In this document: positions 1-42,886 of the stretch, in pieces | How positions within the stretch are numbered: the first letter of the stretch is position 1 | How the letters are laid out: the number at the start of each line of letters is the position of its first letter | From: a virus | Lineage: Duplodnaviria > Caudoviricetes | Strand: one strand, 5' to 3' | Virus record (IMG/VR): IMGVR_UViG_3300037044_000005 | Location: 1-42,886 of that record | DNA: 42,886 nucleotides | Made by a program: the position numbers and the translations under genes | The notes under the pieces: model-generated | Databases searched by the model: none | What the model was told of the DNA's origin: nothing | Seen by the model: only the letters and a program-made list of their open reading frames with translations

Positions 1-124
1 AACGGCTACATTACCTGCGTGGTGGCGGGAGTAGAACCCGCTTCTGACGCTGATACTTCTGAGGCTGGGAAAATGCCGACCGAAGCCGCAGACTCCACCG
101 CGTCAGGTGCATGTTTTGTTAGGT
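1..124 (-). mobile_element. attC site of cassette L1 (continues across the contig end to 42878-42884)
   Basis: Minus strand reads ACCTAAC (R'', 124-118) AAAAC ATGCACCTGACGCGGTGG ... CCACCACGCAGGTAAT GTAGCC GTTGGGC. The R' box is completed only if the ends are joined through the AACGG overlap. Confidence 0.75.
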
Positions 125-260
125 GCGCCCAATTTGTACGCCACGCCCGTTTGCAACGATAACAACGAACATAATCACCACCAGGCTCACCGATATAGCC
201 ACACACAAGAAAACAAGTTTTCTTTTCACAATATGGACATTTCTGAAATTTATCTAACAT
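6..260 (-). CDS. cassette L1 hypothetical protein with CxxC Zn-ribbon motifs
   Basis: ORF starts just after the GTTAGGT core; CPYC and CYRC motifs; its C-terminal half is read through the attC. Confidence 0.65.
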   Translation of the reverse strand: MLDKFQKCPYCEKKTCFLVCGYIGEPGGDYVRCYRCKRAWRTNWAHLTKHAPDAVESAASVGIFPASEVSASEAGSTPATTQVM

Positions 261-267
261 GTAAGCA

Positions 268-314
268 CCTAACTATGATTTGGAGCAATTATTTGAGTCA
301 AATAATTTGCTAAT
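268..314 (-). repeat. 47-bp cassette-array head site (attI-like or half-attC), copy 1
   Basis: 46/47 identical, in inverted orientation, to 14256-14302; contains the palindrome AATTATTTGA-N-TCAAATAATT and ends in a GTTAGGT core. Confidence 0.85.
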
Positions 315-527
315 TGCTTCCAGTCCATAAAACAACACCATATCACCAAACGCCGATTTTGACATATTACACCTGTTTTGCATTTCAATAAACCTTTGCT
401 CTGCCTGTTTGGTGGTGTATATCATGACGCGGCGATTTCGCTTTAACTCATTGGGCTTCTTGGGAGCGCCTTGTTTGACGGCTCGCCTGTATCTGATGTT
501 TCCGATGGTGTGATAAGTGGATGCCAT
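273..527 (-). CDS. small putative ribbon-helix-helix DNA-binding protein
   Basis: GAPKKPNELKRNRRVMIY followed by two helices (MSKSAF); typical small phage RHH pattern. Confidence 0.5.
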   Translation of the reverse strand: MASTYHTIGNIRYRRAVKQGAPKKPNELKRNRRVMIYTTKQAEQRFIEMQNRCNMSKSAFGDMVLFYGLEAISKLFDSNNCSKS

Positions 528-569
528 AAGGATACGGGCGGGGCAGTTTCCTACCCCGCCGAGGGGGGA

Positions 570-1199
570 CTAGAACTGTGCAACTATCAGGCGAAGGTCT
601 TTATAGTTCGACTTCTCGCCTTTGTGTGCGCCTTGTGAAATGACGTATTCAGATCCCTTTGACCAGTATATAATACCGCTAACGCGGGGCTTCTGCGCTT
701 TTGTTACATCATACTCGCCGAGGGCTTGCAGCGCCTGAACAACGTTTTCATTTTTCCACTTATTGATTTTTGCCCCAACAGGGAAAGAGAGTCCATCTTT
801 GTGAAATGTGACTGACGCTTTGTTGTCGGGTTGCGGGATGATTTCAAAGAAGTCAAACTCATCCTTGAAAACTTCAATCCCCTCTGGCAGTCCTTCGGGT
901 AGCTCACTTGACGGGACTGGCTTATGCTCGAATTTTTTCTTTTCGCCATCAGTTGCGGCTTCGCGGCTTACTGGCTTGTCTGGGCGTTGGTATTCTGCGC
1001 GAAGTTGAGCGTATGCGTCAATTGCTGCTTTTGCAGTTTTGACGATTTTTTCAGCAGTTGAATTGTAGCGGCTGGTAATCTGGAATTTGACAGGCTCGCC
1101 GTTTACCTCAACGTCAATAAAAGCGTTGACGCTAACCTGCTGATCTACGGAGTAATTAAAGCTTGTGTTTGGAGTGACTGCCTGTGTAGGTTCGGTCAT
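570..1199 (-). CDS. hypothetical protein
   Basis: Long ORF; ATG at 1199 follows an AAAGGA RBS; GC hairpin downstream at 537-560. Confidence 0.75.
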   Translation of the reverse strand: MTEPTQAVTPNTSFNYSVDQQVSVNAFIDVEVNGEPVKFQITSRYNSTAEKIVKTAKAAIDAYAQLRAEYQRPDKPVSREAATDGEKKKFEHKPVPSSELPEGLPEGIEVFKDEFDFFEIIPQPDNKASVTFHKDGLSFPVGAKINKWKNENVVQALQALGEYDVTKAQKPRVSGIIYWSKGSEYVISQGAHKGEKSNYKDLRLIVAQF

Positions 1200-1256
1200 T
1201 TTCTTTTTTCCTTTTTGAGTTTGATTCCGCATTACGCGGGTGAATGTGCTGGCGTG

Positions 1257-1475
1257 CTAGGCGGGGTTAGCGGTTGCCTCCTTACACGTTTGACATTTTT
1301 CCCAATCACCAGCACAACAACCACAAACTTCGTATTTTTCTTGTGTGCTGTAGATTTGTCCTTCAAGTCTCTTGTCACCTGCGTCAGTTGCCATGTCCTT
1401 TGTTACATACTCAATCGGATAAGAGACTAAGACAATTCCGCGCACGCAGTTTTGACAGCCCATTACAAACTCCAT
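1257..1475 (-). CDS. small Cys-rich hypothetical protein
   Basis: CxxC motifs; overlaps the stop of the upstream gene. Confidence 0.55.
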   Translation of the reverse strand: MEFVMGCQNCVRGIVLVSYPIEYVTKDMATDAGDKRLEGQIYSTQEKYEVCGCCAGDWEKCQTCKEATANPA

Positions 1476-1876
1476 TCCATTGTTTGTTTGGTATCCGCGT
1501 CAAACTCCGCCTCGGCTATGGCGTCCGCTTGCCATGTTGATGCGGAATCAAGCCAGCGGGAATCATTCTCGATCTCTGCGGCTTGCGCGTCGGCTTCGCT
1601 GGGGGCTTCGAGGGCGGTTGCCTGTTCGATGGCGGTCATCTGCTCATCTGTAAGGCTCATCGGACAACCCGCCTCAACCCATTGGGAGCCAGTCAGTACG
1701 ACATTGGAAAAGTAAACCTTTTGCACGTTGGGGAAAACATGGGAGCGGATGAAGTCTTCGGAAGTGGCGCATTCGTTGTACCCGTCCACCCATCCTTGAG
1801 TAGATTTCCAAAATGAGAATAAATTGCCGCGCTCATCTGCGCCAGTGGTCAATACTGCGGGGGTGAATGTGGTCAT
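1463..1876 (-). CDS. hypothetical protein with acidic C-terminus
   Basis: ATG at 1876 after a GAGGAG RBS; part of the packed leftward operon. Confidence 0.65.
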   Translation of the reverse strand: MTTFTPAVLTTGADERGNLFSFWKSTQGWVDGYNECATSEDFIRSHVFPNVQKVYFSNVVLTGSQWVEAGCPMSLTDEQMTAIEQATALEAPSEADAQAAEIENDSRWLDSASTWQADAIAEAEFDADTKQTMEWSL

Positions 1877-1880
1877 TAGA

Positions 1881-2036
1881 TTACTCCTCTTCCTGTGCTT
1901 CCACAAGGGCTTCGATTGCCTTTGCGATTTGAGCCTCAGACAGTCCCATTGCCAACCCTGTTGCGCGGATTGTCTCTACCGTGATCTCGTTCGTCTCGCC
2001 AATTCTGCGGCCTATGATTTTCGGCTGGTCGGTCAT
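1881..2036 (-). CDS. 51-aa hypothetical protein (not in the ORF track)
   Basis: Reads MTDQPKIIGRRIG...EAQEEE; ATGA overlap with the upstream stop; GAGG RBS. Confidence 0.6.
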   Translation of the reverse strand: MTDQPKIIGRRIGETNEITVETIRATGLAMGLSEAQIAKAIEALVEAQEEE

Positions 2037-2371
2037 TGTGTCACCTCAGCAAGCAGGGCGCGGGAGTTATGATAATTTTGATGTGATAGACAGTTACAAT
2101 TTGGGAAAGCTAGATTGTGATCGTCAAACTTAAATTCTGCGGTCATGTGTTTCAACGCCTCCACCAGCCGCTTTTCCCGTGCTTCGAGGGCGGCGATGCG
2201 GTCTTTGTCTGCGCGTTCATCTTCCTTTACCGCCTGCTCCACCCGCGCTTTCATGGCGGCGAGTTCTGAAACTCTATCAGTCAAAGCACTATCTGAGTAC
2301 TTGTGCCATTCTCCATTAGGAGTGCTGCGCCAGTGTAAAACGCCATTGATTATTTTTTCTTCTCGGTACAT
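2033..2371 (-). CDS. hypothetical protein with coiled coil
   Basis: ATG at 2371 after the AGGAGCAGAGAC RBS block. Confidence 0.65.
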   Translation of the reverse strand: MYREEKIINGVLHWRSTPNGEWHKYSDSALTDRVSELAAMKARVEQAVKEDERADKDRIAALEAREKRLVEALKHMTAEFKFDDHNLAFPNCNCLSHQNYHNSRALLAEVTQ

Positions 2372-2384
2372 GTCTCTGCTCCTA

Positions 2385-2624
2385 CTACGCATGTTCTAAC
2401 TCTACGATATACTTTTTATTTATTCTTTTCACGATATACGCCTCAAATTTCACGGCGGCAGATTCAAATTGTTTGTCAAATCGTTTAGCCGCCGCCTTGA
2501 ATGATCCCATGCTGAGACTTTTCAAATCTTGTAAATCACTATTAAACGTATCAAACTCATAATGACGATTGCGATTTACAAAATAGTTCTTTGACTTTCT
2601 TGCGTGATATGCTCTAGCCGTCAT
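2385..2624 (-). CDS. hypothetical protein
   Basis: ATG after the same AGGAGCAGAGACA RBS block. Confidence 0.65.
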   Translation of the reverse strand: MTARAYHARKSKNYFVNRNRHYEFDTFNSDLQDLKSLSMGSFKAAAKRFDKQFESAAVKFEAYIVKRINKKYIVELEHA

Positions 2625-2722
2625 TGTCTCTGCTCCTGTTTCGGTGGGGTGGTGCTGTTTACTCGTATAGAGACAGTATAAAACAAAAAGATTAAAACAA
2701 CCTTAAAGCAAGATGAGAGTTT

Positions 2723-3412
2723 TTATTGACTTTTCAGCAAGTCAAATCTGTTATGATATGAGTGCCATTTAGTCCAAGAACGCTTCGGGGTAGGCCATGA
2801 AATATAAACAGAATCAACCATGCTTACTTCTTCATTCGGGATTATAAAATAATCCCCAGTTGGTACGATGTAGCAAATAAAGAAGTCGCAGTAATTTCCG
2901 CGCCTATTCTTTCCAACGCCAAATTGATACATATCGCACTTTTGTTTCTCATTTGTTTTTCTGCTAGAAAAGCAGGCTTTTACGTCTATCTTCTTTCCGT
3001 CATCAAGAAGCATATCAAATGAGTGCATGTGCGGCATCAATTTATTACCTATGCCGATTGATTGAAGATGCTCAGACACAAGTGCTTCTATTTTTGTTCC
3101 TTTTTTTAACTCACCCCCAGATATAGCGTGACGCATACCATTCCAAGCGGCAGACAATTTATATCCAAGCCCTGCGCCGTATTTTTTATTGAGCAGTTCT
3201 TTAATTTCGGAATTTGTCATTTGCGGGTTTGACTGTACGGTTGAAATCTTTTGTTTTACGCGCTCTTGCATTGCATCGTGTCCAGTATTACCAATAATCT
3301 GACGGACGCGCTCGCGTGAAATTCCGTACTTATCAGCGATTTCCTGCAACGTCATTGCACTATCCCGCATGTTTATCATGTCTTGTTTTCTGTTCACATT
3401 TATAGTTGTCAT
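2723..3412 (-). CDS. sigma70-r4-like HTH fused to a PD-(D/E)XK nuclease-like domain
   Basis: N-terminal TLQEIADKYGISRERVRQI HTH; FDMLLDDGKKIDVKA nuclease motif; CDFFICY strand. Confidence 0.7.
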   Translation of the reverse strand: MTTINVNRKQDMINMRDSAMTLQEIADKYGISRERVRQIIGNTGHDAMQERVKQKISTVQSNPQMTNSEIKELLNKKYGAGLGYKLSAAWNGMRHAISGGELKKGTKIEALVSEHLQSIGIGNKLMPHMHSFDMLLDDGKKIDVKACFSSRKTNEKQKCDMYQFGVGKNRRGNYCDFFICYIVPTGDYFIIPNEEVSMVDSVYISWPTPKRSWTKWHSYHNRFDLLKSQ

Positions 3413-3680
3413 GTTTTTCCCTATGATAATTTTTTTAGATATTCAAGAGCAGTTTCGTAAAGTCCGCAAAACTCGCCACCGTTCAACTGGTGCGCGATGC
3501 ACATTCTCACCAATGCAGAATGACAAGCGTCAAACTCCATATATGCTAAAGTAGGGCAAAGGTTGTAAATCTGTTTTAGATTAGTGTTCATGCGTGGATA
3601 TTACGACAATAAGAAAAAACGTACAAGGTAATTATGAGAGGATTCTTATCTTCTAAGATTAGCGTTTTCTCATAATTCTA

Positions 3681-3709
3681 TTGACTAACCACCTAATCAG
3701 GCTTAATAT
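3681..3709 (+). promoter_or_regulatory. sigma70-type rightward promoter
   Basis: TTGACT-17 bp-TAATAT; inverted repeat AATTATGAGA...TCTCATAATT immediately upstream (3630-3677). Confidence 0.55.
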
Positions 3710-3847
3710 TGCACGCATGGACGGCGAACCCACTTCACAAAACGGACAAACAAAAATAATCTCCGTTGCCGTCCTTTTCTTGTATATCCGCGCTCGAATC
3801 CGCTGGTATCTCTCTATGAAATCCGCAAGTGTCATGGCTTGCTGATT

Positions 3848-3922
3848 GGACTAGAGCCGAAACTGGAAACGGGTCTGCTCATCGAAAGCAGAAAAAAGAT
3901 AGTTCGAATCTGTCCTAGTCCA
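3848..3922 (+). tRNA. atypical tRNA-like gene, nominal anticodon UCG (Arg)
   Basis: Acceptor GGACTAG/CTAGTCC, anticodon stem CTGCT/AGCAG with loop CATCGAA, T arm GATAG-TTCGAAT-CTGTC; lacks U8 and U33. Confidence 0.55.
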
Positions 3923-3924
3923 CA

Positions 3925-3986
3925 GCCCATGATGTGAGTTCGAGTCTCACCTACGAGTAATAGTAGCTCAATTGGCAGAGCAAGGC
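3925..3986 (+). ncRNA. circularly permuted tRNA-like module 1 (T arm, closed acceptor stub, D arm)
   Basis: GTGAG-TTCGAGT-CTCAC, then CTA-cgagtaa-TAG, then TAGCTC-AATTGGCA-GAGC; closed by GCC/GGC. Confidence 0.6.
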
Positions 3987-3990
3987 AGAC

Positions 3991-4051
3991 CACCAAGATG
4001 AAGGTTCGAGTCCTTCCTGATTTATCAGTAGCTCAAAGGCAGAGCAGTGTG
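3991..4051 (+). ncRNA. circularly permuted tRNA-like module 2
   Basis: GAAGG-TTCGAGT-CCTTC, then CTGA-ttta-TCAG, then TAGCTC-AAAGGCA-GAGC; closed by CAC/GTG. Confidence 0.6.
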
Positions 4052-4204
4052 AAGCACGACCTCAGTAATTTCTTACTCCTTGCGGAATTACTGAGAATTT
4101 AGAACCCTTAATAATTGAGGCATAGGAACGTAGGCACTAAAGCTGCTAGGCAGCGTGTCCGTGTAATGAACGGAAGTGATGACCTCATACATATTTTTTC
4201 TTTT

Positions 4205-4310
4205 TTGAAGATTGAAAAGATGGGCGATTAGGTCATACAGTAGATACTCGACGCTCGAAAGCAGGATGTGACTCGGTGAAAATGCTACTGCCCATCTTCT
4301 CAGTTTTCAA
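4205..4310 (+). ncRNA. long structured RNA-like hairpin
   Basis: 4205-4225 pairs with 4290-4310 (20/21 including G-U); internal stem GTCATA/TGTGAC. Confidence 0.4.
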
Positions 4311-4534
4311 GAACTGATGCCCGCAAAATCCAGCCCATCCGCGAATGAAAGGAGCGAAGCCCTCGGCTTCTATTTGATTAATTTTAGCGGATGGGAGCGG
4401 GCAATCTTGAATGTTTCAGCGCCCGACACGCTGTACAGAAGCCCCGCAGGCGGTGGTGTGGCTTACACCCCGCGCAATGTATGGGCAGCCCCGCCTCAGT
4501 CAATGGGGCGGGGAAGTTGTAAGACAATTTTCCT

Positions 4535-4567
4535 AATCAACTCGGAATCAACTCGGAATCAACTCGG
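4535..4567 (+). repeat. 3 x 11-bp perfect tandem repeat AATCAACTCGG
   Basis: Read directly from the sequence. Confidence 0.9.
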
Positions 4568-4649
4568 CGGGGGTCTTGTTTTAGTCATGTGAACATTATT
4601 GCACGCAACGCACAGACTGTCAGCACTTTTTACCGAATGGAAAGTAAAT

Positions 4650-4838
4650 ATGAGTACCAAAGGCAGCAACCAACGCACCGAGGACGCGAAATTAGAAGCT
4701 AAAGCGCGGGCGGTGCGACTGCAAAAGGATTTGGAAATTCAATTAGAAATGACCAGCGATTCCGCTGAGAGGCGCGTCATTCAGGCGCGGATTGAAAATC
4801 TGAAAGAGCTTATCAAGACGATCACGAATATAAAGTAG
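4650..4838 (+). CDS. small coiled-coil hypothetical protein
   Basis: First ORF of the rightward operon; ATG at 4650. Confidence 0.55.
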   Translation: MSTKGSNQRTEDAKLEAKARAVRLQKDLEIQLEMTSDSAERRVIQARIENLKELIKTITNIK

Positions 4839-4851
4839 AGGAGTAGAGGAT

Positions 4852-5145
4852 ATGGGCGTTTCGGAATTTCAAGCAAAAAGAGTTGTGGACTTGATGTTGG
4901 CAAGCGCAAAGAATTACGAAAAATGTATTCTTTGCGGAAGGCTAACAAAGGACAGGGGAATATTTGAGCCTAATGATGAAAACAAAAAACTATTTCATTC
5001 CCCAGACGGAAAAATAAGAATTTATATATATGCAATCTGCTGGAGACATGCAAATGAAGAAACGGCGACTCTTGTGGAAGAGCATCTTATAAAGAATGGA
5101 GAAAACGCAAACAATTTAACAAAAGTTGCGTTTGGTGGAACATGA
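4852..5145 (+). CDS. hypothetical Zn-binding protein
   Basis: CILC and CWRH motifs; AGAGGA RBS. Confidence 0.65.
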   Translation: MGVSEFQAKRVVDLMLASAKNYEKCILCGRLTKDRGIFEPNDENKKLFHSPDGKIRIYIYAICWRHANEETATLVEEHLIKNGENANNLTKVAFGGT

Positions 5146-6131
5146 GCGAAGAAAAAGCAGAATACAACTTAGAAAAAGCCCGCAGGGATAATGCAATTTT
5201 GAAGAAATACGCGGCAATTCAAAAGGCTTCCGAGGACAAGATTGGATGCCAGAAAGTTTACGTTGACATTACGGATGATATAAAGGCCGCACTTGTCTTG
5301 GATGAAATCATCTTTTTTACCTTGCCGCGCCCAAATACGGGAAAATCAGCTTTGCGAATTTTCAAGAATGGGTATCTGTGGATGGCTGTTAGGCGCTCCG
5401 AGTGGTGGGACAGAAAACGTCTAAAGGAACGCGAAGCCGACTTGGCAATTGACAAGCTGGAAAAGCTGAATCTAATCATAAAGAGTGTACATCGTTTTAA
5501 CAGCCTTCCGACAATCCACTTACGGCTAAATGTTGATGTGTTTTTCAAGCTGTATTTTGAGGCTCTGGAACGCGAAAACCCGCCAGAAGACGAAAAAGAT
5601 ACGTCAGTTTCTGACATAAACGACCTCTACGAAATGATGGGAATCCCGTTTTCACCAAATGGTAAATTACCAAACGGTGAGGGTAGATTACCAAACGGTG
5701 ACGACTCGTCACCAAACGGTGATTTCATTAACAGCCCTTACATATCCCCCACCCAACCCCCACGCGATGATTCTAAACCTGCAAAGGCAGAGCCTGACAA
5801 AATCGCAGAATGGCTAAAGATGGGACAGTTTGCAGGGGCGAAACGGGAAACACGGATTGACGCGATTCTCTCTTATTTGGGCGAGACTTTCCACGTCAAC
5901 ACCGAAACGAAGAAATGGAAGGATTTTGCCAAGTTTGCCGAGACTCGCCAGACGCATCACGGCGAAAAGATTGACGTATTTGTTTCGTGGCTTTTAGGAC
6001 AAAAGGACTTCAATCTGCAATACTGGCCGCCGTCAAAGATGGAGGAATTTTGGCCGATGGCGTTTGTAAAGAATAACGGACTTTCCCAACCTGTAACGGT
6101 TGACGAAGATGGGTTCCCGGAGAGTTACTAA
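5142..6131 (+). CDS. replication initiator (lambda O-like architecture)
   Basis: N-terminal wHTH-like region, central repeated PNG linker encoded by iterons; lies directly upstream of helicase and primase. Confidence 0.7.
   Translation: MSEEKAEYNLEKARRDNAILKKYAAIQKASEDKIGCQKVYVDITDDIKAALVLDEIIFFTLPRPNTGKSALRIFKNGYLWMAVRRSEWWDRKRLKEREADLAIDKLEKLNLIIKSVHRFNSLPTIHLRLNVDVFFKLYFEALERENPPEDEKDTSVSDINDLYEMMGIPFSPNGKLPNGEGRLPNGDDSSPNGDFINSPYISPTQPPRDDSKPAKAEPDKIAEWLKMGQFAGAKRETRIDAILSYLGETFHVNTETKKWKDFAKFAETRQTHHGEKIDVFVSWLLGQKDFNLQYWPPSKMEEFWPMAFVKNNGLSQPVTVDEDGFPESY
5654..5722 (+). repeat. four iterons, probable replication origin
   Basis: ACCAAATGGTAA at 5654 and ACCAAACGGTGA at 5669, 5690 and 5711 (spacing 15, 21, 21). 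Confidence 0.75.
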
Positions 6132-6132
6132 T

Positions 6133-7116
6133 ATGACATTCAACCCCAAATCATACTTTTTGAAAGCAGATCAGGCGGTAGACAGATACAACGAGCGCCG
6201 AGCGTTTGAGGCAGAAAATTCTCATCTTGCTATGCCGTTTTTTGTTGAAGGACTGCAAGAACTTGTACCGCCGCAATACCCTTCTGAAATGTCTGTAATC
6301 GGTACAGCGTCAGGCGAGGGAAAATCTCTCATTATGAAAGCATGGCACGATGCAACGCAAGAGCATGTCTCAAAGCAGGGACGCCGCGCCATTGCACCAT
6401 ATATCTCGCACGAAGACACAACCGAAATGAGCGCGGGTGCATTACTGAAAAAGCACAACGGTGTAAGAGAACAGATTGACGATAACTTGACCGCTTATAT
6501 TGGCAGGTCTTTCGGAATGAAGCAGGAAGATATATCCGACTTGCACATGACCAACGTAATAGCAACTCTTGATTATGGACAGAATGACGCATACGGCGAA
6601 AAAATGCCATACTCCGCAATCTTTTACGACTATATCCAAACCACCCCTCCCGACCCGTTCCGCAGAGATATGACAAACGACAGTCAGCGCCGTATGCAGA
6701 TCGCAGATGATACGAAGCGGCTTTTCAACATGGCGACCACATTCTTTTGTCCAGTGGTAGCCGCCGCCCAAACGTCACTAAAGAAAATGGAGCGACCTTA
6801 TAACTCCCTGATGCTAATACCAGGTAAGCGAGATTTTGAGGAAGCGAAAGAAATCTACCAAATCCCAGACCGCGTTTATTCTGGCTGGCTGGCAGAGGGT
6901 ACTTATCCAGTAGGTAAGGAAATTGAAGTAGATAACTGGAAATTCACGGTTGAAAAGAATCTATTCTTTTTGTGGATTCTAAAAATTCGCTATCACACAC
7001 CAGAGACAGCAAAAGGAATCCGCAAAGTTTACCCGCTCCGTATTCAATCAGACGGAACATTTCTTTACGAGAAAGGCTATCACAAATCACTATTAGTAAG
7101 CACAAAGGAAGAGTAA
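6133..7116 (+). CDS. DnaB-like (SF4) replicative helicase
   Basis: Walker A GTASGEGKS, FYDYIQ (H2), VAAAQ (H3), LKIRY arginine-finger-like motif. Confidence 0.8.
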   Translation: MTFNPKSYFLKADQAVDRYNERRAFEAENSHLAMPFFVEGLQELVPPQYPSEMSVIGTASGEGKSLIMKAWHDATQEHVSKQGRRAIAPYISHEDTTEMSAGALLKKHNGVREQIDDNLTAYIGRSFGMKQEDISDLHMTNVIATLDYGQNDAYGEKMPYSAIFYDYIQTTPPDPFRRDMTNDSQRRMQIADDTKRLFNMATTFFCPVVAAAQTSLKKMERPYNSLMLIPGKRDFEEAKEIYQIPDRVYSGWLAEGTYPVGKEIEVDNWKFTVEKNLFFLWILKIRYHTPETAKGIRKVYPLRIQSDGTFLYEKGYHKSLLVSTKEE

Positions 7117-7117
7117 C

Positions 7118-8137
7118 ATGCCGAATTTTATTTCCCTACCGCCTGAATTATCAGGGCTTGAAGGTCGTGTCCAGTGGGTGCAACAGGTCAACCCGAATGA
7201 ATACAAAATGTCTTGTCCGAATTGTGGAATTGACCCGACAAAGCATAGTGACGCTCACCCGTCAGATCGTTTCATTGTTTGGATGGAAAGCAGAAGCAAC
7301 GGGAAACCGTTTGGTATGTGTGTGCGGGGATGCGGCTACAAGTGGTCAACCCATAAGCAGGATGCCATTTGGACGCCAGAAGAAAAAGCAGTATTTGCAG
7401 AGAAGCGCAAGGAATTCAACCAGCGCGAGGAAGATCGGATTAGAACCTACGCCGAAAGCGTTGTGATGAAACAAAAGGTTTACCTGAAATATTTTGACAC
7501 AATCCAAAATAGCGCCTACGGCAAGCAATGGTTGAAAAGCAGGGGATTTACATCAGACGAATGGAACAAATTTTGGAGATTTGGAATTTTTGAAGATTAC
7601 AAATGTCACGGGGAACTATCCACTTATTACAGCCCCGCGATAACAATACCAATCGTTGGAGTTTCAAACGTAATTGAACAGGTGAAACTTAGGGTAACAG
7701 AAGCCCACCACCCCAACGATAGGTACAGAAACATTTACAAAACAAACGCGCAACATATATTTTTCCCAAAGCGCGAGAATGAAATAAAGAACAAGGTTGC
7801 AATATTTGAGGGTGAATTCAAATCTTGCACAGTAGCACAGCGGGGGAAGATGCCTGACGATGTACAGATCATTGGAGCGCAAGGAAAAGGAATAGGCTCT
7901 CGGCTGGTGTACGCTCTCGAAAAGTGCGAAGTTGTTTATCTTTGCCTTGACCCTGACACGTTTATACCGAATCAAAAAGGCGAAACAACAATTATGCAGT
8001 CCGCTAAGAAACTCGGACTGGAAAGGGTAAGGATTATCACATGCAAACAGAAAGTAGACGACGCGATACTGAAAGGCTTCAATCTTCGCAATGCTTTCAA
8101 CATGGCGGTGAAGCCGATGCAATTGGGGCTGAGTTAG
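7118..8137 (+). CDS. DNA primase (Zn-binding domain plus TOPRIM)
   Basis: CPNC...CVRGC; TOPRIM motifs IFEGEFK and CLDPD. Confidence 0.75.
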   Translation: MPNFISLPPELSGLEGRVQWVQQVNPNEYKMSCPNCGIDPTKHSDAHPSDRFIVWMESRSNGKPFGMCVRGCGYKWSTHKQDAIWTPEEKAVFAEKRKEFNQREEDRIRTYAESVVMKQKVYLKYFDTIQNSAYGKQWLKSRGFTSDEWNKFWRFGIFEDYKCHGELSTYYSPAITIPIVGVSNVIEQVKLRVTEAHHPNDRYRNIYKTNAQHIFFPKRENEIKNKVAIFEGEFKSCTVAQRGKMPDDVQIIGAQGKGIGSRLVYALEKCEVVYLCLDPDTFIPNQKGETTIMQSAKKLGLERVRIITCKQKVDDAILKGFNLRNAFNMAVKPMQLGLS

Positions 8138-8258
8138 AAGAAGCTGAAATTCTCCGCAATGCCCGCGCCGCTTGCCTGTCTGGTGAGATTACGCCAGAGC
8201 AGTTGCGTGACGTGGAACTGATCGTACTAACCGAACAGACGGAAAGGATGGTACTGGA

Positions 8259-8573
8259 ATGAGCGCACGAATTCAACGTAAACGCACTCGCGGATGGAAG
8301 ATGCCACCAAATACAGTTTATGTTGGCAGGCCTTCCAAGTGGGGAAATATGTACAAGGTGGGCGACAGCTTCCCGTTTGACGAAGATAACAAAATGACAC
8401 AAGCGGAGGCTGTTAGTTTATTTGAGGCAGAAATGCAAACAAAGAGAACAATCGGAACGCTTGACGATTATCTCTCCCCCCTGCGAGGTAAGGATTTAGC
8501 TTGTTGGTGTAAAGTCGGTACGCCTTGTCATGCCGATGTTTTGTTGAAATTTATCAGCGAAGGTGATAAATGA
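8259..8573 (+). CDS. DUF4326-family protein
   Basis: VYVGRPSKWGN and LRGKDLACWC...CHADVL signature. Confidence 0.85.
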   Translation: MSARIQRKRTRGWKMPPNTVYVGRPSKWGNMYKVGDSFPFDEDNKMTQAEAVSLFEAEMQTKRTIGTLDDYLSPLRGKDLACWCKVGTPCHADVLLKFISEGDK

Positions 8574-9151
8574 CCCTCACAGAGATTAAGGTAGATTCTA
8601 CCCATCTTTCCGAGATTGACACCGTCCCGGCACTGCTTAGTTTTGTCGGTGAAAACGTCTGCAACCGTTGGGTAGCCATCGGGCAAACTGACAGCAAAGT
8701 CCATTGGCAATATGGCAGGGAAGCGGACGCGCTGATAAGCGAAGGGGCGCGGGTAGGCGTCGTGTGCAAGGCGATTGCTGTAAAAGCGGGAAAATCGTTT
8801 GAAACAATCCGCAAGGCGTACTACACCTACAAAGGCTATACCGCCGACCAGCGCAGGCAATACGACCTAGCTCCCTACTCCGTTTTTGAACACGCCCGCC
8901 GATGTGACAAGCCGCTTGAAGTGCTGCAATACTACATTGACCACCAAGCCAGCGTGGACGAAATCGAAAGGGTATTCCCCGCTCCTGAAAGTGGCGAGCG
9001 TGAATTTGAGCAGTATTTCCAATCCACAAAATACCCCCGTTATCTGTATGGAGTCTGCCGTGAGTTGTACGGGATAGACCCGATCTGGAAACAGGAAGCG
9101 GACGAACATATCAGGCAGTTATTGGAAATTATCGAAAGGGCGAATAGATGA
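8570..9151 (+). CDS. hypothetical protein
   Basis: 193-aa ORF, translationally coupled to its neighbours. Confidence 0.7.
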   Translation: MTLTEIKVDSTHLSEIDTVPALLSFVGENVCNRWVAIGQTDSKVHWQYGREADALISEGARVGVVCKAIAVKAGKSFETIRKAYYTYKGYTADQRRQYDLAPYSVFEHARRCDKPLEVLQYYIDHQASVDEIERVFPAPESGEREFEQYFQSTKYPRYLYGVCRELYGIDPIWKQEADEHIRQLLEIIERANR

Positions 9152-9351
9152 CCTACAAACCCCGCGTCCGCTTATCCGCCTGTACCACCTGTTACCGATG
9201 CGGAGGCTGGTTATCCGAGGGGCAGGAGGTCGCGGTGGAATGGGACGAAGCGATTGATGGATACATCCACAGACACACCCGCGCAGGGTTGTGTCGAAGG
9301 TTTTCAGCAAGTGCTGAAAGTGAGGTAAAGAGTGAAAATACTAACAGGTGA
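9148..9351 (+). CDS. small Zn-finger-like protein
   Basis: CYRC motif; coupled ORF. Confidence 0.5.
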   Translation: MTYKPRVRLSACTTCYRCGGWLSEGQEVAVEWDEAIDGYIHRHTRAGLCRRFSASAESEVKSENTNR

Positions 9352-10351
9352 CAACCGAAAAACTTTAAAGACTATTGAGAGCGGCACGGTGCAAACTTGT
9401 GTTACTTCGCCGCCATATTACGGATTGCGAGATTATGGAATGCCTGACCAAATCGGTCTTGAAGAAACGCCCGAAATCTACGTTGAAAAACTTGTACAAG
9501 TATTCCGCGAGGTTTGGCGTGTGCTGAAAGATGACGGTACATTGTGGCTCAATCTCGGTGATAGCTACGCTAATTCAGGCAAGGGTGGAAATCCAGCTGG
9601 AAGCGATTGGAGTGGGTTTGTTGGAAATAACGAACGCGAAAAATCTGCAATGCCTCGCGCCATGAAGGCTAAAGATATTGGACTAAAACCTAAAGACCTT
9701 ATCGGCATCCCCTGGATGGTCGCCTTTGCCCTTCGCGCTGATGGTTGGTATTTGCGCTCTGACATTATCTGGCACAAGCCGAATCCCATGCCCGAAAGTG
9801 TGACCGACAGACCGACAAAAAGCCATGAGTATATTTTCCTGATGAGCAAGAGCGCACAATATTACTATGACCATGAAGCTATTCAGGAAATTGCTACTGG
9901 ATACGATGGGCGCAAAGATACTAAATACAAAGGATCCAAAAAATATGAAAACAGCGGACAAACAAACGCAAGGGTGGGCGGGGAAAGATGGAAATATAAA
10001 AATTTGAAAGAAGATGGACAACAACCCAACACAATGCACCTGAACAGGCTCGTTGGTGATGAATACGTGTCGCCCGTCCGAAACAAGCGCAGCGTGTGGA
10101 CAGTTACAACCAAGCCATACAGCGGCGCGCACTTTGCAACCTTCCCGCCTGATTTGATAGAGCCGTGTATTTTAGCTGGCAGTAAAGCGGGTGATATTGT
10201 GCTTGACCCATTCAGCGGAAGCGGTACAACTGGCGCTGTATCTTTGAAGCATCACAGGGACTATATCGGATGTGAGTTGAATCCTGATTATGTTGAATTG
10301 ACAAACAAGCGATTTTCAAACGTGCAACCTGTTTTGATGGGTACGCTGTGA
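9332..10351 (+). CDS. DNA N4-cytosine/N6-adenine methyltransferase (beta class)
   Basis: TSPPY catalytic motif near the N-terminus, HFATFP, and the DPFSGSGTT SAM motif near the C-terminus. Confidence 0.92.
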   Translation: MKILTGDNRKTLKTIESGTVQTCVTSPPYYGLRDYGMPDQIGLEETPEIYVEKLVQVFREVWRVLKDDGTLWLNLGDSYANSGKGGNPAGSDWSGFVGNNEREKSAMPRAMKAKDIGLKPKDLIGIPWMVAFALRADGWYLRSDIIWHKPNPMPESVTDRPTKSHEYIFLMSKSAQYYYDHEAIQEIATGYDGRKDTKYKGSKKYENSGQTNARVGGERWKYKNLKEDGQQPNTMHLNRLVGDEYVSPVRNKRSVWTVTTKPYSGAHFATFPPDLIEPCILAGSKAGDIVLDPFSGSGTTGAVSLKHHRDYIGCELNPDYVELTNKRFSNVQPVLMGTL

Positions 10352-10632
10352 ACATCCGCCGCGCAATTGAACATGAAATAGTTATGTCAATAATTGAGGA
10401 AAATATGAAGCCGTCTAAGCACGCCCGCGAGTTATTAGAAGCAATCGAGAACGAAATGATTATCTCAGATGATGAAGGCATGAAGTGGTATTTTGGGGGA
10501 CGCAGAATCAGACTTGTATCCGCAGAGATTGAAGGTGAAGTAGAAATTGAAGAAAACGGTTACGTATGTGAAAACTTTGATGCTGGTGTGAAACTCTTGC
10601 GAGAGTATGGGTATATCACAGAGGAGTCTTGA
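10348..10632 (+). CDS. hypothetical protein
   Basis: Coupled ORF. Confidence 0.6.
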   Translation: MNIRRAIEHEIVMSIIEENMKPSKHARELLEAIENEMIISDDEGMKWYFGGRRIRLVSAEIEGEVEIEENGYVCENFDAGVKLLREYGYITEES

Positions 10633-11216
10633 TGGGAATGACCCTAAACACCCCGCCGAGGGCGAAGCCGAAGCCGACGCCCAAAGCGAAATCCAAGAAG
10701 CGCAAGAAGAAAACGCCCCGTCAATTGATAATCATAGACTTGGACAACATCATTCGAGAGATTGTTTTCATGCGTGATGAAAACTCCGCCCCCCTTGTTT
10801 ACAAAGAAGCGATAGACGCGCAGGGAGCGGTTGAGTACGCAATCAATCACCGAGGCGTTCCCCAGCCGGGACACGTTATCAGCCGAGGAAAGATGTCAGT
10901 CCGTTGGGACTTGTGGAATGTCCACAAACAGGACGCAAGCGACAACCTGCTGCACGAATTTTATCCAGAGGTTTACAACCAGTGGGTGATAACAAAATTC
11001 GGTTTGAATGTATGGAATCGGCTGGTAGATGAAAGCCGCCGCGTATGGATTTACTCGATGGACGATTTAGAAACCTTATACATTGAACTTGTAGAAATCA
11101 AAAAGAAGCAGGAAGACAATCCATCTTGGAAGCCGTATTTCAGCCAGAAGGAAATTGTCACTGGCGAATGGAGAACTATAAGCGAGCATAATCCTAACTT
11201 TGAGGCGAAATTATGA
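10629..11216 (+). CDS. NinG/Rap-like HNH-fold nuclease
   Basis: Basic N-terminus; GHVISRG...RWDLWNVHKQ...N pattern as in NinG, but the Cys ligands are absent. Confidence 0.55.
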   Translation: MMGMTLNTPPRAKPKPTPKAKSKKRKKKTPRQLIIIDLDNIIREIVFMRDENSAPLVYKEAIDAQGAVEYAINHRGVPQPGHVISRGKMSVRWDLWNVHKQDASDNLLHEFYPEVYNQWVITKFGLNVWNRLVDESRRVWIYSMDDLETLYIELVEIKKKQEDNPSWKPYFSQKEIVTGEWRTISEHNPNFEAKL

Positions 11217-11383
11217 ATACCCTCCCGATCATCTCCCTGCTCTCCCTATTCGCCGCCGCTCTGTTATGGGTGGGCGTGCGGCTTGACGAGTGGTACATCT
11301 GGGCGCTACTCGTCATTGTCACCATACTCATTGTAGTGACCATCGGCGTATCGTTGTACACGATGCCGAGGAAAGGAAAATAG
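11213..11383 (+). CDS. 56-aa membrane protein (not in the ORF track)
   Basis: Reads MNTLPIISLLSLF...RKGK; two hydrophobic segments; ATGA coupling. Confidence 0.6.
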   Translation: MNTLPIISLLSLFAAALLWVGVRLDEWYIWALLVIVTILIVVTIGVSLYTMPRKGK

Positions 11384-11385
11384 AA

Positions 11386-11625
11386 ATGGCTCAAATCGTA
11401 ACCCTATCCCCCACATTTGAAATGCAGGTAAACGGGAACATGGCAACAGTCTACACCCGCGAATACGTCTCAGAAGCCGAGGTACTCAGCTACGCCGAAG
11501 AAAAGCACGGCGCGGGCTGGAAGCTGGTTGGTGATGAAGGATTTGATTCAGACTCGTGCAATCCGCGCAGAGAAGAAAAAGGCGCACATTGGGGAAATTG
11601 GCGCTGGAAGTTGGTTCGTGTGTGA
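11386..11625 (+). CDS. hypothetical protein
   Basis: ATG at 11386 after AAAGGA. Confidence 0.6.
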   Translation: MAQIVTLSPTFEMQVNGNMATVYTREYVSEAEVLSYAEEKHGAGWKLVGDEGFDSDSCNPRREEKGAHWGNWRWKLVRV

Positions 11626-11684
11626 ACGTCGCTTTTTTAGTGACGATTATTCAATCAATTATTCAATTAGTAGAAAGGTAAAAG

Positions 11685-12437
11685 ATGAACGATACCGATG
11701 ACATTCTAAAGGCTTTAGACGACAAAACGCCAGTCAAGAAGCCAACCAATTGGGAGCTATGGGCAGCTTTATATTTTGCGGAATTGATTTTTGTACTGCT
11801 TGACGCTGGCTCTGCTCTTGGTGTTGGTCTTATCACAGGGATTTGGTATTACGGCGTCATTGTGTTCTTTGCTGGAGTTATCCCCCTCTGGCTTTACACA
11901 AAGACTTATACCCGCCCCCTAGCTTCCCCACAGCAGAAGAAAGCCGCAATGATTGGCGGATTGGTGGCGGTGTTTTCCGTTGTTGTGGTCGCTGGCTTTG
12001 TGGCTGTTCTTAACTTCGCCGCTGGGCAGTTTTCAGGCGATGCCCTTGCATGGACAGAAGCAGGCTTGGGAATTTCCCTGATTGGCTTGCTAGCGGTGCA
12101 TGGCTTCATAAACGCCTATTACTTTTTCAGTGACGAACAGGTCAAAGAACACAACAAAACACAACGCATTATTGCCAGAGGCGACGCGCAGGTGAAGCGA
12201 ATCAAGGTGGCTCAGGACGTGGCCAACGCCAAACGCCGCGAAGTAACAGCCCGCCAAAAACTCGAATCCGCATTCAGCCCTGAAATTGTCGCAAAGATTA
12301 TGTCAATGATGGCAGATGATGACGGCGACGGGATTCCAAACTTTATTGATCCAGTGGACAATCGAAAGCGTCAATTCGCGTCTGAAACGAAAGTCCCCCA
12401 AGTCCCAAACTCCCAAGCGGGGGAGTCCCAGGACTAA
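11685..12437 (+). CDS. multi-pass membrane protein with coiled coil and DDDGDGIPN motif
   Basis: About four hydrophobic helices; thrombospondin type-3-like acidic motif; AAAGG RBS. Confidence 0.8.
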   Translation: MNDTDDILKALDDKTPVKKPTNWELWAALYFAELIFVLLDAGSALGVGLITGIWYYGVIVFFAGVIPLWLYTKTYTRPLASPQQKKAAMIGGLVAVFSVVVVAGFVAVLNFAAGQFSGDALAWTEAGLGISLIGLLAVHGFINAYYFFSDEQVKEHNKTQRIIARGDAQVKRIKVAQDVANAKRREVTARQKLESAFSPEIVAKIMSMMADDDGDGIPNFIDPVDNRKRQFASETKVPQVPNSQAGESQD

Positions 12438-12444
12438 CCCCCGC
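12404..12444 (+). promoter_or_regulatory. -1 programmed ribosomal frameshift signal
   Basis: In-frame C CCA AAC heptamer, 6-nt spacer, then the stem GCGGGGG-AGTCC-CA-GGACT-AA-CCCCCGC. Confidence 0.75.
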
Positions 12445-12883
12445 AGCACCAGAAGGGGAGGCGCAAGCCTCCCTGACTGCCACTAGGCACGTTTTACCTA
12501 GTGGTAGCGATGATGAGGCGATAATTTTAGCCGCCCTGTCTCTGCCTAGTGGCAGTAAAGAAAAGTACAGAAAGCGCTGGATTGAGTTTGATTGTCAGAA
12601 AGGAGTACATCATGGGAAATACGCAACCTACCGCAACGGGAGCAGGATCAGGGAAGAAGGCGGATATATCGGACGCTTTGACAAAGTCACCGCGACTGGC
12701 GAGTATGGTAAAAAGCGCGTCGCAGAATTCCCGCACAACCACAACTGCCACTATGCAGAAAGGTTTACCAAAGACTTGGAAGAATGTGGAATTAGAGGAA
12801 TTGAGGCGCAAGGCTGGCCTAGTGGCAGGAGCATTAGCGGACTTTCAAGCGGCAGGCGGGCTGATAGTGAGGAAAGAAGTTGA
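12410..12883 (+). CDS. -1 frame extension (157 codons) of the 11685 membrane protein
   Basis: Open from the slippery site to TGA 12881-12883 with no usable start codon; includes RKRWIEF...GKYATYRNGSRIREEGGYIGRFD. Confidence 0.65.
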   Translation, partial: LPSGGVPGLTPAAPEGEAQASLTATRHVLPSGSDDEAIILAALSLPSGSKEKYRKRWIEFDCQKGVHHGKYATYRNGSRIREEGGYIGRFDKVTATGEYGKKRVAEFPHNHNCHYAERFTKDLEECGIRGIEAQGWPSGRSISGLSSGRRADSEERS

Positions 12884-12996
12884 ATATACCCTACCTAGTG
12901 GCAGGACGTATAAAGCCCTTCGGCTCCACCTGATTGTTGAGAATGCCAACCTAGTGGCTGAGACAACGCCCGACGGGATAGACTTCAGCATAGTGG
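12480..12996. repeat. cluster of CCTAGTGG motifs
   Basis: Perfect copies at 12480 (inverted), 12497, 12545, 12818, 12894 and 12950; CATAGTGG variants at 12748 (inverted) and 12989. Confidence 0.85.
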
Positions 12997-13037
12997 CTGA
13001 AACCCAAAACGTATCGGAATCAAAGGCGTTGGAGTAG
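12612..13037 (+). CDS. hypothetical protein
   Basis: AAAGGAG RBS before ATG 12612; start uncertain because it overlaps the -1 extension. Confidence 0.6.
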   Translation: MGNTQPTATGAGSGKKADISDALTKSPRLASMVKSASQNSRTTTTATMQKGLPKTWKNVELEELRRKAGLVAGALADFQAAGGLIVRKEVEYTLPSGRTYKALRLHLIVENANLVAETTPDGIDFSIVAETQNVSESKALE

Positions 13038-13040
13038 GTC

Positions 13041-13370
13041 ATGACAACTCTTACAATCATTGCGGCAGCTTGTGGTATTGGTCTGATTATTTACGCATTC
13101 CAGTACGGAAATGAGCGTATCACCCTCCGCCAGTGGTTCTACCGTACCGTTTATCTCCGCTCCCTCGGCTGGCGGTGGACGAAATCCCTCCGAAAGTTTG
13201 AGTATTGCGAAGTGTGTGGAAGGCGGGCAAAAATAGCGAAGCCCTTGCACCTGCACCACGTGGACTACAGCGGGTACGGCTGGCACTCGCTGATAGTCCC
13301 TGATCTAGTCAGCCCGATGCAAACACTGTGCGCCCGTCATCATAGGCAGGCGCACGGGAAAGGAAAATGA
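13041..13370 (+). CDS. HNH endonuclease with hydrophobic N-terminus
   Basis: CEVC...LHLHHVDY...LCARHHRQAH. Confidence 0.75.
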   Translation: MTTLTIIAAACGIGLIIYAFQYGNERITLRQWFYRTVYLRSLGWRWTKSLRKFEYCEVCGRRAKIAKPLHLHHVDYSGYGWHSLIVPDLVSPMQTLCARHHRQAHGKGK

Positions 13371-13621
13371 AAATGGGTGTCATATTTTTAGACAGGTTTG
13401 ATACCGTGTCTGATTTGCGCAGCAAGAAGCGCACGTATGAAAATATCAAGGCGGCTGTTTTAGCGGCTGGTAAGTTTTCTTGCTTCGATGTTGAAACAGA
13501 GAAAGACGGCAGAATATTCACGGCTCTTTGTCACGACCCTGAAATTGAAACATTTAAGATGGGTTATCCGTGGACTGGCGTGCGTCTCCGAAAGGAAACC
13601 GATGATAAAGCTACTTATTGA
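13367..13621 (+). CDS. hypothetical protein
   Basis: Coupled ORF with AAGGA RBS. Confidence 0.6.
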   Translation: MKMGVIFLDRFDTVSDLRSKKRTYENIKAAVLAAGKFSCFDVETEKDGRIFTALCHDPEIETFKMGYPWTGVRLRKETDDKATY

Positions 13622-13708
13622 AGCAATCCGAAAATTCCTATCCAGTCTCATTGCAGAGGGATGGGAAGATGACGAATACTTTTACTACGGAAAGCCAGAG
13701 AAAGGAAA

Positions 13709-13936
13709 ATGAAAATGAGTTTATCGAATACAAATTCTGGTTCCGGCTGGCAGTGCCCGTCATGTAAAACATGGATTCCCGCTGGTGAGTTTCATGCTTG
13801 CAATGGTTTCATGTCATTTGAAGAATGGTTCGCTGGTTGGTTTGAACGCCACATGAAAGAAGTTGCTGATTTCCACAAGCGCGCCATGTGGGATGCGTGG
13901 CAAGCAAAAGAAGCCACCCGCAAGGAAGGAAAATAG
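13709..13936 (+). CDS. hypothetical protein
   Basis: GWQCPSC motif; AAAGGA RBS. Confidence 0.55.
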   Translation: MKMSLSNTNSGSGWQCPSCKTWIPAGEFHACNGFMSFEEWFAGWFERHMKEVADFHKRAMWDAWQAKEATRKEGK

Positions 13937-14260
13937 ATGAACTGGAAACTCCCCGTCATATTACTTACATTTGCAGTCATGGCGTGTGGGATGCAATTAC
14001 CACTTACTGCTGAAACTGTTACTAAGGCGAATCTTATTAACACCCCGCGCCTGTCAGCCGCTCCCGTCCCTGTAACCCCTGGTACTGCTCTCGTTTGCGG
14101 GTACTGGAACATTCGGGAAAATCCCGACCCCGATTCCGCATCAATCGGGATTGCCCCCGCTACCGTCACCCTGACAGGCAGGACAGCCACCGCGCCCGAT
14201 GGCGGGCAGTGGGTAGAGACTGCGGAAGGGTGGATGAATGAGAAGGGGTTGTGTGATTAG
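13937..14260 (+). CDS. lipoprotein with SH3b-like domain
   Basis: Signal peptide ending VMAC (lipobox-like); WNIRENP...W...GW SH3b pattern. Confidence 0.65.
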   Translation: MNWKLPVILLTFAVMACGMQLPLTAETVTKANLINTPRLSAAPVPVTPGTALVCGYWNIRENPDPDSASIGIAPATVTLTGRTATAPDGGQWVETAEGWMNEKGLCD

Positions 14261-14302
14261 CAAATTATTTGAGTCAAATAATTGCTCCAAATCATAGTTA
14301 GG
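14256..14302 (+). repeat. 47-bp cassette-array head site, copy 2
   Basis: ATTAGCAAATTATTTGAGTCAAATAATTGCTCCAAATCATAGTTAGG; the GTTAGGC core is at 14297-14303. Confidence 0.85.
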
Positions 14303-14335
14303 CAGAACCCATAAAAACGAGTTCCTTTCTAACCC

Positions 14336-14364
14336 TTGACATCGTTACTGTAACGCGGTAAGAT
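14336..14364 (+). promoter_or_regulatory. near-consensus sigma70 promoter with operator palindrome
   Basis: TTGACA-17 bp-TAAGAT; the spacer holds CGTTAC-T-GTAACG. Confidence 0.8.
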
Positions 14365-14386
14365 TAGGTCAATCAAGGAGATTGAC

Positions 14387-14671
14387 ATGACACAGACAAC
14401 CCAAACACGCGACGAGCAATTTTTGAGCCAGTTCCAATTTGGCGCAATCCGCTTCAATGAGTGGAAGCAGAAGTATCAGGTCTGGCTTGAATCCGATGAG
14501 TTTCGCTCTGGCAAGAACCAGAACGCGCCTGAATTTTTGGCGCAGGACGCGTTTGATGTCCTTTGGTTCTCCACTGTTCAGGAAGCCGAAGCGTTCTGCC
14601 AGAAGTTCGGCTTTGAGCCTGTAATGACCAAGACCGTTTACCACGTCAGCGGGAATGTCTTATGGCAGTAG
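14387..14671 (+). CDS. hypothetical protein (cassette R1)
   Basis: AAGGAG RBS directly after the promoter. Confidence 0.75.
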   Translation: MTQTTQTRDEQFLSQFQFGAIRFNEWKQKYQVWLESDEFRSGKNQNAPEFLAQDAFDVLWFSTVQEAEAFCQKFGFEPVMTKTVYHVSGNVLWQ

Positions 14672-14865
14672 TCACGTCCAGCAATCGGATGTTATTTCAG
14701 CAGGCATGGGACTTGTCCGCAGGGACGGTCTCATACCTGATTGATTGCACTAACTACGACATTATTTATACCGTAAAGCGAGAGTTTGCTTTTTGGTGTC
14801 TACGAAATCCAAATTTTGATAATTGGATTCAGGCTTGGAAGGTGTTTAGTGGTCAACAAAGATAA
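14662..14865 (+). CDS. hypothetical protein (cassette R1)
   Basis: Overlapping coupled ORF. Confidence 0.6.
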   Translation: MAVVTSSNRMLFQQAWDLSAGTVSYLIDCTNYDIIYTVKREFAFWCLRNPNFDNWIQAWKVFSGQQR

Positions 14866-15070
14866 AACAGGTAGTGATCGTCAATCCCGTTTACGTGCGT
14901 CTCGCGTCAAGTGGTTGGCTAAGAATGCTTATGGCTTATCAGCAGAAGGTCTTATTGGTGCGCTCATGCGTGGAGAATGTTTTTTATCATGGGCGGGTGT
15001 GCCAAAATCCCGCTTAAATATGATGCATGGCTCAAAGGTGGCGTCTGACAAGAAAGTGACGAGAGCATAA
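14849..15070 (+). CDS. small basic putative DNA-binding protein (cassette R1)
   Basis: GTG start after GGAAGG; TGSDRQSRLR basic helix; hairpin at 15071-15105 follows. Confidence 0.5.
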   Translation: MVNKDKTGSDRQSRLRASRVKWLAKNAYGLSAEGLIGALMRGECFLSWAGVPKSRLNMMHGSKVASDKKVTRA

Positions 15071-15123
15071 AGTGAGCGGCGGTGACCACCTAGTCGCCGT
15101 TCACTAGAATAAGAAAATATCTG

Positions 15124-15381
15124 ATGAATAAAAAAGAATTAAAAAAATTAAAACTCGGCTTGTATAAGTTGTTTTGGAAAAGCGGAGGTTATTCGCTTGC
15201 TTCTGTTGGTCAGGATAAATCTGGTGCGTTGTGGTTTGCGCCGTGTAATTGGGTTAATGTCCCATGTTTCAACTGGCGGAATGTATGGCGCGTTGAAGAA
15301 ATCTGCCTAACACAGCGTGCAGCGGATTTGCCGCCAGTCATGGGCACGGCTGAATATATCGAAGTGGCGGCAAACCGCTAA
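15124..15381 (+). CDS. hypothetical protein (cassette R1), reads through attC
   Basis: Stop TAA lies in the L' box of the attC. Confidence 0.65.
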   Translation: MNKKELKKLKLGLYKLFWKSGGYSLASVGQDKSGALWFAPCNWVNVPCFNWRNVWRVEEICLTQRAADLPPVMGTAEYIEVAANR

Positions 15382-15396
15382 CGCAAACCGTTGGGC
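15305..15396 (+). mobile_element. attC site (92 bp)
   Basis: GCCTAAC-ACAGC-GTGCAGCGGATTTGCCGCCA ... TGGCGGCAAACCGCTAACGC-AAACC-GTTGGGC, with an attC-like bulged fold. Confidence 0.88.
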
Positions 15397-15425
15397 GGCT
15401 CTCGCTCAAAGAAAAGGAATTGCAA

Positions 15426-15644
15426 ATGGAATATATGCCGCAAGTAAAAGTAAGCAAAGAAGATTTCCTAGCGTTGAGTGATCTAGCTGGTGAAATGTCA
15501 ATCATGGATTACATGAGCAAGGTTATTCATGAGCATGTCGCCGCCCAACAAAGCGTGTACTCTGACGCGGCTACCGTGTCGAATTGCAAACATAATTTTG
15601 GTGATGGTTTATATTGTATCCATTGCGGTGAAGTCTTATTTTAG
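15426..15644 (+). CDS. cassette R2 protein (RHH-like N-terminus, Cys/His C-terminus)
   Basis: AAAGGA RBS after the core site; the C-terminus is encoded inside the attC. Confidence 0.6.
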   Translation: MEYMPQVKVSKEDFLALSDLAGEMSIMDYMSKVIHEHVAAQQSVYSDAATVSNCKHNFGDGLYCIHCGEVLF

Positions 15645-15670
15645 CCGCGCAGGTAACGCAACCGTTCGGC
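15543..15670 (+). mobile_element. attC site (128 bp)
   Basis: GCCCAAC-AAAGC-GTGTACTCTGACGCGGCTA ... TAGCCGCGCAGGTAACGC-AACC-GTTCGGC. Confidence 0.8.
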
Positions 15671-15693
15671 GACTGAAAAGAAAGGATTATGTA

Positions 15694-15861
15694 ATGGATA
15701 AAGGGATACCAGATGAAAAAAAGAAAAACGACGAGGCTGCATTGTTCTTGTGTAATTGTCGTGATTGTTCTTCACACATCGAACTATCTTGGCACGAAAA
15801 CTTTTGTGAATATAAAAAATGGTGGTTTGATGAAAGGGTAAGAGGATTATGCAATGGATAA
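15694..15861 (+). CDS. small Cys-rich hypothetical protein
   Basis: ATG at 15694 after AAAGGA. Confidence 0.5.
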   Translation: MDKGIPDEKKKNDEAALFLCNCRDCSSHIELSWHENFCEYKKWWFDERVRGLCNG

Positions 15862-16078
15862 TTTGACTGTCTGCACAAAATGCCGAATCCATCATTACGA
15901 TAATTGCCCGCGCTGTTTAGGATTTGGACTGAGAACCAATACCATCGAGGATGTGCCAATTACAGCGCAACAGGCGCACGGCATAGGAAATCCAGGTGAC
16001 GAACCGCTTCCAGAGTGGAAGCCTTGTCCTGTTTGTGGCTCTACTCCGCAAGGGATACCAGATGAAAGGAAAAAATGA
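15854..16078 (+). CDS. small Zn-finger protein
   Basis: Three CxxC motifs. Confidence 0.6.
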   Translation: MDNLTVCTKCRIHHYDNCPRCLGFGLRTNTIEDVPITAQQAHGIGNPGDEPLPEWKPCPVCGSTPQGIPDERKK

Positions 16079-16221
16079 AAATACTTATCAAGTATGTGAT
16101 TTTGGGAAGTTTGATTACGTTGGCGTTCATGTTTATAGTTGCCGCAATAGGTAAGCCAGTTTGTTTTGGCGTTGTGTGTTTCGTCCGCCCCGAATGGTGG
16201 CTAAGAGTATTTGGTGGATAA
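16075..16221 (+). CDS. 48-aa membrane peptide (not in the ORF track)
   Basis: Reads MKILIKYVILG...; AAAGGA RBS. Confidence 0.5.
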   Translation: MKILIKYVILGSLITLAFMFIVAAIGKPVCFGVVCFVRPEWWLRVFGG

Positions 16222-16222
16222 C

Positions 16223-16357
16223 ATGGACAAACTGATTGAATTACTTACAGGCGGCGGCACGGCTGTTTTATGCGTGCTGATCCTATTCTGCATTATCGGC
16301 GTGTTTTGGGCGTTGCTCCCGTTGTTCATCAAGCCGCCGACGGGAAAGGGGGATTGA
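16223..16357 (+). CDS. 44-aa membrane peptide (not in the ORF track)
   Basis: Reads MDKLIELLTGGG...; one hydrophobic helix. Confidence 0.5.
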   Translation: MDKLIELLTGGGTAVLCVLILFCIIGVFWALLPLFIKPPTGKGD

Positions 16358-16540
16358 GTGGAAGACCCGAAGCGCATTGCAGAATTGGAAGCTGAGATCG
16401 AGAAATTGAAAGCGAAGATAAAGAAAAAGGATTGCATTGCAGACTTACGGAGAAAGCAAAACCGCGAGAAAAATCGGCAGCTTGTCGAGGCGAAACGCGG
16501 TATCATGAAAGCATACAAAGCGATTTACGGCGAGAAGTAA
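16358..16540 (+). CDS. basic coiled-coil protein
   Basis: Abuts the previous ORF. Confidence 0.55.
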   Translation: MEDPKRIAELEAEIEKLKAKIKKKDCIADLRRKQNREKNRQLVEAKRGIMKAYKAIYGEK

Positions 16541-16608
16541 GATTATTTCAAATTTATTTTATGTATTATGGGCGTTAGGGGGACGCCTTTCCTTGAATAA
16601 ATTGGTAC

Positions 16609-16643
16609 TTGGCAAACTTGAAAATATACGTATAATATCAAGT
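16609..16643 (+). promoter_or_regulatory. sigma70 promoter overlapped by an inverted repeat
   Basis: TTGGCA-16 bp-TATAAT; ACTTGA...TCAAGT brackets the -10 box. Confidence 0.6.
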
Positions 16644-16665
16644 ATCAAACAACAAGGAGAACGAA

Positions 16666-16959
16666 ATGAACAAAAAACCCGCTTACGTAATCTTGAAGGC
16701 AGACCCCAATCCCGATTATTCCTCACCAGACCCGCGCGCCACAGTTAAAACCGTAAAGGTTAGGCTCCCTATCAGTAGTTTCGCAAAGGCTTCCGAGGTG
16801 TGCAAGAACTTCATTGAAAAGCTTGACATCGGCTCAGGCAATTGGACAGGCGGTCAAATTGGAAACATTGATGGTGAAATCATTGCTCATGTTTCCTATA
16901 ATGGGCGCGTTTGGGAAGGCGAGAAGTGGTCACAAGGTTGCAGGGAAATCGCAGTATGA
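16666..16959 (+). CDS. hypothetical protein
   Basis: AAGGAG RBS; SGNWTGG...HVSYNGRVW motif. Confidence 0.75.
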   Translation: MNKKPAYVILKADPNPDYSSPDPRATVKTVKVRLPISSFAKASEVCKNFIEKLDIGSGNWTGGQIGNIDGEIIAHVSYNGRVWEGEKWSQGCREIAV

Positions 16960-17540
16960 AAGTTTTGATTGCTTGTGAGTATAGCGGTATAGTCCGCTCC
17001 GCATTCGAGGCTCTTGGTCATAACTCTTGGTCTTGCGATTTACTACCCACAGAAATCGAAGGTCAGCATTATCAAGGCGATGTGCGAGACATGCTTTCAG
17101 AGCATTGGGATTTGATGATTGCCCACCCGCCCTGTACACATCTCGCAGTAAGTGGGGCGCGATGGTTTAAAGAAAAGCAAGCAGAGCAATCCGAAGCATT
17201 AGAGTTTGTGCGCTTGCTTATGTCAGCCAATATCGAAAAGATAGCAATTGAAAACCCTGTCAGCATTATTTCATCCCGCATCCGCAAGCCCGATCAAATT
17301 ATTCAGCCCTATCAATTCGGGCATGAAGCAACGAAAACAACCTGCTTGTGGTTGAAAGGCTTGCCAAAGTTACAAGCCACGAACATTGTCGGGAAAGGTA
17401 GCCGTCACGTCACGAAAAGTGGTAAAAGTTTGCCGACATGGTACAACCTTCCTCCGTCACCTACTCGCTGGAAAGAGCGTTCAAAAACCTTTGAAGGTAT
17501 CGCGTTGGCGATGGCTAATCAGTGGGGTTGCAATGGCTAA
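16956..17540 (+). CDS. phage C5-cytosine methyltransferase-like protein
   Basis: MKVLIACEYSG, AHPPCT catalytic PC motif, IENP, RSKTFEGIA. Confidence 0.8.
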   Translation: MKVLIACEYSGIVRSAFEALGHNSWSCDLLPTEIEGQHYQGDVRDMLSEHWDLMIAHPPCTHLAVSGARWFKEKQAEQSEALEFVRLLMSANIEKIAIENPVSIISSRIRKPDQIIQPYQFGHEATKTTCLWLKGLPKLQATNIVGKGSRHVTKSGKSLPTWYNLPPSPTRWKERSKTFEGIALAMANQWGCNG

Positions 17541-17730
17541 ACATGGCGGAAGTCGCAAAGGTTCAGGTAAGAAAACAGAGTTTGAAAAACCGATGAAGCG
17601 CAGGGAAGTTACGCTCGATGAAGAAACCATAAATTTCTATCTTGCAATCGGCAAAGGTAATCTGTCAAAAGGCATCCGTCAATTTTGGCGTGGCTCAGCA
17701 CCTAAAGTTCCGCCAAAATCGCAGATATAG
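17533..17730 (+). CDS. small RHH-like DNA-binding protein
   Basis: HGGSRKGSGKK...RREVTLDE...GNLSKGIR. Confidence 0.65.
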   Translation: MAKHGGSRKGSGKKTEFEKPMKRREVTLDEETINFYLAIGKGNLSKGIRQFWRGSAPKVPPKSQI

Positions 17731-17739
17731 TGTTATAAT
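17731..17739 (+). promoter_or_regulatory. extended -10 promoter upstream of the lysis genes
   Basis: TG-T-TATAAT. Confidence 0.5.
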
Positions 17740-17812
17740 CCCCTCAATCTAATCTCTCCCTGTCCCGCGCAAGCCGCACAAGGAGAGAGGCACGGCTCAA
17801 CCGCCTAGAAAT

Positions 17813-17866
17813 AGCCCGTTGAGATGTTTATCAGCAAAGCGCTGGTAGATGTCTCGCGGGCTTTTT
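17813..17866 (+). terminator. intrinsic terminator-like hairpin before the holin gene
   Basis: Long AGCCCG...CGGGCT stem followed by a T run. Confidence 0.6.
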
Positions 17867-17892
17867 CGTTATCTAATCACAGGAGTAAAAAA

Positions 17893-18171
17893 ATGGAAAT
17901 CTTTCTCGAACTGGTAAAAGAAAATGGTGTTCAGGGCTTGTTCATCGGCTTTGCCGTATTGCTGTTTGTGTTCGGCCTCAACAAGTCAGGCGTAGTGGTC
18001 ACGAAGTCGCAGAAGCAATTGGCGAATGTCTTTCTCTCCCTTCTGCTTGCTGGCGTCTCGTTGACCGACCCTTCACAGGCTGATGCAGTTGTGGCGGCTG
18101 TGGCTTCTCTTGGCTCCGCTGTGGCTTATGAATTGATCCGCTTTGTTATGGGATATTTGCCGCAGGGCTAG
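17893..18171 (+). CDS. putative holin
   Basis: 92 aa with three hydrophobic segments; AGGAG RBS; upstream of the lysin. Confidence 0.6.
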   Translation: MEIFLELVKENGVQGLFIGFAVLLFVFGLNKSGVVVTKSQKQLANVFLSLLLAGVSLTDPSQADAVVAAVASLGSAVAYELIRFVMGYLPQG

Positions 18172-18313
18172 AAGATAACGGGGCTTCAGGAGAGGTGATT
18201 TACTTCACCCGACTGCCCCGCCATCCTTGCCCGTCCGTGTTCACCTCATGCCGCAGGTGCAATCAGGCTGAAATGGAAAACGAGCGGACGGGCATAAAAA
18301 ACGAGGGTAAGTC

Positions 18314-18619
18314 ATGACGAACGGAGATACAGTATTAGAAATAAAGTCACTGCTTGCGGAAGGTGATGGAGCGATGTCAACAAAGACTGCGCTGCGTCTC
18401 AGTCTGAATCTACAAATACAGATTTTTGAAAGGCAAGCCGAACAGGAAAAGAAACACAAAGAACTTGAAGGACGATTGAAGAAACAGGAAGACACCAATA
18501 TTATTTTATGGGTTCAAAACAACCCGAAGCTCTCATTATTTGCAATAAGTGTCTACCTGATTATCGCCTCCCTTATTGACTTCCGAGACGTAATAGCGAA
18601 GGCAATAGGGTTGAGGTAG
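18314..18619 (+). CDS. coiled-coil protein with C-terminal transmembrane helix (lysis accessory?)
   Basis: GAGG RBS; hydrophobic C-terminus. Confidence 0.6.
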   Translation: MTNGDTVLEIKSLLAEGDGAMSTKTALRLSLNLQIQIFERQAEQEKKHKELEGRLKKQEDTNIILWVQNNPKLSLFAISVYLIIASLIDFRDVIAKAIGLR

Positions 18620-18632
18620 GAAGTGAGGCGAT

Positions 18633-19538
18633 TTGAATTGCCCGCATTGTCAGTCTACCGAAGTAATCAGGCACAAAACTACCAAGTACGCAACCGAACG
18701 GATTTACTGCAAGGCTTGCTCCTCTTGGTCTACAAATAAAGACGTTCCGAAAGTTTTATTGTTTGACATAGAGACATCACGAGTAAAGATTGAAACCGAT
18801 GTATGGGCGGATCAGGTACGAAAGCCGACATACTTAGGGCATAAGTCAGTCAAAGAAGATTGGTACATGCTTTCTTGGGCTGGTTCATGGCTTTTTTCGG
18901 GTGAAGCGTTCGGGGATGTTCTTAGGTCGTCAGAGGCAAAAGAACGCAATGACAAACGGATTGCAAAATCCCTGCATAAGACAATCCAGAGCGCGGACGT
19001 GGTCATCACCCACAACGGAAACAGATTTGACATCAAAAAGATAAACTGGCGCTTTCTCGTTCACGGCTTAGAGCCTGCAATGCGGTACAAATCCATTGAC
19101 ACCCTTGCAAAGTCCAAGCAGGTATTCGGAGTAACGTCACTGGCAATGGATTTTATGTGTAGGCAGTTAGGGTACGAGCAGAAGCATCACACCGATTATG
19201 GACTTTGGGAAGCGTGTGAGGAAGGCGACAAACCCGCGTTAACGCGGATGTATGAATACAACAAAAACGATGTTTTCATGCTTGAGGATTTGTACCTTCG
19301 GACTCGCGGCTGGTACTTAACTCACCCGAGTTTCTCTTATTTGATGGATATGTATCAGCCCTTACAGCCAGACGAACACAGATGCCCGCGCTGTACTCAT
19401 GTGGTAAACGACAGCAAATTTGCGAAGAAATGGACAACCCCCGCAGGATATGTTTACAAGACTTGTAACTGTCCAGAATGCGGGGCGATGCTCAGAAAAA
19501 CGCACCGTGAAGGCGGACAGATGGTGAGTGTTAGATGA
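18633..19538 (+). CDS. DEDD (RNase H-like) 3'-5' exonuclease flanked by Zn ribbons
   Basis: LLFDIET, HNGNRFD and YNKNDV motifs; CxxC pairs at both ends. Confidence 0.82.
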   Translation: MNCPHCQSTEVIRHKTTKYATERIYCKACSSWSTNKDVPKVLLFDIETSRVKIETDVWADQVRKPTYLGHKSVKEDWYMLSWAGSWLFSGEAFGDVLRSSEAKERNDKRIAKSLHKTIQSADVVITHNGNRFDIKKINWRFLVHGLEPAMRYKSIDTLAKSKQVFGVTSLAMDFMCRQLGYEQKHHTDYGLWEACEEGDKPALTRMYEYNKNDVFMLEDLYLRTRGWYLTHPSFSYLMDMYQPLQPDEHRCPRCTHVVNDSKFAKKWTTPAGYVYKTCNCPECGAMLRKTHREGGQMVSVR

Positions 19539-19659
19539 AACGTGCCCTGCTGATCCTATTTTTTACTCTCTGCTTTTTCGTGGATTATAAACTCCGTGAA
19601 ATGGAGCGGAGATATTTTCTCAAGCTGGCGATGGGTAGACATCTACCCAAAAGGTAAGA

Positions 19660-20331
19660 ATGAAAATAGTCCCAGACGTATCATTTTATCAGTACCGCTT
19701 TGGAAGCAGCTTACAAGAGATTGTAAGTTTTATAGACTTTCGCATTATGAGCGAGCGTACTGATTCCGTGATAATTCGGGCGGGGCAAAACTTATGGCAG
19801 GATGTAGCCTTTGACATATCGTGGAAGGCGGCAGAAGAAGCGGGATTACAACGCGGTAGTTACTGGTTCTATGACAGCCGAGTCAATCCAAAGCGACAAG
19901 CTGAAAAGTGGGTGGAAGTGCTAGGCAGCGACGCGGGGGAGCTGGAACTATGGATGGACTTTGAAGACCGTTACGGCGGGCAATTCGGCGGCATGAAGAA
20001 CTGGTACGACTTTGCCGAACGAATGAAAAGCCTATTGCCTCACAAGCAATTGGGCGTTTATACGGGATATTACTACTGGATGGAGCATCTGACAGGGATT
20101 GAATCCTATTTTGCTCAGTATCCCCTATGGATTGCGGCGTATGGAACACCCGCCCCCCGCATCCCCCCAACATGGGACGACTGGCTGATGTGGCAATACA
20201 CCGATAACGGAACGGGCAGTATTTACGGTGCGCCGAGTGGAAACATAGATTTGAACTATCGCAAGGGAGAGCGTAAATCCTCCATCATTGCGGATTTTGG
20301 AAGTCAAAAGGTGCAATATGAACAAATATAA
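19660..20331 (+). CDS. GH25 muramidase (endolysin)
   Basis: DVSFYQ, MDFE, LWIAAY, WQYT and IDLN motifs. Confidence 0.9.
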   Translation: MKIVPDVSFYQYRFGSSLQEIVSFIDFRIMSERTDSVIIRAGQNLWQDVAFDISWKAAEEAGLQRGSYWFYDSRVNPKRQAEKWVEVLGSDAGELELWMDFEDRYGGQFGGMKNWYDFAERMKSLLPHKQLGVYTGYYYWMEHLTGIESYFAQYPLWIAAYGTPAPRIPPTWDDWLMWQYTDNGTGSIYGAPSGNIDLNYRKGERKSSIIADFGSQKVQYEQI

Positions 20332-20653
20332 ATATCTGAGTACAAAATACAACATGAGCATTCGCAGCGAGCCGACAACCTCCGCGCCGAAAATCGGACA
20401 GTTGAATCTGGGCGTTTATGGATACGGGGATGAAGTTAAAGACCTCCCTGGTGGTGACAAGTGGATCAAGATACTTACTGGCGGCTCTGCTGTTGGGTGG
20501 GTTGCTGTTGTTCATCTTGGAAAGGTGTACGGACAGATTGCGGTTATTGGCGAAGAACCACCCCCGCCTCCCGTGCCAACATTCCCCGAATCATTCACGC
20601 TGACAGACAAAAACGGCAACAAAGCGGAATATCAATTTGTAAGGCTTTTATAA
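20318..20653 (+). CDS. SH3b cell-wall-binding-like protein
   Basis: MSIRSEP...W...GWV pattern, Pro-rich linker, short C-terminal beta module. Confidence 0.7.
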   Translation: MNKYKYLSTKYNMSIRSEPTTSAPKIGQLNLGVYGYGDEVKDLPGGDKWIKILTGGSAVGWVAVVHLGKVYGQIAVIGEEPPPPPVPTFPESFTLTDKNGNKAEYQFVRLL

Positions 20654-21475
20654 ATGTCACTGATTGCAGATTTTGACGGCCAGAAGGTAGAGTATGCGCG
20701 GAAGTTTGAGCGCCTGGATATTGGCCGCACCATCCCGAATGACGGACATCGGTACTTCATGGCACAACATGAATGGGTGCTATGGGGAAAGACTCGTTTG
20801 CCGAACAACGGAACAAAGGAAGCCATCCCCGCAATCGTAAACGGAAACTGGGGTATCAAAACAGCCGTGCAAGGTGATTACTCGTTTCTTAGCGATGAGT
20901 GGCTGTGGTGGTTTTACGATTTTTGGAATCATCATTCTGGATACAGATTGCCAGTCGGAGAGAAAGTCGGCACGTATGTAAATCCCTTCAACCCCGATAT
21001 TACCTACACCCGCTACACACCAGGCAGCCTAAAAAGCCTGTACGCGGGGATGATGATGGACGGGAAGGCATGGACTGATTCAGGTTCACCCGAATCAGGG
21101 CGACGGGATGTAGTGTGTGGAAGAAATCTGGACGCCCGCGATCCTGTTGCGTGGTTGTGCCGTCCGTGTTCTGGCGCGGTCATGCAACTCCGATATGTAA
21201 ATGGCGCAAAGCTGGTCATGAACGCAATTGACTTATACAAGCCACCGCCCGACATCTCATCTCTTGAGATATGGCAATTCTACTTTGCAACTCAGGTACA
21301 TCTTGACGGGCGAGTCACACGTTTCCCAGACGTGAAAGAGGAATTTGAAGTACACGGTTATCCCCCCGCTGGTACTGCTGTTCCGATGATTGCCCCTGGT
21401 GGGACGTTCAGCATAGACAAGGCGGCTTGTGTGGAGTTATTCCCTGGGCAGACATGGCAGCCGTATTACCCGTAA
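20654..21475 (+). CDS. hypothetical protein in the lysis module
   Basis: 273-aa ORF abutting the SH3b gene. Confidence 0.75.
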   Translation: MSLIADFDGQKVEYARKFERLDIGRTIPNDGHRYFMAQHEWVLWGKTRLPNNGTKEAIPAIVNGNWGIKTAVQGDYSFLSDEWLWWFYDFWNHHSGYRLPVGEKVGTYVNPFNPDITYTRYTPGSLKSLYAGMMMDGKAWTDSGSPESGRRDVVCGRNLDARDPVAWLCRPCSGAVMQLRYVNGAKLVMNAIDLYKPPPDISSLEIWQFYFATQVHLDGRVTRFPDVKEEFEVHGYPPAGTAVPMIAPGGTFSIDKAACVELFPGQTWQPYYP

Positions 21476-21483
21476 GAGGCACA

Positions 21484-21615
21484 ATGACCGAATGCACAAG
21501 ATGCGGCAAGCGGCAACCAAAGAAAAAGCTGTGTGATGACTGCAAGAAGATACGCCGCGCTGAGGCAAATTATAGGTATCGGACGAAAGTCCGAGGAAAG
21601 CGAAAGAGGAAATAG
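21484..21615 (+). CDS. small basic Zn-finger peptide
   Basis: CTRC and CDDC motifs; GAGG RBS. Confidence 0.5.
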   Translation: MTECTRCGKRQPKKKLCDDCKKIRRAEANYRYRTKVRGKRKRK

Positions 21616-21840
21616 ATGTTCAATCAACTCTACGCCGACATGAAAGAGCTACGCAATAGGCTGAAAGCCCTGTTTCCAAACGGATATTACAAGTATGAAA
21701 CCTACAAAAACGGGTCAAGTGTGACGGTAATCAATTTCAATGAAGATGAATATGTGTTTATTGACATGCTCGAAGTGAAACATACACCAGAAGATAGTAA
21801 AGACTGGGTTCATTACAAAGTTACAAGAAAGGCGCTTTGA
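21616..21840 (+). CDS. hypothetical protein
   Basis: GAGGA RBS. Confidence 0.6.
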   Translation: MFNQLYADMKELRNRLKALFPNGYYKYETYKNGSSVTVINFNEDEYVFIDMLEVKHTPEDSKDWVHYKVTRKAL

Positions 21841-21977
21841 GGAAATGACAGAAACCCTAGACGACATGGCAAAGAATCCAAAGACAACGATATTCGCGGC
21901 GGTTGTCACTCTGCTGGTTATTGCCGCCCCTTGTTTGGTGATAGTTTGGATAATCGGAAGCTGAAAGCGAGTAAAGA

Positions 21978-22244
21978 ATGATAAAAAACGCCTTATTGTG
22001 TAGGGGTTATTCAATAGACAGAGAAGCTAATCACCCTGTTGTTATACGCGCCGAACTGATTTTACCTATTGACTCGCGCCACAGCGAAGAAATTGCGGAC
22101 GCACTAAAGAAAATCGAATTACTTTTAGGCGGTTCAATGGGGGTAAATCTAGTACAAGGCGCGTCCCGCCCTCGTTGTCAGTGGTGCGGAGTATTGCACG
22201 ATGAAACTGAAAAAGTCTGCCCGCAGTGTGGCGGGGCAGTGTAG
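21978..22244 (+). CDS. hypothetical protein with C-terminal Zn ribbon
   Basis: CQWC...CPQC. Confidence 0.6.
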   Translation: MIKNALLCRGYSIDREANHPVVIRAELILPIDSRHSEEIADALKKIELLLGGSMGVNLVQGASRPRCQWCGVLHDETEKVCPQCGGAV

Positions 22245-22258
22245 AAGGCGAGTAAGGA

Positions 22259-22534
22259 ATGACAGACCTACTATTTGACAGGCGCAGAGTCGGAAAGTTT
22301 CTGCTCAGTGTGGATGTTTTAGAGCAAGGTGATATTCCGCAAGTATTTGCAGGGCTGGGAATAACCATTGTGCGGGCTGAAATGCTGTATCACTCTAACA
22401 CTATTGAATACGTCGGCATTAGCCCTAATTTTAGGGTTGTCAAGTATGGCGAAAGACCCCCCTACTACACCGTAGTATTTCACGTAGACGGCGAGGAAAT
22501 CAGCTACGAGGCGAAGGAAAGCAGAGAGGTATGA
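22259..22534 (+). CDS. hypothetical protein
   Basis: TTG start after AAGGA. Confidence 0.6.
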   Translation: MTDLLFDRRRVGKFLLSVDVLEQGDIPQVFAGLGITIVRAEMLYHSNTIEYVGISPNFRVVKYGERPPYYTVVFHVDGEEISYEAKESREV

Positions 22535-22544
22535 GTAAACCGAA

Positions 22545-23090
22545 ATGACAGACGAAAAGCAGCTTAGTAAGCCTGATGAGGTATTCGTTAGTGAATACCT
22601 TTTAGGCTTTAACGCTACGGCGGCTTATAAAAAGGCGCACCCAAAGGCAAAAGACACTACTGCCGCCTCAAATGGGTGGAAACTGCTTAGAAAAACTGAG
22701 ATACAGGACGCAATAAAAGCGCGTCTTGATGAAGTCCACATGTCCGCAAATGAAGCCCTGAAACTTACCGCAGACATAGCGCGGGGCGACATTACCGAAT
22801 TTATAACGCCGTTCGGAAACCTTGACATTGACGTACTCCGCAAGAGCGGTAAGGGGCGGCTGGTGAAGAAGATAAAGCAAAAGACCGTTACCAAGATAGG
22901 CAAGGGAGATAAAGACCCTGACGTAGAGGTATTAGATACGGAGATTGAACTGTACCCAGCCGACGCCGCGCTGGATAAGATTTTGAAGGTACACGGAAAA
23001 TATAGCGACGCCCCAACCGTCAACATAAACATGAGTTGGAAGGAATTTGTCGAAAGTGCTAACAGAAGCGCAAGCAATAACAACACCTAA
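22545..23090 (+). CDS. terS: terminase small subunit
   Basis: FVSEYLLGFNATAAYKKA (Terminase_2-like); precedes TerL. Confidence 0.85.
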   Translation: MTDEKQLSKPDEVFVSEYLLGFNATAAYKKAHPKAKDTTAASNGWKLLRKTEIQDAIKARLDEVHMSANEALKLTADIARGDITEFITPFGNLDIDVLRKSGKGRLVKKIKQKTVTKIGKGDKDPDVEVLDTEIELYPADAALDKILKVHGKYSDAPTVNINMSWKEFVESANRSASNNNT

Positions 23091-24480
23091 AGATTTTGCT
23101 TATGTATTCCTGCGGATACTGGACAAGGAAAAGAACCTAGTCCCCTTCCAGTGGAACAAAGCGCAGGCGCATTTTCACGCCAACCGAACGGGGCGCGATC
23201 TCATCTTAAAAGCTCGGCAATTGGGCTTCTCCACATACGTACAGGGTGAGCAGTTTCGGCGTACCGTCACCAGCACACAGACGACCATCACCCTAGCACA
23301 TGACGCAGAGACAACGCAGAAGTTACGGCGCATGGCGGACAGATTTTACGAGCATTGCAAATTCGGAAACATTCAGCCGCTTAGAAAATACGCCAATTCC
23401 ACACTCGCCACCTATCCTGAGTTTGACAGTACCGCCACGATTGCAACGGCTGGAAACGTGGAGACGGGGCGCGGTGATACCTACACAGAGATGCACGGCT
23501 CTGAGGTTGCATTCTGGAAGGACGCCGAGCGGATAGTAGCAGGCGCGATGCAAGGCGGCAGCCCGATAGTGACACTGGAAAGCACGCCGAACGGAGCGCA
23601 GGGATTCTTTTACGAGAAATGTATGGAAGCCCTGTCAGGGGATAGTATCTGGAAGCTGCACTTCTACCCCTGGTGGTGGGATAACGAATACCGCCTAGAT
23701 GCTGGCGATATTACCTACACCGATGAAGAAAAAGAACTTGTCAGGAAGCATGGATTAGACAAGGGACAAATTGAATGGCGGCGGATGAAGGTCAAGGAAC
23801 TGGGTCGCCTGTTTATTCAAGAGTACCCCGAAGATGCCGTATCCTGCTTTCTAACGTCGGGTAATAGTTACTTCGGTGACTTGTCAGGTGTGTTCACAGC
23901 ACCAATGAATGCGGAATACATCGAAGGGCATGAGTACATCGCGGGGCTGGACTTCGGGCAGACTGACTTTACTGCTATGCCTGTATTTGATAAAACGGCA
24001 AAGTGTCAGGTTGACCTGCTGCATATCAACAAAACAGAATGGGCGGAGCAGCGCAGACGGATAAAGCAGATGTACAAAAAGTGGAATTTGAAAAGTGTAC
24101 TTGGAGAGCGTAACAGTATCGGTGGCGTGAATATTGAGGCTCTTCAAAAAGACGGCGTTACGGTTATCCCGTTCGATACCACGAATGAAAGCAAGGCTGG
24201 AATTATGTCCGATTTGCACGAGGCTTTGCATAGTGGTTGGAAGCTATTGGATATTCCGACACAAAAGCATGAATTTAACACGTTTATTTCCACCCAACTT
24301 CCGAGCGGTGCATGGCGGCTGGCTGCCGAGGGCGATGGACATGATGATATTGTAATGGGTGATGCGCTGGCAATACGACACGGGCGCATGTCTATATCAT
24401 TACCAAACAATCAACCCGTACAAAACTCAAAGTTCCGTGATACGCAGGAAGAGAGTTTCGGCGGATGGAAAAAGTATTAA
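23047..24480 (+). CDS. terL: terminase large subunit
   Basis: LKARQLGFST Walker A, HGSEVAFW Walker B, ESTPNG coupling motif, GLDFG and HDDIV nuclease motifs. Confidence 0.93.
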   Translation: MSKVLTEAQAITTPKDFAYVFLRILDKEKNLVPFQWNKAQAHFHANRTGRDLILKARQLGFSTYVQGEQFRRTVTSTQTTITLAHDAETTQKLRRMADRFYEHCKFGNIQPLRKYANSTLATYPEFDSTATIATAGNVETGRGDTYTEMHGSEVAFWKDAERIVAGAMQGGSPIVTLESTPNGAQGFFYEKCMEALSGDSIWKLHFYPWWWDNEYRLDAGDITYTDEEKELVRKHGLDKGQIEWRRMKVKELGRLFIQEYPEDAVSCFLTSGNSYFGDLSGVFTAPMNAEYIEGHEYIAGLDFGQTDFTAMPVFDKTAKCQVDLLHINKTEWAEQRRRIKQMYKKWNLKSVLGERNSIGGVNIEALQKDGVTVIPFDTTNESKAGIMSDLHEALHSGWKLLDIPTQKHEFNTFISTQLPSGAWRLAAEGDGHDDIVMGDALAIRHGRMSISLPNNQPVQNSKFRDTQEESFGGWKKY

Positions 24481-24498
24481 CTCTTATACGGAGTAGAA

Positions 24499-25923
24499 AT
24501 GGCAGATAATAAAAATGAAATTGGATACACTGGACTAGTTGAATACAGCGGACAAATCCGTGATGACTTCCTAAAGGAGTTTCACGGGAAGGAAGCATAC
24601 AAACGCTTCAATGAGATGCGGTTAAATAATGCGACCATTGGCGCGGGTTTGCTTGCGATTGAATACATCATCCGCTCTATGTCATGGGAATTTACCAGCG
24701 ATGAGGACGAAGACCCCTGGCAGGAGTTTGTAGAGGAATCGCGTAAAGGAATGAGTCAATCGTGGAACGATTTGGTTAGCGAGGCTATATCGTTTGTGTG
24801 GGCTGGCTTTTCCATCTTCGAGATCATCTACAAACGCGATGAAGCGGGTCGGCTTACGTGGCGCAAATTCGCCCCGCGTGGACAGGATACGGTATATCAG
24901 TGGCTGTTTGATGATACGGGCGGGCTGGCGGGCTTCAGGCAGTTGGCCGCGCCGAAGTATCAGGCGGTGGATATACCTATGGAGAAATCCATCCTATTCC
25001 GCACCCGCCTTGAAAAGAACAATCCCGAAGGGCGCAGCCTTTTGCGTATTGCGTGGGTAAGCTACTACTACCTGAAAAACTTACAGCAGATCGAGGCGAT
25101 AGGATTCGAGCGCGACGTAAACGGCTTGCCTGTTATCAAGTTACCAGAGGGAGCCGACACCAACGAAAGCAGCACAACCAGCGACGCAAGCAAGGCCGCA
25201 AAGATCGTCAGGAATATGCGCGTTGATGAACAAGCGGGTCTAGTCCTCCCCTTTGGGTGGGACGCCTTGTTATTGAGCGGCAACGGCAAGTCATTCGATT
25301 CACTGTCTAACGCTATTGAGCGATATGAAAAGCGCATTGCAACCGCTTTCTTTTCACAGTTCCTTATGCTGGGACAGGATGGCGTCGGCTCTATGGCGCT
25401 GAGTGAAAGCAGCACCGACTTTTTCATGTCGGCTGTAAACGCGATTGCTGACATATTCAGTGAGACATTCACAAAATACGCGGTGTACCGTCTTTTGAAG
25501 CTGAATGGCGCGACTGACGAAGAAGCGCGACGGGTCAAGCTGACACACACACCCGCTTCATCCGTGAACATTGAAAAGATCGGCGCGTTCATCGGCTCTA
25601 TCAAGGATTTGATGACATGGGACGAAAACGATGAACTATGGCTTCGCCAGTTGGCAGGAGCGCCAGAGCGCGACCCCGAACAACTCAAGGCAGACCGTGA
25701 CAATCTTATGCGAGAGAAAGCCGAAGCCGCCAAAGCCTTTGCAGAGCGCGTGACAAAGCAGCCAGAGCGTGAGGATAACGAAGCGGAGCATTTTGAGGCG
25801 GGCGCGCCTGACGACAAGCGCCGAACGAAGTACGAAAAGGCGTATGAAAAGGAAATTGCCTCGTTCCTTGAGAAACAACAGCGCCGCATCTTGAAAGCGG
25901 CAAGGGCGATGAAAAATGCCTAG
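24499..25923 (+). CDS. portal protein (Mu gp29/DUF935-like)
   Basis: Follows TerL; NPEGRSLLR and ERDVNGLP motifs. Confidence 0.85.
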   Translation: MADNKNEIGYTGLVEYSGQIRDDFLKEFHGKEAYKRFNEMRLNNATIGAGLLAIEYIIRSMSWEFTSDEDEDPWQEFVEESRKGMSQSWNDLVSEAISFVWAGFSIFEIIYKRDEAGRLTWRKFAPRGQDTVYQWLFDDTGGLAGFRQLAAPKYQAVDIPMEKSILFRTRLEKNNPEGRSLLRIAWVSYYYLKNLQQIEAIGFERDVNGLPVIKLPEGADTNESSTTSDASKAAKIVRNMRVDEQAGLVLPFGWDALLLSGNGKSFDSLSNAIERYEKRIATAFFSQFLMLGQDGVGSMALSESSTDFFMSAVNAIADIFSETFTKYAVYRLLKLNGATDEEARRVKLTHTPASSVNIEKIGAFIGSIKDLMTWDENDELWLRQLAGAPERDPEQLKADRDNLMREKAEAAKAFAERVTKQPEREDNEAEHFEAGAPDDKRRTKYEKAYEKEIASFLEKQQRRILKAARAMKNA

Positions 25924-26515
25924 CCTTTTTGATTCTCAATTTTGGCAGAGCGAAGAAGCCGCATTATGGGAGTCATTGTCTGGCCTGTACTTGTCGGCTC
26001 TTTTCGCTGGCATGGAAGGCGGTGTGGACATTCTGCCGCCCGAATTGCAGACGCTTGTAAACTTTGACGCACTCAATCACGATGCGCTTGATTTTGCCAG
26101 TAAGTATCGTTATGAGCTAATCAGCAAGATAAACGAGACAACCCGCACACAGGTACAGGAAGCAATAACCAAATGGATAAGCAGCGGTGATCCGCTCAGC
26201 GTGCTAGAGAATCAATTAGCGCCCATCTTCGGCAAGGTTCGCGCACAGATGATCGCCGTAACAGAAGTTACCCGTGTTTTTGCGGAAGGGAATATCTCGG
26301 CATGGAACAGCACGGGCTTTGTAGATTCGTTTTCGTGGGAAACTGCGAGAGACGAGCGGGTATGTCCTATATGCACGCCGAGAGCGGGGCAAATTTACAA
26401 GCTGACAGATAGCAGTAATAAGCCGCCTGGACACGTCCGCTGCCGCTGTTGGATTCGCCCCGTTGTCAATGTCGATTTAGTGAATAAACAGGTAGAAAGG
26501 ATTTTGAATGGCTGA
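25916..26515 (+). CDS. head morphogenesis protein (Mu gpF/SPP1 gp7-like)
   Basis: RAQMIAVTE, WETARDERVCPIC, PPGHVRCRC. Confidence 0.88.
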   Translation: MPSLFDSQFWQSEEAALWESLSGLYLSALFAGMEGGVDILPPELQTLVNFDALNHDALDFASKYRYELISKINETTRTQVQEAITKWISSGDPLSVLENQLAPIFGKVRAQMIAVTEVTRVFAEGNISAWNSTGFVDSFSWETARDERVCPICTPRAGQIYKLTDSSNKPPGHVRCRCWIRPVVNVDLVNKQVERILNG

Positions 26516-26975
26516 TTACACCATTGAACACAAAGGACTTGATGAGCTTATCGTTTTAATGAAACAATTCCCGAATAAGCTAAAGCAAATATCCCGCGTT
26601 GGAATGAGCGCCACACTGCTCGCCTTGTGGGAGAACGTCCCTCCCTATCCACAAGCTAACCCCGATAGCGACTACCGACGCACAGGGACGTTAGGCCGCA
26701 CGCTTGGCTCATCCGAGTCGGGGGGGAACGCAGGAGGGACGCCCGACATTTACACAGTCAAGAATATTGGAGCGCACGAACTGGAAGGGCGATTTGGCAC
26801 AAATCTATCATACGCCGAACATGTTATCGGAGAAAATCCCGCATGGATGCATTACCGCTGGTGGAAGCTATCCAGCATCATACCTAAAGCACAGAGTAAG
26901 ATAGACAAGATTTGGGAAGGTATCGCGCAAAAGATGGCCGACTTCCTCAATCAGAAAAGCGGCGGCGTGCAATGA
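26508..26975 (+). CDS. virion morphogenesis protein (HK97 gp10/Mu gpG-like)
   Basis: RTGTLGR...GTNLSYAEHV pattern. Confidence 0.65.
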   Translation: MADYTIEHKGLDELIVLMKQFPNKLKQISRVGMSATLLALWENVPPYPQANPDSDYRRTGTLGRTLGSSESGGNAGGTPDIYTVKNIGAHELEGRFGTNLSYAEHVIGENPAWMHYRWWKLSSIIPKAQSKIDKIWEGIAQKMADFLNQKSGGVQ

Positions 26976-27133
26976 AAGACCCTGATGTTATCTTTGCTCT
27001 GACCGTCCGCTCGGCGCTGATACAATTGGTGAGAGCGATTGAAAAGCGATATGGGCTAAAATCGTATGACTTCAATCCGCAGGTTGTAGAAGTCGGCACG
27101 AGTGATAGTATTTCCCTACCACAGAATCCATAA
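26972..27133 (+). CDS. hypothetical protein
   Basis: ATGA-coupled ORF. Confidence 0.5.
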   Translation: MKDPDVIFALTVRSALIQLVRAIEKRYGLKSYDFNPQVVEVGTSDSISLPQNP

Positions 27134-27208
27134 TCTGTGGTAAACTCTACCTAATCAAATAGAGCTTAGCCGCCAACTGGCAGCGAAGCCGTAAACAGAC
27201 GCAGCAAA

Positions 27209-27259
27209 AGCCGCGCTTGTGAATCTCAAAAATGAGATTTGCAGGCGCGGCTTTTTTTT
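27209..27259 (+). terminator. strong intrinsic terminator-like hairpin before the protease gene
   Basis: Stem of about 20 bp, AGCCGCGC...GCGCGGCT, plus T8. Confidence 0.7.
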
Positions 27260-27276
27260 GTTTTTACGAGGTACAT

Positions 27277-28248
27277 GTGGAAAGTACATACCTTTATGAC
27301 GAATTTACTACACTAACAGCGGGAGTGGGTTTCAAGCTGTTCCCGTTTGGTCGCGTTTACAAAGGGGGGAAAGCGCGTGACATTACTCCCGAATTTGCAA
27401 AGACTATCAAACTCCCTCACTTCACCGCGCCGATAAAACTCGGCTCGCATGATGACACAACCCCCGCAGGCGGATTTATTACTGCGTTGGAAGTACGAGA
27501 AGACGGCCTGTATGCAATTCCCGAATGGAATGAAGCAGGCAAGAAAGCAATTGAAAACGGGGCGTTTCGTTTCAACAGCCCTGAGATCATTTGGGAGGGT
27601 GGATTAGAGAACCCGAAGACTGGCGACATCATACGTGCCCCCATGATTATCGGCGACGCCCTTTTACACACCCCCCATCTTGGAAATGACACCGCTTTGT
27701 ATAGTGTCGAACCTATTAATAATAAGGAGAACGATATGGAAGACAACATCACCGTTCCCAAAAATCTTTGGGACAAATTCAGCGCATATCTCGATTCACT
27801 TATCACCCCCGCCGCTCCTCAGACTGTGGAAGTTATCCCCGATGAGTACAAGGCTGCAAAAGTGGAACGTGACGCCCTGAAAGCTCAGGCGATAGAACGT
27901 GAGCAAGCCGAAGCCCTGAAAGTTCGTGTTGAAAAGTTTGAATCCGAATTGAAGGAAACAAAGGCAGACCCCACTCTTGCTGAAGTGCTTGCAGATTTGC
28001 CAGAGGAAAAAGCTGGCGCAATCATGAAGCAATTCCGCGCCCTGAGTGAGCAGATCGGAGCAACCGATGTGCTGACACAAGAACAAGGCTCTGAGGGCGG
28101 CGAGATTGCCGACCCTAAAGCCGCATTCAACGCGCTTGTTCTGAAATACAGCGCGGAGAAGAAGGCCGACTACAACACCGCCTTCGAGATCATCAAAACC
28201 GAAAACGCTGACTTGTTTGCTTCAGCGTTTGCCAAAAAGGAGAAATAA
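27277..28248 (+). CDS. Mu I-like prohead protease with nested scaffold (internal ATG 27736)
   Basis: H...PAGGFI...GLYA...WN...FNSPE...LLHTP pattern; in-frame AAGGAG RBS and ATG at 27736. Confidence 0.8.
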   Translation: MESTYLYDEFTTLTAGVGFKLFPFGRVYKGGKARDITPEFAKTIKLPHFTAPIKLGSHDDTTPAGGFITALEVREDGLYAIPEWNEAGKKAIENGAFRFNSPEIIWEGGLENPKTGDIIRAPMIIGDALLHTPHLGNDTALYSVEPINNKENDMEDNITVPKNLWDKFSAYLDSLITPAAPQTVEVIPDEYKAAKVERDALKAQAIEREQAEALKVRVEKFESELKETKADPTLAEVLADLPEEKAGAIMKQFRALSEQIGATDVLTQEQGSEGGEIADPKAAFNALVLKYSAEKKADYNTAFEIIKTENADLFASAFAKKEK

Positions 28249-28249
28249 C

Positions 28250-28657
28250 ATGGCATACGGACAGGATTATGACACTCTTGCGGGGTTGGTTGCCAACTCA
28301 ACTGGCCTTGCAAATTCGCAGTTTTACGCCGTAAAGCTGGCGACTACCGCTGGCAAGGCGGTTATTTCAGGTGCATTGAACACCACAACTGGCCCCGCTG
28401 CATTTGTCGGCGTGTTGCAGAACGCGCCCGCTGGCGGTGAAGAAGTTGAATTTGCTTATCGCGGCCTTTGCAAGATGAAGGTTGCAACCTCCACGATTGC
28501 CATTGGTGACCGTGTCGGCGTGAACAGCACTGGCCTCGGTACGGACGCGGGCGTGACTGACAATATTTTCCACATTGGCCGCGCTGTAACAGCTTCGGGC
28601 GCCGCTAATGACATCATCACCGTTTGCCTCTATGGAAGCGGCGGACAGAGGTACTAA
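28250..28657 (+). CDS. capsid decoration/cement protein
   Basis: Small Gly/Ala/Thr-rich protein between scaffold and major capsid genes; AAGGAG RBS. Confidence 0.7.
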   Translation: MAYGQDYDTLAGLVANSTGLANSQFYAVKLATTAGKAVISGALNTTTGPAAFVGVLQNAPAGGEEVEFAYRGLCKMKVATSTIAIGDRVGVNSTGLGTDAGVTDNIFHIGRAVTASGAANDIITVCLYGSGGQRY

Positions 28658-28659
28658 AC

Positions 28660-29607
28660 ATGTCTCAACCTACTGGTTCATCCATTCAAGCCGTTGACCC
28701 CGTCCTCACAAACATGCTGCTCGGGTACATGCAGAATACTGACCGCTTTGTGGCGTCCAAAGTATTCCCGCAGGTAAGCGTCGACAAGAAAGGCTTTACT
28801 TATTACATCCTGACCAAGAAATATTGGTTCTTGGATGAGATCAAAAACCGCGCCCCAGGCGGAAAGTTTGCCCGCTCTGGTTATGGCGTTGAAAGCGCAA
28901 CGGGAGCCGCCCTGCTTTGGGGTTTGGAGCATCCGATTGCAGACGAAGACCGCGCCAACAACCAGATGCCGCTTTCCCTTGAACAGGCTGGCTTGCGCTG
29001 GCTTGCTCAGCAGTCCCTTATCCGTAAGGAACGCGCCTTCGCTTCTGATTTCATGGTCACTGGCGTTTGGGGAACTGATGACAACAACGCTACAACCGAC
29101 TGGGACGATTTCGCCAGCGGTGACCCCGTGAATGATGTTTTGACCGCCCGCCGCACAATCAGCAATAACACAGGTTACGACGGCAACAGCATGACCCTCG
29201 GTTACATCGTTCATCAGGCTCTTGTCAATCACCCCGACATTGTAGACCGTGTGAAATACGTTCAGACCGCCACAGTCGCAACCGTTGAATCGGCTCTCGC
29301 TGCTTCCTTCGGCGTGTCGAATTATTGGGTAGCAAAGGCTTCCTACAACAGCGCAAACGAAGGCCAGTCCATGACTGCCGCCGCTGTGATTGATGATGAC
29401 TGCCTTGTTTCCTATGTCACACCGACCCCTGGTGTTATGGATGCCTCCGCTGGTTACACCTTCTCATGGGATGGCGGCGGCGGACTTGGTTCTATCTCAC
29501 AGTACCACGAAGACCAGACAAAGAGTGATGTTTTGCAGCACTCCGAAGCCTGGGATCAGAAAGCTACCGCAACCGATTTGGGCTACTTCTTCGCCGACGT
29601 TGTGTAA
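28660..29607 (+). CDS. major capsid protein
   Basis: 315 aa; VDPVLTN...VFPQVSV N-terminus; position in the head operon. Confidence 0.85.
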   Translation: MSQPTGSSIQAVDPVLTNMLLGYMQNTDRFVASKVFPQVSVDKKGFTYYILTKKYWFLDEIKNRAPGGKFARSGYGVESATGAALLWGLEHPIADEDRANNQMPLSLEQAGLRWLAQQSLIRKERAFASDFMVTGVWGTDDNNATTDWDDFASGDPVNDVLTARRTISNNTGYDGNSMTLGYIVHQALVNHPDIVDRVKYVQTATVATVESALAASFGVSNYWVAKASYNSANEGQSMTAAAVIDDDCLVSYVTPTPGVMDASAGYTFSWDGGGGLGSISQYHEDQTKSDVLQHSEAWDQKATATDLGYFFADVV

Positions 29608-29619
29608 AGGAGATTAGCA

Positions 29620-29835
29620 ATGGCTGGTCATCCTCAATCATCCCCGCGTGGCTTTATCGCCCAAAAGCGCATTGATGTTGGTGCGTGGAGCATTACCGCG
29701 AACTCAACCGCGATTATTTTCCCCAACTCCATCCGCATCGGCTCAAAGGCTACCTACCTTTCGTCCAACAGTACGGGCGTGAAGTTGGGAAACCTGTACA
29801 TCTCGTGCAATAGCACGGGCAACACAACCACCTAA
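29620..29835 (+). CDS. small putative virion protein rich in N-S-T sequons
   Basis: AAGGAG RBS; three NST plus one NTT in 71 aa. Confidence 0.7.
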   Translation: MAGHPQSSPRGFIAQKRIDVGAWSITANSTAIIFPNSIRIGSKATYLSSNSTGVKLGNLYISCNSTGNTTT

Positions 29836-29914
29836 TGAATCTGAGGGCGGGCGGCGTACTCCGTTCCGCCCTCTCGTTCAACCCGAATATTCGGGAGAAA
29901 GCGCATGAGTACGC

Positions 29915-30763
29915 ATGGAAAAAGAATACAAAGGCTCTGTTTATATCGGCGTAGTCGGTAATGAGTTGGAAAACGGGCAGTGTCGTGACAGTATAGAAAA
30001 CATCACGCGCCGCAAGACAGACAGCCCGCCGATTTATGTAAGAGCTACGAAGGGCTACGAAGCCCGACAAATGCACCTTAACAACTGGTACGACAACACA
30101 AAGCACGCTTTTATTTTGCTTCTTGACCATGACATGATTTTTCAGCCTGATACGCTGGAGAGACTACGCAAGCATAAAAAGCCGTTCGTCTCTGGCTTTT
30201 ACATGCGCCGCACGTTTAATCCAGTAGCTCCCGTATGGTTTGAGCAAGGCGAAGCAGGAAAGATGCCGATGAAGCCGTTTACTTTCGTCCCTGAAAAGGA
30301 CAGGCTGTATCCCATTGGCGCGAGTGGCTGGGGTTGTATTCTCCTTCACCGTGATGTTGTTACAGAAACTCGCAAGCTATTGAAAGGCGAGCCTGACATT
30401 ATCGAAGATGACATGGACATTGCGCCCTATGACTTGCAAAAGATACTCAAGGCAATTGACAACCTTGCAGGCGATAAACCTAACCTAAAAGAATCGGTCA
30501 AGGTCTTACAGGAAGAAATCATCCCATTGCGGGGTGTAAAAGACCCAGTCGGCTCAGACATCCGCTTTCCTTTCTACGCTCGGCTGGCTGGCTTTCCTCT
30601 TTTGGGAGATAGCGGAGTGAATTGCGGGCATATCGTCAATTACCCGATAAAGATGGACGACTATATCAACCAGTCCGCCGCCACTGTTAGAAGTTTATCG
30701 GTAGCGATGCACGAAAGCCATACGCGAGAGATCGAGCGGCTGGAGAAAGCGAAAGCGCAATGA
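29915..30763 (+). CDS. GT-A fold (GT2-like) glycosyltransferase
   Basis: LLLDHD DxD motif, GWGCILL, GSDIRF and CGH. Confidence 0.8.
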   Translation: MEKEYKGSVYIGVVGNELENGQCRDSIENITRRKTDSPPIYVRATKGYEARQMHLNNWYDNTKHAFILLLDHDMIFQPDTLERLRKHKKPFVSGFYMRRTFNPVAPVWFEQGEAGKMPMKPFTFVPEKDRLYPIGASGWGCILLHRDVVTETRKLLKGEPDIIEDDMDIAPYDLQKILKAIDNLAGDKPNLKESVKVLQEEIIPLRGVKDPVGSDIRFPFYARLAGFPLLGDSGVNCGHIVNYPIKMDDYINQSAATVRSLSVAMHESHTREIERLEKAKAQ

Positions 30764-32334
30764 GATTGCACATTATCGAGCCGTATCACTCCGCTGCCAT
30801 GCGTCGAATGTCAGAGCCGCTTATCAAGGAACTGGAAAAGCTGTACGAAGTGACAACAGGCGAAGCGCCAGATGATGCCGCAGGCCTGAATTATCACATC
30901 CCCTGGCATTCGCTGGTTGGATATGAAAAGAAAGGCAAGCACGCGATTTCATACACTCACTGCAATGTCGGCAATGAAGCCGCATTGATGGACGCTTGCG
31001 AACGCGCCGACCTTATCACCTGCATGACCTTTCGCGGACGGGATGAACTTATTGAACTTGGTGTAGACCCGTCAAAGTTATGGGTTATCTACTCCGCCGC
31101 AGATCAATACTTTTTCAGAAAGCGCGTTATTGGGATTGTGGGTTATCCACAACCAAACGGACGCAAACGCGAGAGCCTTATTTTAGATTTGGCTTGGAGT
31201 TACGACCTGACGCCCTATCAGTTTTTATTTATCGGTGCAGGGTGGGACGATATGGTGACGCAGTTGCAGGGGCTTGGAGTTTCAGCCGCTACTTATCACG
31301 CCGAGACAGATGAGCTACTGCGGAATATGTATCACAAGATGGATTTACTTTTGGTAACAGGTTACCGCGAAGGCGGGCCATTACCGCTGATTGAGGCAAT
31401 GGCTTCAGGCTGTGACGTACTCTCGCCCCGCTTTGGATATGCCGCCGATTTATTGGAAGAAAGCCAACTCTATGACGACATGGCCGACTTAGCTGAGAAG
31501 TTAGACGCCTTAACCGCGCCATACATCCGCAACCATAAACTCGCCCGTGCCTGTACATGGATGGATTATTGTGCCGAACATGCTTTTATTTTCGGGCGGC
31601 TGATGGGTGAATCAGTAGACCTATATCCAGAGCGCGGAATGAGCCGATACGCTCAAGTGATGGATGTCATAGACCAGATGAAACCCTTTGGCATTGTCGA
31701 GGTCGGCACTTGGAGCGGCGCACGCGCAATCCAGATGATACAAACCGCCGCCAAACATAGACCAGCAGGTGAAATCGAGTATCAGGGATTTGACCTTTTC
31801 GAGCAGCAGACCGCCGAACAATTCAGGCGCGAGTTATCGAAAATCGGCTGGGATGAAGACATTGTTAGCAAGCGTATCAACGCCACTGGCGCAAATGTTG
31901 AACTTATCACGGGCGACACCAAAGAAACTCTTGGCAAAAACATAAACGACTTTGAAAGCATTGTTTATTTTGTAGATGGCGGGCATTCAGAAGAGACAAT
32001 TAGAAGCGATGGTGAAAACGTTTTAGAGGTTATGCAAAATAATTCTGTGGCCGTATTCGATGATTACTACCATGAAGGAAAGCCCGAAGGCATGGGGTGT
32101 AATGATTTTATCGACAACCTAGACCTTGATACTTTTGAAGTAGTCCATTTGCCCGCCCGCACCATTACGGCTGACGGGCGCAACATCGGAATGGTGAAAG
32201 TGAGACGAAATGCCAACATATATTTACAGCGACGGGAAGCACTCGCAGGAAGTAACACATTCCATGACAGAGAATCCGCCGATTGTCTGTCAAGTGTGCG
32301 GATTGAAAATGCACCGACGCCCGCAAATATTTAG
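30760..32334 (+). CDS. GT-B (GT4-like) glycosyltransferase fused to a class I SAM methyltransferase
   Basis: EGGPLPLIEAMASG; VEVGTWSG, FVDGGHS and VFDDY. Confidence 0.85.
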   Translation: MRLHIIEPYHSAAMRRMSEPLIKELEKLYEVTTGEAPDDAAGLNYHIPWHSLVGYEKKGKHAISYTHCNVGNEAALMDACERADLITCMTFRGRDELIELGVDPSKLWVIYSAADQYFFRKRVIGIVGYPQPNGRKRESLILDLAWSYDLTPYQFLFIGAGWDDMVTQLQGLGVSAATYHAETDELLRNMYHKMDLLLVTGYREGGPLPLIEAMASGCDVLSPRFGYAADLLEESQLYDDMADLAEKLDALTAPYIRNHKLARACTWMDYCAEHAFIFGRLMGESVDLYPERGMSRYAQVMDVIDQMKPFGIVEVGTWSGARAIQMIQTAAKHRPAGEIEYQGFDLFEQQTAEQFRRELSKIGWDEDIVSKRINATGANVELITGDTKETLGKNINDFESIVYFVDGGHSEETIRSDGENVLEVMQNNSVAVFDDYYHEGKPEGMGCNDFIDNLDLDTFEVVHLPARTITADGRNIGMVKVRRNANIYLQRREALAGSNTFHDRESADCLSSVRIENAPTPANI

Positions 32335-32455
32335 CGTCAATTGGAATGGGCTGCCTCCGCATCTAGCAGACGCAAGGCCGCCAGTCATTCAGAGCTTTAT
32401 AGATACCGCATCAGAGCGACGCGCCAAATACCTAGATACCGAAAGGAAGAAATAA
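32210..32455 (+). CDS. FmdB-like Zn-ribbon protein
   Basis: MPTYIY...CQVCG..MHR. Confidence 0.7.
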   Translation: MPTYIYSDGKHSQEVTHSMTENPPIVCQVCGLKMHRRPQIFSVNWNGLPPHLADARPPVIQSFIDTASERRAKYLDTERKK

Positions 32456-32456
32456 A

Positions 32457-32765
32457 ATGCCTAAGAAAATCGCAGTAGAGAACGAAGAAATCGAGAATGA
32501 AGCCCCCAGCGCTGGAAAACTTGTGGCTGCCGCAGAGTTTGAGATCATGCGCGGGTATCAGTCCGTTTCCTATAAAGAGGGCGATGAATTTCCCGTACCA
32601 GAAGGCTGGACTCGTGACGCCGCCTTTGAAGAATTCCGCAAAATCAACTTGAAGTCACAACCAAATACCATCGCGTTCCAAGTCCCCCTCCCGATTCTTG
32701 ATGAAAAAGGAAAGGTGAAATATATGGACGCTCGGCGCGTTGTTTTACCGCTCAAGGAGGTCTAA
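32457..32765 (+). CDS. hypothetical protein
   Basis: Packed ORF with RBS. Confidence 0.65.
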   Translation: MPKKIAVENEEIENEAPSAGKLVAAAEFEIMRGYQSVSYKEGDEFPVPEGWTRDAAFEEFRKINLKSQPNTIAFQVPLPILDEKGKVKYMDARRVVLPLKEV

Positions 32766-33070
32766 TGGCGAAGCGAAACATTCCCGCTGGTCTTGTGTCG
32801 GTTGGGTATCAAAAGATTACAACCAACTCCACAGCGACCACACTTAACTCCACCTGTATTGTCGGCAAAACTTTCCTTGTATCTGTGGAAACACAGAGCG
32901 CCCGCCTAACCTTTGACGGCACTACCCCCGCTGCAAGCACGGGCATTCTTTTGCTGGCGGCAAATTCCCCTTATTGGTTTGAGGGTATCAAGGGTTCGGA
33001 CATCAAAATCAAAGGCGCGGCGGTGGGTTGCGTTTTACAAGTACAGGCTTGGAAGTATAGAGGCGAATAA
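32765..33070 (+). CDS. putative small beta-rich virion protein
   Basis: AAGGAGG RBS; two NST sequons. Confidence 0.65.
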   Translation: MAKRNIPAGLVSVGYQKITTNSTATTLNSTCIVGKTFLVSVETQSARLTFDGTTPAASTGILLLAANSPYWFEGIKGSDIKIKGAAVGCVLQVQAWKYRGE

Positions 33071-33588
33071 TGGCACTCCGCGCCGATTCGTTTTCAAGCG
33101 TTGCCGAGGTTGTTGCATTTACCCGTCATTTGCTTGACGGGCAATCTACCTATAACTCCACCACGCGCCCAACAAGCACAGAGGTTGAAAAAATCATAGA
33201 CCGCGCCAGCGGTGTATTAAATACGGCGCTGGCGAACGAGGGCTTTTCTCCATCTTCCGTGTATGCCAATTCAACGGCGAAGCTGGCTTGTGACGACTGG
33301 GTAGCGCAAGAATCTGCAAAGCAAGTGGAGTTGACTCAGCGCGGCACGGGATATAGCGCCCGCGAAGAAAGCCGAATTGCCGCATTCAACATGAAACGCG
33401 GCTCCGCCTATGATTTTATATGTGAACAAAAACAAGGCTTCATCCGCCTGGGGATTGCACAAAGCTATAAGGCGTCCGATGGACTGGCGTTCACGGGTTT
33501 GGATGCTCAAAGCGTTCGCACCGACCCGACAGACACGAGCCTCGAACAGCCAAAGTTTACACGCGGACAATGGGACGATAACACATGA
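33070..33588 (+). CDS. putative head-tail adaptor
   Basis: Position; FSSVAEV...helical pattern. Confidence 0.55.
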   Translation: MALRADSFSSVAEVVAFTRHLLDGQSTYNSTTRPTSTEVEKIIDRASGVLNTALANEGFSPSSVYANSTAKLACDDWVAQESAKQVELTQRGTGYSAREESRIAAFNMKRGSAYDFICEQKQGFIRLGIAQSYKASDGLAFTGLDAQSVRTDPTDTSLEQPKFTRGQWDDNT

Positions 33589-34034
33589 GCGAAAGTGCGG
33601 GATTGACTCTCATAGAAACGCAAATAAAGGCGGTAACTAATTTCTCCGCCGATAACGTATCCATAGCGAAGTGGGGCATTTTGAACAGGGGGAAATCGAA
33701 TCACTATGCAATCATCCGCCCTGGCAAGGTCACGCGCACTGCCTTGACATTTAACGTTAAGGATAACGATTATCAGACCGTAATTGAGGTTTGGCAGCGA
33801 TACAAGGACGATGGCTCATCCATTACGGATTTACTAGGCCATGTGGACAACATCACAACCCGACTTGACCAGTACCGCAAGATAGCCGACACCACAAAAA
33901 CAATCCGCAACATGGACGCTGTGGAATACAGTGAAGTAAAAGAGCAATGGAATAAAGACGGTGGTGTGTCGTGGTTATCGCGTGACATTATCGTTCAGTG
34001 GCAGGAAGAGGAGGCCGTAACCTATGCAGAGTAA
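33585..34034 (+). CDS. putative tail terminator/completion protein
   Basis: 149 aa, upstream of the tail tube genes. Confidence 0.5.
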   Translation: MSESAGLTLIETQIKAVTNFSADNVSIAKWGILNRGKSNHYAIIRPGKVTRTALTFNVKDNDYQTVIEVWQRYKDDGSSITDLLGHVDNITTRLDQYRKIADTTKTIRNMDAVEYSEVKEQWNKDGGVSWLSRDIIVQWQEEEAVTYAE

Positions 34035-34215
34035 AGAACAACAAATTGAAAAACTGAAGAAACAGGTTAAGCGTTTTGAAGACAAGGGCTATTTAGACAC
34101 CGCCGCTCATCAAATGCTTGCAAATCTGCTGAAAGATTCCGATGAGGGCGTATCCCCCCGAAGCACCGAACAGGTGAAACAGGAGAACAAGAAAAATGGC
34201 AAACAAAATTTATAA
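34024..34215 (+). CDS. hypothetical protein
   Basis: GAGG RBS; overlaps both neighbours. Confidence 0.5.
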   Translation: MQSKEQQIEKLKKQVKRFEDKGYLDTAAHQMLANLLKDSDEGVSPRSTEQVKQENKKNGKQNL

Positions 34216-34630
34216 AGACATGCGAATCAAGATAGATAATGCCTCCGCTTCACTGACGGACATTACCTCTTATCTGTCTAGTGCTTCGCTCCGCGCCGTA
34301 CAAGACACGATTGAAGACACAAGCCTCGCAGATGGAAATCGCTCCTACCTGTTCGGTTTGGCAGGCGCTTCCATCCCATTATCAGGCATGGTCAACACAA
34401 CAACTGATGCCATCTTTGGGCCGCTGGTTGGCAATCGCACCACAGTGACGAAGACCATCGAATACCGCGCTTATCCGACCAACTCCACTGGCAGCGTAGG
34501 CCGTTTTTACAACGGCGAAGTTCTGATTACCTCGGTGGAATATTCGGGGAGCGTCAACAGCTTGGAAACGTTTAGCTGTGAAGCCGTTTTTGACGGCGCG
34601 GTGAATCGTACCTCAACGCAATTGGCATAG
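34196..34630 (+). CDS. tail tube protein, paralog 1
   Basis: IEDTSLAD..RSYLFGL pattern; upstream of chaperone and tape measure genes. Confidence 0.75.
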   Translation: MANKIYKDMRIKIDNASASLTDITSYLSSASLRAVQDTIEDTSLADGNRSYLFGLAGASIPLSGMVNTTTDAIFGPLVGNRTTVTKTIEYRAYPTNSTGSVGRFYNGEVLITSVEYSGSVNSLETFSCEAVFDGAVNRTSTQLA

Positions 34631-34637
34631 GTGAGAC

Positions 34638-35060
34638 ATGGCAAACAAAATTTATAAAGATATTACCGTGAAGGTAGACGCTCCGAATAGTACGGGGACG
34701 CTTGCGCTGGTAGACATCACTTCATATTTATCGAGCGCATCATTACGCTCGGTACAAGACACGATTGAAGACACAAGCCTCGCAGATGAAGAACGCTCTT
34801 ATTTGTTTGGACTAGCGGGCGCTTCCATTCCGCTGGCTGGAATGGTGAACACCACGACTGACAACGCCTTTGGTCCGTTGATCGGCAATCGCACCACCGC
34901 CACAAGAACAATTCAATACACCGCATACAGCGGGCGCGTGTATCGCGGCGAGGCTCTGATTACCTCGGTTGAATATTCGGGGAGTGTCAACTCTCTGCAA
35001 ACATTTAGCTCCGAGGCCGTTTTTGATGGAGCAATAACCCGCACTAGCGTTGCACTTTAG
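34638..35060 (+). CDS. tail tube protein, paralog 2
   Basis: Closely similar to the preceding ORF along its whole length. Confidence 0.75.
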   Translation: MANKIYKDITVKVDAPNSTGTLALVDITSYLSSASLRSVQDTIEDTSLADEERSYLFGLAGASIPLAGMVNTTTDNAFGPLIGNRTTATRTIQYTAYSGRVYRGEALITSVEYSGSVNSLQTFSSEAVFDGAITRTSVAL

Positions 35061-35078
35061 CAACAGAAAGTAGTACCT

Positions 35079-35372
35079 GTGGAATTTACAAAAGAAAATC
35101 CAAGCTGTATTTTCACCGTCCCTGACCGCCCTACCGTCCGTCAACAGATGGAATATTTCTCAGCAACAGCGGGCGCGGCTGGCTCACAGATTCTCACCCG
35201 TTACTGGCTCGGCGCAAAGGTGCTGATTCAGGATTGGAAGTGTGATGAATTACCGAAATTCGATGTTGACATAAACAGCATTGATAACCCATCTCAAACC
35301 GAGATAATGATTTGGGCGGCGATGCAGGTAAAAGCGCACATGGACGGGCTGGAAAACATCCCAAAAAACTAA
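35079..35372 (+). CDS. tail assembly chaperone (lambda G-like)
   Basis: Ends ATC CCA AAA AAC TAA, a slippery run at 35360-35369. Confidence 0.75.
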   Translation: MEFTKENPSCIFTVPDRPTVRQQMEYFSATAGAAGSQILTRYWLGAKVLIQDWKCDELPKFDVDINSIDNPSQTEIMIWAAMQVKAHMDGLENIPKN

Positions 35373-35644
35373 TTCAGGCGGTGGTGGATTATGCCTATGG
35401 GGAAGGCAACCCGCCGCCCGAATTGAAACTTTCCTGGCAGTGTGAAAGATACCACTGCCTTCCAGATGCAGGCGCGTACCTTGACCAGGATTATTGCCTG
35501 ATGGTTCGCATGACCGCATTCTCCAACATAAGCAGCGTTATCAACAAATGGAAGAACGTCAAGGGTAAGGACATTCATACGTTGACCGACTCAGACCGCC
35601 GCGTACTACGGGCACTTAAAGACATGGGAGTTATGTTTCTCTAA
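35363..35644 (+). CDS. tail assembly chaperone -1 frameshift extension (lambda T-like)
   Basis: -1 frame is open from the slippery site to the tape measure start. Confidence 0.7.
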   Translation, partial: KKLIQAVVDYAYGEGNPPPELKLSWQCERYHCLPDAGAYLDQDYCLMVRMTAFSNISSVINKWKNVKGKDIHTLTDSDRRVLRALKDMGVMFL

Positions 35645-37365
35645 TGGCAACCGTCGACATCATCATAAGAATGATAGACCAGACAGGGGGAGTGTCTAAT
35701 AAAACCGTTGCCAATCTAAAAGGCATGGCGACTACGCTTGCCACTGTCACGGCGGCGGCGGCAGCGGTGGGTATTGCCATAAAAAAAGCATTTGACCTCG
35801 GCAAAGAGGGGGCGATGCTTGAGTTTACGGCAACTAAGTTTGACCGCCTTTCCGAATCCATTGGCACTACTTCCGAAGCGTTGATGAAGGATTTGAAACA
35901 AGCGACAGGCGGGATTTATTCAGACATGGAATTAATGGCAAGCACAACCGACCTCGTCGGCTTGGGGCTTGCAAAGACGCACGATGAAGCGGTTCGGCTT
36001 GCGAAGGTTTCTGGCGGGCTGAATATGAACATGAATCAGTTGGTGCTTACCCTTACCAACATGACCACGATGCGCTTTGATGCTCTCGGCGTTTCCACTG
36101 ATGGTTTCAAAGAAAAAATAGCCGCGTTAGAAAAGCAGGGATATTCCACAAACGACGCATTCAAAGAGGCGTTTTTACAGCAAGCCGAAATGCAATTAGA
36201 AAAGGTGGGAAACGCCGCAGATACATCGGCGGGCGCTTTCATGCGTCTCGAAGCTCATATTAAAAATGTCGGGGATGAATCAAAGCGCAGTTTTTCTGCC
36301 GCGATGGCTCCTGCTATTGATAACTATATGGATCAGGTGGACAAGGCCAGCAAGCGCACCGAAGTCCTGTCTAAAGTAACAAACCTGACAAGCGAACAAA
36401 TCCGCCGCGCCTCCATGAGTAGCGCCGATTTTGCTCAAAACCTTGACAACTTAGTTAATGAATATATCCGCGCTGAAAACTACGGGCTGGCATGGGAAAA
36501 GGCGCTAGGGTTGACGAATCAGACAATAACGGAAGCCGCCGTAAATGTCGAAGCCTTATCAAAGGCAAACGAACAGCAATTAGATACCGCCATTCGACTC
36601 ACTGAGATGAACAGCGATTATGCCAAGTCCCAGCAGGATATTAAGGACGAAGTTGCTGAATTGATGGTTGAAAAAAGCAAGTTGTACGAGTGGGAAGTAG
36701 ACGACATCGAAACCATAAAAGGAAAAATCGACGAGCTTGACGCTGAATATAGCGAGAATGCCGAGAAACATAAAAAGCGGACGGATGCAATCCTGCTTGA
36801 TATGACGCTTGAAAAAATCGCCATGCTTGACGGCGTTGCTGGATTCAATGCAGCGGAAATGGAAAAGGCACTGGCGGTAGCGCAGACAATGGGTGCGGTG
36901 GAAGAAGCAGCGCTACGCGAGACACTAGCATTTGATGCGGTATCAACGGCGGTTGCGAATGGCACTGTAAAAATTCAGGACATGCAGCGCATTATCGAAT
37001 ACATGACGCAAAACGAGTGGACGGTGGAAGTAGCTGTACGGGTAAACGAGTTGGATCAGCTTCATGCGGCGCTTACTACTCAACAATCGAATGTATTCAA
37101 CGATTACGGCACGAGCGGAGATAGAAATCAGCACGCGGCGGGTGGGACTTTTCAGATTCCTATGTCCTATGGAAACGAAGGCTTCATGATGGGCGGCGGG
37201 GATTCTGCAAGCGGCGGGGAGCAATTGAAAATCATCCCGCGAGGTAGAGGTAATTCAGAAGAAAGAATGATTGCCCTGCTCGAACAGATTGCAAGCAAGC
37301 CGACCATTACCGCATACGCATTATCGCAGGCAGTGCGTGACGCGATTACAAGGGTGAGTAAATGA
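35644..37365 (+). CDS. tape measure protein
   Basis: 573 aa, Ala-rich and helical; follows the chaperones. Confidence 0.85.
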   Translation: MATVDIIIRMIDQTGGVSNKTVANLKGMATTLATVTAAAAAVGIAIKKAFDLGKEGAMLEFTATKFDRLSESIGTTSEALMKDLKQATGGIYSDMELMASTTDLVGLGLAKTHDEAVRLAKVSGGLNMNMNQLVLTLTNMTTMRFDALGVSTDGFKEKIAALEKQGYSTNDAFKEAFLQQAEMQLEKVGNAADTSAGAFMRLEAHIKNVGDESKRSFSAAMAPAIDNYMDQVDKASKRTEVLSKVTNLTSEQIRRASMSSADFAQNLDNLVNEYIRAENYGLAWEKALGLTNQTITEAAVNVEALSKANEQQLDTAIRLTEMNSDYAKSQQDIKDEVAELMVEKSKLYEWEVDDIETIKGKIDELDAEYSENAEKHKKRTDAILLDMTLEKIAMLDGVAGFNAAEMEKALAVAQTMGAVEEAALRETLAFDAVSTAVANGTVKIQDMQRIIEYMTQNEWTVEVAVRVNELDQLHAALTTQQSNVFNDYGTSGDRNQHAAGGTFQIPMSYGNEGFMMGGGDSASGGEQLKIIPRGRGNSEERMIALLEQIASKPTITAYALSQAVRDAITRVSK

Positions 37366-40247
37366 CAACCATTTTAATGGACATTTTTATCTATGTAGAC
37401 GGCGGCTGGACAAGCGTCTTAGCCGATACCCTTTCCGCAAGCGAGGCGTCTGCTGATTGGGGCATGGCTTCAAACAGGCCAGATGACAGAGTAGCAAAAA
37501 CAGGGACGCTTTCTTTCAGCCTGAAAAATCACACAGGCAAATACCTACCAGGCGGAGCGAGTGTCATCTCTGCGGATTGGGACAAAGGCACGAAAGTAAA
37601 AGTAGTATTCACCTTCAACGGGGAAAGTTGGGTACGCTTTTACGGCGTAGTGAATAAGCTGGACATCCTCAAGACGCCTAGCAATTCCGTTGTAAAAGTG
37701 TCGTGTGTGGACTGGCTGGACTACGCCGCAAAATATCCGCTGAGCAATCCCGCGATCCAGTTAGATAAAAGTATGGATGAAGTGATAACCACCGTCTTGG
37801 ACGCGATGCCAATTCCCCCACTGGCGCGGGATATTTCCACTGGCGTGAATGTGTTCCCTACCGTCTTTAACGATGCGTCTATGTTCACTTTGGGATTGTC
37901 TGAATTTTCAAAGATGGCAATTTCAGAGATGGGATACATATACGTCAAAAAAGATAAAACGTATGGCGAAACAATACGGGCAGAATCGGCGGCGTCCAGA
38001 GTTTTATCAACGCCTAGAAAACAAGTTGCCATATCGCAAGACCCAGGCTTTTTACTTCAAGAGAATGGCGATTTTCTTTTACAAGAGAACGGGGATAAAT
38101 TATTACTTGGTGGATACACCTTCGAGGACGTTGTTGTAAATAATAGCATGGAAGACATCGGCGTGGATTATGGCGAGAACCTGATAAACCGCCTAACCTT
38201 GACCGTCAACCCAACAAGAATCGACACAGTAGACACACAGCTTTATAGCATTGATTCACCCATCTACTTTGAGCCGTCGGCGGTGAAACAATTCAACGTA
38301 CAGTTTACAGAGCCGAACAGCAAACGACTTGTCGCAGCTTTACCGCCAGAGGACTCTTATCCTACCGCGCTATTGCATTTTGACGAAGCGGGAACAACTG
38401 GATTAATCTCGGACGATAGCGGGCGGGTGTGGTCAGACTTCGGCGTTGATCTGGTTTCCAATATCAAGTATCTAGGGTCACGAGCCGCATATTTTGACGG
38501 TAGTAATGCTTACGTCTATGCCCCCAGCGCGGACATATTCGAGTTTGGCAGTGATAACTTCACGGTGGAATGGTGGGAGTATCGCTTAGATGCGACGTCA
38601 GGTTATGCCACAATCCGCAGGAGCGACAGCGCAGGGTTCATCCCCTGGAAGTTTGGAGAGTCGGACGGTACAAACTCAAAGATTTACATCACGTCTAACG
38701 GCGCATCATGGGACATTGCCAACGGTAGGACGTTCGGAGCGATTGCAACACAGACATGGACACACTATTCAATCTGCCGAGTAGGAAATACTTTCTACGC
38801 CCGAAAGAACGGATTACTCACAGACACTTGGACTTCATCGGCAACGATTCTAGCTAGTACAGCCAGTTTGTATATCGGCGGCACCAGCACATGTATCAAC
38901 GCCATTATTGATGAGGTGCGGATTACCAAAGGCTTGGGGCGCTACGCCACGACATTCACCCCGCAGACAGAGCCTTACAGCCTGTCAGGTCTTATCTATT
39001 CCGCTTGGACAAATCGCGGCGGGGATGGCACGGAACTAACAGCGGATTTTGACATCACAGTTTCATACGGTGCGGCTGGCGCCACCCTGAACGTGACCAA
39101 CTCAGGCACGGTTGGCGGATGGCTCAATAATCTAAAGATATTCGGGAAGGTGGTAGAGAACACCAGTCCTATTTCAGACGTACAGGAAGACGCCGCCTCT
39201 ATTGCAAGATACAGCCACCATGAGTTGATTATCAATCAGGTGTACCAACAGGATTTCACGACAGGACGCGAGGAAGGCGCAAAGATTCTAGGGGAGAACA
39301 AGACGCCGCTTATCCGTGTAAATAATGTCACGATGAACGCGAATAAAAGCGAGGCACATACTCGCTACTTCCTAGAGACGGACGTGGGTGATGTGGTGAA
39401 AATCGTGGAGCCGACCACAGAAACCAATGCGGATTATTTCATTCAGGGTATGAACTGGAAGGCGTCGGCTGGAAATAACGGCGTGATTGTGGATTTTGGA
39501 TGGACGGTGAAGAAATTCCGCGAGGCTCTTTCCGCGCTGGCGATTCAGTTTGCAGACCTTACCACGAACGACAACTATCTAAACTTCGGGTATCAGGCGG
39601 CGGTATCTGCGGACAATGTGCCTTATCGGATTTGGTCGTACTGGTTCAAGTCCGCTCTATCCAGACAGGATGCCAGTCACATTACTACAAAAAGCGCCGC
39701 CGATGGGTCTGCTACTGGCAGGGGCTATACAATTTATACAGGTGCTACTGGGAGACTTTCTATTAATGCGAAATACGGAAATGTGATGAAGCAATGGAGA
39801 GCAGATAGCGCCATACCGAACGTTAACGACACATGGCATCACGTATTTATCGCCCATGATACCCGTTCCTCTGGCACGCCGATTATGTATGTCAACGGTT
39901 CTGCTGTAACGCCTTCTTTGATTTCCTCCACCACAACAGACAATGAGACTGAGGTGGGTACTGAGTTGAAAATCGGATACGGGGCACAAGACACCAGCAT
40001 GAAAGACATCCGCATTTACAACGGCGACCAGGTTGCCGACCCCGCAGCATTGGCGGTGGCTCTGTACGCTGAGACTCCATACGGGGATGCGAATACACGC
40101 GGCTTGTTATTCCGCACGTTCTACGCGCCAACAAACGAACTGGCAGATTACGAAGGCGATTACTTGACCGAAGACCAAAAGGTTTTTGATGACATCGGCT
40201 TTGCGGCGGGCACGCCAATAGATGACCCGCTCGGTGAAGCATTATAA
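37362..40247 (+). CDS. large tail tip/baseplate protein with LamG-like lectin domains
   Basis: LLHFD...FDG...FTVEWW...WTHYSI...IDEVRIT, and a second WHHVFI domain. Confidence 0.75.
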   Translation: MTTILMDIFIYVDGGWTSVLADTLSASEASADWGMASNRPDDRVAKTGTLSFSLKNHTGKYLPGGASVISADWDKGTKVKVVFTFNGESWVRFYGVVNKLDILKTPSNSVVKVSCVDWLDYAAKYPLSNPAIQLDKSMDEVITTVLDAMPIPPLARDISTGVNVFPTVFNDASMFTLGLSEFSKMAISEMGYIYVKKDKTYGETIRAESAASRVLSTPRKQVAISQDPGFLLQENGDFLLQENGDKLLLGGYTFEDVVVNNSMEDIGVDYGENLINRLTLTVNPTRIDTVDTQLYSIDSPIYFEPSAVKQFNVQFTEPNSKRLVAALPPEDSYPTALLHFDEAGTTGLISDDSGRVWSDFGVDLVSNIKYLGSRAAYFDGSNAYVYAPSADIFEFGSDNFTVEWWEYRLDATSGYATIRRSDSAGFIPWKFGESDGTNSKIYITSNGASWDIANGRTFGAIATQTWTHYSICRVGNTFYARKNGLLTDTWTSSATILASTASLYIGGTSTCINAIIDEVRITKGLGRYATTFTPQTEPYSLSGLIYSAWTNRGGDGTELTADFDITVSYGAAGATLNVTNSGTVGGWLNNLKIFGKVVENTSPISDVQEDAASIARYSHHELIINQVYQQDFTTGREEGAKILGENKTPLIRVNNVTMNANKSEAHTRYFLETDVGDVVKIVEPTTETNADYFIQGMNWKASAGNNGVIVDFGWTVKKFREALSALAIQFADLTTNDNYLNFGYQAAVSADNVPYRIWSYWFKSALSRQDASHITTKSAADGSATGRGYTIYTGATGRLSINAKYGNVMKQWRADSAIPNVNDTWHHVFIAHDTRSSGTPIMYVNGSAVTPSLISSTTTDNETEVGTELKIGYGAQDTSMKDIRIYNGDQVADPAALAVALYAETPYGDANTRGLLFRTFYAPTNELADYEGDYLTEDQKVFDDIGFAAGTPIDDPLGEAL

Positions 40248-40259
40248 GGAGATTTAGAA

Positions 40260-41024
40260 ATGGCTGATTCTGATATTAGTGGATTAACTGCAAACACTAC
40301 CCCCGCAGTGGGTGATTTACTGGCAATCGTTGACGACCCCGCAGGTTCAGCGGTAACTCAAAAAATTACCGCGTCCGATTTCCTGAAGGTTGTAAACGGA
40401 CTGACAGAGGATACAAGCCCCGATAACGCGGCGGATTTTCTTCTGTCCTACGATACAAGCGCAAGCGCGGCAAAGAAAGTCAAGCCTGAAAACATTGTAG
40501 TTAGTGGCGGCGGAAAAGGACGCGGGGAAATCCTGTCTTCGTCTGTGCCTTTGACGTTGGGCGCCCCGATTGGATTCATTGACAGCGGCTCATCCCCCGT
40601 TGATTCATTCCCCTACTTTGAGTTTGGGGATTCCGCGCTGGCGTATGTAGATTTTTATTGCCGATTGATGAATTATCAGGGCGGCGGGTTGACTGTTGAC
40701 TTTAACCTCTTGAGGACAACGGCGGCGGCGGCGGCTGGTTATTATTTTCAGGCTGCAATCCGCAGAATCGCTAATGCGTCGGATGATATTACCGCCTCAC
40801 ATACCTACGATTACAACAGTGTGACCGTCAACGTACCTGCTGGTCCGCCTGCGGCTGGTATTCCGATGGAAGGGACTATCACTTTCACAGACGGCGCGGA
40901 CATGGACAGCCTCGCGGATAATGAAATGTTCGTTTTACGTTTCAGACGCGACCCGACTCACGCAAACGATAACGCGGGTGATGCGGCGCGGGTGCTGGCT
41001 ACGATCACCATTCGGGAGACGTAA
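40260..41024 (+). CDS. tail fibre/receptor-binding-associated protein
   Basis: MADSDISGL..TP..GD...TQKIT N-terminal repeat; AAGGAG RBS. Confidence 0.6.
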   Translation: MADSDISGLTANTTPAVGDLLAIVDDPAGSAVTQKITASDFLKVVNGLTEDTSPDNAADFLLSYDTSASAAKKVKPENIVVSGGGKGRGEILSSSVPLTLGAPIGFIDSGSSPVDSFPYFEFGDSALAYVDFYCRLMNYQGGGLTVDFNLLRTTAAAAAGYYFQAAIRRIANASDDITASHTYDYNSVTVNVPAGPPAAGIPMEGTITFTDGADMDSLADNEMFVLRFRRDPTHANDNAGDAARVLATITIRET

Positions 41025-41026
41025 TC

Positions 41027-41701
41027 ATGGCTAGAGTATTTAACGGGTCAAGTCAGTATCTTTCTGCTTCATCGACTTTGCTTTCCAATGAGCCGATTGA
41101 TGTTGTTATGTTTGCAAACTCAGACACAACTACTGCGGCGCAGGTTGCCTTTTGTTTGGGGAACAATGGCGCAAGTGGTATGTACTCCATTTCATTTGAG
41201 GGTACTACGGGGGGCGACCCAATAAGAGGGCTGAAACAAAGTGACGCAGGCGCTAACGGTTTTGCAGATACTGCGTCCTATTCAGCCGCGACATGGTACG
41301 CAGTTTCCATGTCTTTAATATCTGATACGTCAAGAGCGATTTTTCTGAACGGAACAAAAACGGCGAATACAACCAACACCGCCGACCCCTCGCCCGACTT
41401 TATAACTATCGGGGCGTTACGGCGCTCATCTGTTGCCGCTTATTTTGATGGAAGTATATCTGAAACGTATATGCTTGATGTCAATATGTCAGACGCACAG
41501 CACGCTCTGGCTGGAAAAGGTATCTCCCCCTTCTGGCTTGTGCCTGGTAAGAACGTGCGGGCTTGGTATCCATTGCAGGGGCATAATAACAACAGGGTCA
41601 GGAACGGTTATCCTGACCTGTCTGCTACGGGAAGTCCTACTAATGGCACGCATCCTGCGCGGGTGATGCGTCCGAGGATAAATGGAGTTATGGCGGTGTA
41701 G
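41027..41701 (+). CDS. LamG/concanavalin-like tail protein
   Basis: FNGSSQYL...TWYAV...IGA...FDGSISE. Confidence 0.7.
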   Translation: MARVFNGSSQYLSASSTLLSNEPIDVVMFANSDTTTAAQVAFCLGNNGASGMYSISFEGTTGGDPIRGLKQSDAGANGFADTASYSAATWYAVSMSLISDTSRAIFLNGTKTANTTNTADPSPDFITIGALRRSSVAAYFDGSISETYMLDVNMSDAQHALAGKGISPFWLVPGKNVRAWYPLQGHNNNRVRNGYPDLSATGSPTNGTHPARVMRPRINGVMAV

Positions 41702-41885
41702 CGGCTTGTACGAGCGTCCGCCCAACGGTTTGCGTTAGGCGGCATTGACGTTTGCCAAAATATTTATAATGGCATTTAGGACACATGTAAATTTTTTTAT
41801 CTCCGCCAGATGCTAACTTTACATTGACGAGAATCGTATTTTCACTTTCGCAAGGGATGCCTCCCCAATACATTTCACATTTCAC
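41688..41885 (-). CDS. cassette L5 small Cys-rich protein
   Basis: GTG start after GAGG; CPKC motif. Confidence 0.55.
   Translation of the reverse strand: MKCEMYWGGIPCESENTILVNVKLASGGDKKIYMCPKCHYKYFGKRQCRLTQTVGRTLVQAATPP
41720..41740 (-). mobile_element. collapsed 21-bp attC remnant
   Basis: Minus strand reads GCCTAAC-GCAAACC-GTTGGGC. Confidence 0.7.
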
Positions 41886-41915
41886 TTTGCCTCACTTTCT
41901 CGTTGAGCGAGAGCC

Positions 41916-42033
41916 GCCCAATGGTTTGCTTTACCTGCCTGCGGCGGTCACAGCCAAGTAAACCGAGCCAACATATAAAGCGAATAAAATTACCGCCTGC
42001 CCAAAGCAGGTCAGGTGCAAGCGTGTGTTAGGT
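41916..42033 (-). mobile_element. attC site (118 bp; R' is ATTGGGC)
   Basis: ACCTAAC-ACACGC-TTGCACCTGACCTGC ... GCAGGCAGGTAAAGC-AAACC-ATTGGGC. Confidence 0.8.
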
Positions 42034-42161
42034 GGCGTCACATCTTCCAAAGTACCACCGAACATATCACGATAATCTTTCGCCGTTTGCTCATCCATTG
42101 GGACTGACTTCGCCCCATCTGGATAAATGACACGAAACTTTTTATATCTAGCAAAGAACAT
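41931..42161 (-). CDS. cassette L4 protein
   Basis: GGAGG RBS; the hydrophobic C-terminus is encoded inside the attC. Confidence 0.65.
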   Translation of the reverse strand: MFFARYKKFRVIYPDGAKSVPMDEQTAKDYRDMFGGTLEDVTPPNTRLHLTCFGQAVILFALYVGSVYLAVTAAGR

Positions 42162-42176
42162 AAATACCTCCGAGCC

Positions 42177-42268
42177 ACCTAACGGTTGGCGTTAGCGGTT
42201 GGCGGGTTGCGCCAGACTCGCTAATTTTTCGGACGAGTCCAGCCAATCCGCTGCACGCTTTGTTAGAC
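42177..42268 (-). mobile_element. attC site (92 bp)
   Basis: GTCTAAC-AAAGC-GTGCAGCGGATTGGC ... GCCAACCGCTAACGC-CAACC-GTTAGGT. Confidence 0.88.
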
Positions 42269-42272
42269 CCCG

Positions 42273-42596
42273 TTACCGACTTACAGATACTTCGGCGTCG
42301 GGATTTTCTTCGCAAGAGGCAAGATACTCTTGCACAAAAGATACAAGACCTTCGTAAGTTCCCCATCCATTTTCAGGATTGAATTTCTTGAAACGCTCAG
42401 GGTCGCTTTTGAGAAGTTCGAGACCAGCACGCAACGGCTCAATGAGTTGTTCGGCTTTGGTAATTTCAATTTCATCGGGTCGCCAAAGGTGCTTATAGAT
42501 ACCCGCCTCATCAGCCATTTTATTGAGGTTATGGGTGATATTTGCGCTATGTACCGTAGTGGGGCGAACAGCACGGAGATAAACATCGAGTGACAT
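42273..42596 (-). CDS. cassette L3 phage-type hypothetical protein
   Basis: AAAGGA RBS; NITHNL...NPENGWGTY motif; stops 5 nt before R''. Confidence 0.8.
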   Translation of the reverse strand: MSLDVYLRAVRPTTVHSANITHNLNKMADEAGIYKHLWRPDEIEITKAEQLIEPLRAGLELLKSDPERFKKFNPENGWGTYEGLVSFVQEYLASCEENPDAEVSVSR

Positions 42597-42629
42597 ATTT
42601 TTCCTTTCACACTGCCAAGCAAGGCAGGG

Positions 42630-42751
42630 GTCTAACGGTTATGCTTTACCTGCGCGCTTTGCGCTACGCTTTTCGATACGCCACGCACGTTTACGATAAG
42701 GCTTCTTTCTTGGCGCGGGCTTCAAAGCGTCAGGTGCAAGCTGGGTTGGGC
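42630..42751 (-). mobile_element. attC site (122 bp)
   Basis: GCCCAAC-CCAGC-TTGCACCTGACGC ... GCGCAGGTAAAGC-ATAACC-GTTAGAC. Confidence 0.82.
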
Positions 42752-42854
42752 GGCTGAGAAATTCAATGCCAGCCATGCAGATTTCTTGGTGATGCTCATG
42801 GCAGTAATGGAAACACGTGCGCTCTTTGCCACAATCTTTTTTTTCACACTTCAT
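42639..42854 (-). CDS. cassette L2 small Cys/His-rich protein
   Basis: AAGGAG RBS after the core site; the basic tail is encoded inside the attC. Confidence 0.65.
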   Translation of the reverse strand: MKCEKKDCGKERTCFHYCHEHHQEICMAGIEFLSRPTQLAPDALKPAPRKKPYRKRAWRIEKRSAKRAGKA

Positions 42855-42886
42855 AATTTCTCCTTGTTGAGCAGTCCGCCCAACGG

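Follow-up and report, generated by a model that had tools for sequence, protein, structure and literature searches.

RESULTS

Main finding

A circular 42.9-kb tailed phage from groundwater, IMGVR_UViG_3300037044_000005, carries two integron cassette arrays without an integrase that are likely recombined in trans, most probably by the chromosomal integron integrase (IntI) of an Anaerolineales host. That the enzyme acts in trans is well supported, because the phage has no recombinase of its own, yet its population shows a cassette-sized polymorphism at the crossover point. The donor is less firmly assigned, because the host is not pinned by a CRISPR spacer or a prophage and because related phages carry their own IntI; here the dock sequence appears to favor the chromosomal enzyme of the host. 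An earlier note on this DNA had proposed that the phage borrows a host IntI; its trans-acting part stands on the missing recombinase and the polymorphism, whereas the host remains the favored rather than the settled donor.

A closed tailed phage genome without a recombinase

The window, i.e., the whole stretch of 42,886 nucleotides analyzed here, is classed as "linear" in IMG/VR with a CheckV completeness of 53%, which might suggest a fragment whose intI lies in the missing portion. This possibility is highly improbable and was largely refuted. In both sequencing runs that contain the phage, each of which may be the source sample, a 55-nt unitig with a 5-nt overlap joins the contig end to its start, and the genome is therefore closed, in agreement with the earlier impression that it looks complete. 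The unitigs link end to start either directly or via 273 nt, the sole extra DNA detected, which is less than an IntI gene needs. CheckV assigns 49% even to the relative G005, despite its terminal repeats. The virion module at 23047..41701 (plus strand; terminase, portal, capsid, and tail by Pfam and PHROGs) identifies the carrier as a tailed phage.

No recombinase or transposase catalytic family was detected across 86 ORFs with Pfam and PHROGs, and NCBIfam gave no recombinase match in 21 window ORFs, its only IS-related matches being sub-cut-off 30-aa zinc-ribbon hits at the N terminus of the exonuclease. In the six-frame window read through stops, PF00589, TIGR02249, PF00239, and PF07508 had no match at E<=10, while positive controls were detected. 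A profile built from 102 IntI sequences and run with --max on 1661 six-frame segments reached a best E value of 2.1, versus 1e-102 for the IntI of the relative G002. A scan of the window for HxxRH/HxLRH motifs returned nothing, tblastn with 102 queries revealed no intI remnant (best E value, 0.012), and atlas look-ups gave no recombinase family. The absence of a recombinase ORF noted earlier was thus borne out by profile, motif, and six-frame searches, and no phage ORF was recognized as the enzyme; a phage ORF proving to be the recombinase was what the earlier note had named as contrary to its proposal. The intI gene that defines a complete integron is lacking from the window.

Two cassette arrays

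The window contains six full attC sites and one truncated site in two arrays, with four full and one truncated site in about 1.4 kb (array A) and two sites in 0.4 kb (array B). In both arrays, two or more attC sites fall within 3 kb, as defined for clusters of attC sites lacking an integrase (CALINs; PMC9892861), and no integron integrase lies nearby in the closed genome. The custom finder used, whose grammar was tuned on these very sites, recovered 5/5 full sites inside the window, with 1 hit in 20 shuffles; the sixth full site straddles the circular join. The sites have R''/R' cores, L boxes with an extra base, and a predicted bottom-strand hairpin. The R'' boxes are complementary to the 5' ends of their own cassettes at 66/70 positions, which was matched by 6 of 5040 permutations. 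Long stems were predicted for all six full sites, with R boxes unpaired in 3/6 folds, and bottom-strand folding energies were only modestly unusual (z scores of -0.1 to -2.9).

Five of the six cassette genes run through their own attC. Array A lies on the minus strand. The gene of cassette A1 (6..260; 84 aa, Cys-rich) is read 119 nt into its 128-nt attC, which occupies 1..124 with its last four bases at 42881-42878 across the join and shares 71-74% identity over about 112 nt with Anaerolineales chromosomal attC. Cassette A2 (42630..42881, 248 bp) contains ORF 42639-42854 (71 aa), which extends 113 nt into attC 42751-42630. In cassette A3 (42177..42636, 453 bp), ORF 42273-42596 (107 aa, phrog_4019) ends ahead of attC 42268-42177, a type of attC that follows none of 80 viral homologues. 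Cassette A4 (41916..42183, 261 bp) has ORF 41931-42161 (76 aa), the hydrophobic stretch of which is encoded by the attC itself (42033-41916); the R' core of this site is mutated from GTT to ATT. Cassette A5 (41720..41922, 196 bp), with the zinc-ribbon-like ORF 41742-41885 and a truncated 21-nt attC at 41740-41720, closes the array next to a tail gene. On the plus strand, cassette B1 (14297..15396, 1093 bp) is composite, with ORFs 14387-14671, 14662-14865, and 15124-15381, a promoter-like site at 14336-14364, a likely attC relic near 15037-15099, and attC 15305-15396. Cassette B2 (15390..15670, 274 bp) ends array B; its ORF 15426-15644 (72 aa) has a Cys motif encoded within attC 15543-15670.

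The cargo consists of small proteins that are Cys-rich, RHH-like (by eye), or hydrophobic. Consistent with the earlier view that these are not resistance genes, neither resistance genes nor PADLOC matches were found among them, Pfam, PHROGs, and NCBIfam having also been searched. The seven cassette bodies had no match among 224 compared, array A had none in a cultured phage collection, and no RNA data set containing the phage was listed. A reversed gene orientation, as reported for other phage arrays, was discarded, the cassette genes facing as in host cassettes.

attI-like docks

Each array is headed by one copy of the same 47-nt attI-like dock, a duplication that the earlier note had overlooked. 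Dock A (268..314, minus strand; crossover after G at 273) comprises a palindrome, an L-box-like heptamer, a 5-nt spacer, and an R box, and overlaps the stop codon of ORF 273-527. Dock B (14256..14302, plus strand; crossover after G at 14297) is its inverted copy; the two are 98% identical and both intact. The R box of dock A is complementary to R'' of attC A1 at 9/10 positions, and that of dock B to R'' of attC B1 at 10/10. Given their position, duplication, and resemblance to candidate host attI sites, the docks are putative attI sites at the array heads.

When site matrices were scored over 1346 GTT sites, the docks ranked 1st with the matrix of Anaerolineales chromosomal attI candidates (9 sites) and 1st to 3rd with a pooled host attI matrix (21 sites). 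When the matrix was restricted to the 12 new host dock candidates, at least three of which look spurious, the docks ranked only 29th to 66th, and with eight attI sites beside phage intI genes 46th to 446th. The exact dock sequence had no match in viral contigs. Pc-like matches were seen inside dock A (9/12) and B1 (10/12), at counts near shuffled levels. Inversion between the two docks was also considered; no such joint was listed, in contigs that drop rare variants.

A 273-nt presence/absence polymorphism

At the end-start join (42857..42886 with 1-30), the contig ends are connected in two ways that differ by 273 nt in length, in both runs. The depths of the 55-nt unitig (57.4 and 78.2) and the 328-nt unitig (51.4 and 58.6) sum to those of the main unitig (112.3 and 143.8); the insertion form accounts for 43-47% of the depth, and the two forms are about equally common in the population. 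Both unitigs preserve window positions 1-30 and 42857-42886 whole, and the exchange is therefore confined to 5 nt holding the G|TT crossover of attC A1. No other variant was listed in either run at a 2% threshold.

We infer that the insert, known from its length and not from its sequence, is a cassette with its own attC. A copy of A1, A2, or B2 was rejected, since in the rows shown no more of the insert than its terminal 30 nt mapped, and since the main unitig has no break. Junction patterns for the long form had no match in viral contigs, and five metagenome matches proved to be other molecules with A1-type attC. Since attC x attC exchange is possible for any IntI, the polymorphism does not point to a particular donor.

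Probable host and related phages

The attC family, the docks, and the endolysin all point to Anaerolineales, probably the host order. The attC pattern occurs in 22 GTDB stretches, 10 of which are titled Chloroflexota, including 4/4 on contigs of >100 kb, and the five endolysin homologues with a named organism, out of 120 listed, are all Anaerolineae. In the same runs, the ends of unitigs with depths of 8-17 match the Anaerolineales chromosomal attC family (compared by eye). IntI scored above cut-off in 99 of 301 Anaerolineales genomes; a host lineage lacking intI, which the earlier note had also named as contrary to its proposal, was thus not what was found. The host prediction from CRISPR spacers that it had suggested was unproductive: in 401 genomes, with only two candidates scored per genome, no spacer matched window 1-20000 or 22900-42886, the stretches searched. 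A capsid homologue was found in none of the same number of genomes in the prophage search.

The LexA-type motifs GAAC-N4-GTTC and CTGT-N8-ACAG are present upstream of only 2/29 (0.1 expected) and 0/29 host intI genes, respectively; the SOS induction of intI invoked earlier is not supported here.

Anaerolineales chromosomal integrons share the attC family and gene orientation of the window and have a similar attI left arm. In contrast, host cassettes are longer (median of 739 versus 399 nt), with genes that usually end ahead of R'', whereas window genes mostly read through; read-through into attC was seen at 8/32 host-labelled versus 94/137 viral loci. No cassette body was common to host and phage arrays among 224 compared.

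Of the full-length relatives, G002 is the closest (87% identity in the capsid), and an intI gene lies amid its arrays; the idea that this whole phage is one giant cassette was dropped, as its array also wraps around the contig ends. IntI was above cut-off in 5 of 45 attC-bearing viral records, and 10 of the 13 near-complete ones lack it. Three IntI-bearing records (G038, G049, and G050) possess terminase plus head or tail genes; phrog_2 detects a terminase in only 1/5, and scanning 38 long ORFs with PHROGs identified terminases from a different family in each of the three records scanned. The 21 phage IntIs form a clade (support 0.995) separate from 31 chromosomal IntIs, and one member occurs in an Anaerolineales assembly. 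The earlier note had missed that a close relative and a temperate-phage clade sharing this attC family have an IntI gene of their own. G002 and the IntI-negative, terminal-repeat-complete G019 share a 449-nt cassette at 95% identity. Relatives often carry DNA methyltransferase cassettes.

DISCUSSION

Who moves the cassettes

Under the preferred reading, attC bottom strands would fold while the phage replicates, and the host IntI would add or remove a cassette through recombination between two attC sites, generating the polymorphism. It would also insert new cassettes at the host-type docks, drawn from a pool common to phages of this host group, and SOS induction would not be required. Phage attC sites are substrates of IntI1 (PMC9892861), and PMC2095811 describes attI as integrase specific and attC as promiscuous. 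Several points weigh against this reading: the insert is known by length, both runs may derive from the source sample, spacer and capsid searches of the 401 genomes were negative, the 12 new host candidates rank the docks poorly, host and phage share no cassette, and G002 encodes IntI. In addition, the attC A4 core is mutated and A5 is truncated.

IntI could instead be supplied in trans by a resident prophage or, during co-infection, by a temperate phage of this host group, a possible but considerably less probable source. The IntI-bearing records with virion genes, the phage IntI clade with its member in an Anaerolineales assembly, and the cassette of G002 and G019 speak for it, whereas the attI sites beside phage intI genes rank the window docks low, and chromosomal IntI, being common in the order, is probably more often available. 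It is rather unlikely that the arrays are relics, built by an ancestral intI that was then lost, with the 273-nt difference due to homologous or microhomology recombination. The intI retained by G002 and the decayed sites (A4, A5, and the B1 relic) would fit such a history, and loss of intI is among the CALIN origins listed in PMC8618304. However, the exchange falls within 5 nt at an IntI-type cut point and nowhere else in the homologous attC arms, no further variant is listed for the population, no intI remnant was detected, and both docks are intact and nearly identical. Least expected of these is an unrecognized phage recombinase or annealing protein that shifts cassettes. Many window ORFs have no family; the structure checks covered some ORFs, with ORF 20654-21475 (273 aa) among those left out, and ORF 2723-3412 yielded a single-sequence model of insufficient quality for a fold search (pLDDT of 42). 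Against such an enzyme stand the IntI-type site anatomy and the homology to chromosomal attC adjoining intI; ORF 570-1232 (209 aa, upstream of array A, pLDDT of 82) weakly resembles OB-fold SSBs (best E value, 0.11), and ORF 8570-9151 resembles small viral DNA-binding-type proteins.

Implications

There is perhaps an even chance that Anaerolineales phages run an integron economy of their own. Integrase-less phages would keep host-type docks as a permanent device and exploit IntI during infection to acquire and lose cassettes made of phage genes, attC would code for the tails of these genes, a separate temperate clade would carry co-oriented intI with attI at its stop codon, and the 273-nt polymorphism would record the movement of a cassette in an otherwise clonal natural population. 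Published laboratory assays show that phage attC is recombinable, not that turnover occurs naturally in integrase-less phages; a clonal population split at the crossover point makes such turnover testable with existing reads, and the docks together with two candidate IntI clades offer a clean specificity assay. Phage mosaicism would gain integron recombination as one more mechanism, and the breakage of such phage contigs at arrays, together with their scoring as incomplete, would be accounted for.

Comparison with known systems

Bacterial CALINs are, like the window arrays, attC clusters without intI, as described by Cury et al. 2016 (10.1101/030866), and PMC8618304 gives an IntI acting from elsewhere or intI loss as their possible origins. 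The window differs in that the arrays, with their attI-like docks, sit in a phage, whose integrase would be provided by a different replicon or organism. The portion of PMC9176274 consulted contains nothing on cassette-borne integrases. In the literature searched, which covered few subscription journals, neither a phage IntI clade nor natural turnover was among the work listed. CALINs in virulent and uncharacterized phages were reported by Qi, Rajabal, Ghaly, Tetu, and Gillings in 2023 (PMC9892861); like the window, these have co-oriented attC-bounded cassettes and no intI. It was shown there that IntI1 uses phage attC in E. coli, and illegitimate capture was suggested; no Chloroflexota term was found in the supplement. 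An attI at the CALIN head was reported only for a cryptic Shewanella prophage adjoining a complete integron, whereas in the window two near-identical docks head separate arrays, the cargo consists of phage genes, and five of six genes read through attC. No population-level turnover was reported in that study, in contrast to the polymorphism described here. Phage CALINs themselves are thus already published, and what is new is the evidence of recent cassette turnover in trans.

The phage genome

The carrier is a tailed phage. Family scans identified genes for terminase, portal, capsid and tail proteins, a primase gene and helicase-like genes, together with a GH25 endolysin gene and a pair of stand-alone genes for DNA methyltransferases, and recognised neither a partition gene nor an integrase. 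The IMG/VR record is labelled linear and 53% complete. The terminal five bases are identical at both ends, and in both public sequencing runs that contain the phage, which are from groundwater and may represent the source sample, contig end and start are joined directly, with a 5-nt overlap, by a 55-nt unitig spanning 42857-42886 and 1-30. The genome is therefore closed, as its appearance had suggested to the author of the earlier note.

Further features were recorded. A tRNA-like stretch at 3870-4060 has an Rfam tRNA match at 3957-4024 (36.1 bits) and no ARAGORN call, and additional T-loop-like motifs adjoin it by eye. Two tail-tube paralogues stand in tandem at 34196-35060 (74-83% DNA identity), an arrangement also present in the relatives G002, G003 and G005. 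Immediately after the capsid gene come two genes kept in relatives (29915-32334), one glycosyltransferase-like and the other a glycosyltransferase-methyltransferase fusion; they possibly serve virion modification.

Cassettes and docks

Array A, on the minus strand, runs from 273 through the circular join to 41720 and holds five cassettes; array B, on the plus strand, runs from 14297 to 15670 and holds two. Both are headed by a common 47-nt attI-like dock (268-314, minus, and 14256-14302, plus; 98% identical) that ends precisely at G|TT. These cassettes are real. The strongest test is end complementarity, in which R'' is expected to fit the start of its own cassette rather than R' of the same site: 66 of 70 positions fitted the cassette start versus 48 for R', a score equalled by 6 of 5040 permutations. 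A custom attC finder, tuned on the window's own sites, recovered all five full in-window sites and gave one match per 20 shuffles, and attC folding energies (z from -0.1 to -2.9) are weaker evidence than end complementarity. The core of attC A4 is altered, and attC A5 is reduced to 21 nt. By eye, a palindrome lies immediately upstream of the L box in both docks and in the array heads of five stretches from other genomes (L076, L086, L115, L123 and L126), varying by lineage; such palindromes may be accessory integrase or repressor sites.

The cassette genes encode 47-107 aa, and family and defence scans returned no resistance or defence match among them, in line with the earlier view that the cargo is not made up of resistance genes. 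The A3 gene has 5188 homologues; since none of 80 viral ones precedes an attC of the window type, it is an ordinary phage gene that is packaged as a cassette here. Homologues of the two methyltransferases and of a DUF4326 gene, stand-alone in the window, are cassette-borne in other phages. Of the six window genes with a complete attC, five extend 77-119 nt into it. Such read-through also occurs in 94 of 137 cassettes from viral loci and in 8 of 32 from host-labelled loci, six of these eight coming from two contigs with arrays of phage-like appearance. An Anaerolineales chromosomal array of 16 attC (L072) holds one phage-style cassette (286 bp, 107-nt attC, read-through gene) amid long host cassettes with 130-nt attC, a possible phage-to-host transfer.

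Two genome forms

In both runs a 328-nt unitig shares the two ends of the 55-nt unitig and carries 273 extra bases. Depths were 57.4 (55-nt) and 51.4 (328-nt) versus 112.3 for the main sequence in one run, and 78.2 and 58.6 versus 143.8 in the other; since the two add up to about the main depth, the long form accounts for 47% and 43%, respectively. The right arm of attC A1, which spans the join, and the start of cassette A2 are intact in both forms, which limits the exchange to five bases containing the G|TT cut point. Neither run listed another variant over 1-18000 or 24000-42886, and the stretch between 18000 and 24000 falls within a single unbroken 34,327-nt unitig; the runs and the window assembly are not independent. 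We infer a recent cassette loss or gain through attC x attC recombination, the 273-nt insert being known by its length and ends. Low-depth unitigs of 813/845 and 947 nt in these runs have similar attC ends on both sides; the 813/845-nt one has both ends as in cassette A3 and different cargo.

Source of the integrase

No recombinase was detected by family scans of window ORFs or in four six-frame searches of the window, for which controls worked, and the best E with a sensitive profile built on 102 IntI sequences was only 2.1, which upholds the earlier report of no recognisable integrase. A 209-aa ORF upstream of array A yielded a good structure model with weak likeness to OB-fold SSBs. The earlier proposal was that a host IntI acts in trans. 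Action in trans is likely, given the 273-nt form at G|TT and the lack of a recognisable recombinase in the phage; the host as donor is favoured by the dock comparisons below, with the host itself only probable.

PMC2095811 describes attI as integrase-specific and attC as not, so the dock is informative for the donor. A matrix of nine chromosomal attI candidates ranked the docks 1st of 1346 GTT sites (0-1 of 300 column-shuffled matrices were as good); 21 pooled chromosomal candidates ranked them 1st-3rd of 1346, and the 12 new candidates alone 29th-66th. With these small training sets, the dock sequence favours a host enzyme. The rival donor is an IntI from a phage clade. An alignment search found IntI relatives on 148 viral stretches (80 retrieved), and FastTree, with 102 IntIs after removal of four refetched records and identical sequences, placed a 21-member, mostly viral clade (support 0.995) apart from 31 chromosomal IntIs, a set biased in being mostly best-scoring matches. 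In eight cases attI lies 0-13 nt after the intI stop codon, and three such records (G038, G049 and G050) are tailed phages. A phage donor gains from a cassette 95% identical between an IntI-positive and an IntI-negative phage and from the finding that, of 224 cassettes compared, none occurred in both a host and a phage array, but the eight phage-intI-linked attI sites rank the docks just 46th-446th. On balance, a host chromosomal IntI is probably the donor.

The phage clade includes L129, L130, L133, L139, L180, L186 and L191, with G038, G049, G050, G056 and G059 as mates; intI and cassettes have the same orientation in the members checked, and G038, G049 and G050 have a separate phage-type integrase besides IntI. 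IntI exceeded the cut-off in 5 of 45 attC-bearing viral records (3 of 13 near-complete, 1 of 9 with terminal repeats). In the relative G005, which carries terminal repeats, the array has a similar dock and no tyrosine recombinase was detected; G002, whose capsid is 87% identical, has a gene for an IntI-like protein at 257.9 bits, below the cut-off of 265. This divergent gene (L032:859-1908) and a Xer-like integrase gene (L032:4899-5828) both start no more than about ten bases from an R' box of an attC, as would be expected of terminal cassettes or array landing spots. G002 also has a lone cassette between its terminase and portal genes (L033, around 11018-11460), at a site unlike the docks.

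Probable host

Sequence comparisons point to Anaerolineales as the probable host. The attC pattern matched 22 GTDB stretches, 10 titled Chloroflexota (4 of 4 on contigs >100 kb), and also 51 viral stretches. attC A1 matches Anaerolineales chromosomal sites at 71-74% over ~112 nt, and all five organism-named endolysin homologues among the 120 matches listed are Anaerolineae. Low-depth unitigs of the same two runs terminate, by eye, in host-type attC sequence. Two checks had been proposed earlier: an intI beside similar attC was found (one A1-like site adjoins intI in G082, and IntI exceeded the cut-off in 99 of 301 Anaerolineales genomes), and 401 genomes yielded no CRISPR spacer matching the phage. 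Nor was a prophage with matching capsid detected in 401 genomes, which is why the assignment is only probable. SOS induction of intI had also been invoked; a putative LexA-type box precedes only 2 of the 29 host intI genes.

Comparison with known systems

Judged from search listings that covered few subscription journals, no published account of the cut-point polymorphism or the phage IntI clade was found. The present case contributes the duplicated host-type docks that head the arrays, the presence/absence polymorphism at the cut point within an otherwise uniform population, and a rival donor in the phage IntI clade. Seventeen CALINs in phages were described by Qi et al. 2023 (PMC9892861), and IntI1 recombined five of the six sites tested there; the window element, by definition not a complete integron, likewise fits the definition of a CALIN.

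What the first reader, a model, noticed from the sequence alone, without database searches (positions are those of the whole stretch)
14297..15670. Second, oppositely oriented cassette array in the early region
Seen: two further attC sites (15305-15396 and 15543-15670) with the same L boxes. The cassette starts GTTAGGCAGA and GTTGGGCGGC exactly complement their own R'' regions, TCTGCCTAAC and GCCGCCCAAC. The leader TTGGGCGGCTCTCGCTCAA is shared with cassette L5 in the other array. Inference: two independent capture loci, one in each divergent early transcript, draw on a common cassette pool.
Basis: partly seen in the sequence, partly recalled or inferred. Interest (0 to 1): 0.88.

Follow-up and report, generated by a model that had tools for sequence, protein, structure and literature searches.

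The report
Phage with two gene-cassette docking sites
An integrase-free groundwater bacteriophage carries two oppositely oriented rows of integron gene cassettes that begin at near-identical 47-base sites, and because one row exists with and without an extra 273 bases at the predicted cut point, the phage likely borrows its bacterial host's enzyme to swap accessory genes.

Summary
Confirmed. 15305-15396 and 15543-15670 are integron attC sites, and both cassette starts complement their R'' 10/10. The genome closes to a circle, is a tailed phage, likely of Anaerolineae, and encodes no integrase.

- Both arrays begin at the same 47-bp site (46/47 identical), an attI-like dock, so the loci share one origin.
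- The other array exists with and without 273 bp at the attC crossover (about 45% long form, two runs).
- The first cassette is a fused four-gene unit with its own promoter-like site.

This array itself was invariant in those runs, and its dock only weakly matches host attI.

Among 38 fetched phage records, three more have two separately headed arrays, and unrelated phages share near-identical cassettes. Seven of 49 records searched encode IntI, each pointing the same way as its array.

Phage CALINs are published (Qi 2023). This scan noted others before on other DNA, including a two-array phage with reversed genes; here gene polarity is canonical. No cassette gene is shared between the two arrays. 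Verdict: new variant of a known kind.

The parts
14256..14302 (+). Head of the early (E) array: attI-like docking site; palindrome 14263-14283, then GCTCCAAA-TCATA-G|TT with predicted crossover 14297/14298
   Evidence: 46/47 identical to 268-314; homologs in L076 and L124 keep the register and are followed by different cassettes; host-attI matrix ranks it 3rd-4th of 612 GTTR sites but at only 1.5-2.2 bits
14297..15389 (+). Cassette E1, 1093 bp, four ORFs, likely a fusion of two cassettes
   Evidence: start complements own R'' 10/10; a run-X3 contig matches 14297-14421 with 3 differences and has 23 unlike bases before 14297
14336..14364 (+). Sigma70-type promoter-like site inside E1 (TTGACA-17-TAAGAT)
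   Evidence: 10 of 12; 86% identical stretch in a cassette of L264; function untested
14387..14671 (+). E1 ORF1, 94 aa, unknown function
   Evidence: 11 homologs of 71-98% identity, longest contigs 0.6-4.1 kb; no Pfam, PHROG, PADLOC or NCBIfam family; Atlas best 0.83, uninformative
14662..14865 (+). E1 ORF2, 67 aa, unknown function
   Evidence: no family
14849..15070 (+). E1 ORF3, about 73 aa (GTG start inferred by homology), unknown function
   Evidence: 62% over 52 aa to a cassette ORF of L264 that ends in an intact attC
14997..15104 (+). Decayed internal attC (R''-like remnant plus variable terminal region; L'/R' arm lost)
   Evidence: 15037-15104 aligns to the interior of an intact attC of G002 (83% over 64 nt); position matches the attC of the L264 cassette; no attC-type hairpin
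15124..15381 (+). E1 ORF4, 85 aa, runs into attC E1
   Evidence: phrog_17978 (unknown function), E 1.3e-6; run-X3 contig 15157-15321 with 9 differences
15305..15396 (+). attC E1
15390..15663 (+). Cassette E2, 274 bp: leader 15391-15409 shared with the last cassette of the other array; 72-aa ORF 15426-15644 runs into the attC
15543..15670 (+). attC E2
15664..15690 (+). Cassette-type start (GTTCGGCGAC plus purine-rich leader) with no attC found downstream: likely a fixed, decayed distal cassette
   Evidence: GTTCGGCGGC is the commonest start among 134 phage cassette starts (12); no further arm hit at 8 bits or more
268..314 (-). Head of the other (L) array, copy of the same attI-like site; crossover G at 273
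273..527 (-). Predicted ribbon-helix-helix (CopG-like) gene whose last codons are the L head
   Evidence: Atlas feature scores 0.94-0.95 to CopG/RHH clusters, a lead only; 43-45% identical ORFs overlap the same site in L076 and L124
1..124 (-). attC of the first L cassette; the contig ends at its G|TT crossover, where two alleles (+0 and +273 bp) branch
42630..42751 (-). attC Lb
42177..42268 (-). attC Lc
41916..42033 (-). attC Ld (R' reads ATT, not GTT)
41720..41740 (-). Shortened attC Le (R'' joined to the right arm; 21 nt)
   Evidence: right-arm hit only

Best explanation
This is the second of two integron cassette arrays in a circular, integrase-free tailed phage, and both arrays begin at copies of one 47-bp site that likely works as the docking site (attI) for an integron integrase supplied in trans, probably by an Anaerolineae host. 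Shown: the attC sites, the duplicated head, the lack of any integrase, and a 273-bp presence/absence difference at an attC crossover of the other array. Inferred: during infection, host IntI (or that of a co-resident phage) would join the folded bottom strand of a circular cassette's attC to the head at G|TT, and would excise cassettes between attC sites. Newest cassettes would sit next to the head and be expressed by read-through from the early operons; E1 carries its own promoter-like site. The early-region head was likely copied from the ancestral head at the 3' end of the small RHH-like gene, giving the phage a second capture locus. Distal cassettes decay and become fixed genes.
For: Sites real and beyond chance. 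Genome closes: contigs 1-34327, 34305-34781, 34752-34788 and 34759-42886 at even depth, ends bridged by a 55-nt record (30+30-5) and a 328-nt record, depths 57/51 in X1 and 78/59 in X2. The two paths share only CCGTT, which holds the crossover. No integrase: 76 ORFs against PHROGs and Pfam; TIGR02249 0 candidates in G000. Host type: the E1 right arm hits 119 stretches in GTDB genomes, 85 of the 116 loci titled Chloroflexota (hand count); IntI over cut-off in 65 of 121 genomes of one such family. Heads next to host intI end in (C/T)GYMTAAWCAHTA|GTT-like words, as do many phage heads. The window's head ranks 3rd-4th of 612 GTTR sites on those matrices. L076 and L124 keep this head before different cassettes. 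Capsid relative G002 (79%) has different cassettes at the same position, between replication genes and exonuclease/endolysin. Unrelated phages share cassettes: G002-G036 801 nt at 91% and G001-G021 501 nt at 84%, each the only match of 100 nt or more. Phage attC sites recombine with IntI1 in Qi 2023 (PMC9892861).
Against: The E array is invariant in X1 and X2, which may be the source samples and are contigs that drop rare variants. The head scores only 1.5-2.2 bits against host attI (leave-one-out host values 1.5-14.8 for intI-adjacent heads), far below many phage heads (7-18 bits). Its long form was not found in GTDB genomes, in IMG/VR or above control in 401 genomes of the host order (6 hits against 7). 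The 273 inserted bases could not be read, so that they form a cassette is inferred from the boundaries. E cassettes were not found in 401 genomes of the host class, and ORF1 had no viral relative. No close relative with an empty E locus was found. The host is inferred from attC type only.
Confidence: 0.66

Rival explanations
1. The early array is a frozen relic. It was built by IntI in the past but its head no longer docks cassettes, and only the other array still changes.
For: Unbroken in X1 and X2; only two cassettes; E1 holds a decayed internal attC; low attI score.
Against: The head is 46/47 identical to that of the polymorphic array, with the one change at the palindrome's centre. Both attC sites keep 10/10 start complementarity and fold. 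A near-identical E1 5' end follows different sequence in X3 (one low-depth contig, 23 nt).
Confidence: 0.17
2. The 47-bp element is mainly an operator (palindrome) for the RHH-like protein, and cassettes entered at a chance GTT beside it, as at the secondary (attG) sites described for IntI, then stacked at attC sites.
For: The palindrome is strong (z -3.5) and lies at the end of a predicted RHH gene. IntI1 inserts at sites with only a GWT consensus (bioRxiv 10.1101/2022.09.11.507474, passages). A lone cassette with a non-attI head lies between terminase and portal in G001.
Against: The same GTT is the array start in four of four copies. The 5-nt spacer TCATA equals that of heads L238 and L343. 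Several host heads also have inverted repeats ending at the L box (L200, L216, L237). The palindrome occurs nowhere else in the genome within 5 mismatches, including at no promoter.
Confidence: 0.11
3. The arrays were picked up as blocks from host integrons or other phages by homologous or illegitimate recombination, and IntI never acts on the phage.
For: Qi 2023 describe captured integron segments in temperate phages. The phage has other short repeats at gene borders (15685-15718 repeated at 15846 and 16051).
Against: The polymorphic junction has 5 nt of shared sequence centred on the crossover. Shared cassettes of unrelated phages begin and end at G|TT with different neighbours. Phage cassettes are smaller than those on host contigs (median 383 against 804 bp; 197 and 179 units).
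Confidence: 0.06

Closest known systems
CALINs in bacteriophage genomes (Qi, Rajabal, Ghaly, Tetu, Gillings 2023, PMC9892861)
   Same: Clusters of two or more attC sites without intI in phages; canonical gene orientation as in TJE1 and PH101; DNA methyltransferase cargo (here in relatives: cassettes of 10 phage records hit the window's N6/N4 methylase).
   Different: That survey found 17 CALINs, 3 complete integrons and 1 In0 in 10,705 genomes, and in the parts read it names no attI for the virulent-phage CALINs and shows no variation within a population. Here there are two arrays with a duplicated head, a polymorphism at a crossover, and dozens of records of one attC type.
Shewanella prophage M16-3 (in Qi 2023): complete integron plus CALIN, each starting at a Shewanella-type attI
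   Same: Two arrays in one phage genome, each with its own copy of attI.
   Different: M16-3 is an inactive prophage that carries the host's intI (95% to S. oneidensis). This phage has no integrase of any kind, is abundant and circular in its samples, and its heads lie inside early gene runs.
CALIN / sedentary chromosomal integrons of bacteria (Cury et al. 2016, PMC4889954), here of Anaerolineae
   Same: attC anatomy, cassette polarity, attI-like L box-5 nt-GTT head; Cury et al. suggest that CALIN cassettes can be mobilised by an integrase elsewhere.
   Different: Phage-borne, with smaller cassettes. In the nine phage records with an IntI-like gene it points the same way as the array, whereas host L200 and L214 have the usual divergent intI.
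Secondary-site (attG) insertion, SALINs (bioRxiv 10.1101/2022.09.11.507474)
   Same: Cassettes placed away from an intI gene by IntI acting in trans.
   Different: attG needs only GWT, whereas here a conserved 47-bp head recurs in four places before different cassettes.

Membership tests
attC site | R'' (RYYYAAC) and R' (GTTRRRY) core boxes, R'' complementary to the cassette's own start | tested here: met
   10/10 for E1 and E2; E2's downstream R' is GTTCGGC, keeping only GTT
attC site | L''/L' arms with extrahelical bases on the R''-L'' arm of the folded bottom strand | tested here: met
   unpaired bases lie on the L'' side; arm HMMs from other contigs match
attC site | Recombined by IntI with bottom-strand preference | not testable with these tools
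   needs an assay; indirect support from the crossover polymorphism of a sister site
CALIN (Cury 2016) | At least two attC sites in a cluster | tested here: met
   two in E, five in L
CALIN (Cury 2016) | No intI nearby | tested here: met
   none in the closed genome
Complete integron | intI gene adjacent to the array | tested here: not met
   TIGR02249: 0 candidates in G000
Complete integron | attI site at the array head | tested here: inconclusive
   position, duplication and homologs fit; score against host attI low though ranked 3rd-4th of 612
Complete integron | Pc promoter driving the array | tested here: inconclusive
   no sigma70-like site on the + strand between 13500 and the E head; one inside E1; no RNA run
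Canonical cassette polarity | Genes on the strand that reads R'' to R' | tested here: met
   162 forward, 8 reverse, 27 unclear of 197 phage units; 4 forward, 1 unclear of the window's 5 scored

The most novel reading that the evidence does not exclude
Phages of Chloroflexota have domesticated integrons as their own accessory-gene exchange network. They keep one or more docking sites inside early operons, run on host IntI or on phage-borne IntI lineages co-oriented with the array, and trade small cassettes (often methyltransferases) between unrelated backbones. This phage has duplicated its dock and is caught mid-shuffle in nature.
Probability: 0.42. Interest if true: 0.86.

Novelty: new variant of a known kind. 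Interest (0 to 1): 0.72.

Why it matters
Published phage attC clusters could be stray pieces of host integrons. A duplicated docking site, a cassette-sized in/out difference at the crossover within one natural population, and cassettes shared by unrelated phages argue that phages use the system. That would give phage mosaicism a site-specific mechanism, make integrons two-sided in phage-host conflict, and offer short, testable attI/attC/IntI sets from an uncultured lineage common in groundwater, sediments and sludge.

Tried and rejected
Searches for the head site:
- Exact head in IMG/VR: 0. A shorter pattern gave 8 hits, none extending the match.
- Degenerate head in GTDB: 0. In 401 genomes of the host order: 6 hits against 7 controls, none with attC arms.
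- Metagenome scan covered 48 of 64 parts; 2 of 122 listed stretches were true homologs (L076, L124). L086 was rejected as chance.

Searches for relatives and cargo:
- Relatives of the RHH-like gene, ORF1 and the gene before the E head in IMG/VR: none. Protein search of the RHH-like gene returned only itself.
- E cassettes in 5 and in 401 host-class genomes: only attC-sized hits.
- 16 further capsid relatives, mostly fragments (14 at 53% completeness or less, two at 84-85%): 0 of 16 hold the right-arm pattern. G005 (51% capsid, 43 kb) has no paired attC. Arrays are therefore not shown for the whole lineage.
- PADLOC on 12 array and flanking ORFs: nothing below E 0.05.

Records and analyses set aside:
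- G018 (same site read on both strands), G006 and G001 (second head not found) were dropped from the two-headed count.
- Three fetched records gave no paired attC (G005, G025, G039).
- My first regex finder was faulty and was replaced.
- The IntI tree puts phage IntIs outside the starred host clades, but the phage/host split is weak (67/66), hosts were the best-scoring hits of one family, and four other phage recombinases were in the set; no origin is claimed.
- Run X3 holds only 0.05 of the words and is used for single pieces, not for habitat.
- The idea that the head travelled as part of a cassette (attI-type cassettes exist, PMC12901181, passages) could not be tested.

Full report
1. The observation. 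E1 (15305-15396) and E2 (15543-15670) each have R'', L'', L' and R' boxes. Their bottom strands fold into one hairpin with the unpaired bases on the R''-L'' arm (z -2.6 and -1.8; E1's top strand folds equally well, so folding alone does not show strand preference). HMMs of the two arms, trained on 120 sites from other contigs, find both sites as arm pairs (49 and 26 bits) and none in 20 shuffled windows. Both cassette starts complement their own R'' 10/10, and the 19-nt leader is identical in E2 and in the last cassette of the other array. The L boxes fall in two subtypes rather than one.

2. The genome. The window is an IMG/VR virus record classed as linear with terminase, portal, capsid, tail, helicase, primase, endolysin and methylase genes. 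None of 76 ORFs scanned is an integrase, and the integron-integrase model finds no candidate. Logan contigs of two groundwater runs, either of which may be the source, tile it at even depth and bridge its ends, so the genome is closed and the lack of integrase is real. The record opens inside the other array (L, minus strand, 273 to 1 and 42886 to 41720).

3. (a) Both arrays start at the same 47-bp site, 14256-14302 (+) and 268-314 (-), 46/47 identical: a palindrome, then GCTCCAAA, a 5-nt spacer and G|TT. In L it forms the last codons of a predicted RHH/CopG-like gene (a lead). Two metagenome contigs carry a homologous gene ending in the same site, each followed by a different cassette whose R'' complements its start. 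The E copy has no such gene before it, so it is likely the derived one. (b) The window's ends are joined by two records, of 55 nt (30+30-5, direct) and 328 nt (273 more), at depths 57 and 51 in X1 and 78 and 59 in X2. The paths part right after, and meet right before, the 5 bases CCGTT that hold the attC crossover. That is what gain or loss of one cassette gives, and it leaves too little homology for ordinary recombination. The inserted letters were not shown, so this is an inference from boundaries and size (other units are 196-453 bp). (c) E1 is 1093 bp with four ORFs, a promoter-like site and a decayed internal attC. Its promoter and ORF3 have homologs in an intact cassette of L264. It is likely a fusion.

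4. Is the E array active? Not shown. It lies unbroken in one 34,327-nt contig in both runs. Indirect signs: a contig in run X3 matches E1 from exactly 14297 with unlike sequence before it (23 nt, depth 4), and capsid relative G002 has an array of other cassettes at the same place, between replication genes and exonuclease/endolysin. No close relative with an empty locus was found.

5. Host and integrase source. The E1 right arm hits 119 stretches in GTDB genomes; 85 of the 116 loci are titled Chloroflexota, mostly Anaerolineae (my count). IntI passes the cut-off in 65 of 121 genomes of one such family. Array heads next to host intI end in a word like CCGYATAAWCAHTA|GTT. Matrices from 20 host heads and from 10 intI-adjacent heads rank the window's head 3rd-4th of 612 GTTR sites, but at 2.2 and 1.5 bits, the low end of host values. 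Its long form was not found in hosts. It is therefore attI-like by position and conservation more than by sequence.

6. Generality. Two exact arm patterns hit 32 and 54 stretches in IMG/VR. I searched 49 non-window records, chosen as the larger ones (48 from those hits plus G002), for IntI: 7 pass the cut-off (two carry the same protein) and 2 more, G001 and G021, fall just or well below it. All nine point the same way as their array, unlike host L200 and L214. G012, G013, G016, G040 and G046 have terminase and portal or capsid genes. Of 38 records fetched whole or nearly whole, 35 have paired attC arms, and three without IntI have two arrays with separate heads: G019 and G022 on opposite strands, G036 on one strand. 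G019 has clear head genes; for G022 and G036 none was recognised among the ORFs tested. For G019 and G036 the paired heads share 13 and 16 of 47 positions; G022's second head was found by eye. Many phage heads match host attI well (7-18 bits). Unrelated backbones share single cassettes: G002-G036 (801 nt, 91%) and G001-G021 (501 nt, 84%), with boundaries at G|TT and different neighbours; G019 shares 690 nt at 94% with L199, a 2.3-kb contig of an Anaerolineales bin. Methyltransferase cassettes occur in 10 phage records. These records were selected for having attC arms, so the counts are not frequencies among phages. Of the capsid relatives, the two closest long records have arrays, while G005 and 16 others, mostly fragments, show none.

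7. Two capture loci is supported; 'independent' is not, since the heads are copies. A common pool is shown among relatives but not between these two arrays: no gene is shared, and the leader also heads 1 of 134 other phage starts and 1 of 256 host starts. Gene orientation fits one array per early operon; transcription was not tested.

8. Mechanism. Shown: sites, duplicated head, no integrase, crossover polymorphism in L, cassette sharing among relatives. From established integron biology (Cury 2016, passages; Qi 2023): attC x attI inserts, attC x attC excises, and the bottom strand is preferred. Inferred: host IntI acts in trans on the phage DNA, the head is the dock, expression is by early read-through, and distal units decay (Ld's R' reads ATT, Le is shortened, a cassette-type start follows E2 with no attC). 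Cargo function is unknown here.

9. What is known. Qi et al. 2023 (PMC9892861; I read parts 1-4 of 7: abstract, methods, results, discussion; supplements not seen and may list relevant CALINs) report phage CALINs, show IntI1 activity on five of six phage attC sites, and describe a cryptic prophage with two attI-headed arrays. Eight literature searches listed no other study of phage arrays, of Chloroflexota phage integrons or of within-population cassette variation in a phage; subscription journals are largely missing from that library. From the attG preprint and PMC12901181 I saw passages only. Earlier notes of this scan describe other phage arrays, mostly with reversed genes, one with two arrays, and a duplicated attI without integrase in an Anaerolineae chromosome. 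I tested polarity here and it is canonical (162 forward, 8 reverse, 27 unclear of 197).

10. Verdict. A real second array; by definition a CALIN, not a complete integron; likely working as an integron in trans. New variant of a known kind, interest 0.72.

Noticed in passing
window 1-5 / 42882-42886: The record is classed linear and 53% complete but is a closed circle of 42,881 or 43,154 bp; the assembly broke at the cassette polymorphism. Several other array-bearing contigs also end at an attC (L291, L293, L297, L309), which may mark the same kind of variation.
   Followed up: partly
G001 895-1875, G012, G013, G016, G020, G021, G040, G046, G051: Tailed-phage records with their own IntI-like gene, always co-oriented with the array; G013/G040/G046/G051 form a supported clade (99/98). 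In G001 the gene starts right after an attC crossover.
   Followed up: partly
G001 31018-30936: A lone cassette with a non-attI head lies between terminase and portal, possibly a secondary-site insertion.
   Followed up: no
window 13709-13936 and G019 30780-30875: A gene outside the arrays here has a homolog (66% over 32 aa) inside a cassette of G019; the window's two methylases also have cassette-borne homologs, hinting at traffic between backbone and cassettes.
   Followed up: partly
window 3848-4047: Two tRNA-like Rfam hits over gathering score (43 and 36 bits) and weak Y-RNA-like hits between the divergent early operons; ARAGORN calls none.
   Followed up: no
window 34196-35060: Two tandem major tail genes about 74% identical, also tandem in G001 and G002.
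   Followed up: no
window 15685-15718, 15846-15862, 16051-16068, 13358/13700: Short exact repeats at gene borders outside the arrays; a run-X3 contig skips 16652-16952, about the ORF behind the promoter-like site at 16609-16636.
   Followed up: no
window 29915-32334: Two glycosyltransferase-like genes (one fused to a methyltransferase) inside the structural module, conserved in G001, G002 and G005.
   Followed up: no
host loci L179, L187, L188, L192, L202, L203, L211, L215, L216, L237: Many Anaerolineae arrays have a clear attI-like head with no intI-motif ORF beside it, so orphan docks also seem common in the hosts.
   Followed up: no

Follow-up and report, generated by a model that had tools for sequence, protein, structure and literature searches.

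Integron parts in phages have so far been treated as rare, host-derived passengers. In the accessible part of Qi et al. 2023 (PMC9892861), 3 complete integrons, 1 In0 and 17 CALINs are counted among 10,705 phages (21/10,705 in all), and five of six phage attC sites recombine with attI1, so phage-borne arrays as such are already known. The integrase IntI excises cassettes through attC × attC recombination, inserts the circles at attI and can also act on CALINs in trans, according to the excerpted text of Cury et al. 2016 (PMC4889954), while the accessible part of Loot et al. (10.1101/2022.09.11.507474) describes attG insertion, which takes place outside integrons at GWT. The available portions of two further sources (PMC13323075 and 10.64898/2026.09.14.751636) are relevant here for their definitions only.

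Here we describe a 42,886-bp stretch of viral DNA from groundwater (the window, meaning the whole stretch that was analysed), which carries two rows of integron-type cassettes. With four plus two full attC sites and no integrase found, the window is by definition a CALIN and not a complete integron, and it appears to work like an integron. Like the CALINs in the accessible part of Qi et al. (Tetrasphaera phage TJE1, for example), it has co-oriented small genes bounded by attC sites and no intI, and methyltransferase cargo is a further likeness in the family to which its attC sites belong (11 of the 48 cassette ORFs of related contigs). Unlike those CALINs, for which the parts of PMC9892861 examined give neither an attI nor population evidence, the window has two arrays behind a conserved attI-like site and a standing polymorphism at G|TT, and its attC family is lineage-wide and includes phages that encode IntI. 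The twin docking-like sites and the standing polymorphism at G|TT are what is new here.

The inverted-integrase integrons in the excerpted text of Cury et al. (PMC4889954) share with the relatives of the window a canonical IntI whose gene is located ahead of attI and the array in the same orientation; in contrast to them, the platform here sits in phage early operons and bears phage-type cargo, and the window has attI-like sites without intI. Insertion at attG, as far as the accessible part of Loot et al. describes it, resembles the window in that IntI would act in trans on a replicon lacking intI and would cut at GWT, whereas the target in the window is duplicated and conserved, and is followed by stacked arrays, not by scattered single insertions. 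A literature search by title or abstract start, covering few subscription journals, returned nothing on the phage family of the window or on active cassette shuffling or polymorphism in phage populations.

Two arrays of attC-bounded cassettes

The window spans an entire IMG/VR record that is classed as linear, with a CheckV completeness of 53% and a 5-bp overlap between the contig ends. Its gene content, read from 74 selected ORFs, includes helicase, primase, methylases, endolysin, terminase, portal, capsid and tail genes, and its early operons are divergent. Since a DTR-complete relative of 42.3 kb (G059) is itself rated only 49% complete, the 53% of the window is no sign of a fragment. Array 1 consists of five cassette-like minus-strand units (L1–L5) that reach from 272 across the contig ends to 41726, with the last tail gene on one side and the end of the leftward early operon on the other. 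Array 2, a second row of cassettes on the plus strand at 14297–15670, and the head site shared by both arrays were absent from an earlier sequence-only reading of this DNA. The features are as follows.

268–314, minus: head site 1, predicted attI-like, 47 bp; crossover G at 273, internal palindrome
3–272, minus: cassette L1, 270 bp; Cys-rich ORF from 260, running on into the attC
About 1–124, minus: L1 attC; 40.5 bits with the covariance model
42882–42886, minus: L1/L2 junction, overlapping positions 1–5; holds the crossover G|TT and the population fork
42636–42883, minus: cassette L2, 248 bp; Cys/His-rich ORF from 42854
42630–42751, minus: L2 attC; 43.5 bits with the covariance model
42183–42635, minus: cassette L3, 453 bp; 107-aa ORF at 42273–42596, phrog_4019 (function unknown)
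42177–42268, minus: L3 attC; 76.7 bits with the covariance model
41922–42182, minus: cassette L4, 261 bp; ORF from 42161
41916–42033, minus: L4 attC; 52.0 bits; pair broken at the R box, R′ reading ATT
41726–41921, minus: cassette L5, 196 bp; Zn-ribbon-like ORF from 41885
41720–41740, minus: L5 attC stub, 21 bp; R″ fused to the 3′ end, without L boxes
41702–41725, minus: remnant, 24 bp; starts like a cassette and directly adjoins the last tail gene at its stop codon
14256–14302, plus: head site 2, predicted attI-like, 47 bp; crossover G at 14297; starts at the stop codon of ORF 13937–14260
14298–15390, plus: unit 2a, 1093 bp; several small ORFs and an intact attC (15305–15396)
15391–15664, plus: cassette 2b, 274 bp; ORF from 15426
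About 15543–15670, plus: 2b attC; 34.8 bits with the covariance model

The sequence-only reading had taken array 1 for five short co-oriented genes, each ending in an attC-type hairpin, with the footprint of circle integration at G|TT. All five genes are present as minus-strand ORFs. A covariance model trained on 41 attC sites of other viral contigs, none of them from the window, matches six full attC sites in the window (four in array 1, two in array 2) at 34.8–79.0 bits, with E-values of 5e-9 to 5e-19 for the four in array 1 and 79.0 bits for the site at 15305–15396 in unit 2a; control viral DNA of 80 loci (235 kb) yields one match with the same model, at 18 bits. This model, built from other phages, recognises four of the five ends that the reading had proposed as attC sites. 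The fifth, at L5, is a 21-bp stub without L boxes, at 13.9 bits (E 0.1). Rfam gave no match on either array.

Among the 41 training sites, both partners vary in 15 of the 22 stem pairs and 94.7% of cells are paired. Their covariation score of 0.573 compares with 0.138 for shuffles and with 0.142 or less for slid partners. These counts lean towards structure, because the training sites were picked by a pattern demanding some L-arm pairing. The consensus fold has paired L″/L′ arms, an unpaired central spacer and bulged columns 16–17 and 23; the six full sites of the window conform to it, whereas the L5 stub has no such arms. R″ and R′ boxes are present in L1–L3, 2a and 2b, and AAC/GTT is invariant in 41/41 training sites. 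At L4 the crossover reads ATT in place of GTT; with its crossover G changed to A, the L4 attC is likely impaired. Bottom-strand folding, also proposed as a check, agreed weakly for L1 (z = −1.65) and L3 (−2.38), but L2 (0.06) and L4 (0.10) fold about as their shuffles do.

The footprint at the cassette starts was borne out to the nucleotide: each start matches the reverse complement of its own R″ over 9 (L1), 9 (L2), 10 (L3) and 10 (L4) nt, and the downstream R′ over only 3, 3, 5 and 0 nt, respectively. The own-R″ match is 10 nt in 2a and 10 nt in 2b, which makes 9–10 nt in six of the seven window cassettes, with a downstream R′ match of at most 5 nt across L1–L4, 2a and 2b. At L5 the near match to its own R″ that had been noticed before is confirmed, with 2 mismatches (positions 1 and 4). 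Among 51 close adjacent attC pairs in other viral contigs, 41 show an own-R″ match of at least 9 nt and three a match of that kind to the downstream R′. Together with the model matches, these counts support the identification of integron-type cassettes that bear the footprint of circle integration at G|TT.

The ORFs of L1, L2, L4 and L5 run into their own attC, with no stop before it. That of L1 has no Pfam, PHROG or PADLOC match, and that of L5 has a weak Zn-ribbon Pfam match below the cut-off. At the DNA level, array 1 has no blastn match in 50,697 GenBank phage records, and the window cassettes have no full-length match in the other viral loci compared, where matches are confined to attC parts and one 115-nt piece of L1 (73%). 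No relatives were found for the flanking genes (41027–41701 and 570–1232), and consequently no empty-site sister genome. Judged by its cassette-like start, the remnant at 41702–41725 may be a cut-off sixth cassette.

At 1093 bp, unit 2a is not a simple one-gene cassette. A promoter scan places an internal promoter-like site at 14336–14364, and comparison by eye with G059 indicates a decayed attC remnant near 15037–15100. The stretch at 14310–15110, about 800 bp that hold the promoter-like site, three small ORFs and the decayed attC ahead of the last gene, possibly represents nested or domesticated cassettes. Downstream of 2b, a cassette-like start follows with no further attC.

Head sites and integrase

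The two 47-bp head sites form a 98% inverted repeat (one mismatch) with unrelated flanks, and the upstream part of head site 1 encodes the C-terminus of a small ORF (273–425). Both contain a palindrome and close with an AA-rich box, five bases and a GTT. The heads of unrelated phages, which we located via the complement of the first R″ upstream of the array, have an AA-rich box, a 5-nt spacer ending CATA or CACTA, and then GTT. An L-box, a spacer and an R-box make up the layout of attI, and the head pattern resembles what we take to be the attI1 core layout, such that each head reads as a predicted attI-like docking site.

A matrix built from 11 hand-picked heads of other phages, with the window excluded, places the window heads tied first (ranks 1–2) of 1346 GTT sites, by a small margin (8.8 bits, compared with 7.8 bits for the next), while a matrix from 7 distinct sites directly after an intI stop codon ranks them only 46–47 of 1346. 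Elsewhere the head site has chance matches only, two in viral contigs and one in genome contigs. An attG site would have GWT alone conserved and no attI-like left box; the heads differ from this in their 47-bp duplication and shared consensus. Over the crossover of head site 1 there is a sigma-70 promoter match of 9/12, which is at chance level (0.9 expected by chance), and the promoter scan found no match at head site 2.

Just upstream of the crossover, the heads of G059 and of five viral loci (L035, L038, L041, L080 and L229) show by eye a sigma-70-like −35/−10 pair. With such pairs at many heads, promoter and docking site may be one element. The head sites of the window are also inverted repeats about 13.9 kb apart, and recombination between them would invert the replication region.

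We found no match in the window to PF00589, PF00239 or TIGR02249 (tyrosine recombinase, resolvase and IntI), nor a tblastn match with nine phage IntI queries. As the phage has no detectable integrase, IntI likely acts in trans. Tested for IntI were 50 of the approximately 112 attC-bearing viral records, with long ones and multi-site arrays favoured; six of these 50, all rated 85–100% complete, encode an IntI that passes the TIGR02249 cut-off, in one case interrupted by an internal stop. The intI of these six immediately precedes the first cassette and shares its strand, and an attI of similar geometry is found directly 3′ of the intI stop codon. The phrog_2 terminase is detected in 22/50 attC-bearing records and in 1/6 IntI-bearing ones; given so few matches, their status as phages rests mainly on the IMG/VR class and on CheckV values of 85–100%.

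One IntI of this family is 47% identical to class 1 IntI1 over 97% of its length, and of the 120 homologs listed for it, the one close homolog that carries a name comes from a Chloroflexota MAG (79%). Because of this one name, the host of the phage is likely, if weakly so, a Chloroflexota bacterium; against this, a portal homolog (50%) is named from Chitinivibrionales, and no host name of use could be drawn from the homologs listed for capsid and portal.

A complete integron of the window's attC family is present in GenBank KX853513 (Virus Rctr41k; viral locus L219:4680–10101), with an IntI-like gene annotated as xerD, an attI-like site after its stop codon, six attC sites and methyltransferase cargo; a text search of one supplementary file of Qi et al. 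(PMC9892861) did not return the name Rctr41k. In the relative G014, two arrays (42805–44297 and 1–5900; viral loci L188 and L190) each have a tyrosine recombinase gene directly after them. The first of these recombinases resembles IntI (257 bits, slightly below the TIGR02249 cut-off), and its gene begins immediately behind an attC, as though cassettes went in between promoter and intI.

Relatives, cargo and leaders

An exact 18-nt attC motif occurs at 141 IMG/VR loci on about 112 distinct contigs, some of which may be chance matches, and the attC family of the window, which has canonical attC architecture, forms arrays in about 110 viral contigs. Among 29 records found through the capsid, four have attC sites (G014, G059, G053 and G068; capsid 75–89% identical) and 25 have none; most of these are short fragments, but they include four records of 38–48 kb with a capsid identity of at most 58%. 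A comparison of related phages had been suggested as a check on cassette gain or loss: the four relatives do carry arrays or cassettes whose contents differ from the window. The arrays of G014 and G053 face the end of the late operon, like array 1, and the array of G059, which has no IntI, lies upstream of exonuclease and endolysin genes, like array 2.

In G014 (30929–31018) and G068 (1674–1763), a single cassette occupies an AT-rich secondary site that separates terminase from portal; it looks like an attG-type insertion. The corresponding gap in the window is only 18 bp.

Cassette cargo in the family is phage-like. The 48 cassette ORFs of related contigs comprise 11 DNA methyltransferases, 2 unknown PHROGs and 35 with no match, and no function was assigned to the cargo of the window by PADLOC, Pfam or PHROGs. 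The L3 protein has 80 viral homologs listed, of which 0/80 adjoin an attC of the window's family, and its Atlas neighbours are mostly viral. Its closest homolog among the matches listed (79% over 100 aa) has a hairpin downstream (viral locus L231:1800–1920) that by eye looks like an attC of another type.

The leader of L2 (first 27–30 nt, 42857–42884) precedes four unrelated ORFs in other contigs (viral loci L226–L229), and L5 and 2b have a common leader (41903–41921 and 15391–15409). Cassette leaders with ribosome-binding sites are thus seen to be reused by unrelated ORFs. A few cassettes are common to different phages, at 81–89% identity.

We tentatively suggest, as a possibility rather than an expectation, that a likely Chloroflexota phage lineage runs its own integron economy, in which some members would encode IntI and attI and others, the phage of the window among them, would retain docking sites alone and borrow the enzyme, and in which cassettes would be built from phage genes between reusable leaders and attC sites. 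If true, phages would be a place where cassettes arise and shuffle, which bears on the question of cassette origin. With L3 homologs outside such cassettes (80 listed) and identical leaders before unrelated ORFs, that origin is testable by comparison, and the family supplies matched parts for direct tests, namely phage IntI, attI with and without intI, and attC.

The population fork and its readings

Two groundwater runs, X1 and X2, carry the DNA; both possibly represent the source sample and hence are not independent. We compared their contigs over window positions 40000–42886. In both runs, a single 8128-nt contig (depth 111.5 and 144.5, respectively) covers the tail genes and L2–L5 at even depth and ends at 42886, where a 55-nt and a 328-nt contig overlap its last 30 nt. 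The 55-nt branch (depth 57.4 and 78.2) has the length of a direct L1–L2 join (30 + 30 − 5), and the 328-nt branch (depth 51.4 and 58.6) has the length 55 + 273. Their depths sum to 108.8 and 136.8 beside the main depths of 111.5 and 144.5, at about 55:45. The last depth bin (155.6 and 200.0) is explained exactly by both branches, so no third contig shares the node. A second main contig of 34,327 nt and the same depth contains array 2; its coordinates equal those of the window, so it starts at position 1, which implies a branch at that end as well. In about 47% and 43% of molecules, L2 accordingly has another upstream neighbour, with the breakpoint inside the 5 bp.

From a linear record whose ends overlap by only 5 bp, the continuation of array 1 into positions 1–273 could only be inferred. 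The join is present in the runs, but in only about 55% of molecules. The fork falls at the L1/L2 crossover and in this respect supports the earlier suggestion that the phage gains and shuffles cassettes.

Judged by branch length and depth balance, the 328-nt branch most likely represents a single additional cassette of 273 bp that some of the molecules carry; less simple readings would be a longer insert, integration into other DNA or the coexistence of two old strains. Since contigs can hide SNPs, the two forms may be old coexisting strains, with no ongoing recombination. Other explanations of the fork could be discarded. Another organism sharing that 30-mer is excluded by the depth of the last bin, which leaves no third contig, and the branch is a copy neither of 2b (274 bp, with a different start) nor of L1 (270 bp). 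It is not among the matches of a metagenome scan with the L2 leader, which found four other cassettes.

We consider it probable that an integrase-less phage carries two arrays behind attI-like sites and exchanges cassettes at G|TT through an IntI acting in trans. Its source would be the host chromosome or a co-infecting phage that encodes IntI. While the phage replicates, the enzyme would bind attC sites that are exposed as folded single strands; attC × attC recombination would release cassettes, and circles would be inserted either at an attC or through attC × attI, steps that we infer for this phage. Newly gained cassettes would come in at the head, with older ones decaying distally (ATT at L4, the stub at L5), and both arrays, co-oriented with the early operons, would be transcribed from these. 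As two docking-like sites are kept and the population differs exactly at the IntI crossover, the cassette system appears to work for the phage. The arrays could alternatively be an inert block, captured a single time from another phage or a host integron through homologous or illegitimate recombination, with the fork reflecting two old strains or a deletion at the 5-bp microhomology; the accessible part of Qi et al. (PMC9892861) proposes such capture for phage CALINs, and the lack of IntI in the genome, the decayed distal sites and the inability of contigs to reveal SNP differences between the two forms would fit. We regard this as unlikely, since the breakpoint is confined to 5 bp holding G|TT, unbroken 8.1-kb and 34.3-kb contigs are common to both forms, and two separate arrays lie behind a conserved head, with relatives carrying different cassettes at comparable places.

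It is improbable that the heads are attG-type hotspots, that is, AT-rich promoter or operator GWT sites hit off-target, with arrays grown by attC × attC, as the same 47 bp head both arrays despite unrelated flanks and the heads of unrelated phages have a common AA-rich box, 5-nt spacer and GTT, presumably the attI layout. Insertion of this kind needs little beyond GWT, according to the accessible text of 10.1101/2022.09.11.507474, and it would be consistent with the many heads that overlap sigma-70-like promoters, with the modest match of the heads to intI-adjacent attI and with the lone cassette of G014 and G068 in the AT-rich terminase–portal site. The whole phage might even be a giant cassette, integrated by IntI into a host array at L1/L2, so that the fork would separate free from integrated molecules. 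Divergent early operons without an integrase, an array 1 that sits where attP and int normally would, the tyrosine recombinase that follows an array at a comparable place in G014 and the unseen far end of the 328-nt branch all speak for this; yet other cassette-like contigs on the array, at depth 7–20, are shallower in X2 than in X1, whereas the 328-nt branch gains depth along with the phage, and the single 328-nt edge balances the flow at both ends, which leaves this reading very improbable. Finally, that host cassettes were mis-joined to a phage contig during assembly deserves almost no credence: the record is linear, rated 53% by CheckV and ends inside a repeat-like site, but in both runs depth is even along the 8128-nt contig that spans tail genes and L2–L5, array 2 is embedded in the equally deep 34,327-nt contig, and a DTR-complete relative of 42.3 kb is likewise rated only 49% complete. 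The favoured reading thus remains exchange at G|TT by an IntI that would be supplied in trans.

Three further observations concern the remainder of the genome. At 34196–35060 the major tail protein genes are duplicated in tandem, and the run assemblies break there too (34,327 and 34,759). Between the divergent early operons, 3957–4024 has a tRNA-like Rfam match (36.1 bits), while ARAGORN called no tRNA in the window, including this interval. Within the head module (29915–32334) lie two glycosyltransferase-like genes, one of them fused to a methyltransferase domain, which are conserved in relatives.
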